From positions 32,001 through 96,000 of the IMG/VR virus record IMGVR_UViG_3300010283_000005: DNA of 64,000 bases, one strand, 5' to 3'. A program made the translations under genes and the position numbers. The notes below the pieces were generated by a model that was given only the letters and a program-made list of their open reading frames with translations, was not told the origin of the DNA and did not search any database. The stretch is from a virus (Duplodnaviria > Caudoviricetes). Below, one piece after another: positions 1-64,000 of the stretch (its first letter is position 1; each line of letters starts with the position of its first letter).

Positions 1-1281
1 ATGGCTAAGGTGCTTCACGATAAGCATGGAGTCGATGTCATGCGCAATGCATTCACCTATGACGAGACTGCTGCAGTAACTAGGTTTTTACGTCAGGCTA
101 TGCTGTCTACTAAGTATCGTATGATCGATGGCGAGTGTGCTAGTGACTATGTAGCTTCTGATAATGCTCCTTGCTTGATGGATGTACTTGGCATCATTCT
201 AAAAGGGGAGGATTCCCAGTACAAGTATACTTCAGATTATTCTCGAATTGGTAAGAAAGTCGAAGATACCTTCAATCTGTTCCATCGTGATACTTCTAAG
301 GAAGTACTGACTCCTGTCAGTGAGCTGGTATTCAATAAGTCTAGACTGAATATCTCGATCAAGTCTGTCATCGAAGGTACTGTATCTCTGAATCCTAAGC
401 AGGCAGCTAAGGTGGGACTTCCAAACGAACTTCCTTCTAAAATCTATCGTAATCAGACTTTGATCAAGGATGGAGCTCCTAATATGAGTGAGGTGCAGTT
501 CTTAGTCAATGCTGATACTTATGCTGAACTGAAAGCTCTCAATCTTGATAATGCTATCATTGGCAAGATGAGTGATGCTGCAACTCAGACCTATACAGTA
601 GTAATCAAAATGCATGAGCTTCCGATTATCAATTACTCCTACGTAGGCGATTGTACTGATGTGGATAATCTACTCAAGTTAGTAGTCTGCCAGAATTATC
701 TTCAGGCTGCTCAGAAAGTTCTTGGATTTATCCGTGATGAGGTGTATGATTATCGCAAGGCTCATGGTATCTTCGATACTTCTAAGCAGTTTGCTCAGTA
801 CACTCCTGAGCAGATCGAAGTTCTGAAGGAGCATGGTCTCAATGATCGAGCTGAGTATGTTGGAGTCAATAATGTAGCTAAGAAGTCTGGAGACAGCTAC
901 GTGACTCGAGAACTTGAGTTCCAGCTCAAAGGCTACTCTACTCTGCCTACTAAGGAGAAGTTCTATGATAAGATCAGCAAGGGTGGTAAACTCAATTGTC
1001 CTGAGACTATGATGAATACTGCTAAGTCTGATTTTGAACAGCTCACTGCTGGGATCGATTATGGTAGCAATGAATATCTTGCTAAGGTCAATGCTTCTCT
1101 CCTCAAGGTTAAATCGCAGTTAGCTGCTATCAGAATGGTTTTAGCTTCTCAGAAGATTGCACTGGTGCTGACTGGTGAATGGTTTACTGGACTTGAGGTC
1201 GATAAGAAGGGTAATTATCTGTACTCTGATGGTGAGAATACCTTAGTTATCAAAGCTAACCGTACAGTGATCGAATTGTAA
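1..1281 (+). CDS. hypothetical phage protein, probably 5'-truncated by the window edge
   Basis: 426-aa open frame from base 1 with phage-like codon usage; no motif confidently recognised. Confidence 0.6.
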   Translation: MAKVLHDKHGVDVMRNAFTYDETAAVTRFLRQAMLSTKYRMIDGECASDYVASDNAPCLMDVLGIILKGEDSQYKYTSDYSRIGKKVEDTFNLFHRDTSKEVLTPVSELVFNKSRLNISIKSVIEGTVSLNPKQAAKVGLPNELPSKIYRNQTLIKDGAPNMSEVQFLVNADTYAELKALNLDNAIIGKMSDAATQTYTVVIKMHELPIINYSYVGDCTDVDNLLKLVVCQNYLQAAQKVLGFIRDEVYDYRKAHGIFDTSKQFAQYTPEQIEVLKEHGLNDRAEYVGVNNVAKKSGDSYVTRELEFQLKGYSTLPTKEKFYDKISKGGKLNCPETMMNTAKSDFEQLTAGIDYGSNEYLAKVNASLLKVKSQLAAIRMVLASQKIALVLTGEWFTGLEVDKKGNYLYSDGENTLVIKANRTVIEL

Positions 1282-1296
1282 TCAGGAGGTGAATTT

Positions 1297-1590
1297 ATGC
1301 TAGTCAGGGGAACTCGTACTGATCAGGTGCAGGTAGATATCTCGGATTCTGAATTATTCCGAGCATTAGCTACCAAGCTTGAAATGTCTAATGTATTCTT
1401 CCCTAGTAGAGATACTTATTGGGAGAAGAAGTATGATGAATCAGGATCGTTAGTAGCGTTAGTCGAGCAGACTGATATTAGCTATCATGGTAGTCCTTGC
1501 TATCGTGATACAGGTCGTAAGATCGATGATTCTCAGAAAATCAGAGAGTATCAGCTTCTGCATGAGTTGAAAGACTCAATTCTTCACTAA
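1297..1590 (+). CDS. hypothetical protein
   Basis: AGGAGG RBS upstream of ATG; 97 aa. Confidence 0.7.
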   Translation: MLVRGTRTDQVQVDISDSELFRALATKLEMSNVFFPSRDTYWEKKYDESGSLVALVEQTDISYHGSPCYRDTGRKIDDSQKIREYQLLHELKDSILH

Positions 1591-1637
1591 ATTTACGAAA
1601 ATTTAGTTGAATAGCGGAGCAAATTTAGTTCGCTATC

Positions 1638-1645
1638 CGTTTATA
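1638..1645 (+). promoter_or_regulatory. CGTTTATA motif (putative phage promoter -10 element)
   Basis: Same 8-mer recurs in intergenic DNA at 4161, 60092, 61340 and on the - strand at 59971. Confidence 0.5.
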
Positions 1646-1730
1646 ATTGTGTAAGGGTCGAAAGCGAAAGGCTTTCCTCCCCTACATAACAAATAAAATT
1701 TAAGAAATTCACTGCAAGGAGGATTTAACA

Positions 1731-2270
1731 ATGGCAAAATTGGATCGTGATTTGACTGAGGCTATGTTCAAGTGTGAGAGTGATGAGGATGTTAAGGCTC
1801 TGCTCGCTAAGGGAGCTGACCTGAATATGGTGGCTCGATTGGCACTCGATGAGGTTCTCAAGAAGGTATACAATAAGCGTTGCACTGGTGTCAAGGAGCA
1901 TGCTATCGAGATGCTCAAGGGTGCTGCAAATGGTGTGGATGTGCCTGATGTGGCAGTCACTCCGAATCTCAATGCTCCTAAGAAGCCTGAGATTCCTGCA
2001 ATCGATCCTGAGGAGCGTATGGCTCGTATCAAGACTCGTGCTGAGGAGCTGGTGTTCAATGCTAAGGATCACTTCATCCGCATTGGTCAGATCAATCGTG
2101 ATGCTGAGATGAAGATGCTGGGGTTTGGTGATGAGGATTGCAAACTCGTTGCCAAAGATAATGAGAAGATTGTCTGCGGTGCAGATAGCTCTGGTAAGCT
2201 CTATCTGATGGAGCGTAATCAGGCTACGATGGATGAGCTGTCTAGCAAGTGGGGAGACAAGTTCTTCTAA
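1731..2270 (+). CDS. hypothetical protein
   Basis: AAGGAGG RBS; 179 aa; strongly biased codon usage. Confidence 0.75.
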   Translation: MAKLDRDLTEAMFKCESDEDVKALLAKGADLNMVARLALDEVLKKVYNKRCTGVKEHAIEMLKGAANGVDVPDVAVTPNLNAPKKPEIPAIDPEERMARIKTRAEELVFNAKDHFIRIGQINRDAEMKMLGFGDEDCKLVAKDNEKIVCGADSSGKLYLMERNQATMDELSSKWGDKFF

Positions 2271-2524
2271 GAGAAGAGGTCGAAAGAATGATAGTTAACC
2301 TATATGTTAAAGAAGGTAGGGTGATCGCAAGCCACGCTGATGAATCCACTAAGCATCAGCGTGGCGATGCTTTAGTACTGGATAATGCAAGATATGTCCT
2401 GACAGACATCCAGGAATTTGAGCATCTCGATTACCTATCAGTAGTTCGAGTGAACTACTTGGTGGAGAAGCCACCTGAAATCGATATAGATAAGGAGGGA
2501 TTGGATCATGTTTACACTGGATAA
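2249..2524 (+). CDS. hypothetical protein (likely start ATG 2288)
   Basis: Fills the gap between neighbours; GAGG upstream of the ATG at 2288. Confidence 0.6.
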   Translation: MGRQVLLREEVERMIVNLYVKEGRVIASHADESTKHQRGDALVLDNARYVLTDIQEFEHLDYLSVVRVNYLVEKPPEIDIDKEGLDHVYTG

Positions 2525-2861
2525 GTTCACTCCGATGAACAATCGAGTCCTCATCAAGATCGATGAGGCTACTGAAGCAGATATCCAGAAGACTGAGTCT
2601 GGATTGTTGATCGTTAATAAAAATAAGCCTAAGGGAAGAAATTCACTTGCTACAATCGTGAAGCTCGGATCTCATATGATGAGTCCTGATGGCAAACATC
2701 AGATTCCACTTGATAGCTTTCTTCACGTAGGAGATAAGATCATGTATTACAATCCTTCAGGTGAGGGTATGCATTTCGAGATTGATGGAGAAGATTATAT
2801 TCTGATCCGAGCTGAGGATATCGATTGTATTGTTGAGGATGATAAGGAGGTGAAATCCTGA
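2508..2861 (+). CDS. GroES/Cpn10-like co-chaperonin
   Basis: PMNNRVLIK, KTESGLLI mobile loop, VGDKIMY and DGEDYILIRAEDIDCIV match the Cpn10 pattern. Confidence 0.85.
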   Translation: MFTLDKFTPMNNRVLIKIDEATEADIQKTESGLLIVNKNKPKGRNSLATIVKLGSHMMSPDGKHQIPLDSFLHVGDKIMYYNPSGEGMHFEIDGEDYILIRAEDIDCIVEDDKEVKS

Positions 2862-3055
2862 TGGATAAGATTAGAATTGGTACTCGAGTTCGTCATAATA
2901 ATCTCGTATGTATCGTGACTAAGGTCAAGGGTAGTGACTGCGAGCTTCAGCCTGTAGGCTCGAACTCACGTTATTATGCTCCTCTTAAGCAGGTTACCGT
3001 CATCATGAATGAGGGTACTACTGAGGCTGGAACTGAGTCCGCATTGTACGATTAA
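2861..3055 (+). CDS. small hypothetical protein (possible SH3/KOW-like fold)
   Basis: AAGGAGG RBS, start overlaps upstream stop; IRIGTRVRH...IVTKV pattern. Confidence 0.55.
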   Translation: MDKIRIGTRVRHNNLVCIVTKVKGSDCELQPVGSNSRYYAPLKQVTVIMNEGTTEAGTESALYD

Positions 3056-3069
3056 GGAGAATATCACTT

Positions 3070-3666
3070 ATGGATCCGATAACTTATTTTGAATTTGAGT
3101 TAAATCAGATCAAGCATAGTAGTATCAGGGATCTAGTAAAACGAGTATTCCGTGAGAAGGTACCTAAGTGGTTCATGGATGCTGATGTGTCTACTTCGAT
3201 TTTTTATTCTAGTACTAAGACTGGAGATAGAATCAAATTGTGCGAGAGAACTAAGCAGTCAGTAAGGTTGTTTCTGCTTTATATTAATAATCCACTAGTT
3301 AGAGCTCAGTTCACTCCAGTGCAATCAGACTACATTATTGCAGCATTATTACTGCATGATTGTGCTATGAAGGGGATCAGTGATACTCCTTCTGTGTACA
3401 ATATCTTCGAGCATCCTCTGGTATTTGCTTATCTGAAACCTGATAACTGCGATAAAGTAGAATCGAGTCATTTCGATGAAATCTATCGATTAGTTTCTAC
3501 TCATCATGGACCTTGGAGGACTAATTCCAATTCGCAGTATCAGTTACCTGAGATTACTGATAATTCGCAGTGGTATGTACACATGTGTGATTATCTGGCA
3601 TCTAAACCTATGGTATGGATCGATCCGAGTGACGATTCTACCATAACTAAGAGATTCTTGAATTAA
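3070..3666 (+). CDS. HD-domain phosphohydrolase-like protein
   Basis: AALLLHDC, EHP, STHHGPW and VHMCDYLAS motifs. Confidence 0.75.
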   Translation: MDPITYFEFELNQIKHSSIRDLVKRVFREKVPKWFMDADVSTSIFYSSTKTGDRIKLCERTKQSVRLFLLYINNPLVRAQFTPVQSDYIIAALLLHDCAMKGISDTPSVYNIFEHPLVFAYLKPDNCDKVESSHFDEIYRLVSTHHGPWRTNSNSQYQLPEITDNSQWYVHMCDYLASKPMVWIDPSDDSTITKRFLN

Positions 3667-3677
3667 GGAGGAATGCT

Positions 3678-4145
3678 ATGGGACGCTATCTAGCATACTA
3701 CAAACGAGTCCTCCATCATAAGTATCTGTACTTCAAGTACGGTAAGAAGTTCGGAGTCAGTTTCCTTGAGAGACTGACTCATAACTTTGGAATGCTAGCT
3801 CCTAGCTTTGCCGTCAAGATGGCTAAGGTTATTTATGATGAGGATGGTAATAACTTCAGATATGTGACAGTTGATCAGAATAGTGAGTATCAGCGACTAG
3901 TTGATACTTACAAGAAGTCTCATCCGTACTATGTTGAGTATTGGATTGAGCATCAACTCACTATCATTCCTGAGAAGTATCTTCGTCAGTTTATTACTGA
4001 TAGGTATGTCGATTGCGAGATGAACCTAGATGCATTCTTAGTTAGCAATCGTGACTTGTTCTTCGTAAGTGACTCGATTACTGAGCCTACTTACAGTAAT
4101 CAAGTCAATAAGATGCTTACTGAATTTATTCTTAATAAGGAGTAA
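3678..4145 (+). CDS. hypothetical protein
   Basis: AAGGAGG RBS; 155 aa. Confidence 0.65.
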   Translation: MGRYLAYYKRVLHHKYLYFKYGKKFGVSFLERLTHNFGMLAPSFAVKMAKVIYDEDGNNFRYVTVDQNSEYQRLVDTYKKSHPYYVEYWIEHQLTIIPEKYLRQFITDRYVDCEMNLDAFLVSNRDLFFVSDSITEPTYSNQVNKMLTEFILNKE

Positions 4146-4160
4146 ATGAGAAACTGCTAA

Positions 4161-4168
4161 CGTTTATA
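4161..4168 (+). promoter_or_regulatory. CGTTTATA motif (putative phage promoter)
   Basis: Intergenic copy about 50 nt upstream of the 4217 start. Confidence 0.5.
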
Positions 4169-4216
4169 TCTATAGGTGGTAAATGTGCCACCTAACTTTG
4201 ATAAGGAGGATTACTT

Positions 4217-4498
4217 ATGAATGATCCACAATTAGTAGAAGATGGCTTCTACGAGGATTGTCTAGAACTCTCCAAAGCAGAGAATCATCGTCAGAATCTT
4301 CGGATTGCCTTGGTAGCAAAAGGAGGGCAAAAAGGCTTAGATATCCGTAAGTTCCGAGCAGATGGTAGACCTACTACAGGAGTGCTCCTTGATCAGGAGC
4401 AGGTAACTACTCTGATTGAGCTAGCTCAGAATTCTGAAGTTCTGAAGCAGTTTGCTCAGTCAGGAGAAATCAACTTTGATAACTTTAAGGAGGATTAA
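4217..4498 (+). CDS. PC4/YdbC-like ssDNA-binding protein
   Basis: LDIRKF...PTTGVLL resembles the PC4 fold signature; AAGGAGG RBS. Confidence 0.55.
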   Translation: MNDPQLVEDGFYEDCLELSKAENHRQNLRIALVAKGGQKGLDIRKFRADGRPTTGVLLDQEQVTTLIELAQNSEVLKQFAQSGEINFDNFKED

Positions 4499-4502
4499 TA
4501 CT

Positions 4503-5651
4503 ATGGGTAGAAGTGAAAGACTTAAACAGTCCAGTAAAACTGGCAAGATTCGTCCGATTATCGAGATGGTCTCTATGACTAATAATCCAATCGGCACCTT
4601 GTTCGCAGTATGGCATGGTTCTCGCCATGATTATACAGTATCAGCTGAAGATATTCAGGAAATCTACGATTCTGATGCAGCTTATCTGAGTGATAAGGTC
4701 ACTGCAGTAGATGCTAACTGGAAGCGTAGAGCTGAGATTGCGGATAAGATTTGCAAGGATTATCCGGAGCACGCAGGTGCTGATGGTACTGATGTGAAGA
4801 ACGTCATTAAGATGATCGTCAATCAGTGCATCCAGTCTGATGTTCCTGCTGCTGAAGCAGTCAACTTCGTTATCGAGATCGATCATGCTAATGTGGCATG
4901 GAGAGAACAGCTGGTAAGATCGAAGATTGCTAGCTACTGGACTCAGTCTACACGTACTATTGACATGACAACTATGGATGTTAATATGAGTGATAGCGTT
5001 GAGCTTATCGGTGGTGAGAAAGCTGTGAAGATCTACAATGATACAGTGGAATACATCCGAGAAGCTTATCGTCAGCTCGAAGCAATGGGAGTGCCGATTG
5101 AGGATATCAGATTACAGCCTCAGCAGCATGTTCATCGTGTCTATTGGATGATCAGTATCCGAGCTCTGATTAAGATTCTGAATAAGAGAAGTGATTGGAT
5201 TGCTCAGGCTAGTCTCTGGACTCCAGTAATCGCTGGTGTGTGCCAGAAACTGCGTGAGCTCAGCCTGTTTGATATCATTCAGGATTTCGTAGGTAAGCCA
5301 CCAGTCACTGTTTCTTACGAGACGGATTGGGATCATTACTATGTGTCTGAATACATGATGAACGCTGATAACGAAGATCGGTACTATGGCAGGGACAAAT
5401 TACCTTGTGATCCTCTGTGGTTGGCAAGTAAGGGTATTACCATGCCTGAGAATACTGATATCGCATTCTATGATTACATGAAATCCATGTATATTCAGAT
5501 CTGGGATGATCGTTATCTTAAGGTTCTCAAATGGGATCGAAATGATCCTACTAAGATCGGACCGTACGATAGACCGTACTCTTGGTTCGAAGAGCATGGT
5601 CGTACTTCTGAAGTTGCTAGCCTTTCTAAGATGATCAAGGAGGACAAATAA
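4503..5651 (+). CDS. divergent ThyX-like (flavin-dependent thymidylate synthase family) protein
   Basis: NFVIEID..WREQLVRSKIASYWTQSTR and GVPIEDIR...ISIRALIKILNKR..AQ align to ThyX blocks; ATG 4503 follows AAGGAGG. Confidence 0.65.
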   Translation: MGRSERLKQSSKTGKIRPIIEMVSMTNNPIGTLFAVWHGSRHDYTVSAEDIQEIYDSDAAYLSDKVTAVDANWKRRAEIADKICKDYPEHAGADGTDVKNVIKMIVNQCIQSDVPAAEAVNFVIEIDHANVAWREQLVRSKIASYWTQSTRTIDMTTMDVNMSDSVELIGGEKAVKIYNDTVEYIREAYRQLEAMGVPIEDIRLQPQQHVHRVYWMISIRALIKILNKRSDWIAQASLWTPVIAGVCQKLRELSLFDIIQDFVGKPPVTVSYETDWDHYYVSEYMMNADNEDRYYGRDKLPCDPLWLASKGITMPENTDIAFYDYMKSMYIQIWDDRYLKVLKWDRNDPTKIGPYDRPYSWFEEHGRTSEVASLSKMIKEDK

Positions 5652-5674
5652 TCAGATAGAAAGGACTGCTAACC

Positions 5675-6364
5675 ATGCATAATGCAAGAAATACGATTAA
5701 CCAATCAGACATTAAGGAAACTACTAACCGAGTGATTTTAGCTGGAGCATTAGATACTGCTCCTTGCTACAGTCACGAGTATGATAACATCAAGTACTAT
5801 ACTATCAGACTTAAGGTGTACCGTAAGAATGGTAGCAAGTATGATGTGTTACATATCTTCATCCCTGAGAGTAGCTTGATCATCAATGATATCCTGCTTG
5901 ATGTAGGAGTCAGAGTCAGAGTTCAGGGTAAGGCAGTGCAGTCAGAACTGAGAGGTATGAGCGATGTATCTGTAGTAGCTGACACTGTCGAGCTCATCGA
6001 TGCTAATGCTAAGGATGAGAACATCTTATATATCGGTGGAGTGATTCACCGTATCTTTGAGATTCTTCCAGTAGGTGAGGGTCAGGAGCTTGATCTGAAT
6101 TCCAATCAGAAAGTGGTCAAGCCTATGATTCTGAAGCATACTTACGATCAGGGTGATGGTAAGTCACGCAGCTTGACTATCAAAGTCTCCAGCTGGAATA
6201 GCACTGCTAAGCTGGTAGATAGCAAGTTCAGTGCTAATGACAAGGTATTTGTCAGAGGTCAGCTGGAGAGCAAGGTCGTTAAGATCGATAAGGCTAAGGA
6301 TAAGAAAGCTAGCGTAGTGCTTCACGAGGCATCAGCTGCTACTGTCCTTCCGATCAAGGCTTGA
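5675..6364 (+). CDS. single-stranded DNA-binding protein with tandem OB folds
   Basis: NRVILAG...RVRVQG and NILYIGG...VSSWN...KVFVRGQLES form two SSB-like repeats. Confidence 0.75.
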   Translation: MHNARNTINQSDIKETTNRVILAGALDTAPCYSHEYDNIKYYTIRLKVYRKNGSKYDVLHIFIPESSLIINDILLDVGVRVRVQGKAVQSELRGMSDVSVVADTVELIDANAKDENILYIGGVIHRIFEILPVGEGQELDLNSNQKVVKPMILKHTYDQGDGKSRSLTIKVSSWNSTAKLVDSKFSANDKVFVRGQLESKVVKIDKAKDKKASVVLHEASAATVLPIKA

Positions 6365-6383
6365 TTAAAGGAGGAGATATCTT

Positions 6384-8276
6384 ATGGCTAATTTGGACAT
6401 AGATATCTCCGACATTGAGAATGCTTTGACTCCTGAGGAGATGAATGCAGTACGTCAGATACTGACTGAAATCTCTGATAAGGGAGAATCAACTACTCTA
6501 AATGACTTATGGCAAGCTGATTATGAGGAGGTACCAGTAGATATCTACACCTTCATTACTGATAGAAGATACCTAGGAGATTCTTTCGTTAGTGAAGATG
6601 GTACCTTGCTCATATATAGTTTCTGGGTAGAAGTGCTTAAGAAGATATTTGCTCCTGATAGTCAGATCTTCGAGGTAGGATTGTCAGGTGCTATCGGATT
6701 AGGTAAATCTACCATTGCTACTGTAGGACTAGCCTACGTACTGCATCGATTATTATGCTTGAAGGATCCAGCAGCTTACTACAAGTTGACTAGAGGATCC
6801 AAAGTAGCAATAGCTATATTCAATATCTCACTGGATCAAGGTTTCGGAGTAGGCTTCAGTAAGCTACAAAGTATGCTGATGAAGTCTCCATGGTTCTTAG
6901 AGCATGGTACTGTGTCAGGCTTGAAGAATCAGACTTATTATCCAGGTAAGGATATAGAGATCCTAGTTGGTTCTAAGATGGAGCATTTCTTAGGTCGAGA
7001 TATCTTCGCAGGATTCTTGGATGAGATGGAGTTCGCTCCTGGTTCTAATCCTAAGATGGAACAATCTAAGATCATGAAATTGTATACTACGATCAAGCGA
7101 CGTATGGAATCTCGATACATGAAGCTAGGCAAGTTGCCTGGTATTCTATTCCTTGTATCTTCTAAGAAATCTGAATCAGACTTCCTGGAGCAGTATCTGA
7201 AGAAGAATAAGGATAAGGATTATCTGTACGTAGTTGATGAACCAATCTGGGTAGTTAAAGCTGATCAAAGCAGATACAGTGGAAAGTACTTCCATGTAGC
7301 AGTAGGTAACAAATACTTGAAATCTAAGATACTGACTGATGATGAGGATCCAGCTCCTTATCGAGCTAATGGTCAGGAAGTCATCGCAGTACCAGTGGAA
7401 CATCGAGAAGCTTTCGAACTAGATATCAATTCAGCGTTGATGGATATCGCAGGTAAGGCATTGTCTTCTAGCTTGAAGTACATTTATTACGATAAGTTGA
7501 AGTTATGCTACAGAGATTATCTAAAGAATCCATTCACTATGGATGAGCTAGTTCTTGGATTTGATGATGATAGTCGAATTCAGGACTTCTTGGTTATGGA
7601 GAGGTTATCTAGACTCGATCGATCGAAACCTCATTTTATCCACTGGGATGCTTCTAAGTCAGGAGATGCTACTGGTCTAGCTATGGCTACTATAGCTGGT
7701 CACCGAGATGTCAAGAAGCTAATCGCTGGAGAAGTGTACCAAGCTGAGGATATCGTTCACAAGGTTGTATTCGCTATCAATATCAGACCTGATCCTGGTA
7801 GCGAAATCCCATTCTACAAGATACGTAATTTCATTTACTATTTGAAGTTTGAATTAGGGTACAACATCGTGTCAGTAACTTGTGACTCGTATCAATCAGT
7901 AGATACCCTTCAGCAGATGAGCTTAAGAGGGTTCAATACTAAGACCTTATCAATGGATAGATCAAGAGTACCTTATGATACCTTGAAGAATGCCATCAAT
8001 GAGGGTCGACTTATTATGCCTTACATTCCTCATCTTGAGAAGGAGCTTCTTGAGCTAGAGGATGATAAGATGGTAGGTAAGATTGATCATCCCCTTGATG
8101 GATCCAAGGATACTGCTGATGCAGTTGCAGGAGCAGTATTCAGATCGCTTGACTATAAGGAGCTATTAGCAGCTCAGAATGCTCAGAAGGATGCTGAGAC
8201 TCTGATTCATGTCAATGATGGCTCTCTCAATAATCAAGGTGATTGGCTACTTGGAGCTAATAAGCGAGTATATTAA
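6384..8276 (+). CDS. terminase large subunit
   Basis: Walker A GAIGLGKS, Walker B GFLDE, RNase H-like HWDAS..DATG and KIDHP..SKDTADA. Confidence 0.92.
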   Translation: MANLDIDISDIENALTPEEMNAVRQILTEISDKGESTTLNDLWQADYEEVPVDIYTFITDRRYLGDSFVSEDGTLLIYSFWVEVLKKIFAPDSQIFEVGLSGAIGLGKSTIATVGLAYVLHRLLCLKDPAAYYKLTRGSKVAIAIFNISLDQGFGVGFSKLQSMLMKSPWFLEHGTVSGLKNQTYYPGKDIEILVGSKMEHFLGRDIFAGFLDEMEFAPGSNPKMEQSKIMKLYTTIKRRMESRYMKLGKLPGILFLVSSKKSESDFLEQYLKKNKDKDYLYVVDEPIWVVKADQSRYSGKYFHVAVGNKYLKSKILTDDEDPAPYRANGQEVIAVPVEHREAFELDINSALMDIAGKALSSSLKYIYYDKLKLCYRDYLKNPFTMDELVLGFDDDSRIQDFLVMERLSRLDRSKPHFIHWDASKSGDATGLAMATIAGHRDVKKLIAGEVYQAEDIVHKVVFAINIRPDPGSEIPFYKIRNFIYYLKFELGYNIVSVTCDSYQSVDTLQQMSLRGFNTKTLSMDRSRVPYDTLKNAINEGRLIMPYIPHLEKELLELEDDKMVGKIDHPLDGSKDTADAVAGAVFRSLDYKELLAAQNAQKDAETLIHVNDGSLNNQGDWLLGANKRVY

Positions 8277-8294
8277 ACTGAATATCTCAGCAAG

Positions 8295-8332
8295 AAAGGT
8301 AAGTGGAGTAATCTGCTTACCTTTTTTTTTAT
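8295..8332 (+). terminator. Rho-independent terminator
   Basis: AAAGGTAAGTGGA-GTAA-TCTGCTTACCTTT stem followed by a T run. Confidence 0.8.
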
Positions 8333-8392
8333 TATTTTAGAATAAAAGGGGGGAATAAAACATTTATTTCATATATAGAAGCACAAGTGCAC

Positions 8393-8406
8393 GCTTACCC
8401 GTTAGA
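8393..8406 (+). promoter_or_regulatory. GCTTACCCGTTAGA motif (putative late promoter)
   Basis: 14-mer recurs at 32675, 43231 and 45547, always intergenic and upstream of virion genes. Confidence 0.6.
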
Positions 8407-8448
8407 GAGCTCCAAAGGTTGTGAAGTTCTCTTTATACGAAAAGGTAG

Positions 8449-8949
8449 GTGATAAGGTTGATTACAGCAAATTGGAAAACCCCTAATAAAGCTAGTGCTA
8501 ATGAATCCCATGGAGGACTTGATGCACTGGTAGAATCTGTATGTGAATCGTATCATATTCCTGCTTCTTCAGTACCTGAGATGAAATCCGGATTAGAAAA
8601 TGCTCTATACGAGTACTTATCCAAGTTCATCTCGGATCACAATATAAAGATGAATGAATCTACTGGAGTAGTTATTCCAGTTGATGATATGCTTGAGAAT
8701 CTAGATGAGTCTGTCAATCAGATTCTAGAGTCCACTCGAGTGAATGGCTTAGTTAGTCTGACTCATGCTGGGAAGCATATCTTAAGCTTAGTGAATATCT
8801 CTGAGTCTATTACTTATCAGGTAGGCAATTCAGTTGATATCGATAAGTTAGATTCTGACTCTCTATTAGAAGCATGGAAATGCGATGATATTGATCACTT
8901 AAGACCTCTAGTTACTGGAGTGCTTAGCCAGATCGCTAGAAAGGAGTAG
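8449..8949 (+). CDS. putative prohead core/internal protein
   Basis: Precedes portal; many [LMIV]xE[SA] motifs (MNES, LVES, LDES, ILES). Confidence 0.55.
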   Translation: MIRLITANWKTPNKASANESHGGLDALVESVCESYHIPASSVPEMKSGLENALYEYLSKFISDHNIKMNESTGVVIPVDDMLENLDESVNQILESTRVNGLVSLTHAGKHILSLVNISESITYQVGNSVDIDKLDSDSLLEAWKCDDIDHLRPLVTGVLSQIARKE

Positions 8950-8955
8950 TGAGTA

Positions 8956-10683
8956 ATGGGATTATTTGGATTTCTAGGTGAATCTAGGAATAATCGCAAG
9001 ACTGCTAGATACCAGAGTAATTCCAATGATTCTTCTCCTAATAGCAATCGTTCAGGTGATTATGGTGCTAATGTAGTCGGAGTCGATAAGTACAATGTAT
9101 GGCAGTTGATATCCAAGTTGAGAGACTTGAATAACAACTATAAGTACAAGTACGCTGAGTATGAAGCAATGGCGGACGATGTCATCATTCAGTCTGCACT
9201 TGAGCTTTATGCCGATGATTCCACTCAGGTAGATACTAAGACTGAACGAATCGTAATGATTGAATCTGAAGATAAGACTTTAGCTGCTGACTTAAATGCA
9301 TTTCTTGAGTCTATCGAGATTGAGTCAAGAATCTGGAACTGGGCTTATTCAGTATCACAGTACGGTGATTATTTCTTGAAGTTATATGTGGATCCTGATA
9401 CTCATGACATCCGCATTGACGATAATACTGATCCATCCTTGATTATGGATTTGTACGAGGATGGCATTAGAGTAGGATATGCTGAGGAGGATACTTCTGA
9501 GTATCGTAATCTGAAGCATCGTTCAAATCCTAATGGACTTGACCTGATCATATCAAGTCCAGATAACTTTGTTCATTTCATGATCCGTAAATCTGCTAAG
9601 TATGATATCCTTGAGCTTCCGATTCAAGATGAAACTGACGAGAATGGAGATCCATTGATTCGTAAGTTCACAGTAGTTCGAGGAGTCTCAATGGTTGAAG
9701 GAGTCCGATCAATCTTCAGAATTCTTCAGCTTCTTGAGGATTCATTGCTAGCAGCAAGGATTGCTAAGGCTGAGTTCATTCGAGTGTTCAATGTCGAGGT
9801 AGGTGATTCTACTCCTGCTCAGACTACTGATACTATCAATAGTGTCAAGAACCTATTCGATTCGAAAGCTACTTTCGATGTGAACTCAGGACGTTACGTA
9901 TCCACTAAGGCTTACCGTCCTATTGGTGATCCAATCTTCAACCCTACTAGAAATGGTAAGGGTTCAGTAACCCATGAGAATATTGGTGGTGACTTCCAAG
10001 TAAGAGATATCGTTGATATCGATTACTTCAAGAATAAGCTATTCTCTGGATTGAAGATCCCTAAGGCACTCCTTGGATTCGAGGAATCACTTCCTGGAGG
10101 ACTTGGTGATAATACTTTGACTCGACTTGATATTCGTTACTCAAGATCAGTCAAGAGGGTACAGAATAGCTTGATTGTTGGAATCAAGGATCTGTGTAAG
10201 ATCTGGCTTAGAGTCAATAATTACAGTAATGATGCTGATTTCAAGGTAGTACTTCAAGCTCCATCTACTGCTGAAGAGCTAGGTCGATTGACTGAGATGG
10301 ATCAGAAAATGTCTACTATCAGTAGTTCAGTTCGTACCTTATCTGAGGCATTCGGAGAGTACTTGAACTTGCCTAAGGTATTCAAGGTATTCTTTGATCA
10401 ATATATTAATTATCCTGAGCTGAAGGAGAAACTCAATCCTGAGCTTGATGAGGCTATCAAGCGTTATGAGAAACATCTAGAAGAGCAGGAGCAGCAGCGT
10501 AAGGCTGAGTTAGAATTGACTCAAAATGCTGCTGATAATACTGATCCTGATAATGAGGACGATGAGGATGGAGTTGGTGATTACCAAGGTACAAGTAACC
10601 GAGGTAGGACTGCTCGACCTGACCTGAATCCTAAGAAACTTACTGAAATTAATAAGGAGGATGATACTGATGAAAAGAGCTGA
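8956..10683 (+). CDS. portal protein (T4 gp20-like)
   Basis: QLLEDSLLAARIAKA..RVFNVEVG, DIDYFKNKLFSGLKIP, LTRLDIRYSR. Confidence 0.9.
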   Translation: MGLFGFLGESRNNRKTARYQSNSNDSSPNSNRSGDYGANVVGVDKYNVWQLISKLRDLNNNYKYKYAEYEAMADDVIIQSALELYADDSTQVDTKTERIVMIESEDKTLAADLNAFLESIEIESRIWNWAYSVSQYGDYFLKLYVDPDTHDIRIDDNTDPSLIMDLYEDGIRVGYAEEDTSEYRNLKHRSNPNGLDLIISSPDNFVHFMIRKSAKYDILELPIQDETDENGDPLIRKFTVVRGVSMVEGVRSIFRILQLLEDSLLAARIAKAEFIRVFNVEVGDSTPAQTTDTINSVKNLFDSKATFDVNSGRYVSTKAYRPIGDPIFNPTRNGKGSVTHENIGGDFQVRDIVDIDYFKNKLFSGLKIPKALLGFEESLPGGLGDNTLTRLDIRYSRSVKRVQNSLIVGIKDLCKIWLRVNNYSNDADFKVVLQAPSTAEELGRLTEMDQKMSTISSSVRTLSEAFGEYLNLPKVFKVFFDQYINYPELKEKLNPELDEAIKRYEKHLEEQEQQRKAELELTQNAADNTDPDNEDDEDGVGDYQGTSNRGRTARPDLNPKKLTEINKEDDTDEKS

Positions 10684-11116
10684 TCTCATCAAGCAGATTT
10701 GTTCTCTAGCACTCGATACTGAGAAATACACTAAACAGCAGAACCAATCTGCTACTAAACTTCTTGAAGAGGTCACTCGTGGTCGTATCTCTGAGGAAGT
10801 CGCACACCAACGTTATCAATCCATACTTGATGAAGCTTCGAGTTATTGGTCTGATAAATATAAATCTAAGGTAGTATATGAGTCACTTCAGAAATATCAG
10901 AAAGGTGAGCTCGACAATGTAGGTACTGCTAAGATGGTATCTTCATTGATCACTCATTCTCTGATTGAGAAAGAACTCAATGAATCAGCTACTTTAGAAC
11001 AAATGGGTACTCTAGAACTTATGCAAGTCCTCGAGAATATGCTGAGTTCAGGACTCAATGAATCATGCTCAGATATGCTGGATTCTATCTTACATAGATA
11101 CGGATATCTAAACTAA
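10661..11116 (+). CDS. putative prohead core protein (likely start 10670)
   Basis: Between portal and protease; LNES twice. Confidence 0.55.
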   Translation: MILMKRADLIKQICSLALDTEKYTKQQNQSATKLLEEVTRGRISEEVAHQRYQSILDEASSYWSDKYKSKVVYESLQKYQKGELDNVGTAKMVSSLITHSLIEKELNESATLEQMGTLELMQVLENMLSSGLNESCSDMLDSILHRYGYLN

Positions 11117-11126
11117 AAGAAGGAAG

Positions 11127-12683
11127 GTGATTGATGCTATGGCACAGAATACTGATCTAGAGCAAGAGCTTATAATTGATCCATGCTCTAGTCCTGAACC
11201 ACTTCAATTACTTGAGTCTGTAGATACTCCTACTGGTAGCTACAGTGGAGTAGTTCTTGCTACGTTAGATGGTCCTGTAATGGATTACGTCAATCCTACT
11301 CGTAACATTCGTTTGTATGAGGAGGACTTGTGTGATCAGATCCATGACAGCGAGTATGTGAAGGAGCTAGAAGATACTAAGAACTTCTTAGGAGAACCTG
11401 ATCACCCAATGCGATATCAGAATCGCTTGGATATTCATTATCCTGAAGTATCTCATGCAATTCGTAACTTCCGTAAGGTTCCTGAGAAAGGATGCTATTA
11501 CGCTACTTTTGATATACTCGATACACCTAACGGTAGAATCCTCAAGACTCTAATTGATTATGGTGTCAAGTTAGGAGTCTCCAGTCGAGGATCAGGTCGT
11601 ACTGTTACTCGCAATGGTAGAATCGTGGTCGATAAGAATACTTATCGATTTATTACATTCGACATTGTATGTATGCCTGGTAATAAGATTGCTAGACTTC
11701 CTGTCGCAAATGAGTCAATCGACTCATCTAAGACATTAACTGAGCAGGTAATGTCACTGCTCGAATCTCATGACTTGGAACAGCTCAAGTCAATCAAACC
11801 TGTATTGAACTTCCTAAGCGAAAATGCTGAGGTAGGATCACTGCTAGATAGAGTAAACGAAGCACTGGAAGCTGATGATGGTAACACTATTGCCGAGTCT
11901 GCTACTAATGATCTTCTTGAAGCTTATTCAACTATCAGGGATCTCGAGGATCAGCTCAAAGCTAAGGATTCAATAATAAATAGCCTTTCAACTGAAAATG
12001 CTAATCTGAATGAGTCAATCCAGGCTCTGCAGAACACTAATTCTGAGATGACTAAGGAATTGGATCGTAGTAAGGATTTAGCAGTAACTCAGCTGAAGAA
12101 AGAGCAGGATGCTCGAAGATTACTCGAGTCTACTCAGCTCGAGCTTGAGGAAGCTCAGGCTTCTAATCAAAGCTTGCAAGAAAAGTTGAGTCAGTCCACT
12201 CGACATGGTTCCATGAACGAGTCTGTAGTAACTCAGCTACGTAAGACTATCGAAGATGAATCGGAGCAGCATGCTACGCAGATTGGTCGTCTGCAAGAAT
12301 CTCTCGATCAAGCTAATGCTGATTTGGATTACATGACTGATCAGCTGAAGTACAAAGAGGGATGCTACAATGGTTTACTTTCTAAGTACTTCTCGATTAG
12401 ATGCAATCAGCTAGGTCTGAATGAGAGTTTAGTTCGAGAATCCCTAACTGAAAGTCAACTCAGTAGCTTGTCTGCCGATGACATCGATGCTAAGTTAAGG
12501 AAGATGGTAGCTTCTAAGCAGCCTAAGGGTCCAGCTCCTTTAACTGAGTCAATGTCTAGGAAAATCAAGGTAGAGGGGACTTCAGTTCAATCTATACCGA
12601 AACGTAATCTGCTCAATGAATCGATGTGTACCACTGATACTGGTATCGTTGATGCAGTAAGAGCAGTTCGTATGCAAGGATAA
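11127..12683 (+). CDS. prohead protease (T4 gp21-like) fused to a coiled-coil scaffold
   Basis: LGEPDHP, VSH, ILDTPNG, LGVSSRGSG, TFDIV; C-terminal coiled coil rich in xxES sites. Confidence 0.9.
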   Translation: MIDAMAQNTDLEQELIIDPCSSPEPLQLLESVDTPTGSYSGVVLATLDGPVMDYVNPTRNIRLYEEDLCDQIHDSEYVKELEDTKNFLGEPDHPMRYQNRLDIHYPEVSHAIRNFRKVPEKGCYYATFDILDTPNGRILKTLIDYGVKLGVSSRGSGRTVTRNGRIVVDKNTYRFITFDIVCMPGNKIARLPVANESIDSSKTLTEQVMSLLESHDLEQLKSIKPVLNFLSENAEVGSLLDRVNEALEADDGNTIAESATNDLLEAYSTIRDLEDQLKAKDSIINSLSTENANLNESIQALQNTNSEMTKELDRSKDLAVTQLKKEQDARRLLESTQLELEEAQASNQSLQEKLSQSTRHGSMNESVVTQLRKTIEDESEQHATQIGRLQESLDQANADLDYMTDQLKYKEGCYNGLLSKYFSIRCNQLGLNESLVRESLTESQLSSLSADDIDAKLRKMVASKQPKGPAPLTESMSRKIKVEGTSVQSIPKRNLLNESMCTTDTGIVDAVRAVRMQG

Positions 12684-12706
12684 ATACAGAAATGGAGGAA
12701 ATTCAA

Positions 12707-14113
12707 ATGCCTAATTTTAATGATGCAAACATTATGAACGAAATGGCTCAGGTCCATTCCAACGCTCCTGCAATCATGCAGAAGTGGGCTCCTGAATTAG
12801 GAGCAATCAATGAAGCATTCGATGGTAAGCTTGACTACATGCGTCAGGTGAGTACCGCAATCCTGTTAGAGAGTGCTTCTAATCACCTTGATCGTGTTAG
12901 TGCACTTTCTCAGAGTCCGATGAATGAGGCTACTCAGCCTTCTGACGTTGGCTACTTCAAGAAGTATGCTATCAACCTTCTGTCTGCTGCAATTCCGAAC
13001 CTGATCGCTCCGGAAATCGTTTCCATGCAGCCTATGCTCAGCCGTGTTGGTGAGATGAGATTCCTTAAGGTTCTCTATGGTTCCAACAAGGGTTCTGTTA
13101 AGGCTGGAGATACTATGTTCAGTATGTTCCAGGGCGGTAACGGTGAGACTTCTTATTCTTCTGATGAGATCGACTCCGAGTACGTTGCTGCATCTGGTAA
13201 TTCTATCAAGGGCAACTTAGCTTGGTTACCTGTAGTTCCAGGTTCCGTTAAGCTTATGGTTGGTGTGAATGAGGCTGTCGATGATGGTGCTGGTCACATC
13301 AAGGGTACTGGTATCACTTCTGGTACTATTGATTACAACACTGGTGCTTTCGATATCACTCTGAGTGCACCACATAATACTTCTGACGATGTGTACTTCA
13401 ACTATCGTTACAATAACATGGATGTTCCTGTTCAGGCTCCTGAAGTTAACCTTAAGATCGAGGTCGCTCCTATCATCGCTAAGAGCCGTAAGCTAAAAAC
13501 TCTCTACTCTTTCGATGCTGCTTTCGACATGACTAAGGATTACGGTATGCAGATCAACAACGAGCTGGTTGCTTACACTGCTGCTAACATCAAGCATGAG
13601 ATCGATGGTGAGATCATGGGTGATCTGCTTCGTATCGCATCTGCTAAGTCTGTTACTTGGGATGCTACTCCTCGTGACGGTATCTCTCTCCGTGACCACA
13701 ACGAGTCCTTCTACAACAAGATCGTTGAGGCTGGTAACAACATCTTCGATGCTACTAAGTTAGCGAATGGTTCTTACATCATCGTTGGCATGAATGCATC
13801 CAATGTTGTTGAGACTTTACCGAGATTCCGCTCCGCTGGTGTGGTTAATCCTGTTGGTCCTCACCTGGTTGGTTACCTTGGTAACATGCCTGTCTACAAG
13901 GATCCGTTCTACCCTGCAGATACCTTCCTGGTTGGTTGGAGAGGTACTGGTCTGTTCGATGCAGGTTATCTGTACTGCCCGTACATGCCGATCATGACCA
14001 CTCAGCTCATCATGGATGCAAACTTCGAGGGTCAGCGTGGTTTCGCTACCAGCTATGGTAAGAAGCCTGTTAACTCTAAGATGTATGCTAAGGGTACTAT
14101 CACTCATTCCTAA
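12707..14113 (+). CDS. major capsid protein (T4 gp23-like)
   Basis: IPNLIAPEIVSMQPM, AKSRKLK, EIDGEI, DAGYLYCPYMP; start at 12707 after GGAGG (ORF track gives 12692). Confidence 0.93.
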   Translation: MPNFNDANIMNEMAQVHSNAPAIMQKWAPELGAINEAFDGKLDYMRQVSTAILLESASNHLDRVSALSQSPMNEATQPSDVGYFKKYAINLLSAAIPNLIAPEIVSMQPMLSRVGEMRFLKVLYGSNKGSVKAGDTMFSMFQGGNGETSYSSDEIDSEYVAASGNSIKGNLAWLPVVPGSVKLMVGVNEAVDDGAGHIKGTGITSGTIDYNTGAFDITLSAPHNTSDDVYFNYRYNNMDVPVQAPEVNLKIEVAPIIAKSRKLKTLYSFDAAFDMTKDYGMQINNELVAYTAANIKHEIDGEIMGDLLRIASAKSVTWDATPRDGISLRDHNESFYNKIVEAGNNIFDATKLANGSYIIVGMNASNVVETLPRFRSAGVVNPVGPHLVGYLGNMPVYKDPFYPADTFLVGWRGTGLFDAGYLYCPYMPIMTTQLIMDANFEGQRGFATSYGKKPVNSKMYAKGTITHS

Positions 14114-14170
14114 TTGAGTGAGTGACTAACTTTGCCCTCCTTATCAAAGTTGTCATAAATAGCTCTAAGT

Positions 14171-14212
14171 CAAACCCTCCTCCCTCCCTTGTGCCATGGG
14201 GAGGAGGGTTTG
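14171..14212 (+). terminator. 14-bp hairpin after the capsid gene (terminator or mRNA stabiliser)
   Basis: CAAACCCTCCTCCC / GGGAGGAGGGTTTG perfect inverted repeat; no long T tail. Confidence 0.55.
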
Positions 14213-14242
14213 CTATTAGAGAGCAGAATGGAGGTAGAAACA

Positions 14243-14812
14243 ATGCTAGGGTTAAAATATATCGGTAATAGAGAAGAAGGCATTAGCCTGGTGCTCTATC
14301 GATCATACAAGACAGTTTCAGTGACTCCTAGAAAACCTTATCGGTTCACTCCTAAGGATAATGTGTCTGAGGAAGCTCGGCACTATTATCAGGGTCTGAG
14401 TCATCTAGGAATTGCAATCCTGGACAATCCAGCTGATGCAGGTATCACTTCTGATAGTGCTACTCGTACTCAGAAACTGGAAGTAGAATCTGATACTCAG
14501 GTTGATGTTCAGGCTCCTGCTAAGTCTGAAGCTGAAGCTCCCGTAGCTGCAGAAACTGAAGCTACTCAGCCTGAAGTGACTGCAGATGAATCCCAGGATG
14601 TGGATGCTCCTGTGGATAAGAGCTTATTCGCAGAAATGTCTGATGCCGAGCTCAGTGAGTATCTTGAGATGAATTACAATCGTGATCAGCTCAAGTCATT
14701 AATCTCTGACTTAGGTGTCGATATCAACGTAGGTAGAAAGTCTGAATCTACTCTGATCGGTGATCTTGTGAATAATCACAAAGCTGAACTGGTAGCTCAT
14801 CTCTCTAAGTAA
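14243..14812 (+). CDS. hypothetical virion-associated protein with an acidic linker and a Rho_N/HeH-like C-terminus
   Basis: GGAGGT RBS before ATG 14243; RDQLKSLISDLGVD...ESTLI helical motif. Confidence 0.55.
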   Translation: MLGLKYIGNREEGISLVLYRSYKTVSVTPRKPYRFTPKDNVSEEARHYYQGLSHLGIAILDNPADAGITSDSATRTQKLEVESDTQVDVQAPAKSEAEAPVAAETEATQPEVTADESQDVDAPVDKSLFAEMSDAELSEYLEMNYNRDQLKSLISDLGVDINVGRKSESTLIGDLVNNHKAELVAHLSK

Positions 14813-14826
14813 GGAGGTGAGATGTC

Positions 14827-15522
14827 ATGGCTGATAAGAAATTCACGAGAGAAGCCATAAGTGCTTGGATTAAGGCTAAGCTAGGATATCCTACTGTGGA
14901 GATCGAGCTAACCGATGAGCAACTCGACATCTGCATCGATGATGCCCTTGATGAGATTGCTCCGTGGGTAGTTCAGCGTCAGTACGTGACACTTCCAGTA
15001 CAAGAATGTATCGATTTGTCTGAGTACAATGTATCCTATGTTATTGCAGTTCATAAAGCTAATGGAGCTGCTAATTCCAGTGATAATCAGCTGGATGTAT
15101 TCAGTCCATATACTTACATGGAAGTTCGAGGTAGTTATCAAGGGATTACTTATAGTCGAATTGAAAGTCAGCTATTCGATAATCTTCAGCAAGCTACTAA
15201 GGATAATATTTCTTGGAAGTATATCAAGCCTAAGCTGTACTTAGACATAGGTGTACCAGTGGCTACTCAAGTAACTATCGAGTACTCACCTAACATCGAT
15301 GATCTGGATTCCTTGACTGATCCTATGTACAAGAAATTCGTCAAAAGATTCGCATTAGCATTCGCTAGAGCAATTCTATCTGATATCCGAGGTAAGTTCT
15401 CAGTCTCAGGCTCTCCTGTAGAAATTGATGGATCTACTCAGGATAGTAAGTCAGAACGTGAGCTCGAAGAGTTACGTCAAGAGCTTAGAGATACAGTAAA
15501 TACACATTTCATGGTAGATTAA
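14827..15522 (+). CDS. neck/head-tail adaptor (T4 gp13-like)
   Basis: KLGYPTVEIELTDEQLDICIDDAL and RGKFS..G.PV.IDG motifs. Confidence 0.8.
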   Translation: MADKKFTREAISAWIKAKLGYPTVEIELTDEQLDICIDDALDEIAPWVVQRQYVTLPVQECIDLSEYNVSYVIAVHKANGAANSSDNQLDVFSPYTYMEVRGSYQGITYSRIESQLFDNLQQATKDNISWKYIKPKLYLDIGVPVATQVTIEYSPNIDDLDSLTDPMYKKFVKRFALAFARAILSDIRGKFSVSGSPVEIDGSTQDSKSERELEELRQELRDTVNTHFMVD

Positions 15523-15536
15523 GGAGGTTATCTAAA

Positions 15537-17000
15537 ATGAGTAATCTTAATGAAGGTTTTAAGGTGCCTGATATGAGTAAGGTCGGAGTTCATCAGACTT
15601 CTGAATTAGGCATCATCAATAGACTCAATGAGAGTCACAATCGAGCTGGTGCTCAGGGCACTAAGCCGATGAATGAGTCCGCAGGTGAGGCTACCTGCCC
15701 GCACTGCGGTGCAACTTGGACTCCGAGCGTGACTACTGAGGATGGAGCTAGTCAGCTTTGCCCTGTATGCGGTAGTGCACTTACGGATCCTAATCAGCCT
15801 GGAGTTCAGGATTCTGCTGTTGAAGATGAGCAGCATACTGAGGAGATGGAGCAGGCTAAGCTTGAGTCCACTCTGCAGGAGTACATCGATCTAGTTGATG
15901 CTGGTTCTATGAATGAGGCTAAGCAGCTGATCGAATCTGCTGAGGCTAAGGTTATCTGCGAAGCTTGCGAGGATGGTACTTCTGACATCATGCTTGAGAA
16001 GTTCGTCATCAAGGTTGATTCTAATGGTCATAAGACTAAGAAGAAAGTTCGTACCAAGAAGATGAAGCGTACTGCTGCTCAGAAAGCTGCACTTCGTAAG
16101 GCTCGTAAGTCTGCTAATAAGAGTGCTGCTAAGAAGAAGCGTAAGAAAGCTATGAAAGCTCGTGCTCGCTTAGGTCTCAATGAGAGCATCCGTAAGACTC
16201 AGATTAGCCATGCAATTATGGAGATGCTTGAGTCTCAGGGAGTTACTTCTGTGAGTGCTAAGGCAGTTAATCGTGCGATCAATGAAGCTTACCATATGAA
16301 TGAAGCTGAGGTTCAGCTTCCTGAGGAAAAGGCTCTGAGTACTCTAGAGACTATCCTTGGCAATCATGGTCTGGAAGTTACTGACTCCGAGACTAAGGTG
16401 ACTGATGGTGTCCTGATCGCTAGTGTATCTGTTAAGGATACGGATGCTGAGGTTTACTTAGGTGACATTGCTGATGAGGTCGAGGATTCTCTCGATGGTT
16501 ATGCTGTCGACTATGATGAGCCTGATGATCCGGATGAGAACGGCATCGTTGATATTGACTTCTACTTTGTTCCTCAGCTTCAGGTCAATGAGTCAGAGGA
16601 TAACTCCGATGGTGATGGCAAGACGGATCCTGAGAATAAGGATGATGGCAAGAAGGAGCCTACTAACGAGTGCGATGATCCTAAAGCTAAGAAGATGAAT
16701 GAGGGCATGCAGGTAGGTAACTACGATGCTCTATTCGAGTCTATGGCTGGAGGAGTTGAGAACATTCGTTGCAAGATGAATCCTGCTTTCATCAAGCCTA
16801 ATCAGGTGATTCTCGATGCTGGTGAAGGTACTGTCTTTAAGGCACTGACTGAGTCAGTTGCAGTTGATGGTGGCTTCAAGATGGCAGTTGAAATCTGCAA
16901 TTCCAAGAATGCTGAGCTTGCTGGCTTAGTTCCTGGTGCAGAGGTGAACTTAAGTTCTGATGGAGATTACTTCTTAATGAGAAGCAATCCGATGGCTTAA
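15537..17000 (+). CDS. prohead core/internal head protein with a Zn ribbon and a basic T4 gp68-like segment
   Basis: CPHCG...CPVCG; KFVIKVDSNG...KKKRKKAMKARARLGL; more than 10 xxE[SAG] sites. Confidence 0.6.
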   Translation: MSNLNEGFKVPDMSKVGVHQTSELGIINRLNESHNRAGAQGTKPMNESAGEATCPHCGATWTPSVTTEDGASQLCPVCGSALTDPNQPGVQDSAVEDEQHTEEMEQAKLESTLQEYIDLVDAGSMNEAKQLIESAEAKVICEACEDGTSDIMLEKFVIKVDSNGHKTKKKVRTKKMKRTAAQKAALRKARKSANKSAAKKKRKKAMKARARLGLNESIRKTQISHAIMEMLESQGVTSVSAKAVNRAINEAYHMNEAEVQLPEEKALSTLETILGNHGLEVTDSETKVTDGVLIASVSVKDTDAEVYLGDIADEVEDSLDGYAVDYDEPDDPDENGIVDIDFYFVPQLQVNESEDNSDGDGKTDPENKDDGKKEPTNECDDPKAKKMNEGMQVGNYDALFESMAGGVENIRCKMNPAFIKPNQVILDAGEGTVFKALTESVAVDGGFKMAVEICNSKNAELAGLVPGAEVNLSSDGDYFLMRSNPMA

Positions 17001-17014
17001 GTTCAGGAAGTGAG

Positions 17015-17551
17015 GTGATTAGCTTGATAACTAGTTGCCTTAATGAATATACTCGTAAACGTCTGTTGGATAGAGCTAAGAAGGATACTCCTGATAAGTT
17101 CAAGCGACGTACTGATGCTGGTGATAACTGGAAGCTCGAGCGAGTAGGATTGCTCGAGCTCTCCACCACTGGTGATCTCTACCTTTATTTTAAGGTGAAG
17201 AATTACAAGGTATCTCTGAGAATCATAGCTTATCGACCTGTGCTGGAACAGTACATTAATGGTAAGTTCCGTAATGATCCTAATAAAGCTATCAAGAAAT
17301 CTCTTGATTATGCTCTCAGAAGGAATCATATTCAGATAGCTTGTGAGTGCGATGACTTCCGTTATCGATATGCTTACATGGCTACTCAGAAAGGCTACGG
17401 ATTAGATACTCATGAAGATCGACCTGCTAAGATTACTAATCCTAAGAACAAAGGTGGACTGTGCAAGCATCAGATCCGAGTTCTTAATTCACCTTCAGTT
17501 TGGCTACCTAAGGTAGTGACTGCACTGAAGAGGTATATCAAGCAGAAGTAG
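17015..17551 (+). CDS. SWIM-type zinc-finger protein
   Basis: ACECDDF...GLCKH. Confidence 0.7.
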   Translation: MISLITSCLNEYTRKRLLDRAKKDTPDKFKRRTDAGDNWKLERVGLLELSTTGDLYLYFKVKNYKVSLRIIAYRPVLEQYINGKFRNDPNKAIKKSLDYALRRNHIQIACECDDFRYRYAYMATQKGYGLDTHEDRPAKITNPKNKGGLCKHQIRVLNSPSVWLPKVVTALKRYIKQK

Positions 17552-17568
17552 TAGAAAGGAGGATAAGG

Positions 17569-18075
17569 ATGGGATTACTTTATATGGCTGATGTAGAGCA
17601 TGACCTACACATTAAGTATCTAGCTGAAGCTGCTAAGCTACTAGGTCAGGAAGCTCTGCTGTACCAAGTCGATAAGAAATCTTGTGATTTGCATCACGAT
17701 AAGGATGTAGTCTATAAAGAACCAGTGAAATTCAATTTCTTACTGGAGCAGAATCCTACTCCAATCCTCAAGAAACTTAACTGGTTTTCAGAAGATAGTG
17801 AACTGCCGTATATAGGGTACCTTACTAAGCTTGATAATGACTACCAGGAGGTACGCATCGATACTGATGCAATCCTCGAGATAGTCACAACTCAGGTGAG
17901 TGAGCCTAATGCGAATAAGTTTATTATCACATCAGTGAGAGGTTCAAAGCTTAATCCTCTATTTTGGATATGTAAGCTAGTCCCTTATCGTGAGAAGACT
18001 GAGATGACTCCGGTTAAGGATCCTGAAGCTCCTCATGATACGAGCTTGGGATATAGCTATATCCAGAGGAAGTGA
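17569..18075 (+). CDS. putative head-closure/neck protein
   Basis: Position between head and tail genes; RBS. Confidence 0.5.
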   Translation: MGLLYMADVEHDLHIKYLAEAAKLLGQEALLYQVDKKSCDLHHDKDVVYKEPVKFNFLLEQNPTPILKKLNWFSEDSELPYIGYLTKLDNDYQEVRIDTDAILEIVTTQVSEPNANKFIITSVRGSKLNPLFWICKLVPYREKTEMTPVKDPEAPHDTSLGYSYIQRK

Positions 18076-18079
18076 TTAG

Positions 18080-18553
18080 ATGATATACATTCAGACATTA
18101 GATAGGTACTGGGATGCTGGTTCAAAACTTCTCAAAGATCAGTCATCTGATGTACTAAGGGGATTTCAAGTTTATTTAGCTCGAGAGTACGTGAGATTAG
18201 TCAAGTTATCGATTGATCAGCAACGTTATCGAGCTAGGTGGAAAGACTTGACTCCAGGCTACCTTGAGTATAAGCGTAAGCATGGCTTATCGCTGAATAT
18301 ATGGGAAGCTACTGGAGAACTTAAGAAATCCCTCAAGGTCATGAGTCCTAATGGTAGGACCATTGTAATTGGATTCGATAAGAGACGTACTCATAAGTGG
18401 TCATCAGCTAAGCTATATAAGCTAGCTCGATGGCTTGAGTATGGTACCTTACGGATACCTCCTAGACCATTGTTCCGAATGGTGTATATCTACATGTCAT
18501 CTAATATCAACTACTTTTGGAGTAAGTATCAGAAAGAGGAGGGACTATCATGA
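18080..18553 (+). CDS. putative neck/tail-completion protein
   Basis: WKDLTPGYL, ATGELKKSL and ARWLEYGT..IPPRPLFR are typical of virion morphogenesis proteins. Confidence 0.65.
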   Translation: MIYIQTLDRYWDAGSKLLKDQSSDVLRGFQVYLAREYVRLVKLSIDQQRYRARWKDLTPGYLEYKRKHGLSLNIWEATGELKKSLKVMSPNGRTIVIGFDKRRTHKWSSAKLYKLARWLEYGTLRIPPRPLFRMVYIYMSSNINYFWSKYQKEEGLS

Positions 18554-19152
18554 GCCTAGCAGCCTATGATGAAGGAGTTCTTAAGTATCTGAAAGATGCT
18601 ATGAACTTTGATAATATAATCAATTCAGCTGAGTCCCGAGCATTTGGTGATGTAGCTGAGCACACTGATAAAGTCAAAGTCAAATTTCCACTTATCTCAT
18701 TTTGGAGGATAGCTAATCCAGTTGACTTTCCAGGAGGTAATTTTGCCATGAGGCATCGTGGTAAGATTGTCCAGACTGATTATACTGATCAGAAAGGAGT
18801 ACGGTGGAGAGCTTTACCAGTGAAGTTGACTTATCAGATCACAATCTGGTCTGATAGGAGACGAGAAGTCGATGATATCTATCGTGAACTTATGATGTAC
18901 CTGATGACTGACAATCCTCACATTGAAGTGATGATGGAAGGTATGGAGGTACCTGAGAAGTTTGTACTTGAAGTTACTGATACTGATACAACTACTGATG
19001 TGGATTCCTTTGCTGATAGGGGAAGGATTTACACTCAGAATATCTTAGTTGATGTGCCTGAAGCTCAGTTACTGTTCAGCAAAGAATTCCCTATCGCATC
19101 TAAAATAGAGCCAAGATTTGTTATTATCGATGGTCTAGACTCTGAATTATAA
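18550..19152 (+). CDS. tail terminator/sheath stabiliser (gp15-like)
   Basis: FPLISF, PVKLTYQITIWS; immediately before the sheath gene. Confidence 0.6.
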   Translation: MSLAAYDEGVLKYLKDAMNFDNIINSAESRAFGDVAEHTDKVKVKFPLISFWRIANPVDFPGGNFAMRHRGKIVQTDYTDQKGVRWRALPVKLTYQITIWSDRRREVDDIYRELMMYLMTDNPHIEVMMEGMEVPEKFVLEVTDTDTTTDVDSFADRGRIYTQNILVDVPEAQLLFSKEFPIASKIEPRFVIIDGLDSEL

Positions 19153-19169
19153 CCAAGGAGGTTTTAAGC

Positions 19170-20990
19170 ATGGCATATGAAATGTTAAGTCCTGGTGTGT
19201 CAGTTAATGAGATCGACTATAGTGACTACGTTGCTGCTGCTGCTACCTGTATCATTGGTATGGTAGGTGGTGCTCGTAGAGGTCCAGTAGTCCCTACTCT
19301 AGTGACTTCTCAGGAAGAATTCGTGAAACTGTATGGCATTCCTTCCACGAAGGAGTATGGTGCTTATAGTGCATTGCAGGCACTGACTCAGGCATCTCAG
19401 CTGTATTATCAGCGTGCTGTACACATGTCTACTGCAGCTAAGGCTGGTGCGTCTGGCACTGATAAGCTGCTATTTACTCTCAAGAAGCTCGGTACTGCTT
19501 ATAATGGCTATACCGTGAAGATCGATTATACTTCTGATACTGACTTCAATGTGACTGTATTCAGACCACATATTCAGTCAGATGGTGAAGGTACTGATCC
19601 AGTGCAGCTTGAGAAGTTTGAGCAATGCAGTCTGAATACTACTGACGAGGCTAACTTCGTCAATAATAAGATCAATAGTGCTTCTGAGTATGTGATCGTA
19701 GCTCTTATGGATAGTGGTACTCTTGCTACTAAGACTCTCACTTTTGCTAATGCAACTGATGGTGCTGCTTATGGTACTGCAGGTGGTAGCGATCAGGTCT
19801 TCTCTATCAAGACTAAGTACTATGATTCCACTCTGAACTATGACATCGTGAAGTTTACTAAGCCTGATCTGGCTGGTTACTTCAGTATGATCCTGATGTC
19901 TGAGGATCGTAATACGATTGTTGAACAGATCGACAATCTGTCACTTGATCCTTCTGATGAGCGTTATGTCGATAACATCATCGCAAGCACTTCTATCAAT
20001 GTAGAGGTTACTTACAATAAGGATCACTTTGAAGATGATAATGATATCAGTACTGTCGAGTATGTTATCAAGGGTGGCAATGATGGTATCACAGGTCTTA
20101 CTGAGAAAGATATCATTGGTACTACCAGTGATGGTCTGAAAGCTTTCAGCAATCCTGAGGTTATCGACATCAATCTATTATGTGCTCCTGGTTGGTATCA
20201 GGCTGAGGTCGCTTCTGAAGGTATCTCAATCTGTGAAGGTCGTGGTGATGCAATCTACATTGCTGAGACTCCATTCGGACTGACTGCTCAGGAAGCTAAT
20301 GCATGGGCAAATGGTTCTGATGAATTCGCTGCTGATCATAAAGCATTCGATAGTTCCTACGGTGCTATGTACTGGCCATGGGTTCAGGTATCTGATCCTT
20401 ATACTCGTCAGAACATCTGGTTACCGCCTACGGGTACCATCTGTGCTCAGTATGCTTATTCAGATAACGTAGGTCAGCCTTGGTTCGCTCCTGCTGGTCT
20501 GAATCGTGGTATCCTACAGAATGTTCTTGCAGTTGAGTACTCTGCTACTAAGGGTGAGCGTGATACCATCTATGGTGGTAGAAACGTTGTTAACCCGATC
20601 ATCAACTACAGAGGTCAGGGAATCGTTATCTGGGGTCAGAAGACCATGCAGCGTAAGGCTAATTCTCTGGATAGAGTCAATGCCAGACGTTTGATGAACT
20701 ATCTGAAGAAGATCATCTCTGCTTCCACTGCTTACTATGTATTCGAGCCTAATGACGAGTACAACTGGAATAAGTGGATCGACATGGTTGAGCCTAAGCT
20801 CGAGAATATCAAGCATTTACGTGGTGTCTATGAGTACAAGGTTGAAATGCAGCCTACTACTTCAGAGATCGAGAATAACGTAATGCCTGGTACGATCTAC
20901 GTTAAGCCTACTAAGGCTGCTGAGTATATCCCGTTGAACTTCATGATTGCTCCTTATGGTGCATCTTTTGATGAAGAGCTCAACGGCTAA
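19170..20990 (+). CDS. tail sheath protein
   Basis: LSPGVSVNEID, YWPWV, PWFAPAGLNRG, WGQKT, RVNARRL. Confidence 0.95.
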   Translation: MAYEMLSPGVSVNEIDYSDYVAAAATCIIGMVGGARRGPVVPTLVTSQEEFVKLYGIPSTKEYGAYSALQALTQASQLYYQRAVHMSTAAKAGASGTDKLLFTLKKLGTAYNGYTVKIDYTSDTDFNVTVFRPHIQSDGEGTDPVQLEKFEQCSLNTTDEANFVNNKINSASEYVIVALMDSGTLATKTLTFANATDGAAYGTAGGSDQVFSIKTKYYDSTLNYDIVKFTKPDLAGYFSMILMSEDRNTIVEQIDNLSLDPSDERYVDNIIASTSINVEVTYNKDHFEDDNDISTVEYVIKGGNDGITGLTEKDIIGTTSDGLKAFSNPEVIDINLLCAPGWYQAEVASEGISICEGRGDAIYIAETPFGLTAQEANAWANGSDEFAADHKAFDSSYGAMYWPWVQVSDPYTRQNIWLPPTGTICAQYAYSDNVGQPWFAPAGLNRGILQNVLAVEYSATKGERDTIYGGRNVVNPIINYRGQGIVIWGQKTMQRKANSLDRVNARRLMNYLKKIISASTAYYVFEPNDEYNWNKWIDMVEPKLENIKHLRGVYEYKVEMQPTTSEIENNVMPGTIYVKPTKAAEYIPLNFMIAPYGASFDEELNG

Positions 20991-21011
20991 TTGAGAAAGG
21001 AGTGAATCGTT

Positions 21012-21512
21012 ATGCCATTAACAGTCGGACCTATGCACTTATCGAATAATCGTAATTTCGAGGTGCAGAGAACTAATAACTTCGAGGTGGTATTTGAAGG
21101 ATTATCTGAAGATATCACCTTGTCAGTGGCTTCCTTCTCTCTAGCAAACATCACTAATGACCCTATCGAAATTCCTTATGGTAACTCCAAGGTTAAGGTA
21201 GCTGGTCAGGCTTCCTTCGATGATGCAAGCCTTGTGGTTAATGACTACATCGTTGCTGATATCGAGAAGCAGTTATGGGCATGGAGAAAGAAGGTCTTTG
21301 ATCCTGAGACCATGAAAGTTGGTTGGGCTGAGGACTACAAGCGTAATGGTCGTCTCTATCAGTATGGTCCTGATGGTACTGTACAGCGTGTATGGAGACT
21401 GATCGGATGCTGGCCTACGGGTCTTGAGTCTTCTGAGTTCAACTACGATGGATCTGATAAGAAGCAGATTACTATGCCGATGGCAATCGATCAAGCTTAT
21501 CCAGAGCGATAA
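21012..21512 (+). CDS. tail tube protein (T4 gp19-like)
   Basis: RTNNFEV, KVAG, W.L.GCWP; follows the sheath gene. Confidence 0.85.
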   Translation: MPLTVGPMHLSNNRNFEVQRTNNFEVVFEGLSEDITLSVASFSLANITNDPIEIPYGNSKVKVAGQASFDDASLVVNDYIVADIEKQLWAWRKKVFDPETMKVGWAEDYKRNGRLYQYGPDGTVQRVWRLIGCWPTGLESSEFNYDGSDKKQITMPMAIDQAYPER

Positions 21513-21565
21513 GCCTGAGCCATCAGGCTCATCAAACTATACTTAGATATGGAGGAATGTAAACT

Positions 21566-22306
21566 ATGAGTGCAAGTAAATATGAAACTACAGTAAGTCT
21601 ACCATCAAAGGGATTGCTCTATGAGGATATCCCTGAGGAAATTACCTTAAGAGCCATCACTACCAATGATGAGAAAATGCTATATGGATCAACTTCAGGA
21701 AATGCCTTCTCTAAGGTTATCAAGAGTTGTATCGTATCTCCTGAGAATGTGGATGTAGGTGACCTGCTCCCGTTTGATGAGCAGTTCCTGATGCTGAAGC
21801 TTCGTACTCATACTTATGGTTCCAACTACGATGTTCAGGGTGTATGCCCTAACTGTGGTCATAAGCATGTATTCGAAGTCAATCTGGATGAATTTCCAGT
21901 GTTTACTCTGGATGATAACTTCAAGGAACCTCTTGAGTTCACTCTTCCTCAGTGTGGTCAGAAAGTATCAGTTCGATTACTTCGTAACCGTGATTATGAT
22001 TCAATTCGTAATCAGGCTAAGAAGATCGCTAAGCATACTGGTGCGAATGCTAAGGAACTTGAGTACATGTATCGTATGGCTCGATATATCAAGGCTATCG
22101 ATGATAAGGCTGTAGATGAAGGAGCAGCTCAGCATTTCGTAGAGACGCTGACTGGTCGTGACTCAGCCTACTTCTGGTGGAAGCTTGATGAGGAGGTCAA
22201 GTGTGGCGTAGATACTACATCCGAGGTTGTATGCCCTGAGTGTGGTGAGGAGTACGAAGCTCCGTTCGCTATCACTTCAGAATTCTTTCGTCCCAAATTT
22301 AAATAA
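21566..22306 (+). CDS. tail/baseplate-hub assembly chaperone (T4 gp26-like)
   Basis: LPSKG, DEKML, LRTHTYG, two CPxCG knuckles, FFRP end. Confidence 0.75.
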   Translation: MSASKYETTVSLPSKGLLYEDIPEEITLRAITTNDEKMLYGSTSGNAFSKVIKSCIVSPENVDVGDLLPFDEQFLMLKLRTHTYGSNYDVQGVCPNCGHKHVFEVNLDEFPVFTLDDNFKEPLEFTLPQCGQKVSVRLLRNRDYDSIRNQAKKIAKHTGANAKELEYMYRMARYIKAIDDKAVDEGAAQHFVETLTGRDSAYFWWKLDEEVKCGVDTTSEVVCPECGEEYEAPFAITSEFFRPKFK

Positions 22307-22550
22307 TGAGGACGATAGTCCTGAGGACATCGCTCGCAAGTGGCAATATCGAAGTAAGCACTGGGAGGATGTTGTAAAGCAGCAATTCCAGCTAGCTTAC
22401 TTTGGTAAAGTCACCTATGAAGAATCTCAAGATATGCCTATCCATGAACGTGAGTACATGTTCGGACTGCTATTAGAGCAGAAAGATGCTGAAGTCAAGG
22501 CTAGGGAGGAAGCAATCAAACAAGCTGAGGCTAAGGCTAAAGCTAAGTAG
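22293..22550 (+). CDS. gp51-like chaperone segment, probably reached by a +1 frameshift from the upstream gene
   Basis: MPIHEREYMFGLLLEQ motif; no RBS-backed in-frame start; overlaps CCC AAA TTT AAA TAA. Confidence 0.5.
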   Translation, partial: PNLNNEDDSPEDIARKWQYRSKHWEDVVKQQFQLAYFGKVTYEESQDMPIHEREYMFGLLLEQKDAEVKAREEAIKQAEAKAKAK

Positions 22551-22572
22551 TCAGGAAAGGTGGTGAGATAGC

Positions 22573-25500
22573 ATGGCTCTAAATAATCAGAATGGAGATA
22601 CTAATGGTGGAGATCAGAATAATGGCAGTCGGATACGTAGACGATTATTGAGTATCAATGATCAGATCGATAGTATCCAGGATGCTTCATTCCGTAATTA
22701 CACTAGAAGTATCGAAAGGAGATTCCAAAGATTAGCTGATCAGCAAGCTCGTATGATCAGTCAGACTTACGATCAGCTAGATCGTGAGGAGAGAGCTAGA
22801 GCTAGAGACTCACTGAGAGACCAGACTGAATCTATGAAGCGTTCTCTGGAGAACTGGAAACGTTATAATAGTAGAGTCAATGATGACCTGACTGTCACTG
22901 AGAAATTTGCTACCAAACTATTCTACTGGAATAGACGTAGAGATCTTCGTAACCTCGAGCGTGAAGCTAGATATCGATTTAAGGATATTGAGGAAGATGC
23001 TGAGGAGATGGGAGAGTCTATGTCTGATACTTTCAGTAAGGTATCAGAATCTCTCAGAGACTGGGGTACTGCTCTCAATGTCAATTCTCTAGTGTCTGGA
23101 CTAGAAGATACTACTCAGTCGACTAGAGAGATTCGAGTGGAACTGCAGAAATATACTAAGCTGTCTGATAAACAGTGGAAGGAAATGAAGCAGAATGCCA
23201 TCGATTTCTCTAAGTCTACTGATTATGCTATATCTAACATCGATTACCTAAGTGATACATCTGATATCATTATCAAGCTGGGGATCGATGATACTGACTT
23301 AGCTCAGGATATGGCTAAGATCACTACTAAGTTCACTAATATGACTGGAGTCTCACTCGATGATCAGTCGAAGATGCTCGAAGTGTCTCAGATGGATGGA
23401 ATGGGTGGACTTGATTATCAGAAATTGCTTTCTAGTCAGATGATGGCTATTCAGCAAGCTGATGGCTTGTGGACTAGTGGTGAAGACTTGATGAAAGTCT
23501 ATAACGATAACATCGATATGTTTCGTGACTTATCGAATGGTAATCGTGACCTACTGAAGAACTACACTGAAAGTTCAATGGCATTAACTGCTGCAGGTAA
23601 CTCAGGTTACATCGATGGATTGAATGATCAGTTGTACGAGATCATGAATATGAGTCTGTCAGATATTGCTGATAAGATGGAAGGTGGTCAGTTCTACCTC
23701 AAGGATGTTCATGACTTGATGCAATCAGGTTCATTCGATCAAGCTGCTAAAGCATTCATCGAAGGCTATAATCAGATGAGAACGCAGATGATTCAGACCT
23801 CAGGTATGGATGGCTGGAAAGAGATGGCTAAAGAGATGGATCTTGATGGCATCAATGAGTCACAAATCATTGAAGCTAGCAATGTCAAGGACTACTTTGA
23901 TGCTTATCAGAAAGCTATGGATACCATCAATGAGCAGACAGTAGCTCAGACTAAGTTTGTCGATGAATGGAAGCCTGATGTCACCTTTGGTACTAAGCTA
24001 TCTAACTGGTGGAAATCATCTAAGCTAGGTAGTGGACTTGATGACTTGCTGAGTGACCTAGATCTATCCTTATCAGAAGTATTCTTAGGGATCAGTGCTA
24101 TCAGTCAGGTAGTCGGACTATTTGGTAAGGGATTAGGTAAAGCAGGTGGATTACTAGGTAAGCTTCTAGGTGGAGGAGGTTCTGCTAGTGGAGGTGCTGG
24201 ATTAGGTAGCTTGCTATCTGTTGCAGGATCAGCTATCGGTGGAAACTTATTCGCATTAGGAGGTAACTTAGTAGAACTAGGAGGAGCTGAGCTAGGAGTT
24301 GGAGCTTCATCAACAGTAGCAGGCACTGCTGCTCTAGGAGCTGGATCAGTAGCTGGCGGACTTCTAGGTGGTGCTGGAATCATCTCAGGTGGTATTGATA
24401 TCTATCATGCTATCAGAGGTAAGAATAAAGATGGATCCGAGATGACTGGCAAGGAACGTCAGGATAAAGGATTCGCAGGTGGTACTAAGATTGGTATGGT
24501 TGGCGGAGGAGCTGCTGCTGGTGCTGCAATCGGATCAGTAGTACCTGGATTAGGTAATGCAATAGGTGCCTTGCTAGGCGCTGGTGTAGGTGGTATCGGA
24601 GCTCTGCTGACTGGTACTAAAGTAGGTAAGGCTCTAAGTGATGCCTGGGATTGGACTAAGGAGAAGGCTAGTGACCTATGGGATAATGTATCCGATTGGG
24701 GTAGCAAGACCTGGACCAACATCAAGACTTGGGCAGGTAACACATGGGATAATGTCAAGACTAAAGCAGGAGATATGTGGGATGGTGCCAAGCAATTTGG
24801 TATCGATGCCTTCAATACTGCAGTAGGTACTGGCGATATCTTGATGGAGAACTTATTCAGTGCGATGGGACTTGATTGGGATGGCTTCAAATCCAAGGTA
24901 TCTGAGGGTTGGGAGAACATCAAAGAATGGGGTTCTAATGCATGGGATTCTATCTCTAGCTGGGCTAGTGAGAAATGGAATGGATTAACTTCGACTATTT
25001 CAGAAGGATGGAATAGTATAAAGGAGTGGGGTACTAATGCCTGGACTTCCATTTCTGATTGGGCAGGTGAGAAGTGGGATGGAATCAAAGAGAAAGCTAC
25101 TACAGTCTGGACTGATGTGAAGGACTGGGCAGGTAAGAAGTGGGATGACATCAAGAATAAAGCTACTGGAGTATGGGATGATATCTCTACTAAAGCTAAT
25201 AAGGTCTGGGATGGAGTCAAGTCAGGTGCTACTAAGGCATTCGATGCTGTCAAGGATAAAGCTAGTGACATCTGGGGAGGAATCAAGGACTTCTTCACTG
25301 GAGCTAAGAGCCGAGGTGAGGAGATCACTGGTATCGATGGTTCTCATAAGAATGGACTTGATACAGTTCCTAAGGATGGATACATTGCTGAGTTGCATAA
25401 GAACGAAGCAGTCCTAACTTCAGGTCAGGCTGATCAGCTACGTGCAATGAGCAATGGTGGCTCAGTCAGTGGATTCTTCCACAATGTATGGAAGAATGCT

Positions 25501-26403
25501 AAGCTCGATCGTAATGCTCTGATTGAAAGCTACAAGAATTCCATGAGTTCAAGTAATGGATCGACTTCATCAGGCGGAGGAGCTTCTCAAGGTACTGGTG
25601 GTACTGAGAACTACTCAACTGGCGGTAGTCAGAATGATTATCTGTATGAGGACTTAGGTTCGTGGTCAGATACTACCGCTGAGAAGATCAACCAATGGGT
25701 TAAGAGTAATCGTTCTGACTCTCCTTTCGTAGGTAATGGTAACATCTTCATGGATGCTGCTAAGAAGTCAGGACTTGATCCTCGATACATTCTAGCTCAT
25801 GCTGCTCTAGAGTCAGCTTGGGGTACTTCTAGAATTGCCAAGGATAAGAATAACTACTTTGGTATCGGAGCATTTGATAGCTCTCCTTATCAGTCAGCTT
25901 ATTCCTTTGGATCAGGACTAGCTGCTGGTATCATCGGTGGTGCTGATTGGATTGCTAAGCATTACTACAATGGTCAGTACAATCAGAAATCCATCTATAA
26001 GATGCGTCACAATAATGGTGTGCATGAGTATGCCACTAGTGGCACTTGGGATACCAGCATTGCTTCAATCATGACTCATGGTCCTGCTAATACTAAGCTG
26101 AAGAAGCTACCTGCTTATGCTTCAGGTACTCCTTGGGTACCTAATGATCAGGTCGCTTTGATCCACAAGGGTGAGATGATCGTACCTGCTGATTCTAACC
26201 CATACAATCAGCCTGCTCCTTCTGCTTCAAGTGGATCTGATGATGGTACTATCGATGAATTAATTCAAGTAGTTAAATGGGGAGTATCTCGTATTGAGAA
26301 AGCTATCAATAATAGTGGCAATCAGATGAGCTACAACCTAGCAAATGCTACTAGAGTAAAGAAAGGCAGTACTGCTTCAGACGAGTTATTCAGTTACACG
26401 TAA
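22573..26403 (+). CDS. tape measure protein with a C-terminal GH73 glucosaminidase-like domain
   Basis: 1276 aa; Gly-rich hydrophobic region; Trp repeats; LAHAALESAWG, NNYFGIGA, YATS. Confidence 0.88.
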   Translation: MALNNQNGDTNGGDQNNGSRIRRRLLSINDQIDSIQDASFRNYTRSIERRFQRLADQQARMISQTYDQLDREERARARDSLRDQTESMKRSLENWKRYNSRVNDDLTVTEKFATKLFYWNRRRDLRNLEREARYRFKDIEEDAEEMGESMSDTFSKVSESLRDWGTALNVNSLVSGLEDTTQSTREIRVELQKYTKLSDKQWKEMKQNAIDFSKSTDYAISNIDYLSDTSDIIIKLGIDDTDLAQDMAKITTKFTNMTGVSLDDQSKMLEVSQMDGMGGLDYQKLLSSQMMAIQQADGLWTSGEDLMKVYNDNIDMFRDLSNGNRDLLKNYTESSMALTAAGNSGYIDGLNDQLYEIMNMSLSDIADKMEGGQFYLKDVHDLMQSGSFDQAAKAFIEGYNQMRTQMIQTSGMDGWKEMAKEMDLDGINESQIIEASNVKDYFDAYQKAMDTINEQTVAQTKFVDEWKPDVTFGTKLSNWWKSSKLGSGLDDLLSDLDLSLSEVFLGISAISQVVGLFGKGLGKAGGLLGKLLGGGGSASGGAGLGSLLSVAGSAIGGNLFALGGNLVELGGAELGVGASSTVAGTAALGAGSVAGGLLGGAGIISGGIDIYHAIRGKNKDGSEMTGKERQDKGFAGGTKIGMVGGGAAAGAAIGSVVPGLGNAIGALLGAGVGGIGALLTGTKVGKALSDAWDWTKEKASDLWDNVSDWGSKTWTNIKTWAGNTWDNVKTKAGDMWDGAKQFGIDAFNTAVGTGDILMENLFSAMGLDWDGFKSKVSEGWENIKEWGSNAWDSISSWASEKWNGLTSTISEGWNSIKEWGTNAWTSISDWAGEKWDGIKEKATTVWTDVKDWAGKKWDDIKNKATGVWDDISTKANKVWDGVKSGATKAFDAVKDKASDIWGGIKDFFTGAKSRGEEITGIDGSHKNGLDTVPKDGYIAELHKNEAVLTSGQADQLRAMSNGGSVSGFFHNVWKNAKLDRNALIESYKNSMSSSNGSTSSGGGASQGTGGTENYSTGGSQNDYLYEDLGSWSDTTAEKINQWVKSNRSDSPFVGNGNIFMDAAKKSGLDPRYILAHAALESAWGTSRIAKDKNNYFGIGAFDSSPYQSAYSFGSGLAAGIIGGADWIAKHYYNGQYNQKSIYKMRHNNGVHEYATSGTWDTSIASIMTHGPANTKLKKLPAYASGTPWVPNDQVALIHKGEMIVPADSNPYNQPAPSASSGSDDGTIDELIQVVKWGVSRIEKAINNSGNQMSYNLANATRVKKGSTASDELFSYT
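24631..25296 (+). repeat. about 11-aa periodic Trp repeats in the tape measure protein
   Basis: W..IK.W....W pattern repeated about 20 times. Confidence 0.75.
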
Positions 26404-26408
26404 CAATG

Positions 26409-26448
26409 AGGTAGGGTGAGTAACTAAGTTGCTTATCCTACCTTTTCT
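26409..26448 (+). terminator. Rho-independent terminator
   Basis: AGGTAGGGTGAGTAAC-TAA-GTTGCTTATCCTACCT followed by TTTC. Confidence 0.7.
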
Positions 26449-26465
26449 ATTATATAGATTAGGAG

Positions 26466-27287
26466 GTGAATTCATTGGCTAAGACTTACAAAGTAGTAAC
26501 ATCTGTACCTGGTTATTATACTAGTATGGATGCTAAGAAGAAACGAGATAAGAGAAATACAGTCAAACCAGCTACTTATTACGTCTATAATGAGGCTAAT
26601 GGCATGATCAATGTGACTTCTAAGCAAGGTAATCCTGGATCATGGATTAATCCTGATGACAATAAGAAGTCTGATAATGCTGTCACTTCTAAGAAATCTA
26701 CTGAGAAGACTTCAACTAAAACGAAGACTACTACAACTAAGACGACTACTACCACTAAGGATACTAGTGCTAATAAGACTGGATCAAGTGGTACCAATAA
26801 GAAAGTGTATCGAATCACTAAGGATTATATTCCGTGCTACATAATCAATACCTTGACTGGTAATACGATAGAGTTCGATGTAGAACCTGATGAGATCACT
26901 GAGTCTAATACGGCTAGCTTCGATCCTCAAGACATTCGAGGTCGATCATCTCCGTATCAAGGCTACAATAGTTCAGGTCCTAGAAACATTAGCTTTGAGC
27001 TAGTGCTTCATCAGGATCTATGCAAGGATGGTATCCTAAATACTGTCAATCATCTGAAATCTCTAGCATACCCTGGTTATGGTGGTGTGCTTAGAGCACC
27101 TGAGTGCATGATTCGCTTAGGTAATATGATTCATTGCAAGGCTATAGTCACTGACGTAGGAGTCACCTGGCAGAAGCCTTATCGTGACAATGTGTACTTA
27201 GCAGCTTCGGTGAGTTTATCATTCAATGAAATTACCGATAATCCGCAGTCATCTGCTGATATCTGGTCGAAAGGAGGATTCATCTAA
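26466..27287 (+). CDS. tail tube initiator/baseplate protein with an N-terminal SH3-like cell-wall-binding domain
   Basis: GMINVT...PGSWINP N-domain, Thr/Lys linker, IRGRSSP...GPRNISFEL...LAYP C-domain. Confidence 0.6.
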   Translation: MNSLAKTYKVVTSVPGYYTSMDAKKKRDKRNTVKPATYYVYNEANGMINVTSKQGNPGSWINPDDNKKSDNAVTSKKSTEKTSTKTKTTTTKTTTTTKDTSANKTGSSGTNKKVYRITKDYIPCYIINTLTGNTIEFDVEPDEITESNTASFDPQDIRGRSSPYQGYNSSGPRNISFELVLHQDLCKDGILNTVNHLKSLAYPGYGGVLRAPECMIRLGNMIHCKAIVTDVGVTWQKPYRDNVYLAASVSLSFNEITDNPQSSADIWSKGGFI

Positions 27288-27643
27288 TGGCTAATAAATA
27301 CTTCGATGATATCGTAAGTTCATATCCTGATCAGAAAGATGGTTACTCCGTATCTAGGTATCATAACATGCGAAGAATCAAGGATACTGAAGGTGATGAG
27401 TATCTAGAGACTTACGAGAATATTGAATTTCCTGAGAGATCTGATGATCAGTATCATCTAGTAGAACCTAGTGAGGAGAATCGGCTGGATCTGATATCCT
27501 ACAAGTACTATGGTACTCCTCTCCTATACTGGGCTATTGCAGAAGCTAGTGGATTGACTGATCCAGAGATAGTGCCTTCAGGAACTACTCTCAGAATTCC
27601 TTCTCGTCAAGCATTATATGGATTCAAGGGGGTGCTTAGATAA
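27287..27643 (+). CDS. LysM-like baseplate protein (gp53/tail X-like)
   Basis: RLDLISYKYYGTPLLYWAIAEA...GTTLRIP. Confidence 0.8.
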   Translation: MANKYFDDIVSSYPDQKDGYSVSRYHNMRRIKDTEGDEYLETYENIEFPERSDDQYHLVEPSEENRLDLISYKYYGTPLLYWAIAEASGLTDPEIVPSGTTLRIPSRQALYGFKGVLR

Positions 27644-29343
27644 TGAGTAACATGCCTCCTAATCCCTATTACGCATTTGTTGAGCTCACCATCGGTGACT
27701 TCAATATGACTTTGCTACCTCCTGAGCATATAGCTCAGTTCACTTATACTCGTAAGCCTTTGAATGCATCAAATAAGTTCATCATATCTCTATTCGATGA
27801 GACTGCGATGTTAGTAGAATATCAGCTACTTAAAGGCTACAAGGAAGTCAAGTTCAGATATGGCTATGTCGGAGGAGTTACTAGTCCAGTGTATTCAGGA
27901 ATGGTTACTGAATACGATGTCGACTTCACTCCTGCTGGTGCATTACTGAATATTGAAGGCTTATCTTCATCGATATCATCATTCTCGAATCCTGCTACTA
28001 AGACTTACAAGGGCATGAAGATCCATGAGATTGTTAAGGCTATAGCTAAGGAAGAGAAGTGGATCGAAGGTAAGATAGTCCCTTGCCAATCAGTATCAGA
28101 TGGTGATAATAAGGATAAGACATTCACTCGTAACAATCAAGCAGCTCAGGTGTTCATTACAAATGAGTTAATTCCTTATGCTAAGAGTGCTAAGAATGGC
28201 GATTCTAATTATGTGCTCAGCTTCGAGGATACTGCTGATGGTACTAAAGTGAACTTCTACCCTATTCTTCAAGCTGGTAATAATACTAAAGAAGCTACGA
28301 CTAACTATGAATTCCAATGGGGATCAGGTGATCGTAATTCTCGAGTAATCAGCTTCAATCCTGATTATAGTGGTACCCTGAGCCTCATGGCTGGTGGTGG
28401 TACTGTAGAAGCTGATACAGTAAGTAAGATAGCTAATGAAATGTTCTCAGTCAAGTATGATAATAATACTGATTCTGATAGAACTACCTTAGCTAAGAAG
28501 TCTACTTATGATTATAAGGCTGCTAAGCGTAAGATTGGTGGTTCTTCTTATTCGATGGAAGAAATGCAGAACATAGCTGCTTATATGTGGGCTAGTCATG
28601 CTACCTTCCCTGTCACTGCTGAGCTAGTAGTTATCGGTGATCCTACTCTGAATGCATTCGATATGGTATCAGTAGTTATGCTGAATAAAGATGGTCTACC
28701 TCATCATAGTTCAGGTGTCTACTTGATCAAGGAAATTGAAGATGACATTGCAGGTGGATCATTCCAATCCAAGATGAGCTTATTCCGTAACGCTATGGAG
28801 ATTGGTGTAGATGAATCAGGTGGTATCAATGTCACTATGAGCTCTACTTATCCTGCTAGTACGACTACGGGAAGTACTGGTACTGATGCTTCTTCTAGTA
28901 CATCAGCAGTAGCAGGTACAAGTACTAGTCAGATCGTTAATGTAGCAATGGCTCAGAAAGGTAATAAAGGTGGTCAGAAATTCTGGTCATGGTGGGGATA
29001 CAGCTATCGAGTAGCATGGTGTGCTATCTTTGTTAGCTGGTGTGCTGAACAAGCTGGTATTCCTAAGTCAGTTATTCCTAAGTACCAGGGATGTACTGAT
29101 GGAGTATCTCAGTTCAAGAAACTAGGTAGGTGGAAAGATTCATCATATACTCCTCAAGCTGGAGATATCATTTTCTTTGACTCACCTAGTAATTCAGGTC
29201 ATACTGGAATCGTAGTAAGATGCGATGGTACTACAGTATACACAATTGAGGGTAATACTTCAGATCAGGTTGCTGAACGTACTTACAATAAAGCTAATCC
29301 TAGTCGAGCAATCGCTGGCTATGGATATACTGGACAATTATAA
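27643..29343 (+). CDS. baseplate hub protein with a C-terminal CHAP amidase
   Basis: Hub-like N-terminus (IGDP.L, SGVYLI); AWCAIFVSW, GHTGIV, TIEGN. Confidence 0.8.
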   Translation: MSNMPPNPYYAFVELTIGDFNMTLLPPEHIAQFTYTRKPLNASNKFIISLFDETAMLVEYQLLKGYKEVKFRYGYVGGVTSPVYSGMVTEYDVDFTPAGALLNIEGLSSSISSFSNPATKTYKGMKIHEIVKAIAKEEKWIEGKIVPCQSVSDGDNKDKTFTRNNQAAQVFITNELIPYAKSAKNGDSNYVLSFEDTADGTKVNFYPILQAGNNTKEATTNYEFQWGSGDRNSRVISFNPDYSGTLSLMAGGGTVEADTVSKIANEMFSVKYDNNTDSDRTTLAKKSTYDYKAAKRKIGGSSYSMEEMQNIAAYMWASHATFPVTAELVVIGDPTLNAFDMVSVVMLNKDGLPHHSSGVYLIKEIEDDIAGGSFQSKMSLFRNAMEIGVDESGGINVTMSSTYPASTTTGSTGTDASSSTSAVAGTSTSQIVNVAMAQKGNKGGQKFWSWWGYSYRVAWCAIFVSWCAEQAGIPKSVIPKYQGCTDGVSQFKKLGRWKDSSYTPQAGDIIFFDSPSNSGHTGIVVRCDGTTVYTIEGNTSDQVAERTYNKANPSRAIAGYGYTGQL

Positions 29344-29357
29344 GGAGGTGTGATAAG

Positions 29358-30263
29358 ATGCCTAATGTAGATAATCTAAAAGCTGATCAGGATAATGGTA
29401 GGGATCCGATTAATGGTATCTATCGAGCTAGAGTCGAATCCAATCTTGATCCGCTGCATCTAGGTAGAGTCAAGTGCAGAGTTCCTCAACTGCATGGAAT
29501 TCCAGGAGGTGATTCTGCACTTGATAATGATGGATTGCCTTGGGCATATCCGATAACTCTCACTGGTACTGGATACAATCATGGTAGTTGCGTAGTCCCT
29601 GAAACTGGAGATTATGTCTTCGTTATGTTTGAGAATGGAGATAGAAATAGTCCAGTATATATGGGAGGATGCTATGGTATTCCTACTCAAGGTAAGGACT
29701 ACGGTAACGTAGGTGATGATGCTTCATCCAAATCAATGCATGGTGGCAAAGGATGGACTTCTGCCCCAGATACTAATGAGACTCCTCAGGAAGTCTATCC
29801 AGTCGGAGATGCTCCTAATGGTAAAGTCATTTATAAGAGTCCTAAGGGATTCATTATTATGACCCATGAGACTGATAATGAAGAGAGCTTGATTATTGCT
29901 GATAATGATAATCAGCAGATCATGATATCTAATCCAGCTGATAATAGTGTAAGTGAGATTTCTATCGATGGTAGAGATGGTCAAGGCATTCATGTGAGAT
30001 CTACTTCAGATGGTATTGCAGAAGTGACTATCTTATCTCCTGCTCAAACTACTATGATTCAGGTTACTGATGAAAAGGTCCTAGTAAAATCCAAAGCAAT
30101 CGAGATTGAAGCTGAAGAATCTATAAGCATCAAGGCTAAAAACCTCAACGTTGAGGTCGAAGAAGGTCATAGTACTAAGACTGATACTTATAATATCGAA
30201 GCTAGTTCTAGTACTTTCAAGGGTGATCTTACTGTCACTGACGGTAACGTTAACTTGAATTAA
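29358..30263 (+). CDS. baseplate spike (gp5/VgrG OB-fold)
   Basis: YRARVESNLDPLHLGRVKCRVP, VPETGDYVFVMFENGD..PVYMG. Confidence 0.88.
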   Translation: MPNVDNLKADQDNGRDPINGIYRARVESNLDPLHLGRVKCRVPQLHGIPGGDSALDNDGLPWAYPITLTGTGYNHGSCVVPETGDYVFVMFENGDRNSPVYMGGCYGIPTQGKDYGNVGDDASSKSMHGGKGWTSAPDTNETPQEVYPVGDAPNGKVIYKSPKGFIIMTHETDNEESLIIADNDNQQIMISNPADNSVSEISIDGRDGQGIHVRSTSDGIAEVTILSPAQTTMIQVTDEKVLVKSKAIEIEAEESISIKAKNLNVEVEEGHSTKTDTYNIEASSSTFKGDLTVTDGNVNLN

Positions 30264-30276
30264 TGGAGGTGAGATT

Positions 30277-30597
30277 ATGCCAGCTGCAGCTAGATTAGGA
30301 GATAGATCCAATTGCCCCTCAGATTCTCATGGTAATAAGTGCTGTCCTCATAATGTAACTGGTCCAGCCACTGAAGGGTCACCTAATGTCTTCATCAATG
30401 GTAAGCCTGCACTGCGGGTAGGTGACTCTGGAGTTCATTCTCAATGCTGCGGATCTAATACTTGGAGATGTACTCAAGGTAGCTCTCGAGTATTCATCAA
30501 TGGTAAACCAGCAGTGAGATTAGGCGATCAGACTCAGCATTGTGGCGGAGTAGGTAAGATTATTGATGGGAGTGATAACGTATTCATCGGAGGATAA
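30277..30597 (+). CDS. PAAR spike-tip protein
   Basis: MPAAARLGD; GS.NVFINGKPA repeats. Confidence 0.93.
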   Translation: MPAAARLGDRSNCPSDSHGNKCCPHNVTGPATEGSPNVFINGKPALRVGDSGVHSQCCGSNTWRCTQGSSRVFINGKPAVRLGDQTQHCGGVGKIIDGSDNVFIGG

Positions 30598-30610
30598 GGA
30601 GGTGTGATAT

Positions 30611-31045
30611 ATGAATCAAAATGAGTTCGATAATAAATGGATAGGCAATGGAATGCAGATGCCTCAACCATTTAATTCAACTACTGGCGATATCAATATT
30701 AATACTGGTACTGATAGACTACACCAGAGTATCTACTACATTCTATCTACAATTCCTGGAGAAAGATTCTTCGTACCTGAATTCGGATCTAAGCTATACC
30801 TAGTCCTATTCGAGCCTAATGATTACATCACTAGTGACTTGATTAAGACCTATGTTAAGGAAGCACTTGATCGATGGGAACCCAGGATAGAAGTGATTTC
30901 AGTAGATCCTCAGAATATCGGTGAGGATAATGTCATACCAGTTATGATTACATTCAGAATTAAAGCTACTAATATGATAGATAACTATGTATATCCTTTT
31001 AAGAAGGAAGCAGAAAGATTAGGAGGTGACATCAGCTATGAGTAA
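30611..31045 (+). CDS. baseplate wedge protein (gp25-like)
   Basis: QSI..ILST.PGER...PEFGS, RWEPRI. Confidence 0.9.
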   Translation: MNQNEFDNKWIGNGMQMPQPFNSTTGDININTGTDRLHQSIYYILSTIPGERFFVPEFGSKLYLVLFEPNDYITSDLIKTYVKEALDRWEPRIEVISVDPQNIGEDNVIPVMITFRIKATNMIDNYVYPFKKEAERLGGDISYE

Positions 31046-32627
31046 TTTCTTCAGTGCTGATCAGGTAGAGAATATGCTACGTAAGGTAGTCACTAAAGAA
31101 TTTGAAGTGATGACTCAAGATGAGATCCTAGATACTCTAATCAATGGAGTAGAAGATCTGAAAGGTGAGGAACTTGATAAGCGTACTCTCTACACTGGAA
31201 GGGATATCTCTGATGCAAGAGATTATCTAGTAACTAAGATAATGGAGCTTACCGATAAATGGACTGATTTTAACGAATCCGATACTGGTATGGTTCTAAT
31301 TGAGCTAGTCTCAGGATTAGCTGATATGCTAGGATTCTATTTGGATAAGAATACGCTAGAGTGCTTCATCACAGATGTGAAGCAGCGTAAGAATGGAGCA
31401 GGTATCCTAAGCTTAATCGGGTACAAGATGTTCATGACTAATTCATGCGTGACTACTGGTCGATTCGTACTTAATGAGACTTATACTGATGACATCACAA
31501 TTCCTCGATACACTCAGCTGACTGCAATTTTAGCAGATAAGAGTGAGATCAAGTATGCTACTCAGTATGAAGTGATGATTCCAGCTGGCTCAGAAGTAGC
31601 TACTGTACCATTGATTCAAGGTCTTGTTACTAAGTCTGAAATTCCAGTATCTGATCTTCGCAATAATCAGAAAATCAAGATTCTAGCTGAGAATATAGCT
31701 AATGGATCTATGATTTTGACAATTGATGGTCAGGAATGGACTGAGATTCCTGATGTATTAGTGGATGATGTACCTGGTAGGAAGTACTCCCTATATGAGG
31801 ATAAGAATTGTGAACCGTACATCTTATTCCATAATAGTTATAAGGATTATCTTCCATCTGATGATTCTCAGAAAGCTACTCTGACTTTCTTGACTAGCCT
31901 AGGTCCTGCTGGCAAGATCAAGGAGGGCATGATCACTAGAATCGATAGTCAGATCTTCGCAGGTAGAGATGATATTAGTTCTGCAATTGAGGTCACTAAT
32001 ACTGAAGCTTCTTCAGGCGGATCAGAACGAGAGACTTTATCTCATGCTAAAGTACAGGGACCTAAGACACTATCGATGTTAGGTAAAGCTATTACTCTAC
32101 CTGACTTCTATGATATGACTATGGAGCAGCCTGGAGTTCTTCAGTGCAGTGCACTAGATTGGTCAGTCGATGATGGTAAGTATGTATCCTTACCATATAT
32201 TGTTGATCTGTATATAGTACCTACTGATGGTGGAGATTGTTCTACTGAGCAGCTTAGTGGCATCAAGCAGTACTTCAATAATCAGAGGACTATGTCTTCG
32301 ATTACTATTCATACTTATAGTGCAAATTACAAGGAAGTAGATATTGACGCTACAGTTTATGCTATAATTAGTGAGGCTAAGAAGGAGTCACTCAGAAGTG
32401 CAATCGAGACTCGAATCAAGAACTACTTCAAACCTGAGAATCTGAAGTTCGGATCAGGTATCCAGCCTTCTAACATATCTACTTTGATTGAAACTACTTC
32501 AGAAGCTATTGACTACGTAGAGCTGAATGCTCCTAATAAGGCTGATAAGCTGGATCTGACTCAGTTTCCTAAGCTTGGTAACGTGAAGATTGAGATCGTA
32601 AGGAACAGCGTACGAATGTCTGATTGA
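31026..32627 (+). CDS. baseplate wedge protein (gp6/J-like; likely start 31038)
   Basis: WTDFNESDTGMVLIEL, GGSERET, KAITLPDF. Confidence 0.85.
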   Translation: MTSAMSNFFSADQVENMLRKVVTKEFEVMTQDEILDTLINGVEDLKGEELDKRTLYTGRDISDARDYLVTKIMELTDKWTDFNESDTGMVLIELVSGLADMLGFYLDKNTLECFITDVKQRKNGAGILSLIGYKMFMTNSCVTTGRFVLNETYTDDITIPRYTQLTAILADKSEIKYATQYEVMIPAGSEVATVPLIQGLVTKSEIPVSDLRNNQKIKILAENIANGSMILTIDGQEWTEIPDVLVDDVPGRKYSLYEDKNCEPYILFHNSYKDYLPSDDSQKATLTFLTSLGPAGKIKEGMITRIDSQIFAGRDDISSAIEVTNTEASSGGSERETLSHAKVQGPKTLSMLGKAITLPDFYDMTMEQPGVLQCSALDWSVDDGKYVSLPYIVDLYIVPTDGGDCSTEQLSGIKQYFNNQRTMSSITIHTYSANYKEVDIDATVYAIISEAKKESLRSAIETRIKNYFKPENLKFGSGIQPSNISTLIETTSEAIDYVELNAPNKADKLDLTQFPKLGNVKIEIVRNSVRMSD

Positions 32628-32633
32628 AAGGAT

Positions 32634-32668
32634 TCCTAGTCTAGTCTCATAATAAGATTAGACTAGGA
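32634..32668 (+). terminator. hairpin after the baseplate operon
   Basis: TCCTAGTCTAGTCT / AGATTAGACTAGGA inverted repeat. Confidence 0.55.
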
Positions 32669-32674
32669 TCTTAC

Positions 32675-32688
32675 GCTTAACCGTTAGA
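32675..32688 (+). promoter_or_regulatory. GCTTAACCGTTAGA motif (putative late promoter)
   Basis: One mismatch to the 8393 copy, with identical ACG / GAGCT flanks. Confidence 0.6.
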
Positions 32689-32736
32689 GAGCTTCGACAT
32701 CGAAGTAAGGTAACATAGAAAGGAGGAAATCTATCA

Positions 32737-34362
32737 ATGAATATGGAACCTCTGATTCCTCATTCACTACTTGAGGATGAAGATTACCAAGTATTCTTGG
32801 AACTGATATCAATCGTGCATGATGATATCAAAAGCATGATTGCTGAGTTCCCTGAGCTAGTCGATATTGATAATGCTCCTGAGATATTCCTTCCTAAGTT
32901 ATCGGCATTGATTAGATATCGATATCGATATGATATTGATGAAGATATACAGAGGGAGATAATCAAACGAATTATCTCAATCTACAGGGATAGAGGTACT
33001 GATGATTCTATCAGTATGGCTGCAACTTATGGCGATGATCCTAACTGGATAGGTAGCCATGTATTCTTACCTGGAGCTAATACTAATAAGGATAGAGCTC
33101 AAGTAACCCACCCTGTGGAGGAGATATTCAGGCATGATATCTCTAAGCATTCAGGTACTCATAGATTCGCTGATGCAGTCAGATGGAGAGATGGTACTTT
33201 AATCATTAAGGCTAGCAAGATCAATGATGATATTCGTGCAGCTATCAAGAAAGTGATACCTGCAGGATTGAGAGTCTATTTCGACTTGATCAATAATTCA
33301 CCTGGTGATGGTTACTTTAATGAACTGACCTTTGGAGAGTGGACTTTATCAGTTGATTATGAGCTTGATTATGATATGGTCATCAAAGATAAGCTAGAAG
33401 TAGCTACCTTTGACGTACGTGGCAATGGTCGTAGGCTGAGATCAGGTCGTCAAATAGTATTTTCTAACTATGAGCTAGAGTATGGCATGGGATCTAGTAT
33501 GATTCCTACAGAGGATAAATTCGGTATAGGGAATACTATCCTAGCTGATGCTAAGCCTAGTGATCTAGTGATGACTACTGACAGATCTGGAAACTTCTTT
33601 TACTCTAAGTTAAGTAATCTAGATAAGATGCTAAGATTGAGAGCTACAAGAAATCAGCAGATTATCAATGTATCAGCTAGTCAAGCTAAGCTTACTGATC
33701 TGATAGTTAGAGATAATTCTCAGATAGAAGATCTAGTAATAGCTAATTCTATAATTCATAGAATTGATTATACTATTACAGGATTTGACTTACTAACTAG
33801 GCATCAAGGCATTCCAGCTAGATCTACTTCTAGAGCAGCTCGGAGTGGTAGATATGCTTATGATGGAACTTATACTGGTGAGATCTTCATGCAAACTGAA
33901 ATTCGAGAAGTCACTCCTCAGGATGTAAGATATCCTGTATCAGTAGTCAAATCACTTAAAGTGCATGAGTATCTCAAAGATTATACTAATCCAGTTGAGG
34001 TAGTATTCGAGCCTGATCCTACTCCTACTAGTGTAGGCGATTTGACTCTCGATAGCATAATCGTCAATAAATACTCATCTGAGGTATTTGGTGAAGCAGT
34101 AACTGAATTATCTCCTTCTAATAGGTCTGGAGACTACAATCCTAAAGATTTACTACTATCAGATATTATTAGTAAGCTTCCTAGTCAATCAGTGCGAGTA
34201 GATACTAAGATTTCAGATCTGAAACTTTCTAGTAAGATAGTCACTTCTAGTGGAGTAATGATTCTAGGTGAATTACTCAATAAGGTTACCATAGGAGATT
34301 CAGAAATCAGTCTAGCTGAGCTAGGACTTGATAATTCGTTCCTAGAAGTAATAAATCAATAA
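32737..34362 (+). CDS. baseplate wedge protein (P2 gpI/T4 gp7-like)
   Basis: LVDIDNAPEIFLPKL, REIIKRIISIYRDRGT, VIPAG. Confidence 0.75.
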   Translation: MNMEPLIPHSLLEDEDYQVFLELISIVHDDIKSMIAEFPELVDIDNAPEIFLPKLSALIRYRYRYDIDEDIQREIIKRIISIYRDRGTDDSISMAATYGDDPNWIGSHVFLPGANTNKDRAQVTHPVEEIFRHDISKHSGTHRFADAVRWRDGTLIIKASKINDDIRAAIKKVIPAGLRVYFDLINNSPGDGYFNELTFGEWTLSVDYELDYDMVIKDKLEVATFDVRGNGRRLRSGRQIVFSNYELEYGMGSSMIPTEDKFGIGNTILADAKPSDLVMTTDRSGNFFYSKLSNLDKMLRLRATRNQQIINVSASQAKLTDLIVRDNSQIEDLVIANSIIHRIDYTITGFDLLTRHQGIPARSTSRAARSGRYAYDGTYTGEIFMQTEIREVTPQDVRYPVSVVKSLKVHEYLKDYTNPVEVVFEPDPTPTSVGDLTLDSIIVNKYSSEVFGEAVTELSPSNRSGDYNPKDLLLSDIISKLPSQSVRVDTKISDLKLSSKIVTSSGVMILGELLNKVTIGDSEISLAELGLDNSFLEVINQ

Positions 34363-34379
34363 AATAAGGAGGATAAATT

Positions 34380-37300
34380 ATGTCTGAGCTCGAAAAACTT
34401 GATTTAGTTAAGGATAGCATAAGACAGCTATTAGCTAAGTCTAAGAATAATTTTGAGAAATTAGGGATCACTCAAGAAGAACTAGTATCTCGAATTACTA
34501 ACTTAGTAGCTAATAGTGGAGAAGCTACGCAAGGTAACTCAGAATTGATCGATATCCGAGTCGGATCGGACGGATCAATATATGCAACTGCAGGTGATGC
34601 AGTCCGAGCAGTAGGCTACCGTTTGGACGAATTCAGTCAGGAAGTTAGTGATCTAGTAGGATCCAAGATTCCTGATGGATTCATTGTAGAGGATAATATG
34701 CTGTATCTAGCTAGAAACGGAGAAATCGTCTCTGAAGGAGTAGAGTTGCCTTCAGGTGGTGGCGGAGGTGGCGGAGGATCCTCATCTACCATCAAACTAA
34801 GGAATGAATCTTTGTCTACTTCTCTAGCTATAGCAGAAGGGGAGAATGCTACTTTGAAATTTAATTTCTCATCTATTGATGAGGATGGAAATGAATCAGG
34901 TAGTGGTACGCTTCAGGTGTATGTGAATAACATCCTGAAACTGAATAAAATCATTCCTCAAGGTAGTAATGAACTGGATGTCACTTCGTTACTATCTGCA
35001 GGTAATAATAGTGTACGTATCAAAGTCACTGATTCTTATGGTTTATCTAAGCAGATTTCTTACTCTATCGCAGTTATCGCATTATCAATTACTTCGACTC
35101 TGGATGAATCACAGCAGTATGATTCAGATGTCTCATTCCGATACATCCCAGTAGGTGCTGTTGAGAAAGTCATTCACTTTGAGCTGGATGGAACTGAGAT
35201 TGCTACAACTACTACTAGCTCATCTGGTCGTCAGATGACTCAGGTCATTCCAGTACAGTCACATGGTACGCATTTACTCCGAGTGTGGATCACTGCTGAG
35301 GTCAATGGTATCTCAATTTCAAGTAACATCTTGATTTATGATATAATGTTTGTTGATTCTAGTATTACTACTCCAATCATTGCCAGTCCATTTGCAGTGA
35401 CTGAAGTTGAGGAGGGTACTTTCATCAGCATCCCTTATACAGTATATGATCCTAAGAATCTGATGTGCGAGGTTACTTTGGAGATTATTTCTAGAGGAAC
35501 TACATCCGATAAAGTAGTAAGTACTTCTAAGGTGACTGTCGATCGTACTAAGCAGACTTGGAATATCAGAAAATATCCTGTAGGCAATACTGTATTCAGG
35601 ATCAAGTATGGATCAGTTACTAAGGAGTTTTTAGTCAAGGTTAAGGAATCAGCAATTCAAGTAGACATTGAGACTAATGGCTTGGAATTCTACCTAGATG
35701 CAGAGGGTAAATCCAATCAGGGATCTGATAAGGATAGCTGGGAATCAAATGGCTATGCTACTCAGTTCACTGATGTGAACTTCTTATCTAATGGATGGGA
35801 TACTGACAGTGAAGGCAATACTCGTCTGAAGCTGGCAGGTGATGCTAGAGCTTACAATCCATTTCAGATCTTCAAGACTGATAGTTCTTACACTGGTCGA
35901 ACTATTGAGGTTGACTTATTAGTATCTGATGTACAGGATCAGAATGCAGTAGTAATAGATTGCATGTCTGGAGATATTGGTCTTCAGATCATGGCTAATA
36001 AGGCAGTACTCAAAAGCGAATTGAGTGAAGTATCAGCTCCATTCGGTACTGATGCTCATATCAGATTATCCTTTGTCATTGATAAGAGTGGTGATGGTTC
36101 TGAAAGAATGATTCTTCTCTATATCAATGGTATTGCATCCGGAGCAATGCAGTATCCTGACGGAGATAACTTCAGTCAGGTTCTTAATCCAGTCGGAATT
36201 ACGATGGGATCAAACTTATGTACTACGTATATCTACTCGATTGCAGTATATGATTACAATATTACTAAGTATCAGATTCTTAATAACTTTATTGCAGGTG
36301 CTCAGGATCCAGCAGAATTAGCTGAACGTTACCATCGTAATGATATATTCGATGAATATAGCAATATAGTTATTGATAAACTACCTGAGGATACTCCTTA
36401 TCTGATCGTAGAATCCGATACTTTACCTCAGTACAAGGGAGATAAGAAGAAACAGATATCTGGTTCGTTCCACTATCCTATGGATATCACTAAGAACTTT
36501 ACTTTTGAAGGAGCAGAGATTGATGTCCAAGGTACTTCTTCTGCAGTATATAAAGTTAAGAACTTAAAATTCAAGTTCAAGGGTGGATTTGTGGATGAAG
36601 ATGGTACTAAGTACGAAGTCTACTCAATTGCTTACGGAGGAATTGGTGAGAGTACTTTCACCTTCAAAGCTGACGTAGCATCTTCAGAAGGTACTAACAA
36701 CGTTATGCTTATGGAAATCTACAATCTGCTCAATCCATATCGCACTCCTCCTCAGCAGGAAGATAACCGAATCAGACAAACTATCAGTAGTATGCCAATA
36801 GTTATGTTTCAGTATATGCCTGCTACTAGTACTACTAAGTTCATCGGAAAGTACAACTTCAATAACGATAAGGGTACTCCTAATACTTTCGGATTTGATA
36901 GTACAAAATGGCCATTATGTCAGAGTTGGGAGTTCCGCAATAATACTTCTAATCGTATGCTATTCAAATCTGATGATTTTGATAGCTTAGATGAGTCTGG
37001 TGAACCAGCATGGCTATCTGACTTTGAAGCTAGGTACCCTGATGGTAGTGCTGACTGCACTCAGCTCAAAAGAGTAGTATCTTGGGTATGTAGTACCGAT
37101 ACTAAGCAAGCTACTGGTAAGACTCTAGCTAGTGCTGTAACTTACGACGGAGTCGAATATAATAAAGATACTGCTGAGTACCGTCTTGCTAAGTTTAAGA
37201 ATGAGTTTGAAGATTACTTCATCAAGGATGCAATAATCTTCTACTTTTTATTCACTGAAGTATTCCTCATGGTGGATAGCCGAGCTAAGAATGCTTTCTT

Positions 37301-40300
37301 GACTACCTGGGATGGTATCCATTGGCTGATGCTGGCCTACGATGGCGATACTGCAATCGGTATCAACAACGAAGGTGCTCTAGTATATGGATATAGCTAC
37401 AACTCAACTGATACAATCGGTTCTCAGGATGTCTTTAATGGTAAGGAATCTGTGCTGTGGCTTAACCTGGAAGCTGCATTCGCTGACGATATCAAGGCTA
37501 TGTATAAAGACTTACGTAGTAATTCTGTATTCTCAGCAGAAGGAGTCATCTCTATTTTTGATAAGCATCAGAGTGCTTGGTCAGAAGCGATCTTCAATGA
37601 GGATGGCTGGTTCAAATACATTGAACCATTGATCAGTGATAATAATGCAGCATATCTGGATATGCTACAGGGTTCTAAGAAATCACAGAGAGACTGGTGG
37701 CTTAAGAATCGATTCTTATATGAGGATAGTAAATACAATGCAGGTGGAGCAGTATCTGATGCCATTACTTTCAGATTGTATACTCCTGCTAACTGGAATG
37801 CTATTGAACCTAATTCTGATATCACTATTACTCCTGCAGCTGATCATTATGTAAGTATCAAATATGGTTCTTATCTGGTGCAGAAAAGAGCTACTGCAGG
37901 CGAGGAAGTCCTCATGGAATGTCCAATGGATACTACCAACGATACTGAGACTTACATCTACAGTGCAGGAGCAGTAGCTGATGTAGGTGACTTAGCTCCA
38001 CTGTATATCGGTTATTGTGATATTTCCAAGGCTACTAAGCTGAAACACCTTAAGATTGGTGATGGTACAAAGGGGTACTCCAACTCGAACTTCACGTCCC
38101 TGTCAGTAGGTAATAATCCTCTGCTAGAAGATATTGATATTCAGAATTGTCCTCAGTTCAAACAGACTCTGGATTTATCTGGATGTGATAACATCAAGTC
38201 AGTCAAGGCTAAAGGATCTGGAGCTACTTCAGTAAAACTTCCGGATGGTGGATATCTAGAAACTCTAGAGCTTCCTAACTCAGTATCTAACTTGACTATC
38301 AAGAAGCATACTAAGTTCAAGACTTTGAGCATGGATAGTTATGCATCTCTGACTACCTTATGGGTTGAAGATACTCCTAATATTCCAGTTGAGGATATCG
38401 TGAGCTCTGCAACTCATCTGAATCGAGTCCGATTGACTAATATCAATTGGTCAACTGATAAGATTGATACTATCCTGAAGCTAGCTAAGTGCGCTGGACT
38501 TGACGACTACGGTAATAATACTGATACAGCTTGGGTGACTGGTACTGTGACTATCGATACCTTGTATAGTCATGATCTAGATACAATCAAATCAGCATTC
38601 CCGTACCTGACTGTCAAATATAATCATCTAATTCATGTAGTTACATTCCTGAATGAAGATGGCTCATTCTTATCTAAGCAGGAAGTTGAGGATAATAACA
38701 ATGCAGATACTCCTCAGGATCCTACTAAGGCATATGATAAGCATTATTACTATGTCTTCAAGGGATGGGATACGACTTATACTAAGGTCAAGAAAGACTT
38801 AACGATCAAGGCTACGTATGACTATATCACTCAGACTTATCATCTGAAGTTATACAAGAATAAATCAGATTCTAATCCAGCAGCTGAAGTTGACGTACTC
38901 TATGAGAATACGTTCACTTACGATAAGTCACTATTCACTACTGACGATTCAGTATTAGCTGGTTGGACTAATGATGATGGTACCCTATTTGAAGATAACT
39001 TCATGTTCGATTCGATGGCAGTGATCAACTCTGCAGGTAATCCAGTAGATATCAAACTGTATGCTAAACGATATACTATTGAACTTCCTAGTCAGTCCAG
39101 CAACTTATCTGACTTGAACTATGGTCAGATTAAGGCTGTTAGTAATATGATTCAAGGTCAGACTATGGAAGGAGCTTCTATCAAGTACTTCTCTGATACT
39201 CGAGAATACATCATTACTAACTCCAAGAATGGTACTACTGTATCAGTGGCAGTAGGCGATGTCAAGGATATCGTTCTTAGAGATGGAGAACCTATCACAC
39301 TTGCAGTTCTTGATTTCAAGCATGATTATCAGGATTTAGAGGAATCTAAGGGTACTGGTATGACAATTGGATTCAAGAACTTGATGGCTAAGACTCAGCA
39401 GATGAATAAGGGTACTAAAACTAAGTACAATTATACACTAGGTGGAGTCAAGGCTGATGCTACTACGTTCTCGCATGAGGTAAGTACAGAAGAAGCAGTC
39501 TCTGGATACTGTGAGCTAAAGGCTGCTAGTCAGTCTTACATCTCCTTGATTAAGAAAGAATCTGCATCTGGAGAAGTTACTACCTGGGCATTTGACCGTA
39601 GAGGATTCTACTGTATGCAGGATCTATCAGGTGATTCTAAGCCTAGTACTAATACTTGGTACACTGCTGACGATGATCCTAATACTTATAAATTTGGTAA
39701 GATGCTTCTACAGGATAACTCTGCTATCGATTGGATGAGTACTCAGCTGCAGAAGTATGCTATTCAAGGTAGTACTACTAAGTTTAGTAACTTCGGAGGT
39801 ATGATTATTGATACTACTGCTCATGATAATTTGTATAATGCAGATTCAGCAGTGAGATTCTACAGTGACTACACTAACGATTGGAACAACTTCACTGAAT
39901 TAACTCAGAATGCTATAATCAAGATCCCAGTAGTAGCAGGAGATACGGTTACGGTATATGCTTATACTAGTGCTCGTAATACTAATGGTTATCGTGATAC
40001 TGATCTGAGAGACTACTTGATCAACGAGCTGTACTATCTGTTACCACTAGGAGTCAGAGAATTGATTATTCCAGTAGTCAAGAAGTTCTCCATTGGTAAT
40101 AGATGCCCTATCATTGATTACGTTATTGATCCGATCTGGCTACTAAGTTCTCGAGAAGTCAATGGCTTCAATTCGGATCCGTATGATAAAGAAGGTAAGG
40201 TTTATCCTATCTTCAGTAATAATGAGTCACGTAAGAAGTACTTAGCTAATGGTACAGGTGATGTGTACTGGTGGTGGTTGCGTGGTCCTGGTGTTAGTGG

Positions 40301-40397
40301 TTCGGGCAGTTTCTGTAGTGTGTATACGGATGGTTATCCGAGCGGCAACGACTGGGCTTACCACTCTGGTGGTGTCTCCCCTAGCTTCTGTTGGTAA
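34380..40397 (+). CDS. large tail fibre/receptor-binding protein; DGR1 target with a C-terminal C-type-lectin-fold VR
   Basis: [10 protein letters not shown] attachment motif, CotH-like core, LRR-like and InlB B-repeat-like segments, ends WWLRGP...GVSPSF containing VR1. Confidence 0.88.
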   Translation: MSELEKLDLVKDSIRQLLAKSKNNFEKLGITQEELVSRITNLVANSGEATQGNSELIDIRVGSDGSIYATAGDAVRAVGYRLDEFSQEVSDLVGSKIPDGFIVEDNMLYLARNGEIVSEGVELPSGGGGGGGGSSSTIKLRNESLSTSLAIAEGENATLKFNFSSIDEDGNESGSGTLQVYVNNILKLNKIIPQGSNELDVTSLLSAGNNSVRIKVTDSYGLSKQISYSIAVIALSITSTLDESQQYDSDVSFRYIPVGAVEKVIHFELDGTEIATTTTSSSGRQMTQVIPVQSHGTHLLRVWITAEVNGISISSNILIYDIMFVDSSITTPIIASPFAVTEVEEGTFISIPYTVYDPKNLMCEVTLEIISRGTTSDKVVSTSKVTVDRTKQTWNIRKYPVGNTVFRIKYGSVTKEFLVKVKESAIQVDIETNGLEFYLDAEGKSNQGSDKDSWESNGYATQFTDVNFLSNGWDTDSEGNTRLKLAGDARAYNPFQIFKTDSSYTGRTIEVDLLVSDVQDQNAVVIDCMSGDIGLQIMANKAVLKSELSEVSAPFGTDAHIRLSFVIDKSGDGSERMILLYINGIASGAMQYPDGDNFSQVLNPVGITMGSNLCTTYIYSIAVYDYNITKYQILNNFIAGAQDPAELAERYHRNDIFDEYSNIVIDKLPEDTPYLIVESDTLPQYKGDKKKQISGSFHYPMDITKNFTFEGAEIDVQGTSSAVYKVKNLKFKFKGGFVDEDGTKYEVYSIAYGGIGESTFTFKADVASSEGTNNVMLMEIYNLLNPYRTPPQQEDNRIRQTISSMPIVMFQYMPATSTTKFIGKYNFNNDKGTPNTFGFDSTKWPLCQSWEFRNNTSNRMLFKSDDFDSLDESGEPAWLSDFEARYPDGSADCTQLKRVVSWVCSTDTKQATGKTLASAVTYDGVEYNKDTAEYRLAKFKNEFEDYFIKDAIIFYFLFTEVFLMVDSRAKNAFLTTWDGIHWLMLAYDGDTAIGINNEGALVYGYSYNSTDTIGSQDVFNGKESVLWLNLEAAFADDIKAMYKDLRSNSVFSAEGVISIFDKHQSAWSEAIFNEDGWFKYIEPLISDNNAAYLDMLQGSKKSQRDWWLKNRFLYEDSKYNAGGAVSDAITFRLYTPANWNAIEPNSDITITPAADHYVSIKYGSYLVQKRATAGEEVLMECPMDTTNDTETYIYSAGAVADVGDLAPLYIGYCDISKATKLKHLKIGDGTKGYSNSNFTSLSVGNNPLLEDIDIQNCPQFKQTLDLSGCDNIKSVKAKGSGATSVKLPDGGYLETLELPNSVSNLTIKKHTKFKTLSMDSYASLTTLWVEDTPNIPVEDIVSSATHLNRVRLTNINWSTDKIDTILKLAKCAGLDDYGNNTDTAWVTGTVTIDTLYSHDLDTIKSAFPYLTVKYNHLIHVVTFLNEDGSFLSKQEVEDNNNADTPQDPTKAYDKHYYYVFKGWDTTYTKVKKDLTIKATYDYITQTYHLKLYKNKSDSNPAAEVDVLYENTFTYDKSLFTTDDSVLAGWTNDDGTLFEDNFMFDSMAVINSAGNPVDIKLYAKRYTIELPSQSSNLSDLNYGQIKAVSNMIQGQTMEGASIKYFSDTREYIITNSKNGTTVSVAVGDVKDIVLRDGEPITLAVLDFKHDYQDLEESKGTGMTIGFKNLMAKTQQMNKGTKTKYNYTLGGVKADATTFSHEVSTEEAVSGYCELKAASQSYISLIKKESASGEVTTWAFDRRGFYCMQDLSGDSKPSTNTWYTADDDPNTYKFGKMLLQDNSAIDWMSTQLQKYAIQGSTTKFSNFGGMIIDTTAHDNLYNADSAVRFYSDYTNDWNNFTELTQNAIIKIPVVAGDTVTVYAYTSARNTNGYRDTDLRDYLINELYYLLPLGVRELIIPVVKKFSIGNRCPIIDYVIDPIWLLSSREVNGFNSDPYDKEGKVYPIFSNNESRKKYLANGTGDVYWWWLRGPGVSGSGSFCSVYTDGYPSGNDWAYHSGGVSPSFCW
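40278..40384 (+). repeat. DGR1 variable repeat (VR1)
   Basis: Ungapped match to 40937-41043; all 19 mismatches are opposite TR adenines. Confidence 0.97.
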
Positions 40398-40422
40398 GCT
40401 TGAATTATTGGAGGATTAACTT

Positions 40423-40908
40423 ATGTCGGTGTATGAAAGCGAACGTAGGAAATCTACTAGAGATTTTATCAAATATGCTAGAGCAATGCAGCTAAAGTCA
40501 TTAAGTTATACTTCTCAATTTCCTGAGAAGTATACTGATATGGCTAAATACATAAACAATCTAGCATTTGAAGTGCATGATCAAGCTAAGAGAGCAGAAG
40601 ATTATCCTGATAATTTTGTACAAGATTTAGTACAAATTAGAATCTACCTACTGAGTTCGCGAGCTGCTCTCACTAGTCTGATATCTCAAGTTGATTTAGC
40701 TTATGAATTATTTCCACTTAGTGGATATTCATATACTAATAGGAGGAATAACGATGAAGAATCTGATCAGAAGATCGAAGTCGCTAGTCTTAAGGATTTA
40801 AATAAAAGTACTAGAATTCTTAGAGACTGGTCAGCTTCTCTATTTGATGCATTAACTGCATTAGATGAAGCTATCAAGCATATAGATGGCAGGATATCCT
40901 GCCCTTGA
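40423..40908 (+). CDS. avd: DGR accessory variability determinant (Avd, four-helix bundle)
   Basis: MSVYESERRKS...FPEKY...A N-terminus typical of Avd; lies between VR and TR. Confidence 0.75.
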   Translation: MSVYESERRKSTRDFIKYARAMQLKSLSYTSQFPEKYTDMAKYINNLAFEVHDQAKRAEDYPDNFVQDLVQIRIYLLSSRAALTSLISQVDLAYELFPLSGYSYTNRRNNDEESDQKIEVASLKDLNKSTRILRDWSASLFDALTALDEAIKHIDGRISCP

Positions 40909-40936
40909 ATATGTAGGTTGCATTCTGTATTACCCA

Positions 40937-41043
40937 TTGCGTGGTCCTAATGTTAGTAATTCGAACAATTTCTGTAATGTGAATACAGATGGTAATCCGA
41001 ACAACAACAACTGGGCTAACAACTCTAATGGTGTCTCCCCTAG
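40937..41043 (+). ncRNA. DGR1 template repeat (TR1)
   Basis: 14 AAY codons in the VR frame; invariant non-A bases. Confidence 0.97.
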
Positions 41044-41274
41044 ATCCTGCAATTCAGCAGATTTAAATCCTAGCTAGGCATGCTATTATCTGCCTTATTA
41101 CAGAAGGAGAATGCAACCTTCCACTTAAAGTGGTAAATAAGTACCTTAGATATGATTAGGAGGACGCTTCTTGCATGGTTAGCTGCTTAAGCATTTCAGC
41201 TAATTTCATTCCTAGTATCATTTAGCAGTAAGTCAGAATGCTTAGTATCAAGTACTGTACGAGGTAACCCTAGA

Positions 41275-42441
41275 ATGAATAGTGTAGAACGACATGAAGC
41301 TCGTTATCAACGTAGACGAGCTAGAAGACTTAAACGCAAGTCTGAGTATGATTCAGGTTGCGTGACTACTGAAGATGTATTTACTTATGATAATTTATAT
41401 GCTTCGTACAAGAAGTGCTTGAGAGGAGTGAATTGGAAATATAGCGTGCAATCCTATCAGGCTGATGCTCCTATCCTAGTATATCAATCATACCGTGAAA
41501 TAGCTGAAGATAGACTAGTAGTCAGACCTGGAAGTAGATTCATTCTATATGAGCGTGGTAAATTAAGGAAGATTCGAGGAGTCAATATCAAGGAGCGAGT
41601 TATTCAGAAATGTTTAAGTGATCACTGCTTGAAACGAGTACTAGGCAGATCATTGATCTATGATAATCATGCTAGTAGAGCAGGTAAGGGTACTCGTAAG
41701 GCTAGAGAACGACTACAATGTCATCTTGAACGTCAGATCAGAAGGCATGGTCCTAATAGCTATGCTCTAGTATTCGACTTTTCAGGATTCTTCGATAGTT
41801 TCGATCACAATCTAGTACGTCAGTATCTTATGAATACTGTAGGTGATCCTAGAATTGTGGACCTAACTATGAAATTTGTTAACTCATCAGATATAGGTAG
41901 AGGACTCGAGTTAGGTAGTGAAGTCAATCAGGATTTAGCTATCAGTGTATCTAGTATTATTGATCACTTTGTGAAAGAAGTACTGCAGATACATAATTAT
42001 GGTCGATATATGGATGATGGATACATGCTTCACGAAAGTAAAGAGTATCTAGAGCAGTGTTTAGTAAGATTCAAAGAATTCGTAGAATCACTAGGATTCA
42101 AGCTAAATACTAAGAAGACTAGGATAATCTCTTTGACCAAGGATGGATTCCAATTCTTAAAGACTAAGTATCGAGTCACTCAGACTGGTAAGATTATAAA
42201 GAGATGCGTTCATTCTAGCGTAGTTAGAATGAGACTTAAGCTCAAGAAACTAAGGATCAAACTTACTGAGGGTAAATTGAAATTCCTTAGTATCTACTCA
42301 GCATTTCAGTCCTGGAAATCTAGTATATCACACTGCAACTGCTACGTCACAGTGAAATCAATGACTAAATTATTCCTCAGGCTTTATCATAATGAATGCA
42401 CTGAAGCAGGATTTATCAATAAATTAAGGAGGTGCTTATAA
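41275..42441 (+). CDS. DGR reverse transcriptase 1
   Basis: ERGKLRKI, GKGT, FDFSGFFDS, GLELGSEVNQ, YGRYMDD, FLK. Confidence 0.95.
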   Translation: MNSVERHEARYQRRRARRLKRKSEYDSGCVTTEDVFTYDNLYASYKKCLRGVNWKYSVQSYQADAPILVYQSYREIAEDRLVVRPGSRFILYERGKLRKIRGVNIKERVIQKCLSDHCLKRVLGRSLIYDNHASRAGKGTRKARERLQCHLERQIRRHGPNSYALVFDFSGFFDSFDHNLVRQYLMNTVGDPRIVDLTMKFVNSSDIGRGLELGSEVNQDLAISVSSIIDHFVKEVLQIHNYGRYMDDGYMLHESKEYLEQCLVRFKEFVESLGFKLNTKKTRIISLTKDGFQFLKTKYRVTQTGKIIKRCVHSSVVRMRLKLKKLRIKLTEGKLKFLSIYSAFQSWKSSISHCNCYVTVKSMTKLFLRLYHNECTEAGFINKLRRCL

Positions 42442-43181
42442 TGTACTATAAAGTAGTAAGCGATGATAAGATTATCGATGTCCTAGAATCAGCTAGCTTC
42501 GTCAGATATCAGAGCAAGAATGATCTAATGCTAGTATGCGATAAGGATTCTGCAGAAGGAGTACTATCTTCAGATGGTAATTCGATTTATCGTATCGTAG
42601 AAGAGTGCTCAACTAAGCTTCAAGAATATGATCTAGTAGAATTGTATGAGATCGATCAGAAGGAATTCGATATCTTAGCTGATCTGATTAAATCCAATGA
42701 TACTCCTGTAGATGATCCTTCTGAGGATTCTCAGGACATTGAAGCTCTAACCCTAGATTATGCTAAGACTAAAGCTATCTCGAAGTTGAATACTATTTGT
42801 CATGAGAAGATTGTTGAGGGATTCACTATGAGTCTCGATAATGGAGAGAAATATCATTTTGATATGGCTATTGAAGATCAGCTCAATATCAACTCACTAG
42901 CTGCATTCGTGGCTAAGGGTATGACTATCATTCCATACAATCTGCCTAATGATTGCGTATTCCTGAGCGTGGATGAAGTCAATCGACTGATTGTTGCAGC
43001 ATCTGCTCATAAGATCAGTCAGCTATCCTACTATAAATCTCTCAAGAGATATATCATGAGTATGACTAGTCTTACTAAGGTAGGTAAGGTAGAATATGGC
43101 ATGGAAATTCCTGAGAAGTATTGGTCTTCAGTATATAAGGAGATTCAGGATGGCAATTTCGATTTAAGTAGCCTGATGTAA
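42432..43181 (+). CDS. DUF4376-like putative tail-fibre assembly protein (likely start 42441)
   Basis: HFDMAIEDQLNI, YYKSLKRYI, VEYG; paralog at 55544. Confidence 0.6.
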   Translation: MLIMYYKVVSDDKIIDVLESASFVRYQSKNDLMLVCDKDSAEGVLSSDGNSIYRIVEECSTKLQEYDLVELYEIDQKEFDILADLIKSNDTPVDDPSEDSQDIEALTLDYAKTKAISKLNTICHEKIVEGFTMSLDNGEKYHFDMAIEDQLNINSLAAFVAKGMTIIPYNLPNDCVFLSVDEVNRLIVAASAHKISQLSYYKSLKRYIMSMTSLTKVGKVEYGMEIPEKYWSSVYKEIQDGNFDLSSLM

Positions 43182-43230
43182 TCAAAGGATGGATTATCAG
43201 CTTATATAGCTATTTCAATCCTAATATTAG

Positions 43231-43244
43231 GCTTACCCGTTAGA
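43231..43244 (+). promoter_or_regulatory. GCTTACCCGTTAGA motif (putative late promoter)
   Basis: Exact copy of the 8393 motif. Confidence 0.6.
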
Positions 43245-43272
43245 AACGGTTGGCATGCAAATCAAATGAAAG

Positions 43273-45030
43273 GTGGTTAAATATATGGCTAAACAAACGA
43301 TTGATCTCGAGAATGATAAACTTGGGACCATATTCCAGAAAACTAATGAAAACTTCGATGAGCTGTATCAGAAATCAGCAGATCAGGATACTGAGATCGG
43401 CAATCGAGCTACTAAGAAGGAGTTAGCTGATGTCAAGACTAGAGTTGATAACATTGCTAGCTTACCTGAAGGTAGTACTACTGCTGATGCTGAGCTAATC
43501 GATATCAGAGTAGGAGCTGACGGTAAGAAGTATGATTCTGCTGGTGAAGCTGTAAGGCAGCAGATCAGCTCCAATCTAGGAGAACTGCTAGGATTATCTG
43601 CTAATATTAATAGCATGCTAGAACTAATGCAGCTAGGAGCAACTAATCGGGTACTTGATCTAGATAGAATAGAGCTAGGAACTATAAACTTAGGACAGAA
43701 TGCTGATGATCCTACTAATTATAAAATTAGGACTAAAGATTTCCTTATATGTTCAGTTCCGTATGTAGTGACTGCTGATCAAGGCGTTATAGTAACTATC
43801 CATGAATACGACTTGTCGAAAAATTGGATTAGAGAAGTAGGTCAGATTAATTATCAAGGCTTATCATCTTATCAATTAGCTACTAATAAACTATATAGGC
43901 TAGTAATTTATTATTATCCTGGTAAAATACTGGATCAGGATCTTATATCTAGTTTAGCAGCAGCTGTACATCTAAGTTTTCAATTAGATGCTAATCTGAC
44001 ATTATTATCAGATCAGATGGCTAATCTTACTAAATTAGCTAATTCTACAGCAAGGAAGCACTATATCCCAGTGACTCCTACTGATATATTAGATAATCCT
44101 GGATTTATGAATTATAACAATGGGCAGATATCTACCAGCTCAGGATTTTATTATACTTCAATAGAGGTACACCCAGGAGAATCCTACAAATTATCAGGAT
44201 ACTCTTGGCTAGCAATGATGCCAGTAGTAATCCTAGATAATAATAATCAAGTAGTAAGTTATTATCCTGAACAAGAAACTAAAAGTATTACCTATCAGAA
44301 TATAGAATTTACTATACCTGAGAATGGTGCTAGATTATATCTGAATATGAGATGGGAATCATCTAATGCTAGACAGTACTACGTATCACTATATAAATTT
44401 GATAAGTATATTGCTAATCATGATGAGACTCACAAGATCTCAGTGATAGGAGATAGCCTTAGTGCAGGATTTACTATCGCAGCAGATAGGTACTTGAATT
44501 ATCTAGAAGCCTCAGATAATTATATAATAGAGAATTTCTCTAGAAATGGACATGGTTATCTAAGATCAGATGATCAATTGTATGCATTCTGGCAGCAAGC
44601 TTCTACTATTTCTGACGATACTGAGATAGCTCTAGTATTTGGCTCATTCAATGATATGCCTAAATTTGATCTTTTAGGTAATATTACTGATACTAATACT
44701 AATACTATATGCGGATGCATCAATACTACTATAGATAATATACGCAGTAAATCAGATTCTATCAAAATCGGGATAGTAACTCCTACTCCATGGAGGGATT
44801 ATCATCCTGGAGTGGAGTCCAGTGATGCGTATGTATCTGCTATTCTAGATATATGCGCTAGCAGAGGGGTAGCAGTACTAGATCTCTATCATAAGAGTCA
44901 ACTTCGACCTTATGATCCCGACTTTAACCAGAAATACTTCAATAATGCTGATGGCACTCACCCTACTTCTATAGGTCACCAGTTGTTCATTTATCCTGAA
45001 ATTAGAGATTTTGTAAGAAGTCTCAGATGA
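43273..45030 (+). CDS. tail spike/fibre with a C-terminal SGNH/GDSL esterase (likely start 43285)
   Basis: IGDSLS, G, GSFND and DGTHP blocks; N-terminal [19 protein letters not shown]. Confidence 0.8.
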
Positions 45031-45488
45031 TTGGAGGTGAGACTATGCTAGACAATTATCAAATTGATAAGCTAGATAGATCTAAGGATTGGAAAGAAAT
45101 CTTTGATCAGATCGATTCTAACTTCTCTAAGGTAGCGGACTACTTTGCTACCTTAGGCAATAGAGTCATGATCGAATCATTCTCTGCTAAAGCTAATCAG
45201 TCAGAATTTGAGTTATCTGAAAGCTACAATACTCTCAGAAACTGCTTAGCAGTCTATAAGAATGGTGTAAGACAGTGGCTCAATGATTCTTATTATGAAT
45301 CAAGTTCTAAGTCTTTCACTATGGCAGTACCTTGTAAGGAAGGAGATAAGATCGTAGCAGTATATAATAAGTACTATGTAGTACAAGATACTGCTCCGCT
45401 TGATGCTATGATCCTAGTATCACCTAATGGATCCAAATTCAAGGTGACTGTCGATGATGAGGGTAATCTACAATCTACTAGAGTTTAA
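45027..45488 (+). CDS. tail/baseplate accessory protein
   Basis: AVYKNGVRQ...EGDKI beta-sandwich motif; [20 protein letters not shown]-terminal motif. Confidence 0.6.
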
Positions 45489-45546
45489 TTCTCTCATGAA
45501 AAGGTTGCTAATACCCTAATAATCACTAAATGAAACTGGTCATCAG

Positions 45547-45560
45547 GCTTACCCGTTAGA
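45547..45560 (+). promoter_or_regulatory. GCTTACCCGTTAGA motif overlapping one arm of a 14-bp inverted repeat
   Basis: Exact copy; CATCAGGCTTACCC (45541-45554) pairs with GGGTAAGCCTGATG (45575-45588). Confidence 0.6.
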
Positions 45561-45625
45561 GGGTTTCCTTGTAAGGGTAAGCCTGATGTCTTATCATATC
45601 TAATCAGAGAAAGGAGGTAATCGAC

Positions 45626-46141
45626 GTGGCAGTAACCTTGCTGAAAGGACACGTAAGTAGAGCTCTTGACTTCTATAATAAATCTGATATTTATTTAGGA
45701 TTAGGTAAAACTACTCCTTGGGAGGAGGGTGAGAGTAATCCTCCTACTCCATTGAATACAGATAGTCTAGTAGAGATTGCTGGATATAAGAAAGTCGAGT
45801 CCAAGTTCTTAGTTATTCCTGACGATACTGGTACTGGAGAGCTATCCTATCAGAATCGTAGATGGAAGATTGTACCTTATGATCAGGCACTTGAGAAAGG
45901 TGCTCGATGGGTATATATCTCTACTTACATCGCATACAATGAATTCCCGACTGATCTAGTATATAGGCAGATTGGAGTATTCACTGGACTGAAAGTCAAA
46001 TCCAATGTGACTTCTAGTTCATTCGCTTTGACTCCTGATCAGGTCGAGAGTCAGGGTATCCCTGAAGCACTTGATAATCGTACTCCGATCTATCGAGAAG
46101 CAGACCAGCGAGAACGTCTCACAATGATCATCGAATTTTAG
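45626..46141 (+). CDS. baseplate protein (gp8-like)
   Basis: YLGLGKTTPW, ARWVYI, YRQIG, NRTPIYR..DQRE...IIEF. Confidence 0.7.
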   Translation: MAVTLLKGHVSRALDFYNKSDIYLGLGKTTPWEEGESNPPTPLNTDSLVEIAGYKKVESKFLVIPDDTGTGELSYQNRRWKIVPYDQALEKGARWVYISTYIAYNEFPTDLVYRQIGVFTGLKVKSNVTSSSFALTPDQVESQGIPEALDNRTPIYREADQRERLTMIIEF

Positions 46142-46152
46142 GGGGGGGGGGG
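46141..46152 (+). repeat. G12 homopolymer at the RBS position of the endonuclease gene
   Basis: 12 consecutive G ending 7 nt before ATG 46160. Confidence 0.85.
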
Positions 46153-46159
46153 AATCCAA

Positions 46160-46960
46160 ATGTATGGATATACTTATAAGACTACGAATCTTATCAATGG
46201 TAAAATTTACATTGGTAAGCAAAAGTCAGAAGAATTCGATCCCACTTACAAGGGATCAGGTACTCACTTATGGAACTCAATACGTAAGTATGGTTGGGAT
46301 AACTTCCTAGTAGAAATGCTTAGTCCCTGCTTCTCAGAGGATGAGTTAAATGCTGAGGAAGAACTCCTGATAGATCTATTCAACTCGAGAGATCGATCAA
46401 TCGGCTACAATATAGCTAAGGGCGGAGCAGGTGGCTCAGGTCCTTGTTCTGATGAAACTAAGGCTAAGATAAGTAAGTCACTTCGTGAGGGAGGTAAACT
46501 TGCTGGTTCTAATAATCCAATGTATGGAGTATCTAGAACTGGACAGGATTCTCCTCATTATGGATGCAAGCATTCTCAAGAAACTCGTGAGTTATTGAGT
46601 AAACTAGCTACAGGACGACCTAGTCCTATGAAAGGCAAGCATCTTAGTGAAGCTGCTAGAGCTAATATCAAAGCTGCAAGGCAGTACACTTCTGATGAAT
46701 CTCGTAAGAAAATGAGTGATGCTAAGCGTGGTCATAGCAACTGGACTGATGCTGGACGTCAGCAGATGAGCCAACGACTAATTGGCAATACTTATGCTTC
46801 AGCTTGCAAGGGTCAGAAACGATCTGATGAAGCTAAGGCTAGGTACTCAGCAGTAGCTAAGAATCGACGCTGGATTCATAAGGATGGAGTAATCAAAGCA
46901 GTTCAATTAGAAGAACTTGATGCTTACCTAGCCGATGGATGGAAGAGAGGTAGAAAATGA
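46160..46960 (+). CDS. free-standing GIY-YIG homing endonuclease with NUMOD3 repeats (Seg-like)
   Basis: YTYKTTNLINGKIYIG, YKGSG, GYNI, HS.ETR/K repeats. Confidence 0.9.
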   Translation: MYGYTYKTTNLINGKIYIGKQKSEEFDPTYKGSGTHLWNSIRKYGWDNFLVEMLSPCFSEDELNAEEELLIDLFNSRDRSIGYNIAKGGAGGSGPCSDETKAKISKSLREGGKLAGSNNPMYGVSRTGQDSPHYGCKHSQETRELLSKLATGRPSPMKGKHLSEAARANIKAARQYTSDESRKKMSDAKRGHSNWTDAGRQQMSQRLIGNTYASACKGQKRSDEAKARYSAVAKNRRWIHKDGVIKAVQLEELDAYLADGWKRGRK

Positions 46961-47121
46961 TCAGGTATCATCCCATTTAACTATATAAGATATGAGGTAA
47001 ACATTATGCCATCAAGCATAATCATCCGACTCATTGCTGAATATATGAATCTCATACTTCAGCTAATGGTAATAATCAACTTCAAATAACAACTTCGTAA
47101 ATTAAGGAAGGAGGATAAATA

Positions 47122-50100
47122 ATGCCTAAGACTTATCCTGGAGCTCCTTATTACGATGATTATGATCCTACTAAGGAATATGTACAGCAATTAGCATTAC
47201 CTGGTAAAGCTGAGCAGGCTAGAGAGTTCACTCAGATTCAGAGTATGCAGCTGGACTTCTTAGGAAGATTAGGTGATTCCATTTATACTAGTGGTACTAT
47301 TATTGATGGATGTACCTTAATCATCAGTGATAAGAAAGCCGTAATTTCATCAGGACGTATCTATCTTGACGGATTAGTGCGAATCGTTGATGGAGCTACT
47401 CTGACAATCAATGGAGTAGGTTCTGAGATCATTGGTGCTAAAGTCGTTACTTCAATTGTCACTGAGACTGAGGATGATTCACTACGTGATCCTGCTCAGG
47501 GATATGAAAACTATGGTCAGGAAGGTGCTCATCGTCTTAAGGAGCATGTAGTCTTCACTGTCAATGATGCAGAAGCAGCAGCAGTCTATCGATTAGAAGA
47601 AGGCGAGCTAGTAGCTGATTCTACTACTGGTGAAGGCAATATGCTGACAGATACCTTAGCTCGTAGAACTTATGAGGAAAATGGTAACTACAAGATTCGA
47701 GGTCTCGAACTTCGTGATCGTAATGAAACTCGTGATGGTCAGATCCTACTGTCAATGACTGAGGGTAAAGCTTACATCATGGGTTATGAAGTACCTAAGG
47801 AGACTGCTACTACAGTCCGACTCAATTATAGCCAGACTGTACGTGAGGTTCTAAGTGAGCCTAAGACTTATCAGAGTGCTCAGACTAAGTATAAGCTGAG
47901 CAATCAGCCAGTCAAGGAATTCACTAATGTCACTGCTATTGTTCAGGTAACTGATAATATCACTAGAGGTAACATTCAGGGTGGTATTGATTATCTGCTC
48001 AATACTCCAGTCGATTCTATTGTGAGCATCAGTGGATATGAACAGGGTACTGATTATCAGTTGACTAATGATGGTGTCGACTGGTCTCTACCTGGTAAAG
48101 AACCTGCTACTGGTACTACTTATGCTGTTACCTACACATATAGTAGATCCATGAAACTCGGAGAAGATATCCAGATGACCGAGGAGAATGGAGAGAATTA
48201 TCTTGAGTTCTTGCCTGATGGTAAGAAGCCTAATCAGGGTACTCGATTCTACATTAGCTACACTTTCTACTTAGCTAGAAAGGACTTGGTATGCCTATCT
48301 AAGAATGGTGAAATCGTAATTCTCGAAGGTAAGCCTAACGTAGCTCGATTAACTGAATCAGAGATCAATCAGGATGATAATAATCTAGCAATCGGTAGTG
48401 TACTTATCATGCCTAACTCCAGCAATGTAGAGATTATCAACTTTGATACAGTCAGATTATCTCAGTCTGACCTCTACAATGTGCGTAAGCGAGTAGATGA
48501 CCTTGAGTACAATCAGGCTATGACTGATCTTGATACTGAAGCTGAGGAAGGTGAGGATGCTACTGAGCTAAAGGGCATCTTGACTGATGGATTCTTAGGT
48601 CTGAGTAAATGCGATACAACTCATCCTGAGTTCGATTGCACTATTGACCTTGATAATAATGAGCTAACTCTACCTTTGATCACTTCAGTCAATGCAGTTA
48701 AGCCTAACCTAGATACTAAAGAGACTAATGTCTCAGTTCTAGGTGATGTCATTATGGCTCCTTATAAGGAAGTCATTGCTAAACAGCAGATTTATGCGAC
48801 CACTTCGATGCTAGTCAATCCTTATGCTGTCTATAATCCAATGAGCATCGTGAGATTATCACCTTCAGTTGATAACTGGATCGATACTAGTAAGATCGTA
48901 GTCAATAAGAAACAGACAGTTACTACTACACTTCGTAGATGGTGGTATCATCGTGGTGAGTCCTGGGCAGAATCTGAGAAGGCTAAGTGGCAGCAGCTAG
49001 GATTTGCTGATGGTGGTCAGTCGCTACAGTGGGCTAATGGTACTGCAACTTCTACTACCGTCACCTCTGCAGTCGTCCTTGATGAAGCTATCATGTACAT
49101 GAGACAGATTAAGGTCACTGTCACTGGTAGAAACTTCATTCCTAATGTGGATAATATCAAGTGTACTTTCAATGATACAGTAGTTCCGCTGACTCCTACT
49201 GATGCTAGCCTCAAGGGTACTCAGACTGGTACTGTCAAGGCTAATGCTAAGGGTCAGGTTTCTGCTACATTCACCGTTCCGCCTAACGTACCTTGTGGTA
49301 GTGTTGAGGTTAAGCTATCTTATGCTAATGGTGAAGGTTCTGCAATATATCAGGCTCAAGGTAGAAAGCAGATCATCCAGGATACAGTCCTGACAACTAC
49401 TACAGTTGCTAAGACTACTGACCCTCTAGCTCAGTCATTCTCCTTCGAGGATGATACAGTTCTGACTAAGGTTGGTCTGTACTTCGCTTCCAAGGATCCT
49501 AATAAATCGATTATCGTTCAGATTCGTAGTGTTGATAATGGTTATCCTGGTACTACTCTGTATACTTCTAAGGAGTTACGAGCTGAGGATGTCAAGGTAT
49601 CTGGTAATTCTAGTGCAGTTACTGAAGTCTCTTTCGATGATCCTGTCTACTGCAAGGCAGATACTCAGTACGCTATCTGCATCCTATCTGACTCTAATCT
49701 GTACTCTATGTTCATTGCTGAGTTAGGCAAGATGGATGTACTAAGAGGTAACCTAGTTACTAGTCAGCCTTACACTAATGGTGTGCTATTCTCCTCAAGT
49801 AACAACTTGACTTGGACTGCTCATCAGACCATGGACCTCAAGTTCGACTTGTATAAGGCTCAGTACACTGGTAAAGGTACCATCATCTTCAATGATGTAT
49901 CTGATATCCAGATCAATAGACTGCTACTTGCAGCTCAAGCTATTGACTACAAGAATGCAGGTATCGAATGGTTCTATAAGATCGGTACTAATGGTTCTTG
50001 GCTACCGATTGAGACCTACGTAGATCGAGATATTTCTTCAGTATCAGCTATTAATCGAGTCTCCTTGAAGGCAGTACTTAATGTAGCTTACTCAACTTCT

Positions 50101-50457
50101 CCGATCATCGCTAAGGATTGCATCAACTTAATCGGATTCCTCGAAAAGAGTAAAGGTACTTACATCTCTCGTCAGGTGACTATGAGTGATGCATTCACTC
50201 GAGCTAGAATCATCATGGACATCGCTAAGCCGTCAGGTACTGCAGTTGATGTCTACATTATGACTGATGCTGGCACTAGCTGGCGTAAGGTGACTGATAC
50301 TCCTACTGTGACTCCGGTCGATGAGGAATTTAGTACTTACGAGTGGACAATCAGTGGTCTCAATTCTAAGAACTACAGAGTTAAGATCGCAATGGAGACT
50401 TCTAATCCGTTGATCAAGCCTAGAATCCGTAAGTTACGTAACATCCTGAAGTATTAA
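47122..50457 (+). CDS. large virion structural protein (DUF4815-like)
   Basis: PYYDDYD, QAREFTQIQ, LARRTYEENGNY, DPLAQSF, DLKF. Confidence 0.8.
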   Translation: MPKTYPGAPYYDDYDPTKEYVQQLALPGKAEQAREFTQIQSMQLDFLGRLGDSIYTSGTIIDGCTLIISDKKAVISSGRIYLDGLVRIVDGATLTINGVGSEIIGAKVVTSIVTETEDDSLRDPAQGYENYGQEGAHRLKEHVVFTVNDAEAAAVYRLEEGELVADSTTGEGNMLTDTLARRTYEENGNYKIRGLELRDRNETRDGQILLSMTEGKAYIMGYEVPKETATTVRLNYSQTVREVLSEPKTYQSAQTKYKLSNQPVKEFTNVTAIVQVTDNITRGNIQGGIDYLLNTPVDSIVSISGYEQGTDYQLTNDGVDWSLPGKEPATGTTYAVTYTYSRSMKLGEDIQMTEENGENYLEFLPDGKKPNQGTRFYISYTFYLARKDLVCLSKNGEIVILEGKPNVARLTESEINQDDNNLAIGSVLIMPNSSNVEIINFDTVRLSQSDLYNVRKRVDDLEYNQAMTDLDTEAEEGEDATELKGILTDGFLGLSKCDTTHPEFDCTIDLDNNELTLPLITSVNAVKPNLDTKETNVSVLGDVIMAPYKEVIAKQQIYATTSMLVNPYAVYNPMSIVRLSPSVDNWIDTSKIVVNKKQTVTTTLRRWWYHRGESWAESEKAKWQQLGFADGGQSLQWANGTATSTTVTSAVVLDEAIMYMRQIKVTVTGRNFIPNVDNIKCTFNDTVVPLTPTDASLKGTQTGTVKANAKGQVSATFTVPPNVPCGSVEVKLSYANGEGSAIYQAQGRKQIIQDTVLTTTTVAKTTDPLAQSFSFEDDTVLTKVGLYFASKDPNKSIIVQIRSVDNGYPGTTLYTSKELRAEDVKVSGNSSAVTEVSFDDPVYCKADTQYAICILSDSNLYSMFIAELGKMDVLRGNLVTSQPYTNGVLFSSSNNLTWTAHQTMDLKFDLYKAQYTGKGTIIFNDVSDIQINRLLLAAQAIDYKNAGIEWFYKIGTNGSWLPIETYVDRDISSVSAINRVSLKAVLNVAYSTSPIIAKDCINLIGFLEKSKGTYISRQVTMSDAFTRARIIMDIAKPSGTAVDVYIMTDAGTSWRKVTDTPTVTPVDEEFSTYEWTISGLNSKNYRVKIAMETSNPLIKPRIRKLRNILKY

Positions 50458-50466
50458 GAATTCTAT

Positions 50467-50494
50467 GAGGACTAGGTGAGATACCCTAGTCCTC
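50467..50494 (+). terminator. hairpin/possible terminator
   Basis: GAGGACTAGG / CCTAGTCCTC 10-bp stem. Confidence 0.5.
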
Positions 50495-50519
50495 TATTTG
50501 AAGAAGGAGGTAGTGCTGT

Positions 50520-50690
50520 ATGGCATATCGTAAGATTGATCCTGAAACAGGATTCATCGAGTACATTCGCACTCCTGAGGAGAATTCTATTATTCAGATG
50601 CGTCAGGAGAATGCAGAAATGAAAGCAGAGATTGAGAACTTGAAGAAGCAGTTATCTCAATCTAGTAATAATAATAAGAAGGAGGGATAA
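50520..50690 (+). CDS. small coiled-coil protein (56 aa, not in the ORF track)
   Basis: AAGGAGG RBS; MAYRKIDPETGFIEYIRTPEENSIIQMRQENAEMKAEIENLKKQLSQSSNNNKKEG. Confidence 0.7.
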   Translation: MAYRKIDPETGFIEYIRTPEENSIIQMRQENAEMKAEIENLKKQLSQSSNNNKKEG

Positions 50691-50693
50691 CCT

Positions 50694-52682
50694 ATGGGTG
50701 ACAATAGAGTAACTTCAACTATGGTCGAACTGAATATGAGTAGGGGTGACCAAGCTACTCTTAGAGACTTTCTAGATACTAGTAAGGTCCTACCTATAGG
50801 TGCATTCTGCAAGACTTCTGTAGCTCAAGCTATTACAGATGCTATCAACTACTTAACTGCTAAGCAAGATGGTGGTGTCTATGTTCCAGCTGATAAATCC
50901 AATAAGGCTACTCAGATTGTATCTTCAATTGACAAATCAGGTAAGTTGAAGATCAATTATATCACTTCTAATTACCGTTATCCTATCAATAAAGAAGCTC
51001 GTCCATTCACTGGAGATGCTTGGCAGATCGGTGACTTAGTATATAATACTGACACTGATGAGAATAAATGCCTAGGATGGGTATGTACAGAAGCAGGTAT
51101 CCCTGGATCGTGGGGAGTAATCGGATTTATTAGGAGCTGGGCTACTGAGCTTGAAGAAGTGACTGCATTGCCTGATCCAGGTCCAATGCAGATCAATCGT
51201 CAGGTAGTATGTGCTGGTAGAGCTTACATCTGCAAGCTAGTAGATGGTGAGTACAACTGGTACTGGATGGACTATGCTTATGGTAATAGCAGTCAGCATC
51301 CTACTACTGACCTACGAGTAGGACTCCCTTACTACAATATACAGACAGGCTTACCTGAGTGGTGGAATGGTTCAGAATGGGTAGCAGTAGCTAAGGCTAA
51401 CCATACTCATGAAGACCTAGGTGCATCAGATACTCCTAAATATCTGACTAAGTCAGTAGAGAATACTAATGATAAGCTGATCTATCTACCTAATTCTCGA
51501 GAAGGATTCCTGTCAGTCAATTTAATCGGTAAACCTGGCATGGTAGCTAGTGAACTGAGTATCTCTTCACTAGAGAATCAGGCTAAGTTTGATGAATTAG
51601 TCAAACTCGATGATACTAATTCTAGTTATCAAGTTGATGGTGATACTCTGACCTTAGTTAAGAGTACTGACTCAACTGCTCAGATTCAAGTAGCTAAGAT
51701 TCCTATCCGAGTCAAAGCAGGAGCTCAGTATCGATGCTACTATGATCTCGAGACTACTAATGAAGCTAAAATCATCGTAGGTATGAAGAAGACTGGAATC
51801 GTAGCTTCATTCAAACCTGATGGTAGTGTCGAGTGCAACTTTGATGGTACTGAAGATACTGATGCTGAGCTAGTCTTCATGTTTGATCTTAATACTAAGA
51901 TCAATAGCATTGCTTACATAAAGAATTTCTTCTTAGTAGACATCGCTAATAAATCAGTTGACTTCGTACTTGAAGATTACATCCCAGGTCAAGAACTCAG
52001 ATGCGTTAGGAATTATGCAGCTGATGAGCTTATTGATAATGTCTTCTATAAGAGAGTAGTCGACCTTAAGCTGTATACTTATGGTGATGAGGTAGAGTTC
52101 GCAAACCAAGGTACATTTGCTAATGATGGATATTTAGTTATCCTTCAGAATCATAAGCATTCTTACTTAGGTAGATCAATGTATGTGCCTAAGGATGATC
52201 AAACTGCATCTGCAATTAAGATCAGCGGATTCAGTACTGAGGCTTATGATAAGGTACGTTTAGGTAGTACTGATGGACTCAAGATCGGAATCAGTTCTGA
52301 AGGTATGGTAGCTTACAACATTCCTAATAGTTTAGTAGGTAATTATTCTGTAACCTATTACTTGAAGTACTTAGCTGAGAAGATCAATACAGCTTCTATA
52401 ATTCCATTAGCAGAACCAGTAGTTAGTGAGTTAGTAATGTATCCAGCTCCTATTAGATGCCATACTCGTGGTGTCTTATTACTGAGTAAGTTTAATGTGA
52501 ACTTAGATATCAAGTATCCTGCTAATGCTGCTGCAGTGACTGAGATGACTGCTGATATCTTGCAGAAGGTTGCTAATCAGAGAATCAAGTACAATGAAGC
52601 TCCTCTAAGCTGGTCTGATAAGATCACTTGGGGTACAGCTGCAAAAAATAATAAGAATTGGAGAGGTGAGAAGAATGCCTAA
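50694..52682 (+). CDS. tail fibre/structural protein
   Basis: GDLVYN..GWVCT.AG.PG.W and GLPEWWNGSEWV fibre motifs; location. Confidence 0.65.
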   Translation: MGDNRVTSTMVELNMSRGDQATLRDFLDTSKVLPIGAFCKTSVAQAITDAINYLTAKQDGGVYVPADKSNKATQIVSSIDKSGKLKINYITSNYRYPINKEARPFTGDAWQIGDLVYNTDTDENKCLGWVCTEAGIPGSWGVIGFIRSWATELEEVTALPDPGPMQINRQVVCAGRAYICKLVDGEYNWYWMDYAYGNSSQHPTTDLRVGLPYYNIQTGLPEWWNGSEWVAVAKANHTHEDLGASDTPKYLTKSVENTNDKLIYLPNSREGFLSVNLIGKPGMVASELSISSLENQAKFDELVKLDDTNSSYQVDGDTLTLVKSTDSTAQIQVAKIPIRVKAGAQYRCYYDLETTNEAKIIVGMKKTGIVASFKPDGSVECNFDGTEDTDAELVFMFDLNTKINSIAYIKNFFLVDIANKSVDFVLEDYIPGQELRCVRNYAADELIDNVFYKRVVDLKLYTYGDEVEFANQGTFANDGYLVILQNHKHSYLGRSMYVPKDDQTASAIKISGFSTEAYDKVRLGSTDGLKIGISSEGMVAYNIPNSLVGNYSVTYYLKYLAEKINTASIIPLAEPVVSELVMYPAPIRCHTRGVLLLSKFNVNLDIKYPANAAAVTEMTADILQKVANQRIKYNEAPLSWSDKITWGTAAKNNKNWRGEKNA

Positions 52683-54048
52683 AGTTAATTTTGACTACAT
52701 TGGTAGTAATGAACAATTAAGTCCTGCCAAGGTCAACGCTAACTTCCAGACACTAGAGAATATGATTAACTCTGGTGAGCTAAGTGGCGGTGGCGGAGGT
52801 GGTACTGTCACGGGTTCTGAGTATGGAGTTGAATGGGATATCACTAATAAAAGATTCACTAGACTGAATAATGCATTAGGATTGTCTGCTACGCTCGGAT
52901 CCAATGGCATTGTCAGCTCAGATTTTGATAATGTCTACCCTTGGTCGGAGATGAGACGATGCAATCTAAGTGATGACGGAGTAGTCACTGCCTACTACGG
53001 AGACTCGAATTTCTCAGAGACTGGATCTAATGGTCAGGTCATGGTCGAGATTCCTAAGTTCTATTATAAGACAATTCCAGTAGCCTACACAGTGAGCAAT
53101 GGAGATGTAGTTCCTACTAAAGTACAGTTCTACATATCTGATGCTAAACTGGATGGATACTCTCTTCATCCAGCATTTATCCGAGATAATGTCATCCTTG
53201 ATTATATCTACCTTGGAGCGTATGAAGCATCTGTCTACGATGTATCAGCTGCTAGGTATGTAGCTGACTTCGGATTCGATGGTGCTAATGATATCCTCGG
53301 ATCAGTCAAAGGTCTCAAGCCAGTAAGTGGAAAGACTTCTACTTTCACTAGAGCAATTGCTCGTAATATGGCTCGTAGACGTGGTGCTGGATGGGAACAG
53401 CAGGATTTCTTATCCACTAGTGCAGTTCAGCTCATGATGTTGATAGAATTCGCATCATTCGATAGTCAGACTGATATTGGTGCAGGTGTCTCTAATAAGA
53501 CTGATGATGGATCCAGTAACATGGCTGAAAATACTGGATACACCTCTGAATTAGGTAATAAATCTGGTAATGCTGCTACTTCTAGTAGCTCTTATAGAGC
53601 AGTTACTTATCGTGGTATTGAGAACCTATGGGGCAATATTTGGGTATGGATCGATGGCATCAATATCCAGAACAGTAGCCTTGGGTATCCTTGGATTGCT
53701 GATCATGGATTCGCTGATGATATCATGACTGAACCATATCATCGGATCAATGGTAAGATTCCTGCATCTGATGGATACATCGATAAGCTTATTTATGATG
53801 TATCCAATGACTTTGCAATGCTACCTTCTTCAGCTGGTGGTGCATCAAATACTCCTGTCAACAGCTATATGTGGCAGAGAGTAGCATCTACTTCAATGAT
53901 GGTGGCTGGGCTTGGTGGTAGCTGGCTTTATGGCTCTGCTTGTGGTGGCTGGGGCTGGGGTCTGGCTTATGCCTCTTCTTATTCTGGTCGGGATATCGGG
54001 GCTCGGCTTGGATTCTACAAGAAGACGACTCATGCTCAAGCTGCGTAA
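52666..54048 (+). CDS. tail fibre/receptor-binding protein; DGR2 target with an Mtd/FGE-like C-type-lectin fold (likely start 52675)
   Basis: VMVEIPKFYY, LHPAF, YLGAYEA, YRGIENLWGNIWVW, GGSW...IGARL containing VR2. Confidence 0.9.
   Translation: MRRMPKVNFDYIGSNEQLSPAKVNANFQTLENMINSGELSGGGGGGTVTGSEYGVEWDITNKRFTRLNNALGLSATLGSNGIVSSDFDNVYPWSEMRRCNLSDDGVVTAYYGDSNFSETGSNGQVMVEIPKFYYKTIPVAYTVSNGDVVPTKVQFYISDAKLDGYSLHPAFIRDNVILDYIYLGAYEASVYDVSAARYVADFGFDGANDILGSVKGLKPVSGKTSTFTRAIARNMARRRGAGWEQQDFLSTSAVQLMMLIEFASFDSQTDIGAGVSNKTDDGSSNMAENTGYTSELGNKSGNAATSSSSYRAVTYRGIENLWGNIWVWIDGINIQNSSLGYPWIADHGFADDIMTEPYHRINGKIPASDGYIDKLIYDVSNDFAMLPSSAGGASNTPVNSYMWQRVASTSMMVAGLGGSWLYGSACGGWGWGLAYASSYSGRDIGARLGFYKKTTHAQAA
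53902..54015 (+). repeat. DGR2 variable repeat (VR2)
   Basis: Ungapped match to 54225-54338; 25 of 26 mismatches are opposite TR adenines. Confidence 0.97.
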
Positions 54049-54189
54049 TCGGTGCTAATTAAAAATTAGCATCTTTCCTATAAATTGTAGGTTATATCCT
54101 ATGAGTGACCGATGGTACTAACCATAATTGATCGCAGGTGATTTGATCACTTGTTCCATGAACCTAGAACTGCTCAGTCGCATCTATGT

Positions 54190-54220
54190 AATTTATGGGA
54201 GGGAATCCCTCCCATAAATT
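54190..54220 (+). other. perfect 15-bp inverted repeat immediately 5' of TR2
   Basis: AATTTATGGGAGGGA-A-TCCCTCCCATAAATT. Confidence 0.9.
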
Positions 54221-54224
54221 TCAA

Positions 54225-54338
54225 GTGGCTAAACTTGGTGGTAACTGGAATAATGGCTCTAATTGTGGTAGCTGGTACTGGAATCTGAATAATACCTCTT
54301 CTAATTCTAATCGGAATATCGGAGCTCAGCTTAAATTC
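54225..54338 (+). ncRNA. DGR2 template repeat (TR2)
   Basis: AAT/AAC-rich copy of VR2. Confidence 0.97.
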
Positions 54339-54525
54339 TTACTATAATATTGGATATGGTGTAGGATATGACCTGACCTCTCGGTCGAACATAAAAATAG
54401 CAGAACTTTAATCTGTGTTAGTAGGTCCTTCATTTTATGATTTATATTATACATTGATGTGGCTCGGACGCTCAGAACTGCGTAAGAATCCAATAAATAA
54501 ATACAAAGGAGGATAACCTCGAGGT

Positions 54526-55623
54526 ATGAAACGCATCGGGAATCTATACGATGAAGTATGTAGTATCGAGAACCTGCGTGAAGCACATCAGCGTGCACGT
54601 AAAGGTAAAGGATGGTACGCTGAGGTAATTGCTGTCGATAATGACTTGGATAATAAACTTGAAGAATTGTCCAAGATGATGAAAGAACACCGCTACCGTA
54701 CTAGTGAGTATACGATCTTTAAGAAGAAGGAAGGTAAGAAAGTCAGAGAAATCTGTAAACTTCCTTATTATCCTGATCGAATCGCTCAATGGGCAGTAAT
54801 GCTCGTAATTGAGAAGTATCTCACTAAGAATCTGATTATTGATACATACTCAGCAATCAAGGGTAGAGGAATTCATAAAGGTCTCAAGAAGATCAAAGAA
54901 TGCATACTTAATGATGCTGAAGGGACTAAGTACTGCTTAAAGATGGATGTTCATCATTACTACGCAAGTATTAATCATGATATCCTCAAAGCTACTTTCG
55001 CTAGATTATTTAAAGATCCAGACTTATTATGGCTGATCGGAGAGATTATCGATTCTACTCCGGGAGATACTGGTATTCCAATCGGTAATTATTTATCGCA
55101 ATGGAGTGGCAATATCTACTTGAGTAGGCTAGATCACTGGCTGAAAGAAGTTAAGCATGTCAAGTATTACTTCCGATACATGGATGACATGATCATCCTA
55201 TGTGATAGTAAAGAAACCTTGCATCAACTGAGAAAAGATATCTCTGAGTACTTAGAGACTAATCTTAAACTGAAACTTAAATCTAACTGGCAAGTCTTCC
55301 CTACTTTAGTAAGAGGAATTGACTTCTTAGGATACAGATTCTTCCGTGATTATGTATTACTGAGACAATCTATCGCTGATAAGTTCAAATCTACTATGCT
55401 TAAGATTAAGCATAAGTTAGTTACTGGAAAGTCCATCACTTACCATGACTTCTGCTCAGCTAATAGCTATAAGGGATGGCTAAAGCACTGTGATTCATGG
55501 CGAATAAGACTTAAGTATATAGTACCTATTCAACCTAGTCTAGATGACTATTATAGAAAGGAGATCAAGAATCATGGAACCAAAACGAATCGATTATCAG
55601 GTCCAGTCTACTGTCAAGCCTGA
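54526..55623 (+). CDS. DGR reverse transcriptase 2
   Basis: MKRIGNLY, PYYPDRI, GRGIH, LKMDVHHYY.SI, GIPIGNYLSQ, YFRYMDD, GIDFLGY. Confidence 0.96.
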   Translation: MKRIGNLYDEVCSIENLREAHQRARKGKGWYAEVIAVDNDLDNKLEELSKMMKEHRYRTSEYTIFKKKEGKKVREICKLPYYPDRIAQWAVMLVIEKYLTKNLIIDTYSAIKGRGIHKGLKKIKECILNDAEGTKYCLKMDVHHYYASINHDILKATFARLFKDPDLLWLIGEIIDSTPGDTGIPIGNYLSQWSGNIYLSRLDHWLKEVKHVKYYFRYMDDMIILCDSKETLHQLRKDISEYLETNLKLKLKSNWQVFPTLVRGIDFLGYRFFRDYVLLRQSIADKFKSTMLKIKHKLVTGKSITYHDFCSANSYKGWLKHCDSWRIRLKYIVPIQPSLDDYYRKEIKNHGTKTNRLSGPVYCQA

Positions 55624-56326
55624 TGCTATTGCTATGACTGACTTCGAAGTCTTTATCAGAACTAACATCTCTGCTAAAGAAGTAGAAGATGAGATGTCCT
55701 CTAGTAGCAAGAAGAAATCTACTCATACGATGTATATCTATACTGAAATTGTATATGATAAGAACGAGTACTTCACTAAGCTAGCAGAATCTACTGATCT
55801 ACCAGTAGTGGTCGATCGAGCTGCTATGTCAGATGAAGACCTAATTGCTTACCTCAAGAATTACTTCAATCAGAAGTGCGAAGATGCACTAGCAGTTGGT
55901 ATTGAAGTTGATGTACCTGACTTAGGTAGAAAAAACTTCAGCTGCAAGCTAGAAGATCAGGTCAATATCGAAGCTATAGCTAAGGGCATCACTGCTGATA
56001 CTACTGAGGTTTATTATCACTCCAATGGTGATAAATGCCGTCTGTATGATGTAGCTACCTTTGCAGAGATCACTGGTAAGGTGTTCGTATGCAAGTACCA
56101 GCAGACTGCATACTGTAATCTACTCAAATCCTATGTAGAGGGTGAAGCTACTGCGGATGAGCGTAGAACTATCGAGTATGGAGATGTACCTTCTGAGGAG
56201 TTCAGCAATGAGCTATCTAAGATCGTACTGCAAGGAGTTACTTCTACTGCAGCTAGCTTCCTTACTCCAAATGAGACTTTCAACAAAGTCATCGAGTCAC
56301 TAGTTTCTCAGTTAACTAGCAATTAA
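55544..56326 (+). CDS. DUF4376-like putative tail-fibre assembly protein (likely start 55574)
   Basis: NFSCKLEDQVNI, YHSNGDKCRLY, YCNLLKSYV, IEYG. Confidence 0.6.
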   Translation: MTIIERRSRIMEPKRIDYQVQSTVKPDAIAMTDFEVFIRTNISAKEVEDEMSSSSKKKSTHTMYIYTEIVYDKNEYFTKLAESTDLPVVVDRAAMSDEDLIAYLKNYFNQKCEDALAVGIEVDVPDLGRKNFSCKLEDQVNIEAIAKGITADTTEVYYHSNGDKCRLYDVATFAEITGKVFVCKYQQTAYCNLLKSYVEGEATADERRTIEYGDVPSEEFSNELSKIVLQGVTSTAASFLTPNETFNKVIESLVSQLTSN

Positions 56327-56345
56327 CTAGAAAGTAGGTGATAAC

Positions 56346-56813
56346 ATGCGAAATTCTTCTAAATTGTTGAAAGTACTTCTGATCTGGTTCATCCTAGGCA
56401 TGATGTACTTCACTTTAGAAGGAATTTGGAGGATACCTAAAGGCGGATACGCTAATATCGCTATGTTACCAGTAGGTGGATTGTGTGGATTATGTGTAGG
56501 TACCATCAACCAGATTCCTAAGTTCTATAATATGAAGATCATATATCAATCTATTATAGGAGCAGTAATCACAACTATCATAGAATTCATTTCAGGATTA
56601 TTCCTGAACTGCTACTTACAATTAGGAATATGGGATTACTCAAACTTGCCATTTAATATATTAGGTCAAGTATGCTTACCATTCAGTCTGATTTGGTTTG
56701 TCATCATGCCTTTATGCATATGGTTAGAAGATAAGATTCGTTACGTATTCTGGAACGAAGGTAGTAATTACTCACTGAAGTCTATCTATGTAGAATTCAT
56801 TACTCTACATTAA
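56346..56813 (+). CDS. membrane protein (CmpB/DUF1113-like)
   Basis: GGLC, ITTIIEFISG, IWDYSNLPFNILGQVCLPFSLIW. Confidence 0.8.
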   Translation: MRNSSKLLKVLLIWFILGMMYFTLEGIWRIPKGGYANIAMLPVGGLCGLCVGTINQIPKFYNMKIIYQSIIGAVITTIIEFISGLFLNCYLQLGIWDYSNLPFNILGQVCLPFSLIWFVIMPLCIWLEDKIRYVFWNEGSNYSLKSIYVEFITLH

Positions 56814-56843
56814 CTAATCATATGTATAGAAGGAGGTCAGCCA

Positions 56844-57392
56844 ATGGACAGTCTAATGAAATTGGTAGGTGATTATGAAATCGATGGAATAAAGGTAGCT
56901 ACTTTTATTTTACTGATCTCAGCAATCGTCTATCTGTACAAATTATACAAGAAAGCTAAGCAATTAATAATTGCTAAGTATGAGGAAGAAACTGAGAAAG
57001 ATAAGAAGATCAATGAAACTTATAATAGAATGGAGCAATATCAGGAGGATCAGAAGAAGTTACTAGGTACAATAGAGAAAATGCAGAGAATGCAGGAGAA
57101 ACTCTCTGAGCAGCTTCATCAGATCGATGAGAAGAATAAGAAATATGAGCTAGCCAATTCTCGAGATAGATTGCTTCAGAGTTATCGTTATTATACTAAT
57201 AGGGAGAAAAACCCTATGCAATCTTGGACTGAACTGGAGAAAGAAGCATTCTTCGAAGTATTTGGAAATTACGAGGATGCTGGTGGAGATGGATTCATGC
57301 ATACTACAGTTCAGCCTGAGATGAATAAGCTCACTGTCATTCCAATGCATGAAACTACTGAGATTGCTGAGCTCATGGCTAGCCGACGCTAA
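56844..57392 (+). CDS. lysis-module membrane protein (one TM helix plus coiled coil; holin-like)
   Basis: N-terminal TM segment; RDRLLQSYRYY...YEDAGGDG; precedes the endolysin. Confidence 0.55.
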   Translation: MDSLMKLVGDYEIDGIKVATFILLISAIVYLYKLYKKAKQLIIAKYEEETEKDKKINETYNRMEQYQEDQKKLLGTIEKMQRMQEKLSEQLHQIDEKNKKYELANSRDRLLQSYRYYTNREKNPMQSWTELEKEAFFEVFGNYEDAGGDGFMHTTVQPEMNKLTVIPMHETTEIAELMASRR

Positions 57393-57442
57393 GGTATTAA
57401 CCTAATTGGTTGATATAAATATTCAGAAAGGGAGGTCATAGT

Positions 57443-58879
57443 ATGACTAATCAGGAATTTATCGAGCAAGTCGCTAAGTATGTCAGAAAGTATGCTAAAT
57501 CTTATGGAATTCTAGTACACAGTCCTATCATTGCTCAGGCTATCCTTGAGAGTGGATGGGGTAAAAGTTCCCTAGCTGCAAAGTACCATAACTACTTTGG
57601 ACTCAAGTGTGGTAGCAAGTGGACTGGTAAGTCAGTCAACATGACTACTCAAGAGGAGTACTCAGTAGGTACACTCACTACTATCAAGGATAATTTCCGA
57701 GTTTATGATAGTATGGAGGATGGAATCAAGGGCTACTTTGAATTCATTCAGTTAGCTAGATATGCTAACCTGAAAGGTATCACTGATCCTAAGACTTACT
57801 TAGAGACTATCAAGGCAGATGGTTATGCTACTAGTAGCAAGTATGTAGACAATAACTACAACTTGATCACTCAGTATAACCTTACGAAATATGATAAGAA
57901 GGAGGATAATGCGTCTATGAAAACTAGAAGTGCAGTAGTTGCTCTAGCTCAGTCGTGGCTAGGCAAGAATGAAGCTGATGGAAGCTATAAATCCATCATC
58001 GACATCTACAATTCCTATAAGGGTACATTCCCTCGTGGTACTAAGATGTCTTACAGCTGGGCATGGTGCGCATGTACTTGGTCAGCTCTAGCAATCAAGC
58101 TAGGATACACTGATATCATGCCTATTGAAATCAGCTGCTATTATATCATCCAGAGTGCTAAGGCTATGGGTATCTGGGTCGAAGATGATGCCTATGTTCC
58201 TAGTCCAGGTGATGCAGTACTGTATGATTGGGATGACAATGGTATTGGTGACAATACTGGTAACCCTGATCATATCGGTACTGTGGAGACAGTCAATGCA
58301 TCCGCTGGTACTTTCACTGTCATCGAGGGTAATTATTCCAATGCAGTAAAACGTAGAACTATGGGCATCAATGGTAAATTCATCAGAGGATTTATCTGCC
58401 CTAAGTATGATGCTACGGGAGAAGTTCCTACTCCTAGCTACACTAAGAAATCTACTGAGGAGATCGCTAAGGAAGTCATTGCAGGTAGATGGGGTACTGG
58501 TGATACTCGTAAGACTGCTCTGACTAACGCAGGCTATGATTATGCTACAATTCAGGATAAGGTCAATGAACTCCTGAAATCTGGTGGCACCTCTACTCCT
58601 GCTAAGAAATCAGTAGATACCATTGCTGATGAAGTTCTTCAGGGTATCTGGGGTAATGGTGATACTCGTAAGAAGAAACTTGAAGCTGCTGGATACAATT
58701 ATTCTGAAGTTCAGGCTGCAGTCAATCGCAAAGTCAAAGGATCCACTAAATCAGTTACTGCAGTAGCTAAAGAAGTCATTGCAGGTAAATGGGGTAATGG
58801 ATCTGAGCGTAAGAAGAAACTCGAAGCAGCAGGATATAATTACTCCGAGGTTCAGGCTATGGTGAATAAGCTTCTCTAA
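57443..58879 (+). CDS. endolysin: GH73 glucosaminidase, CHAP and three CW_7 repeats
   Basis: AQAILESGWG, NYFGLK, GYAT; WCACTWS, HIGTV, IEGN; EVIAG.WG.G..RK three times. Confidence 0.92.
   Translation: MTNQEFIEQVAKYVRKYAKSYGILVHSPIIAQAILESGWGKSSLAAKYHNYFGLKCGSKWTGKSVNMTTQEEYSVGTLTTIKDNFRVYDSMEDGIKGYFEFIQLARYANLKGITDPKTYLETIKADGYATSSKYVDNNYNLITQYNLTKYDKKEDNASMKTRSAVVALAQSWLGKNEADGSYKSIIDIYNSYKGTFPRGTKMSYSWAWCACTWSALAIKLGYTDIMPIEISCYYIIQSAKAMGIWVEDDAYVPSPGDAVLYDWDDNGIGDNTGNPDHIGTVETVNASAGTFTVIEGNYSNAVKRRTMGINGKFIRGFICPKYDATGEVPTPSYTKKSTEEIAKEVIAGRWGTGDTRKTALTNAGYDYATIQDKVNELLKSGGTSTPAKKSVDTIADEVLQGIWGNGDTRKKKLEAAGYNYSEVQAAVNRKVKGSTKSVTAVAKEVIAGKWGNGSERKKKLEAAGYNYSEVQAMVNKLL
58445..58876 (+). 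repeat. three Cpl-7 (CW_7) cell-wall-binding repeats
   Basis: KS...A.EV..G.WG.G..RK..L..AGY.Y..Q..VN, three copies. Confidence 0.88.
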
Positions 58880-58917
58880 GCTAATTCATATATCAAATTT
58901 ATAAGGAGGTACTTATT

Positions 58918-59385
58918 ATGGAAGCAATTCAGGGTGCATTATTGGATGCAGGTGTCACTATTGCAGTAGCTCTCATCAGCTTACTTGCAATCGTAGCAGT
59001 TCTCTACATTAACAAGCTTAAGGCTAAGGTGATCGCAGAGACTGAGAAGATCAATGATCAGGCTACTCGCGACTATGCTCAGGGAGTCCTGACTAAGGTC
59101 ACGGATGCCTTATCGATCGCAGTCGATAAGATGGAATCCACGATGGTCAAAGAATTAAAGGGTAAATCTTCTGACGGTAAGCTCACTAAGGAGGAGCAGA
59201 AGGAGATTGCTGACCAGGCTAAGAAACTAGCAAATGAAATTCTAGGTACTGACATGAAGAACTTGCTAGTAGGCATCATTGGTGATTCTGAGAAATATGT
59301 GGATGCTCAGATTGCATCCCTAGTCATTCAGAAGAAGAATGAGCTACTAGGTCAGACTGAGGATAATAGCTCACTCAACAGCTGA
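58918..59385 (+). CDS. holin (LL-H-like)
   Basis: One N-terminal TM segment; DGKLTKEEQKEI; follows the endolysin. Confidence 0.65.
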   Translation: MEAIQGALLDAGVTIAVALISLLAIVAVLYINKLKAKVIAETEKINDQATRDYAQGVLTKVTDALSIAVDKMESTMVKELKGKSSDGKLTKEEQKEIADQAKKLANEILGTDMKNLLVGIIGDSEKYVDAQIASLVIQKKNELLGQTEDNSSLNS

Positions 59386-59411
59386 GCTACTCTCTAATCA
59401 TAATAAGGTAT

Positions 59412-59453
59412 AAAAATGGGGTAGGATCCTACAATGGGTCCTACCCTGTTTTA
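59412..59453. terminator. bidirectional terminator between convergent genes
   Basis: AAAAATGGGGTAGGATCC-TACAAT-GGGTCCTACCCTGTTTT. Confidence 0.8.
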
Positions 59454-59957
59454 TTATGCATTGATAATCTTCTTGCTGATCTCAAGATTAGGATACTTTT
59501 GAGATACATGACTAGGTATCTCACGATGGATGCAATTACGTAGCTGCATCTTAGCTAGCTTAACTCCAGCTGACTCCAAGTCATCACATAAGGACTGAAG
59601 TCGAATATACTTGTGACCATTCCAAGTGTACTCACTATGATCAATCTTGCCAGCTACCATATAGATATCTACGTCAATATGTACTTCAGTAGGATTAACT
59701 TCTTCCTCATGATCATCTGCCACGTAGTAACTAGTAGGAATATCACTAGTCTCATCATCATACTCTAGTAATCCTAAGTAAGCCTTAGGCACTCTATGCT
59801 TAGTAGCGATAAACTGCAGCTGAGCTGGTTTGATGTCTACTCCAAGTAGAGCTAGCTTACTCACTACTTCATGAGAATCAATCACTTCGCCATTTATCTT
59901 ATAAATCACATCATGATGATTATCATAGCATTTACTCAATTTGATTGGCATATCCAC
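59454..59957 (-). CDS. hypothetical protein with two similar small domains (likely start ATG 59951)
   Basis: AAGGAGG RBS on the - strand; Y..NG...L...GV.....QL occurs twice. Confidence 0.7.
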   Translation of the reverse strand: MDMPIKLSKCYDNHHDVIYKINGEVIDSHEVVSKLALLGVDIKPAQLQFIATKHRVPKAYLGLLEYDDETSDIPTSYYVADDHEEEVNPTEVHIDVDIYMVAGKIDHSEYTWNGHKYIRLQSLCDDLESAGVKLAKMQLRNCIHREIPSHVSQKYPNLEISKKIINA

Positions 59958-59970
59958 ACCTCCTTACCAT

Positions 59971-59978
59971 TATAAACG
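59971..59978 (-). promoter_or_regulatory. CGTTTATA motif on the - strand
   Basis: Oriented towards the only - strand gene. Confidence 0.55.
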
Positions 59979-60017
59979 TATCTATGAAAAAATTTACTCA
60001 AATTTAGTAAAAACCTT

Positions 60018-60046
60018 TTGACATTTGACGTAAAATGTGTTATAAT
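60018..60046 (+). promoter_or_regulatory. consensus host sigmaA promoter
   Basis: TTGACA-17 nt-TATAAT with extended -10 TG and an A-tract upstream. Confidence 0.88.
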
Positions 60047-60243
60047 TAGTATAGGGGGTAACTAAATATAGAGTAATTAGAAGGTGATGAACGTTTATAG
60101 GTAAGGAAAGGAAGGTTTCGGCAAATTGCCCAAATTTCACACCCTAGATTTGGTCAAAACGCTGAAATTTAAAAATTTGCTAAAAACGTTTGCAATTTGA
60201 CGTAAAATGTGTTATAATTAGTATAGGGGGTAACTAAATATAG
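60023..60243 (+). repeat. 49-bp perfect direct repeat (60023-60071 and 60195-60243)
   Basis: ATTTGACGTAAAATGTGTTATAATTAGTATAGGGGGTAACTAAATATAG twice. Confidence 0.95.
60190..60218 (+). promoter_or_regulatory. second sigmaA promoter
   Basis: TTGCAA-17 nt-TATAAT with extended -10 TG. Confidence 0.8.
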
Positions 60244-60304
60244 CAAGATGAGGTTACCAACTAAGCTTAAGAAGAAATTCACTTAAATAAGGAGTTCCAT
60301 TAAA

Positions 60305-61285
60305 ATGGCAGAGAACAAAGAATTCAAATTTGAAGGTAACGAAGTTGATCTTGAGGAAGTCCTCAAGTGGGCAAATGGTCTGGTTAAGGAAGCTAAGGCT
60401 AGCAAGGCTGATGAAAAGATGAACAAGGTTAAGGAGATCGTTGAGGGAGTTGCTCGTAAGTATGCTTCCAAGTGGATCGATCGCGAAGACCTGGAGCAGG
60501 ACTTGTGGGTATCTAGCTTGGAGCTCATCAATCGTTGCGGAGGAATTGAAAATACCGACCTCAAGCTCATCGCTAAGAATGCTTGGAATAAGGCAGTTGA
60601 CTCCTACCGCTACAACCGCAGAAGACATGATTCCAAAGTTCGCTTGATTGATGAGAGCGAATCCGACGATGGTGATTATTCTGCTGGTGGAGCGGATCAA
60701 GCTCAGTACTTCACAGCCAAATCAAGGACAGGCTATGATGAAGCAATTCTGAGAGAGGTAATCGATCTCTTCCCTGAAGGATCCAGACAGCGTAAGTATG
60801 TGGTCGCTAAGCTGTACTCCTATGGTGAAATCGATGACAACTCCGGATTGCCTGATGAACTTCAGCTCCCTGAGGCTGATGACGAAGCGAGCTTCCTGAA
60901 GCTGATCGGATTCAACTCCCGTTATCCTGCTTCTTGGGGCAAGATGAAATATGAAATCCGTGAGAAGATCTACCGTTACTTAGGTCTGATGCCGGAGTCT
61001 TACGAAGACGATCCTAAGAAAATGCTCGAGTGCATCCGTGATCGAGTTGAGACCTTGTTCAGTGAGACTCGTTCTGGATACATTGGTTTGGACAGGCTTG
61101 CAAAGGATAAGGTTCTGATCCTGATGGGTGCAAATGAAGATCGCATCTGGGAAGCTATGACTTCCAGCAGAAAGCTCCTCAGAGGACTCACTGCTCAGGG
61201 TGGCAAGTTCTTAATGAAGGACGAGCCTAGATACCACAAGAACTCCGAGAAGAACCACGATGTAATCATTCCTCGTGAGAAATAA
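60305..61285 (+). CDS. putative phage RNA polymerase sigma factor (sigma70 region 2-like)
   Basis: VARKY....DREDLEQDLWV...IAKNAWNKAVDSYR; later VIDLFPE..RQR. Confidence 0.65.
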   Translation: MAENKEFKFEGNEVDLEEVLKWANGLVKEAKASKADEKMNKVKEIVEGVARKYASKWIDREDLEQDLWVSSLELINRCGGIENTDLKLIAKNAWNKAVDSYRYNRRRHDSKVRLIDESESDDGDYSAGGADQAQYFTAKSRTGYDEAILREVIDLFPEGSRQRKYVVAKLYSYGEIDDNSGLPDELQLPEADDEASFLKLIGFNSRYPASWGKMKYEIREKIYRYLGLMPESYEDDPKKMLECIRDRVETLFSETRSGYIGLDRLAKDKVLILMGANEDRIWEAMTSSRKLLRGLTAQGGKFLMKDEPRYHKNSEKNHDVIIPREK

Positions 61286-61300
61286 GAGGACAGGCTATCG

Positions 61301-61330
61301 GTCAGCTCTGAGCAATCGGAGCTGACTTTT
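61301..61330 (+). terminator. Rho-independent terminator
   Basis: GTCAGCTCTGA-GCAA-TCGGAGCTGAC-TTTT. Confidence 0.8.
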
Positions 61331-61339
61331 GTCGTCAGA

Positions 61340-61347
61340 CGTTTATA
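61340..61347 (+). promoter_or_regulatory. CGTTTATA motif
   Basis: Just downstream of the terminator, upstream of the endonuclease and topoisomerase genes. Confidence 0.5.
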
Positions 61348-61520
61348 ATTTTGGTAGGACTTGGAACTCAGGATTTCCTAAGCCGTTCCGCAAGGGGCAA
61401 ACTCCTCTAATCACCTCGTGAGAAGCCGTCAGAAGCTCGTAGAAGCGTTTGATTTGCTTTGGCGAAGGGGCGGAAGGGTGCGAAATCAAAGCGTTCTAGA
61501 GCCTTATAGAAGCCAATTAA

Positions 61521-62303
61521 ATGAAAGGAGATATCAATTTGTATGGCTACATATATGAAACTACTAATCTAATCAATGGCAATAAATACATAGGTCAGCA
61601 TGTATCTGAAGAATTTGATCCTAATTATAAAGGATCAGGCAAGTTACTATGGCGAGCTATCAATAAGTATGGATGGGATAACTTCTCAGTGAGGGTGCTC
61701 TGTCCATGCTTCAGTCAAGAAGAACTAAATGAAGAAGAGATAATGGCTATAGCTCACTTCAACGCAGTAGAATCTACTAATTACTACAACTTAGCAGCTG
61801 GAGGTCAAACTGGTCATCTAGCTGGTAGTAGATTATCTGAAGATACTAAACTCAAGATGAGTCAATCGCATAAAGGATTAATGGTAGGCGAATCAAACCC
61901 TATGTATGGTAGATCTCCTAGTGCACAGACTAGAGCAAAGCTAAGCAAGTCACTACATGGCAAATTAGCTGGTAGTAAGAATCCTAGATATGGATATAAA
62001 ATGACTCCTGAGGAGAATTCTCATTTATCTGAGCTTACTTCAGGGGAGAATAATCCATTCTATGGAAAGAAACACTCTGCAGAATCATTAGCTAAGATGA
62101 GATCAGCTAAGCTAGGAGATCGTAATCCAGGTGCTAATAAAGTCTGGATTACTAGAAATGGTAAGAATAAGAGAGTCCATCCAGATGAACTAGACGTTTA
62201 CATTCAAGAAGGATGGAAGAAAGGAAGGTATGTAACAGATGAAACAAGAAGGAAATGCTCAGAACGAAACCTTAGAAGGTATCACCCAGAGTTATTCAGC
62301 TGA
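61521..62303 (+). CDS. free-standing GIY-YIG homing endonuclease with NUMOD3 repeats (likely TTG start 61539)
   Basis: YIYETTNLINGNKYIG, YKGSG, YYNL, NP.YG repeats; paralog of 46160. Confidence 0.9.
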   Translation: MKGDINLYGYIYETTNLINGNKYIGQHVSEEFDPNYKGSGKLLWRAINKYGWDNFSVRVLCPCFSQEELNEEEIMAIAHFNAVESTNYYNLAAGGQTGHLAGSRLSEDTKLKMSQSHKGLMVGESNPMYGRSPSAQTRAKLSKSLHGKLAGSKNPRYGYKMTPEENSHLSELTSGENNPFYGKKHSAESLAKMRSAKLGDRNPGANKVWITRNGKNKRVHPDELDVYIQEGWKKGRYVTDETRRKCSERNLRRYHPELFS

Positions 62304-64000
62304 TAAGATCTTAGTCTTGTCTGATTTGGATCATATCAGAACTCGACCGATGATGTATGTCGACTCAGTGGATGATCCTAGACAGCTATTCTCTGAAGCA
62401 TTAGATAATGCTCTAGATGAAGCTCAGTCAGGCTACTCCAAACTCACTGAAGTATTTGTGGATTCTACTTCCCATGAATACACCATTCGAGATTATGGTA
62501 GAGGTATTCCTATTGGTATGAAGACATTACCTGATGGAATTACTAAAGAGACTCTGGAGGTACTGTGTACTAAATCATTCTCAGGTGGTAAATTCAGTGG
62601 AGATAACTACAAGCTACGTGGTGGACTTCATGGCGTAGGACTCGGATGCTGCAATGCATTAGGCGAGAAATTTGAGATTGCTACTCATCGTGATGGTAAG
62701 GCTGTGTATCTGTATTGTGAACGAGGTGAAGTCATGTCACTTCAATATTACAATACTGCTGAAGATAATGGTACAGAGATCACGATTCAGGCTGATCCTG
62801 AGATCTATGATACTGTAATCATTCCTATGGATTACATTATTAATCGATGCCTCGTAGCTAAGGCATTTGGGTATCCAGTTGATCTCTACATAGATGGAGC
62901 TCAGTATCAGCTCCCTGCAGAGACTTTAGCTGATCTAATCCCTAAGGAAGATGCAAATGAGTATGCTCAGTTCGAGGTATCTGCTAGTACAGATTCAGGT
63001 GAATTCATCAAAGTAGTCCTGAAGTACAACTCTGAAACTTCCACTAAGTACTTCGGTTACTCGAATCTGATCTACAATCGATATGGTGGTACTCATACTC
63101 GACTGATTGATCGAGCTATTGAAGAAGTATGGAAGGATTACTACGGAGAGGCTGATGTAATCGAGCTTCGTGACTCAGATTGTAAAGTCGGACTTCGTAC
63201 CTTATGTGCAGTATTCATTAGTGAAGTCGCATTCAGTAGCCAGACTAAAGATAAGCTGACTGTCAAGAATGAAGTAGTCCAGCCTTTGATTGATGCATTC
63301 AAGGTCGAATTCAAGAAGGTACTTGAAGATCAACCTGAACTCCGTAAAGCTTTAATCAAACGATTTGCTGAGTATCGTCAGAGTCAGAATCGACTGACTG
63401 CTCGTAAGGAGATCATGGACTTAGTCAAAGTCAATGGTCGTACTGATTCAGGTACGGTTCGACGCAGATCAATCGTCAATGGATTGATTGAATGTACTTC
63501 TCCGTTCTTAGACGGTACTGAACTGTACCTTGTTGAAGGTAATTCTGCAGGTGGTACTGCTGCTCGAGCTCGTAATAAGAAAACTCAATCAGTACTTCCG
63601 CTGAGAGGTAAAATCAAGAACATCACTTACATGAGTATCGCTCAGGCACTTAAATCTGAAGATATTCGTAAAGTAGTCAATGCTACTGGTGCTGGAGTAG
63701 GCGATGAAACTGATCCTGATCGCTGCAGATATGAGAAGATCATCATCGCTGCAGATGCTGACCCTGATGGTAAGCATATCACTGCACTTCTGATTTCAGT
63801 GTATGTGAATCTGATGCCTGCACTAGTCAAGGCTGGTAGAGTGTACGTACTTGAGCCACCTCTGTTCGGATACATTCAGGATAAGCATTATGTGTTCACC
63901 AATGAATTCGAGGAGATTCCTGAGAAGCTCAGAACTACTAAAGGTTATACTCGATACAAAGGACTTGGTGAGATGGATGATGATGAATTCCGTGATTCTT
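62239..64000 (+). CDS. type IIA DNA topoisomerase subunit B (GyrB/ParE-like), 3'-truncated; not in the ORF track
   Basis: YSADKI.VL, HIRTRPMMY, EALDNALDE, DYGRGIP, GGKF, GGLHGVG, EGNSAGG, PLRGK, DADPDG, RYKGLGEM in one frame. Confidence 0.93.
   Translation, partial: MKQEGNAQNETLEGITQSYSADKILVLSDLDHIRTRPMMYVDSVDDPRQLFSEALDNALDEAQSGYSKLTEVFVDSTSHEYTIRDYGRGIPIGMKTLPDGITKETLEVLCTKSFSGGKFSGDNYKLRGGLHGVGLGCCNALGEKFEIATHRDGKAVYLYCERGEVMSLQYYNTAEDNGTEITIQADPEIYDTVIIPMDYIINRCLVAKAFGYPVDLYIDGAQYQLPAETLADLIPKEDANEYAQFEVSASTDSGEFIKVVLKYNSETSTKYFGYSNLIYNRYGGTHTRLIDRAIEEVWKDYYGEADVIELRDSDCKVGLRTLCAVFISEVAFSSQTKDKLTVKNEVVQPLIDAFKVEFKKVLEDQPELRKALIKRFAEYRQSQNRLTARKEIMDLVKVNGRTDSGTVRRRSIVNGLIECTSPFLDGTELYLVEGNSAGGTAARARNKKTQSVLPLRGKIKNITYMSIAQALKSEDIRKVVNATGAGVGDETDPDRCRYEKIIIAADADPDGKHITALLISVYVNLMPALVKAGRVYVLEPPLFGYIQDKHYVFTNEFEEIPEKLRTTKGYTRYKGLGEMDDDEFRDS

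Follow-up and report, generated by a model that had tools for sequence, protein, structure and literature searches.

The phage analysed here carries two separate diversity-generating retroelements (DGRs) within its baseplate/fibre module. It is highly probable that each operates by canonical mutagenic retrohoming, that one of them (DGR2) is ancestral, and that the other (DGR1) is a cassette of a sub-lineage. DGRs are the only natural means known by which prokaryotes and their viruses hypermutate proteins in a targeted manner. The textbook phage DGR has one reverse transcriptase (RT) and one template repeat (TR), which at most two targets have in common. The window, i.e., the whole stretch of DNA that was analysed (64,000 nucleotides, positions 32,001 to 96,000 of IMG/VR record IMGVR_UViG_3300010283_000005), is part of a 142,407-bp viral record that has terminal repeats and a CheckV rating of 100%. 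The whole 142-kb genome contains exactly two RTs (RVT_1), namely, RT1 and RT2, and the two DGRs lie 13 kb apart on the same strand of the tail (baseplate/fibre) module. An initial annotation of this DNA had proposed two intact RTs and two dissimilar TRs, with one variable repeat (VR) each in different tail genes; the RVT_1 matches, the repeat pairs, the failure of the TRs to align with each other, and the YMDD motif present in both RTs bear this out.

The components of DGR1 follow the order T1, 161-aa ORF, TR1, RT1, and 249-aa ORF (coordinates are those of the window):

34380..40397, + strand: target gene 1 (T1), encoding a 2005-aa tail-fibre-like protein (ORF; PF19789 DUF6273 at the C-terminus)
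40278..40390, + strand: VR1, 3'-terminal variable repeat of T1 (81% identity to TR1)
40423..40908, + strand: 161-aa accessory ORF in the avd position (four predicted helices; pI 5.7)
40937..41049, + strand: TR1, template repeat (34 A, 14 AAY codons)
40915..41119, + strand: long-range stem enclosing TR1, a perfect 12-bp pairing of 40915-40926 with 41108-41119 (inverted repeat and MFE fold)
41275..42441, + strand: RT1, DGR-type reverse transcriptase of 388 aa (RVT_1, E 7e-15; phrog_1423, E 2.5e-64; YMDD)
42432..43181, + strand: 249-aa DUF4376/tail-fibre-like ORF, last gene of the DGR1 module (PF14301, E 3e-5, slightly below the curated cut-off; phrog_1348, which is annotated as tail fibre, E 7e-18)

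Over the 113 nt compared in DGR1, 20 of the 34 TR adenines are substituted and 20 of the 21 mismatches fall on A (hypergeometric P for chance placement 3e-12), the sole non-A mismatch being located at the 3' edge of the repeat. Setting the repeat boundary at 105 nt reproduces the earlier count of 19 substituted adenines out of 32, and the count of 25 out of 32 given for DGR2 was likewise recovered. In both DGRs, the TR/VR mismatches occupy codon positions 1 and 2. VR1 ends 7 nt from the T1 stop codon; no clear GC-rich hairpin was found 3' of it, and the RNA fold of the TR1 region as a whole was not better than that of shuffled sequences (z -0.6). Motif 4 of RT1 reads LGSEVNQ, compared with LGSQxSQ in all 11 relatives of its clade, and thus departs from the [ILV]GxxxSQ signature by an N in place of S. 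In the RT tree, RT1 clusters with RTs from phage loci that bear TR/VR pairs.

DGR2 is laid out more simply, in the order T2, TR2, and RT2:

52666..54048, + strand: target gene 2 (T2), encoding a tail protein of 460 aa that resembles Mtd/TaqVP (match to phrog_5302, annotated as tail protein, E 3e-103; AF2 and Foldseek)
53902..54016, + strand: VR2, 3'-terminal variable repeat of T2 (77% identity to TR2)
54051..54073, + strand: terminator-like 10-bp stem-loop with a T-run, right after the T2 stop codon
54187..54223, + strand: hairpin adjoining the 5' end of TR2 (inverted repeat; compensatory changes)
54225..54339, + strand: TR2, template repeat (32 A, 10 AAY codons)
54089..54374, + strand: long-range stem enclosing TR2 (54089-54101 with 54362-54374), followed by a conserved 3' hairpin (~54371-54390)
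54526..55623, + strand: RT2, DGR-type reverse transcriptase of 365 aa (RVT_1, E 2e-17; phrog_1423, E 4e-125; YMDD)
55544..56326, + strand: 260-aa DUF4376-like ORF, overlapping the 3' end of RT2 (Atlas feature match to DUF4376 clusters, 0.93)

Here, the comparison over 115 nt places 25 of 26 mismatches on A (hypergeometric P 6e-18), so that 25 of the 32 TR adenines are substituted; the lone non-A mismatch is a T>G change. VR2 ends 32 nt from the T2 stop codon. Its G/C-rich 3' block (GGGGCTCGGCTTGG in the VR, GGAGCTCAGCTTAA in the TR) contains four A>G differences that are the same in every strain and cluster member (...IGARLGF constant), and in sequence it resembles an IMH/IMH*-like element; the stem-loop at 54051..54073 is a possible target-side hairpin. 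Among the four lineages compared, base pairs with both sides changed support the hairpin at 54187..54223, and the TR2 region folds better than shuffled sequences (z -4.95). Motif 4 of RT2 is the canonical IGNYLSQ, as expected of a DGR-clade RT. Orthologues of the 260-aa ORF are kept 3' of RT2 in all lineages (L108-L112, L116, and L117). No ORF of at least 60 aa was found between the T2 stop codon and RT2, and the profiles PF05635 and PF22296 have no match anywhere in the genome.

The initial annotation had called both DGRs complete, a term that calls for qualification with respect to Avd: DGR2 is devoid of an avd-like ORF, and the 161-aa ORF of DGR1 is not demonstrably an Avd. The model of this ORF has four helices (pLDDT 62), a structural neighbour in the Atlas bears PF05635 (TM 0.65/0.79), and homologues stand immediately 5' of the TR/RT in seven RT1-clade loci. 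The ORF has no match to PF05635 or PF22296 in Pfam, is acidic (pI 5.7 versus about 9.5 in Avds), yielded only generic helical bundles with Foldseek and VIA, and gave no specific Avd match in a PDB sequence search. Since these searches were unspecific or empty, it is treated as an accessory ORF, for which an Avd-like fold is possible.

Both VRs lie in lectin-type domains of otherwise dissimilar proteins, with no similarity detected between T1 and T2. Residues 1860-2004 of T1 match PF19789 DUF6273 (E 9e-16), a domain published as C-type-lectin-like (PMC10743442; bioRxiv 10.1101/2024.10.15.618418), which agrees with the lectin end proposed earlier for this protein and places VR1 in a C-type-lectin-like C-terminal domain. 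T1 also matches phrog_14959 and phrog_24896, and its N-terminal ~90 aa are similar to the N-terminus of the adjacent GDSL fibre. For T2, the suggestion of an Mtd-type end was supported at the level of structure: the AF2 model (pLDDT 81) has TaqVP (5vf4, E 1e-10) and Mtd (1yu4, E 3e-4) as Foldseek matches at probability 1.0, followed by weaker matches to FGE (best E 8e-3) and TvpA (2y3c, E 0.06). On this model, VR2 is placed in a C-type-lectin fold domain. TaqVP and Mtd (1yu0-1yu4) are the best structural matches, with 12-17% sequence identity to T2 and modest whole-chain TM-scores of 0.26-0.49, and the PDB holds no sequence-level match to T2.

Marker genes and genome size point to a complete ~142-kb SPO1-like/Herelleviridae-like myophage with a contractile tail. 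The neighbours of both targets give domain matches to Phage_base_V/PAAR/gp25/Baseplate_J, BW3TFN, and DUF4815, and the DUF4815 protein is 40-47% identical to proteins of SPO1-like Bacillus phages and of Streptococcus phage GXN1 (a myophage). The phage combines baseplate genes of a contractile tail (DUF4815 and BW3TFN included), a genome in the range of ~130-150 kb, and markers of a Gram-positive host, as is typical of SPO1-like phages; the endolysin domains comprise CW_7 repeats, a glucosaminidase, and a CHAP domain. Relatives were sampled from human (Hadza) gut, animal gut, and digester, with L107/L110 and runs X2/X3 stemming from Hadza/Nepal and animal-gut data sets, and the host would be a Gram-positive bacterium of gut or digester, most likely a gut anaerobe. 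The 22-kb two-DGR region had no megablast match among GenBank phages, and exact-pattern scans of IMG/VR, in which near relatives may have been withheld, with TR-derived patterns (A replaced by N) gave none either. No copy of the phage promoter motif GAGY-N17-CGTTTATA occurs between 34 and 57 kb, and Sigma-70-like sites in the region do not exceed chance.

TR1 and TR2 do not align, no likeness was seen between the TR-flanking RNA stems or the VR 3' ends of the two DGRs, and the genome contains a single VR-like site per TR. Each RT probably serves its own TR only. The two systems might instead be non-orthogonal and partly redundant or cooperative, if the other TR were also served by one of the RTs or by the accessory protein of DGR1; the lack of an accessory gene in DGR2 would fit this. 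Against this, the TRs, their flanking stems, and the VR 3' ends are dissimilar, neither TR has a second site, and DGR2 diversifies normally in lineages without DGR1. Moreover, the accessory-free architecture A is known from 75 of 372 DGRs (given as 29%), so that Avd is not defining for all DGRs (PMC5758913). Such cross-service is therefore regarded as unlikely.

The distribution of the cassettes among relatives is in line with separate systems. DGR2 was found in all five lineages examined and is syntenic in L108/L112, L116, and L117. The syntenic 141.6-kb relative L112 is without the whole 8.8-kb DGR1 module; its p541 orthologue is followed directly by the GDSL fibre, so that nothing remains there of T1, the accessory ORF, RT1, or p249. 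Since the L112 lineage still has a hypervariable VR2, DGR2 needs nothing from DGR1. Because a syntenic relative lacks the entire module, DGR1 looks like an added fibre-plus-DGR cassette, the alternative being loss of the module elsewhere.

Natural variation was compared between assembled strains or contigs and cluster proteins. L107 and L110 have TR1 in common at 100% identity but differ in VR1, and the same applies to TR2 and VR2 in L109, L110, and L111; in relatives with 100% conserved TRs, the flanks are just 89-95% identical. All VR differences among the relative loci compared are at TR-A sites. The T1 cluster has four members with four different VR1s (n=4), and 12 columns with at least three residues occur in the last 100 aa versus at most one per 100 aa elsewhere. 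Two exceptions to variation at TR-A codons were noted in VR1, namely, W>R in P0169, which affects a codon without template A, and one missing codon in P0168. The 90% cluster of T2 has 93 members, all 14 aligned proteins differ, almost only at TR-A codons, and VR2 is likewise hypervariable in two other lineages. A search for shorter proteins spanning VR1 found just distant DUF6273 proteins. The interruption of the run X3 contigs at VR1 also counts in favour of natural activity. Judged from these sequences, both VRs are diversified in nature (for VR1 in a sample of n=4), so that the monomorphic VR that had been considered a counter-indication was not encountered: both are polymorphic across populations at template-A codons. 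It is quite improbable that one cassette is a fossil in which old TR/VR differences persist in a VR that is now frozen. For DGR1, the small number of VR1 versions known (just four), the atypical motif 4 of RT1, and an accessory ORF that is not a recognisable Avd would fit such decay; yet between strains in which TR1 is identical and the flanks are 94.5% identical, VR1 identity drops to 83%, with all differences at TR-A sites, every T1 cluster member has its own VR1, and RT1 is intact and retains YMDD. The 93-member cluster settles the matter for DGR2.

With respect to ancestry, RT1 and RT2 are 23% identical and fall in separate clades of the RT tree (support 0.99-1.0). The closest relatives of RT2 show 57-58% identity (IMG/VR), and those of RT1 41% in IMG/VR and 40% in Roseburia phage Shimadzu. 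The layouts differ as well, being target-accessory ORF-TR-RT in DGR1 versus target-TR-RT without accessory gene in DGR2. Together with L112, which has DGR2 only, these data support independent origins of DGR1 and DGR2 and uphold the initial view of them as unrelated and independently acquired. An in-situ duplication followed by divergence, rather than separate acquisition, would account for the shared module and strand and for the DUF4376-like ORF after each RT (249 and 260 aa, 23% identical to each other), but the RTs are only 23% identical, fall in separate clades, and are each closer to RTs of other phage groups, and the target domains and layouts differ, which makes duplication very improbable. 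A chimera, in which the assembler joined two phages with one DGR each, was a concern of the initial annotation and would be compatible with hypervariable repeats breaking assemblies, as in run X3 (Logan), where contigs stop and resume exactly at VR1; it is barely credible given the terminal repeats and CheckV rating, the independent 141,587-bp ENA contig L110 that is contiguous through both cassettes within one 23-kb stretch, the Logan contigs of run X2 that span both, the uniform GC content and GC skew, and the synteny of the intervening genes with relatives. Run X1 yielded a 38-kb contig that extends over 43487-56500 and continues with unlike sequence.

The anatomy, the adenine-restricted differences, the diversification of both VRs, the separate RT ancestry, and the co-linearity in independent assemblies are supported directly, and the preferred reading of two separate retrohoming systems can be outlined as follows. 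Each TR would be transcribed inside a structured RNA, and its own RT would make cDNA with random bases opposite template adenines. By a retrohoming biochemistry that is here presumed, this cDNA would then take the place of the 3'-terminal VR in the neighbouring target gene, and about a dozen surface codons would be randomised in a ligand-binding domain with C-type-lectin fold. DGR2, as the ancestral system of the lineage, would diversify the 460-aa Mtd/TaqVP-like tail protein, and DGR1, as an 8.8-kb fibre-plus-DGR cassette restricted to the present sub-lineage, the DUF6273 tip of the 2005-aa fibre, where T1 may re-use the N-terminal anchor domain of the adjacent GDSL fibre. Both T1 and T2 presumably bind host receptors, which might be a primary and a secondary one, as the initial annotation suggested. 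Since the templates are not common to both targets, the combined repertoire of adsorption proteins would be multiplicative.

More tentatively, no virus may have been documented before in which two DGRs of distinct mechanism, orthogonal to each other, are combined, one without accessory gene and one with a novel acidic helical protein; two receptor-binding proteins of one baseplate would be randomised independently, with a combinatorial adsorption repertoire as the result, in a virulent SPO1-like phage, and DGR1 would be a portable cassette docking into an existing baseplate socket via a shared N-terminal anchor; this wider reading is somewhat more doubtful than not. Such a phage would offer a natural test bed for RT/TR/IMH specificity, with relevance to DGR-based directed-evolution tools such as DGRec, and would allow accessory requirements to be compared in one genetic background, as one cassette has an accessory gene and the other has none. 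It also provides evidence for mobile modules, in that a fibre gene and its DGR appear to move jointly and dock by a shared N-terminal anchor domain, and it adds large SPO1-like phages, presumably virulent ones that infect Gram-positive bacteria of the gut, to the known carriers of active DGRs.

Phages with two DGRs were rare in the records surveyed, and the suspicion in the initial annotation that they might already be common was not borne out. About 150 GenBank phage records contain a DGR-type RT, and a second one was seen in none of them; the 99 IMG/VR loci (or 55 whole records) included one such case. No description of a phage with two or multiple DGRs was found in the literature searched; the reports retrieved concerned cellular multi-DGR genomes and single-DGR two-target phages only. 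The one IMG/VR case is L094, a 55-kb fragment (47% complete) with two DGR-type RTs that are 29% identical and 0.9 kb apart, with motifs LGSQVSQ/YMDD and IGYQSSQ/YVDD; the 20 kb examined contain only one TR/VR pair, so that two complete DGRs are not evident there.

Bordetella phage BPP-1 (mtd-VR, avd, TR, brt) shares its gene order with DGR1 (target-small ORF-TR-RT). Common to both phages are the adenine-only TR>VR differences (here 20 of 21 and 25 of 26 mismatches), a VR at the 3' end of a tail protein with C-type-lectin fold (the T2 model matching Mtd itself), and an IMH/IMH*-like 3' block with fixed TR/VR differences, clearest in DGR2. BPP-1 is, however, a small temperate podophage with one RT and one TR, whereas the present 142-kb SPO1-like myophage has two of each, DGR2 has no avd, and the small ORF of DGR1 is acidic and not recognisable as Avd. 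Among the architectures of Wu et al. 2018 (PMC5758913), DGR2 fits A1 (TR-RT, no accessory) and DGR1 fits B1 (avd-TR-RT) by layout; their accessory class 'CH1' is acidic and 160-169 aa long, and the 2005 aa of T1 recall, by length alone, their category f1 of ~2000-aa phage-associated targets. Unlike in that listing, both architectures occur together in one phage genome here.

Gut phages with one DGR and two targets include the nd4/nd12 'tentaclin' phages (PMC10743442), Toutatisvirus (bioRxiv 10.1101/2024.10.15.618418), and Quimbyvirus (PMC8008677). They likewise diversify two virion or surface proteins, with DUF6273/C-type-lectin targets and a gut habitat, but both of their VRs use the same template, as one RT and one TR serve the two targets; in the present phage, the TR and RT of one target are unrelated to those of the other. 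Several DGRs are carried by ~10% of DGR-positive complete genomes (PMC5758913), and cellular examples are Trichodesmium IMS101, DUSEL4 Nanoarchaeota, and Bacteroides isolates (PMC8867640, PMC4372165, bioRxiv 10.1101/2024.11.15.621889). These also contain more than one RT/TR set, but in multi-megabase genomes and often on different mobile elements, whereas the two DGRs described here belong to the tail module of a single virus, with 13 kb between them.

The 142,407-bp IMG/VR virus record, of which the window comprises bases 32001-96000, has terminal repeats (measured as 123 bp, exact) and a CheckV completeness of 100%. Its contractile-tail baseplate and fibre module spans 29-59 kb on the + strand (window positions, here and below, unless another record is named), and the only two RVT_1 genes of the whole genome, RT1 and RT2, are located in the DGR1 and DGR2 blocks of this module:

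Baseplate genes, first in the module, + strand: gpV-like (Phage_base_V), PAAR, gp25, Baseplate_J, 541-aa protein (weak P2-I-like match)
DGR1 block, after the baseplate genes, + strand: 2005-aa target T1, 161-aa ORF, RT1, 249-aa DUF4376/tail-fibre ORF
DGR1 repeats: VR1 40278-40390; TR1 40937-41049, 34 adenines, 20 substituted, one non-A mismatch (3' edge)
Fibre/baseplate genes between the DGR blocks: 585-aa GDSL-esterase fibre, 153-aa ORF, BW3TFN, GIY-YIG/NUMOD3 homing endonuclease, 1111-aa DUF4815 protein, 662-aa fibre-like ORF
DGR2 block, + strand: 460-aa target T2, RT2, 260-aa ORF
DGR2 repeats: VR2 53902-54016; TR2 54225-54339, 32 adenines, 25 substituted, one non-A mismatch
Lysis genes after the DGR2 block: holin-like ORFs, glucosaminidase-CHAP-CW_7 endolysin

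Taken alone, each cassette is an ordinary DGR. Each VR occupies the very 3' end of its own ORF, the TR/VR mismatches of both cassettes fall at codon positions 1 and 2, their concentration on A has a chance probability of 3e-12 (DGR1) and 6e-18 (DGR2), and TR1 and TR2 contain 14 and 10 AAY codons, respectively. A whole-genome scan with TR adenines as wildcards yielded a single VR for each TR and no match across the DGR1 and DGR2 repeats. The genes and repeat pairs confirm the initial annotation, which had described two RTs, two TRs and two VRs in different tail genes; its substitution counts were reproduced as well, 19 of 32 TR adenines for DGR1 (exactly, with a 105-nt boundary) and 25 of 32 for DGR2. 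The lectin and Mtd-type ends it had assigned to the targets were also recovered: the T1 C-terminus is DUF6273, a domain that two papers describe as C-lec-like and as repeatedly targeted by DGRs of gut phages (PMC10743442; bioRxiv 10.1101/2024.10.15.618418), and T2, modelled with AF2 from a 24-sequence alignment (pLDDT 81), resembles in fold the DGR variable protein TaqVP (E 1e-10) and also Mtd (E 3e-4), with weaker hits to formylglycine-generating enzymes (best E 8e-3) and to TvpA (E 0.06).

Both VRs vary in nature, and a VR monomorphic across populations, raised earlier as a possible objection, was not encountered. In related phages TR1 (L107/L110) and TR2 (L109/L110/L111) are 100% identical to those of the window and the flanking coding sequence is just 89-95% identical, and all VR differences fall at TR-adenine positions. 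The T2 cluster at 90% identity has 93 members, of which 14 full-length ones (window protein included) differ mutually almost only at TR-A codons (K, N, NN, N, Y, N, NN, T, N, N, N, I); the same holds in two other lineages. The T1 cluster has four members in all, with four different VR1s and 12 columns with at least three residues in the last 100 aa versus at most one per 100 aa elsewhere (n=4). In sequencing run X3, contigs end and resume precisely at VR1, separated by a 140-nt contig of lower depth, a hint only, as expected of an assembler meeting a hypervariable site. The VR2 3' end differs from TR2 by four A>G differences (VR GGGGCTCGGCTTGG, TR GGAGCTCAGCTTAA) fixed in all strains, and this block looks, from its sequence, like an IMH/IMH* pair.

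The two cassettes are unrelated by several measures. TR1 and TR2 cannot be aligned, in line with the lack of evident similarity seen in the initial annotation, no similarity was found between T1 and T2, and RT1 and RT2 are 23% identical and fall in separate groups (support 0.99-1.0) in a maximum-likelihood tree of 36 RTs, the phylogeny proposed earlier as a check. The closest relatives of RT2 are RTs on contigs of gut phages, 35-45 kb long (up to 57-58% identical), with Psychrobacillus phage Perkons (47%) closest in GenBank, along with crAss-like phages; those of RT1 reach at most 41% in IMG/VR and 40% in Roseburia phage Shimadzu. In RT2 both motifs are canonical (IGNYLSQ, YMDD); RT1 shares YMDD, but its LGSEVNQ departs from the LGSQxSQ of its clade. 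DGR1 is laid out as target-161-aa ORF-TR-RT, and DGR2 as target-TR-RT without any ORF in between. Perkons (MT325768.1), a cultured 137-kb Antarctic soil phage, has at 12555-16389 an avd-less layout as in DGR2 (hypothetical ORF, gap, RT, overlapping ORF), annotated as 'reverse transcriptase' only.

DGR2 and its trailing 244-260-aa ORF are syntenic in all lineages examined (L108/L112, L109, L110/L111, L116, L117), with T2 identities from 63% to 95%. On the 141,628-bp contig of L112, the GDSL fibre comes immediately after J and an orthologue of the 541-aa protein (647 aa, 52% identical), the 8.8-kb block from T1 to the 249-aa ORF being missing at the syntenic position, and L117 has no RT1-type module within 10 kb upstream of T2. 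DGR1 would thus be a cassette added later to a lineage already holding DGR2, although the block may instead have been lost in the other lineages. VR2 remains hypervariable in the L112 lineage without DGR1, so DGR2 is independent of DGR1. T1 residues 7-93 are 30% identical to the N-terminus of the window GDSL fibre and 41% to that of L112; this shared domain of ~90 aa (34398-34660 in T1, 43285-43590 in the GDSL fibre) is probably a common baseplate-attachment module, which suggests that T1, if a later import, docks via the same baseplate domain. Together, the RT tree, the unalignable TRs, the differing layouts and the DGR1-less L112 support the earlier interpretation of two independent DGRs.

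An assembly artefact, or chimera, is ruled out by L110, a 141,587-bp ENA contig with T1 (3' part), the 161-aa ORF, RT1, intervening fibre genes, T2 and RT2 within 23 kb, and by the Logan contigs of run X2, which cover both cassettes. A 28.6-kb contig size occurs among members of both target clusters, suggesting that one such contig may carry both targets.

The DUF4815 protein is 40-47% identical to counterparts in SPO1-like Bacillus phages and a Streptococcus myophage, which, with the CW_7 endolysin, points to a SPO1/Herelleviridae-like phage of a Gram-positive host. Other parts of the module also vary. The PAAR spike-tip gene (30277-30597) is located between gpV and gp25 in this phage, as in L107, and is missing there in L112. 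The GIY-YIG/NUMOD3 gene (46142-47005; ORF 46160-46960) is absent from relatives in runs X2, X3 and X8, as clean skips of 862-892 nt, and from L107/L110/L112, which marks it as a mobile element inserted between BW3TFN and the DUF4815 gene. In three related phages, 1400-1600 nt of unlike sequence takes the place of the GDSL esterase portion, the C-terminal two-thirds, of the 585-aa fibre (43554-45033), and versions of 679-837 aa occur in relatives; this fibre is a third variable one, recombination-driven, beside both DGR targets. Relatives in runs X1 and X2 have a 790-nt insertion at 45635-45647, where the BW3TFN gene region begins.

A long-range stem of 12 perfect base pairs (40915-40926 with 41108-41119) closes around TR1. 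For DGR2, a terminator-like hairpin follows the T2 stop (54051-54073), a hairpin maintained by compensatory changes in four lineages precedes TR2 (54187-54223), and a 13-nt stem (54089-54101 with 54362-54374) encloses TR2, followed by an invariant small hairpin; the leader-TR-spacer folds far better than shuffles (z -4.95). This small hairpin, the 20-nt element ACCTGACCTCTYGGTCRAAC (54371-54390), and a AGAATCCA box at about 54490, before RT2, hardly differ among four lineages with otherwise divergent flanks, and are candidate spacer-RNA elements for cDNA priming.

The 161-aa ORF sits in the avd position, with four predicted helices (pLDDT 62), homologues directly upstream of TR/RT in seven RT1-clade loci and an ESM-Atlas structural neighbour in PF05635 (TM 0.65/0.79). 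However, it had no match to Avd models, Foldseek and VIA returned generic helical bundles only, and its pI is 5.7 versus a mean of ~9.5 for Avd (PMC5758913). Given this mixed evidence, it is treated as a conserved, putative accessory ORF of the DGR whose family is uncertain; in size and charge it is reminiscent of the 'CH1' class described by Wu et al. After each RT, and slightly overlapping it, lies an acidic DUF4376-like ORF (42432-43181, pI 4.5; 55544-56326, pI 4.7; 23% mutual identity), the one behind RT2 being kept in all lineages. They may act in fibre assembly or as chaperones, or represent a DGR accessory not yet recognised.

Dual systems were not common in the records surveyed, a point on which the earlier claim had been open to refutation. 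GenBank phage records with a match number 149 for RT2 and 43 for RT1, with one matching place per record. Among 55 whole IMG/VR records and 99 loci with related RTs (each RT plus 10 kb either side), only the phage fragment L094 has a second DGR-type RT, with a single TR/VR pair (8841-8973 with 9554-9686) in the 20 kb examined. Its RTs (9959-13269; LGSQVSQ/YMDD and IGYQSSQ/YVDD) are 0.9 kb apart and 29% identical, with a 132-aa ORF between them. Large catalogues may hold unremarked dual-DGR cases.

In the literature searched there are cellular genomes with several DGRs and one-DGR phages with two targets, and no phage with two complete, unrelated DGRs was found. New here are, namely, I) two unrelated cassettes, both diversifying in nature, paired on two fibre proteins of the same SPO1-like phage, II) the probable modular origin of one cassette, and III) the difference between the two cassettes in that only one has an accessory gene. 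We infer that the two may be orthogonal and used combinatorially, with receptor roles. Among the architectures of Wu et al. 2018 (PMC5758913), the DGR2 layout corresponds to A1, and that of DGR1 to B1 if the 161-aa ORF is Avd.
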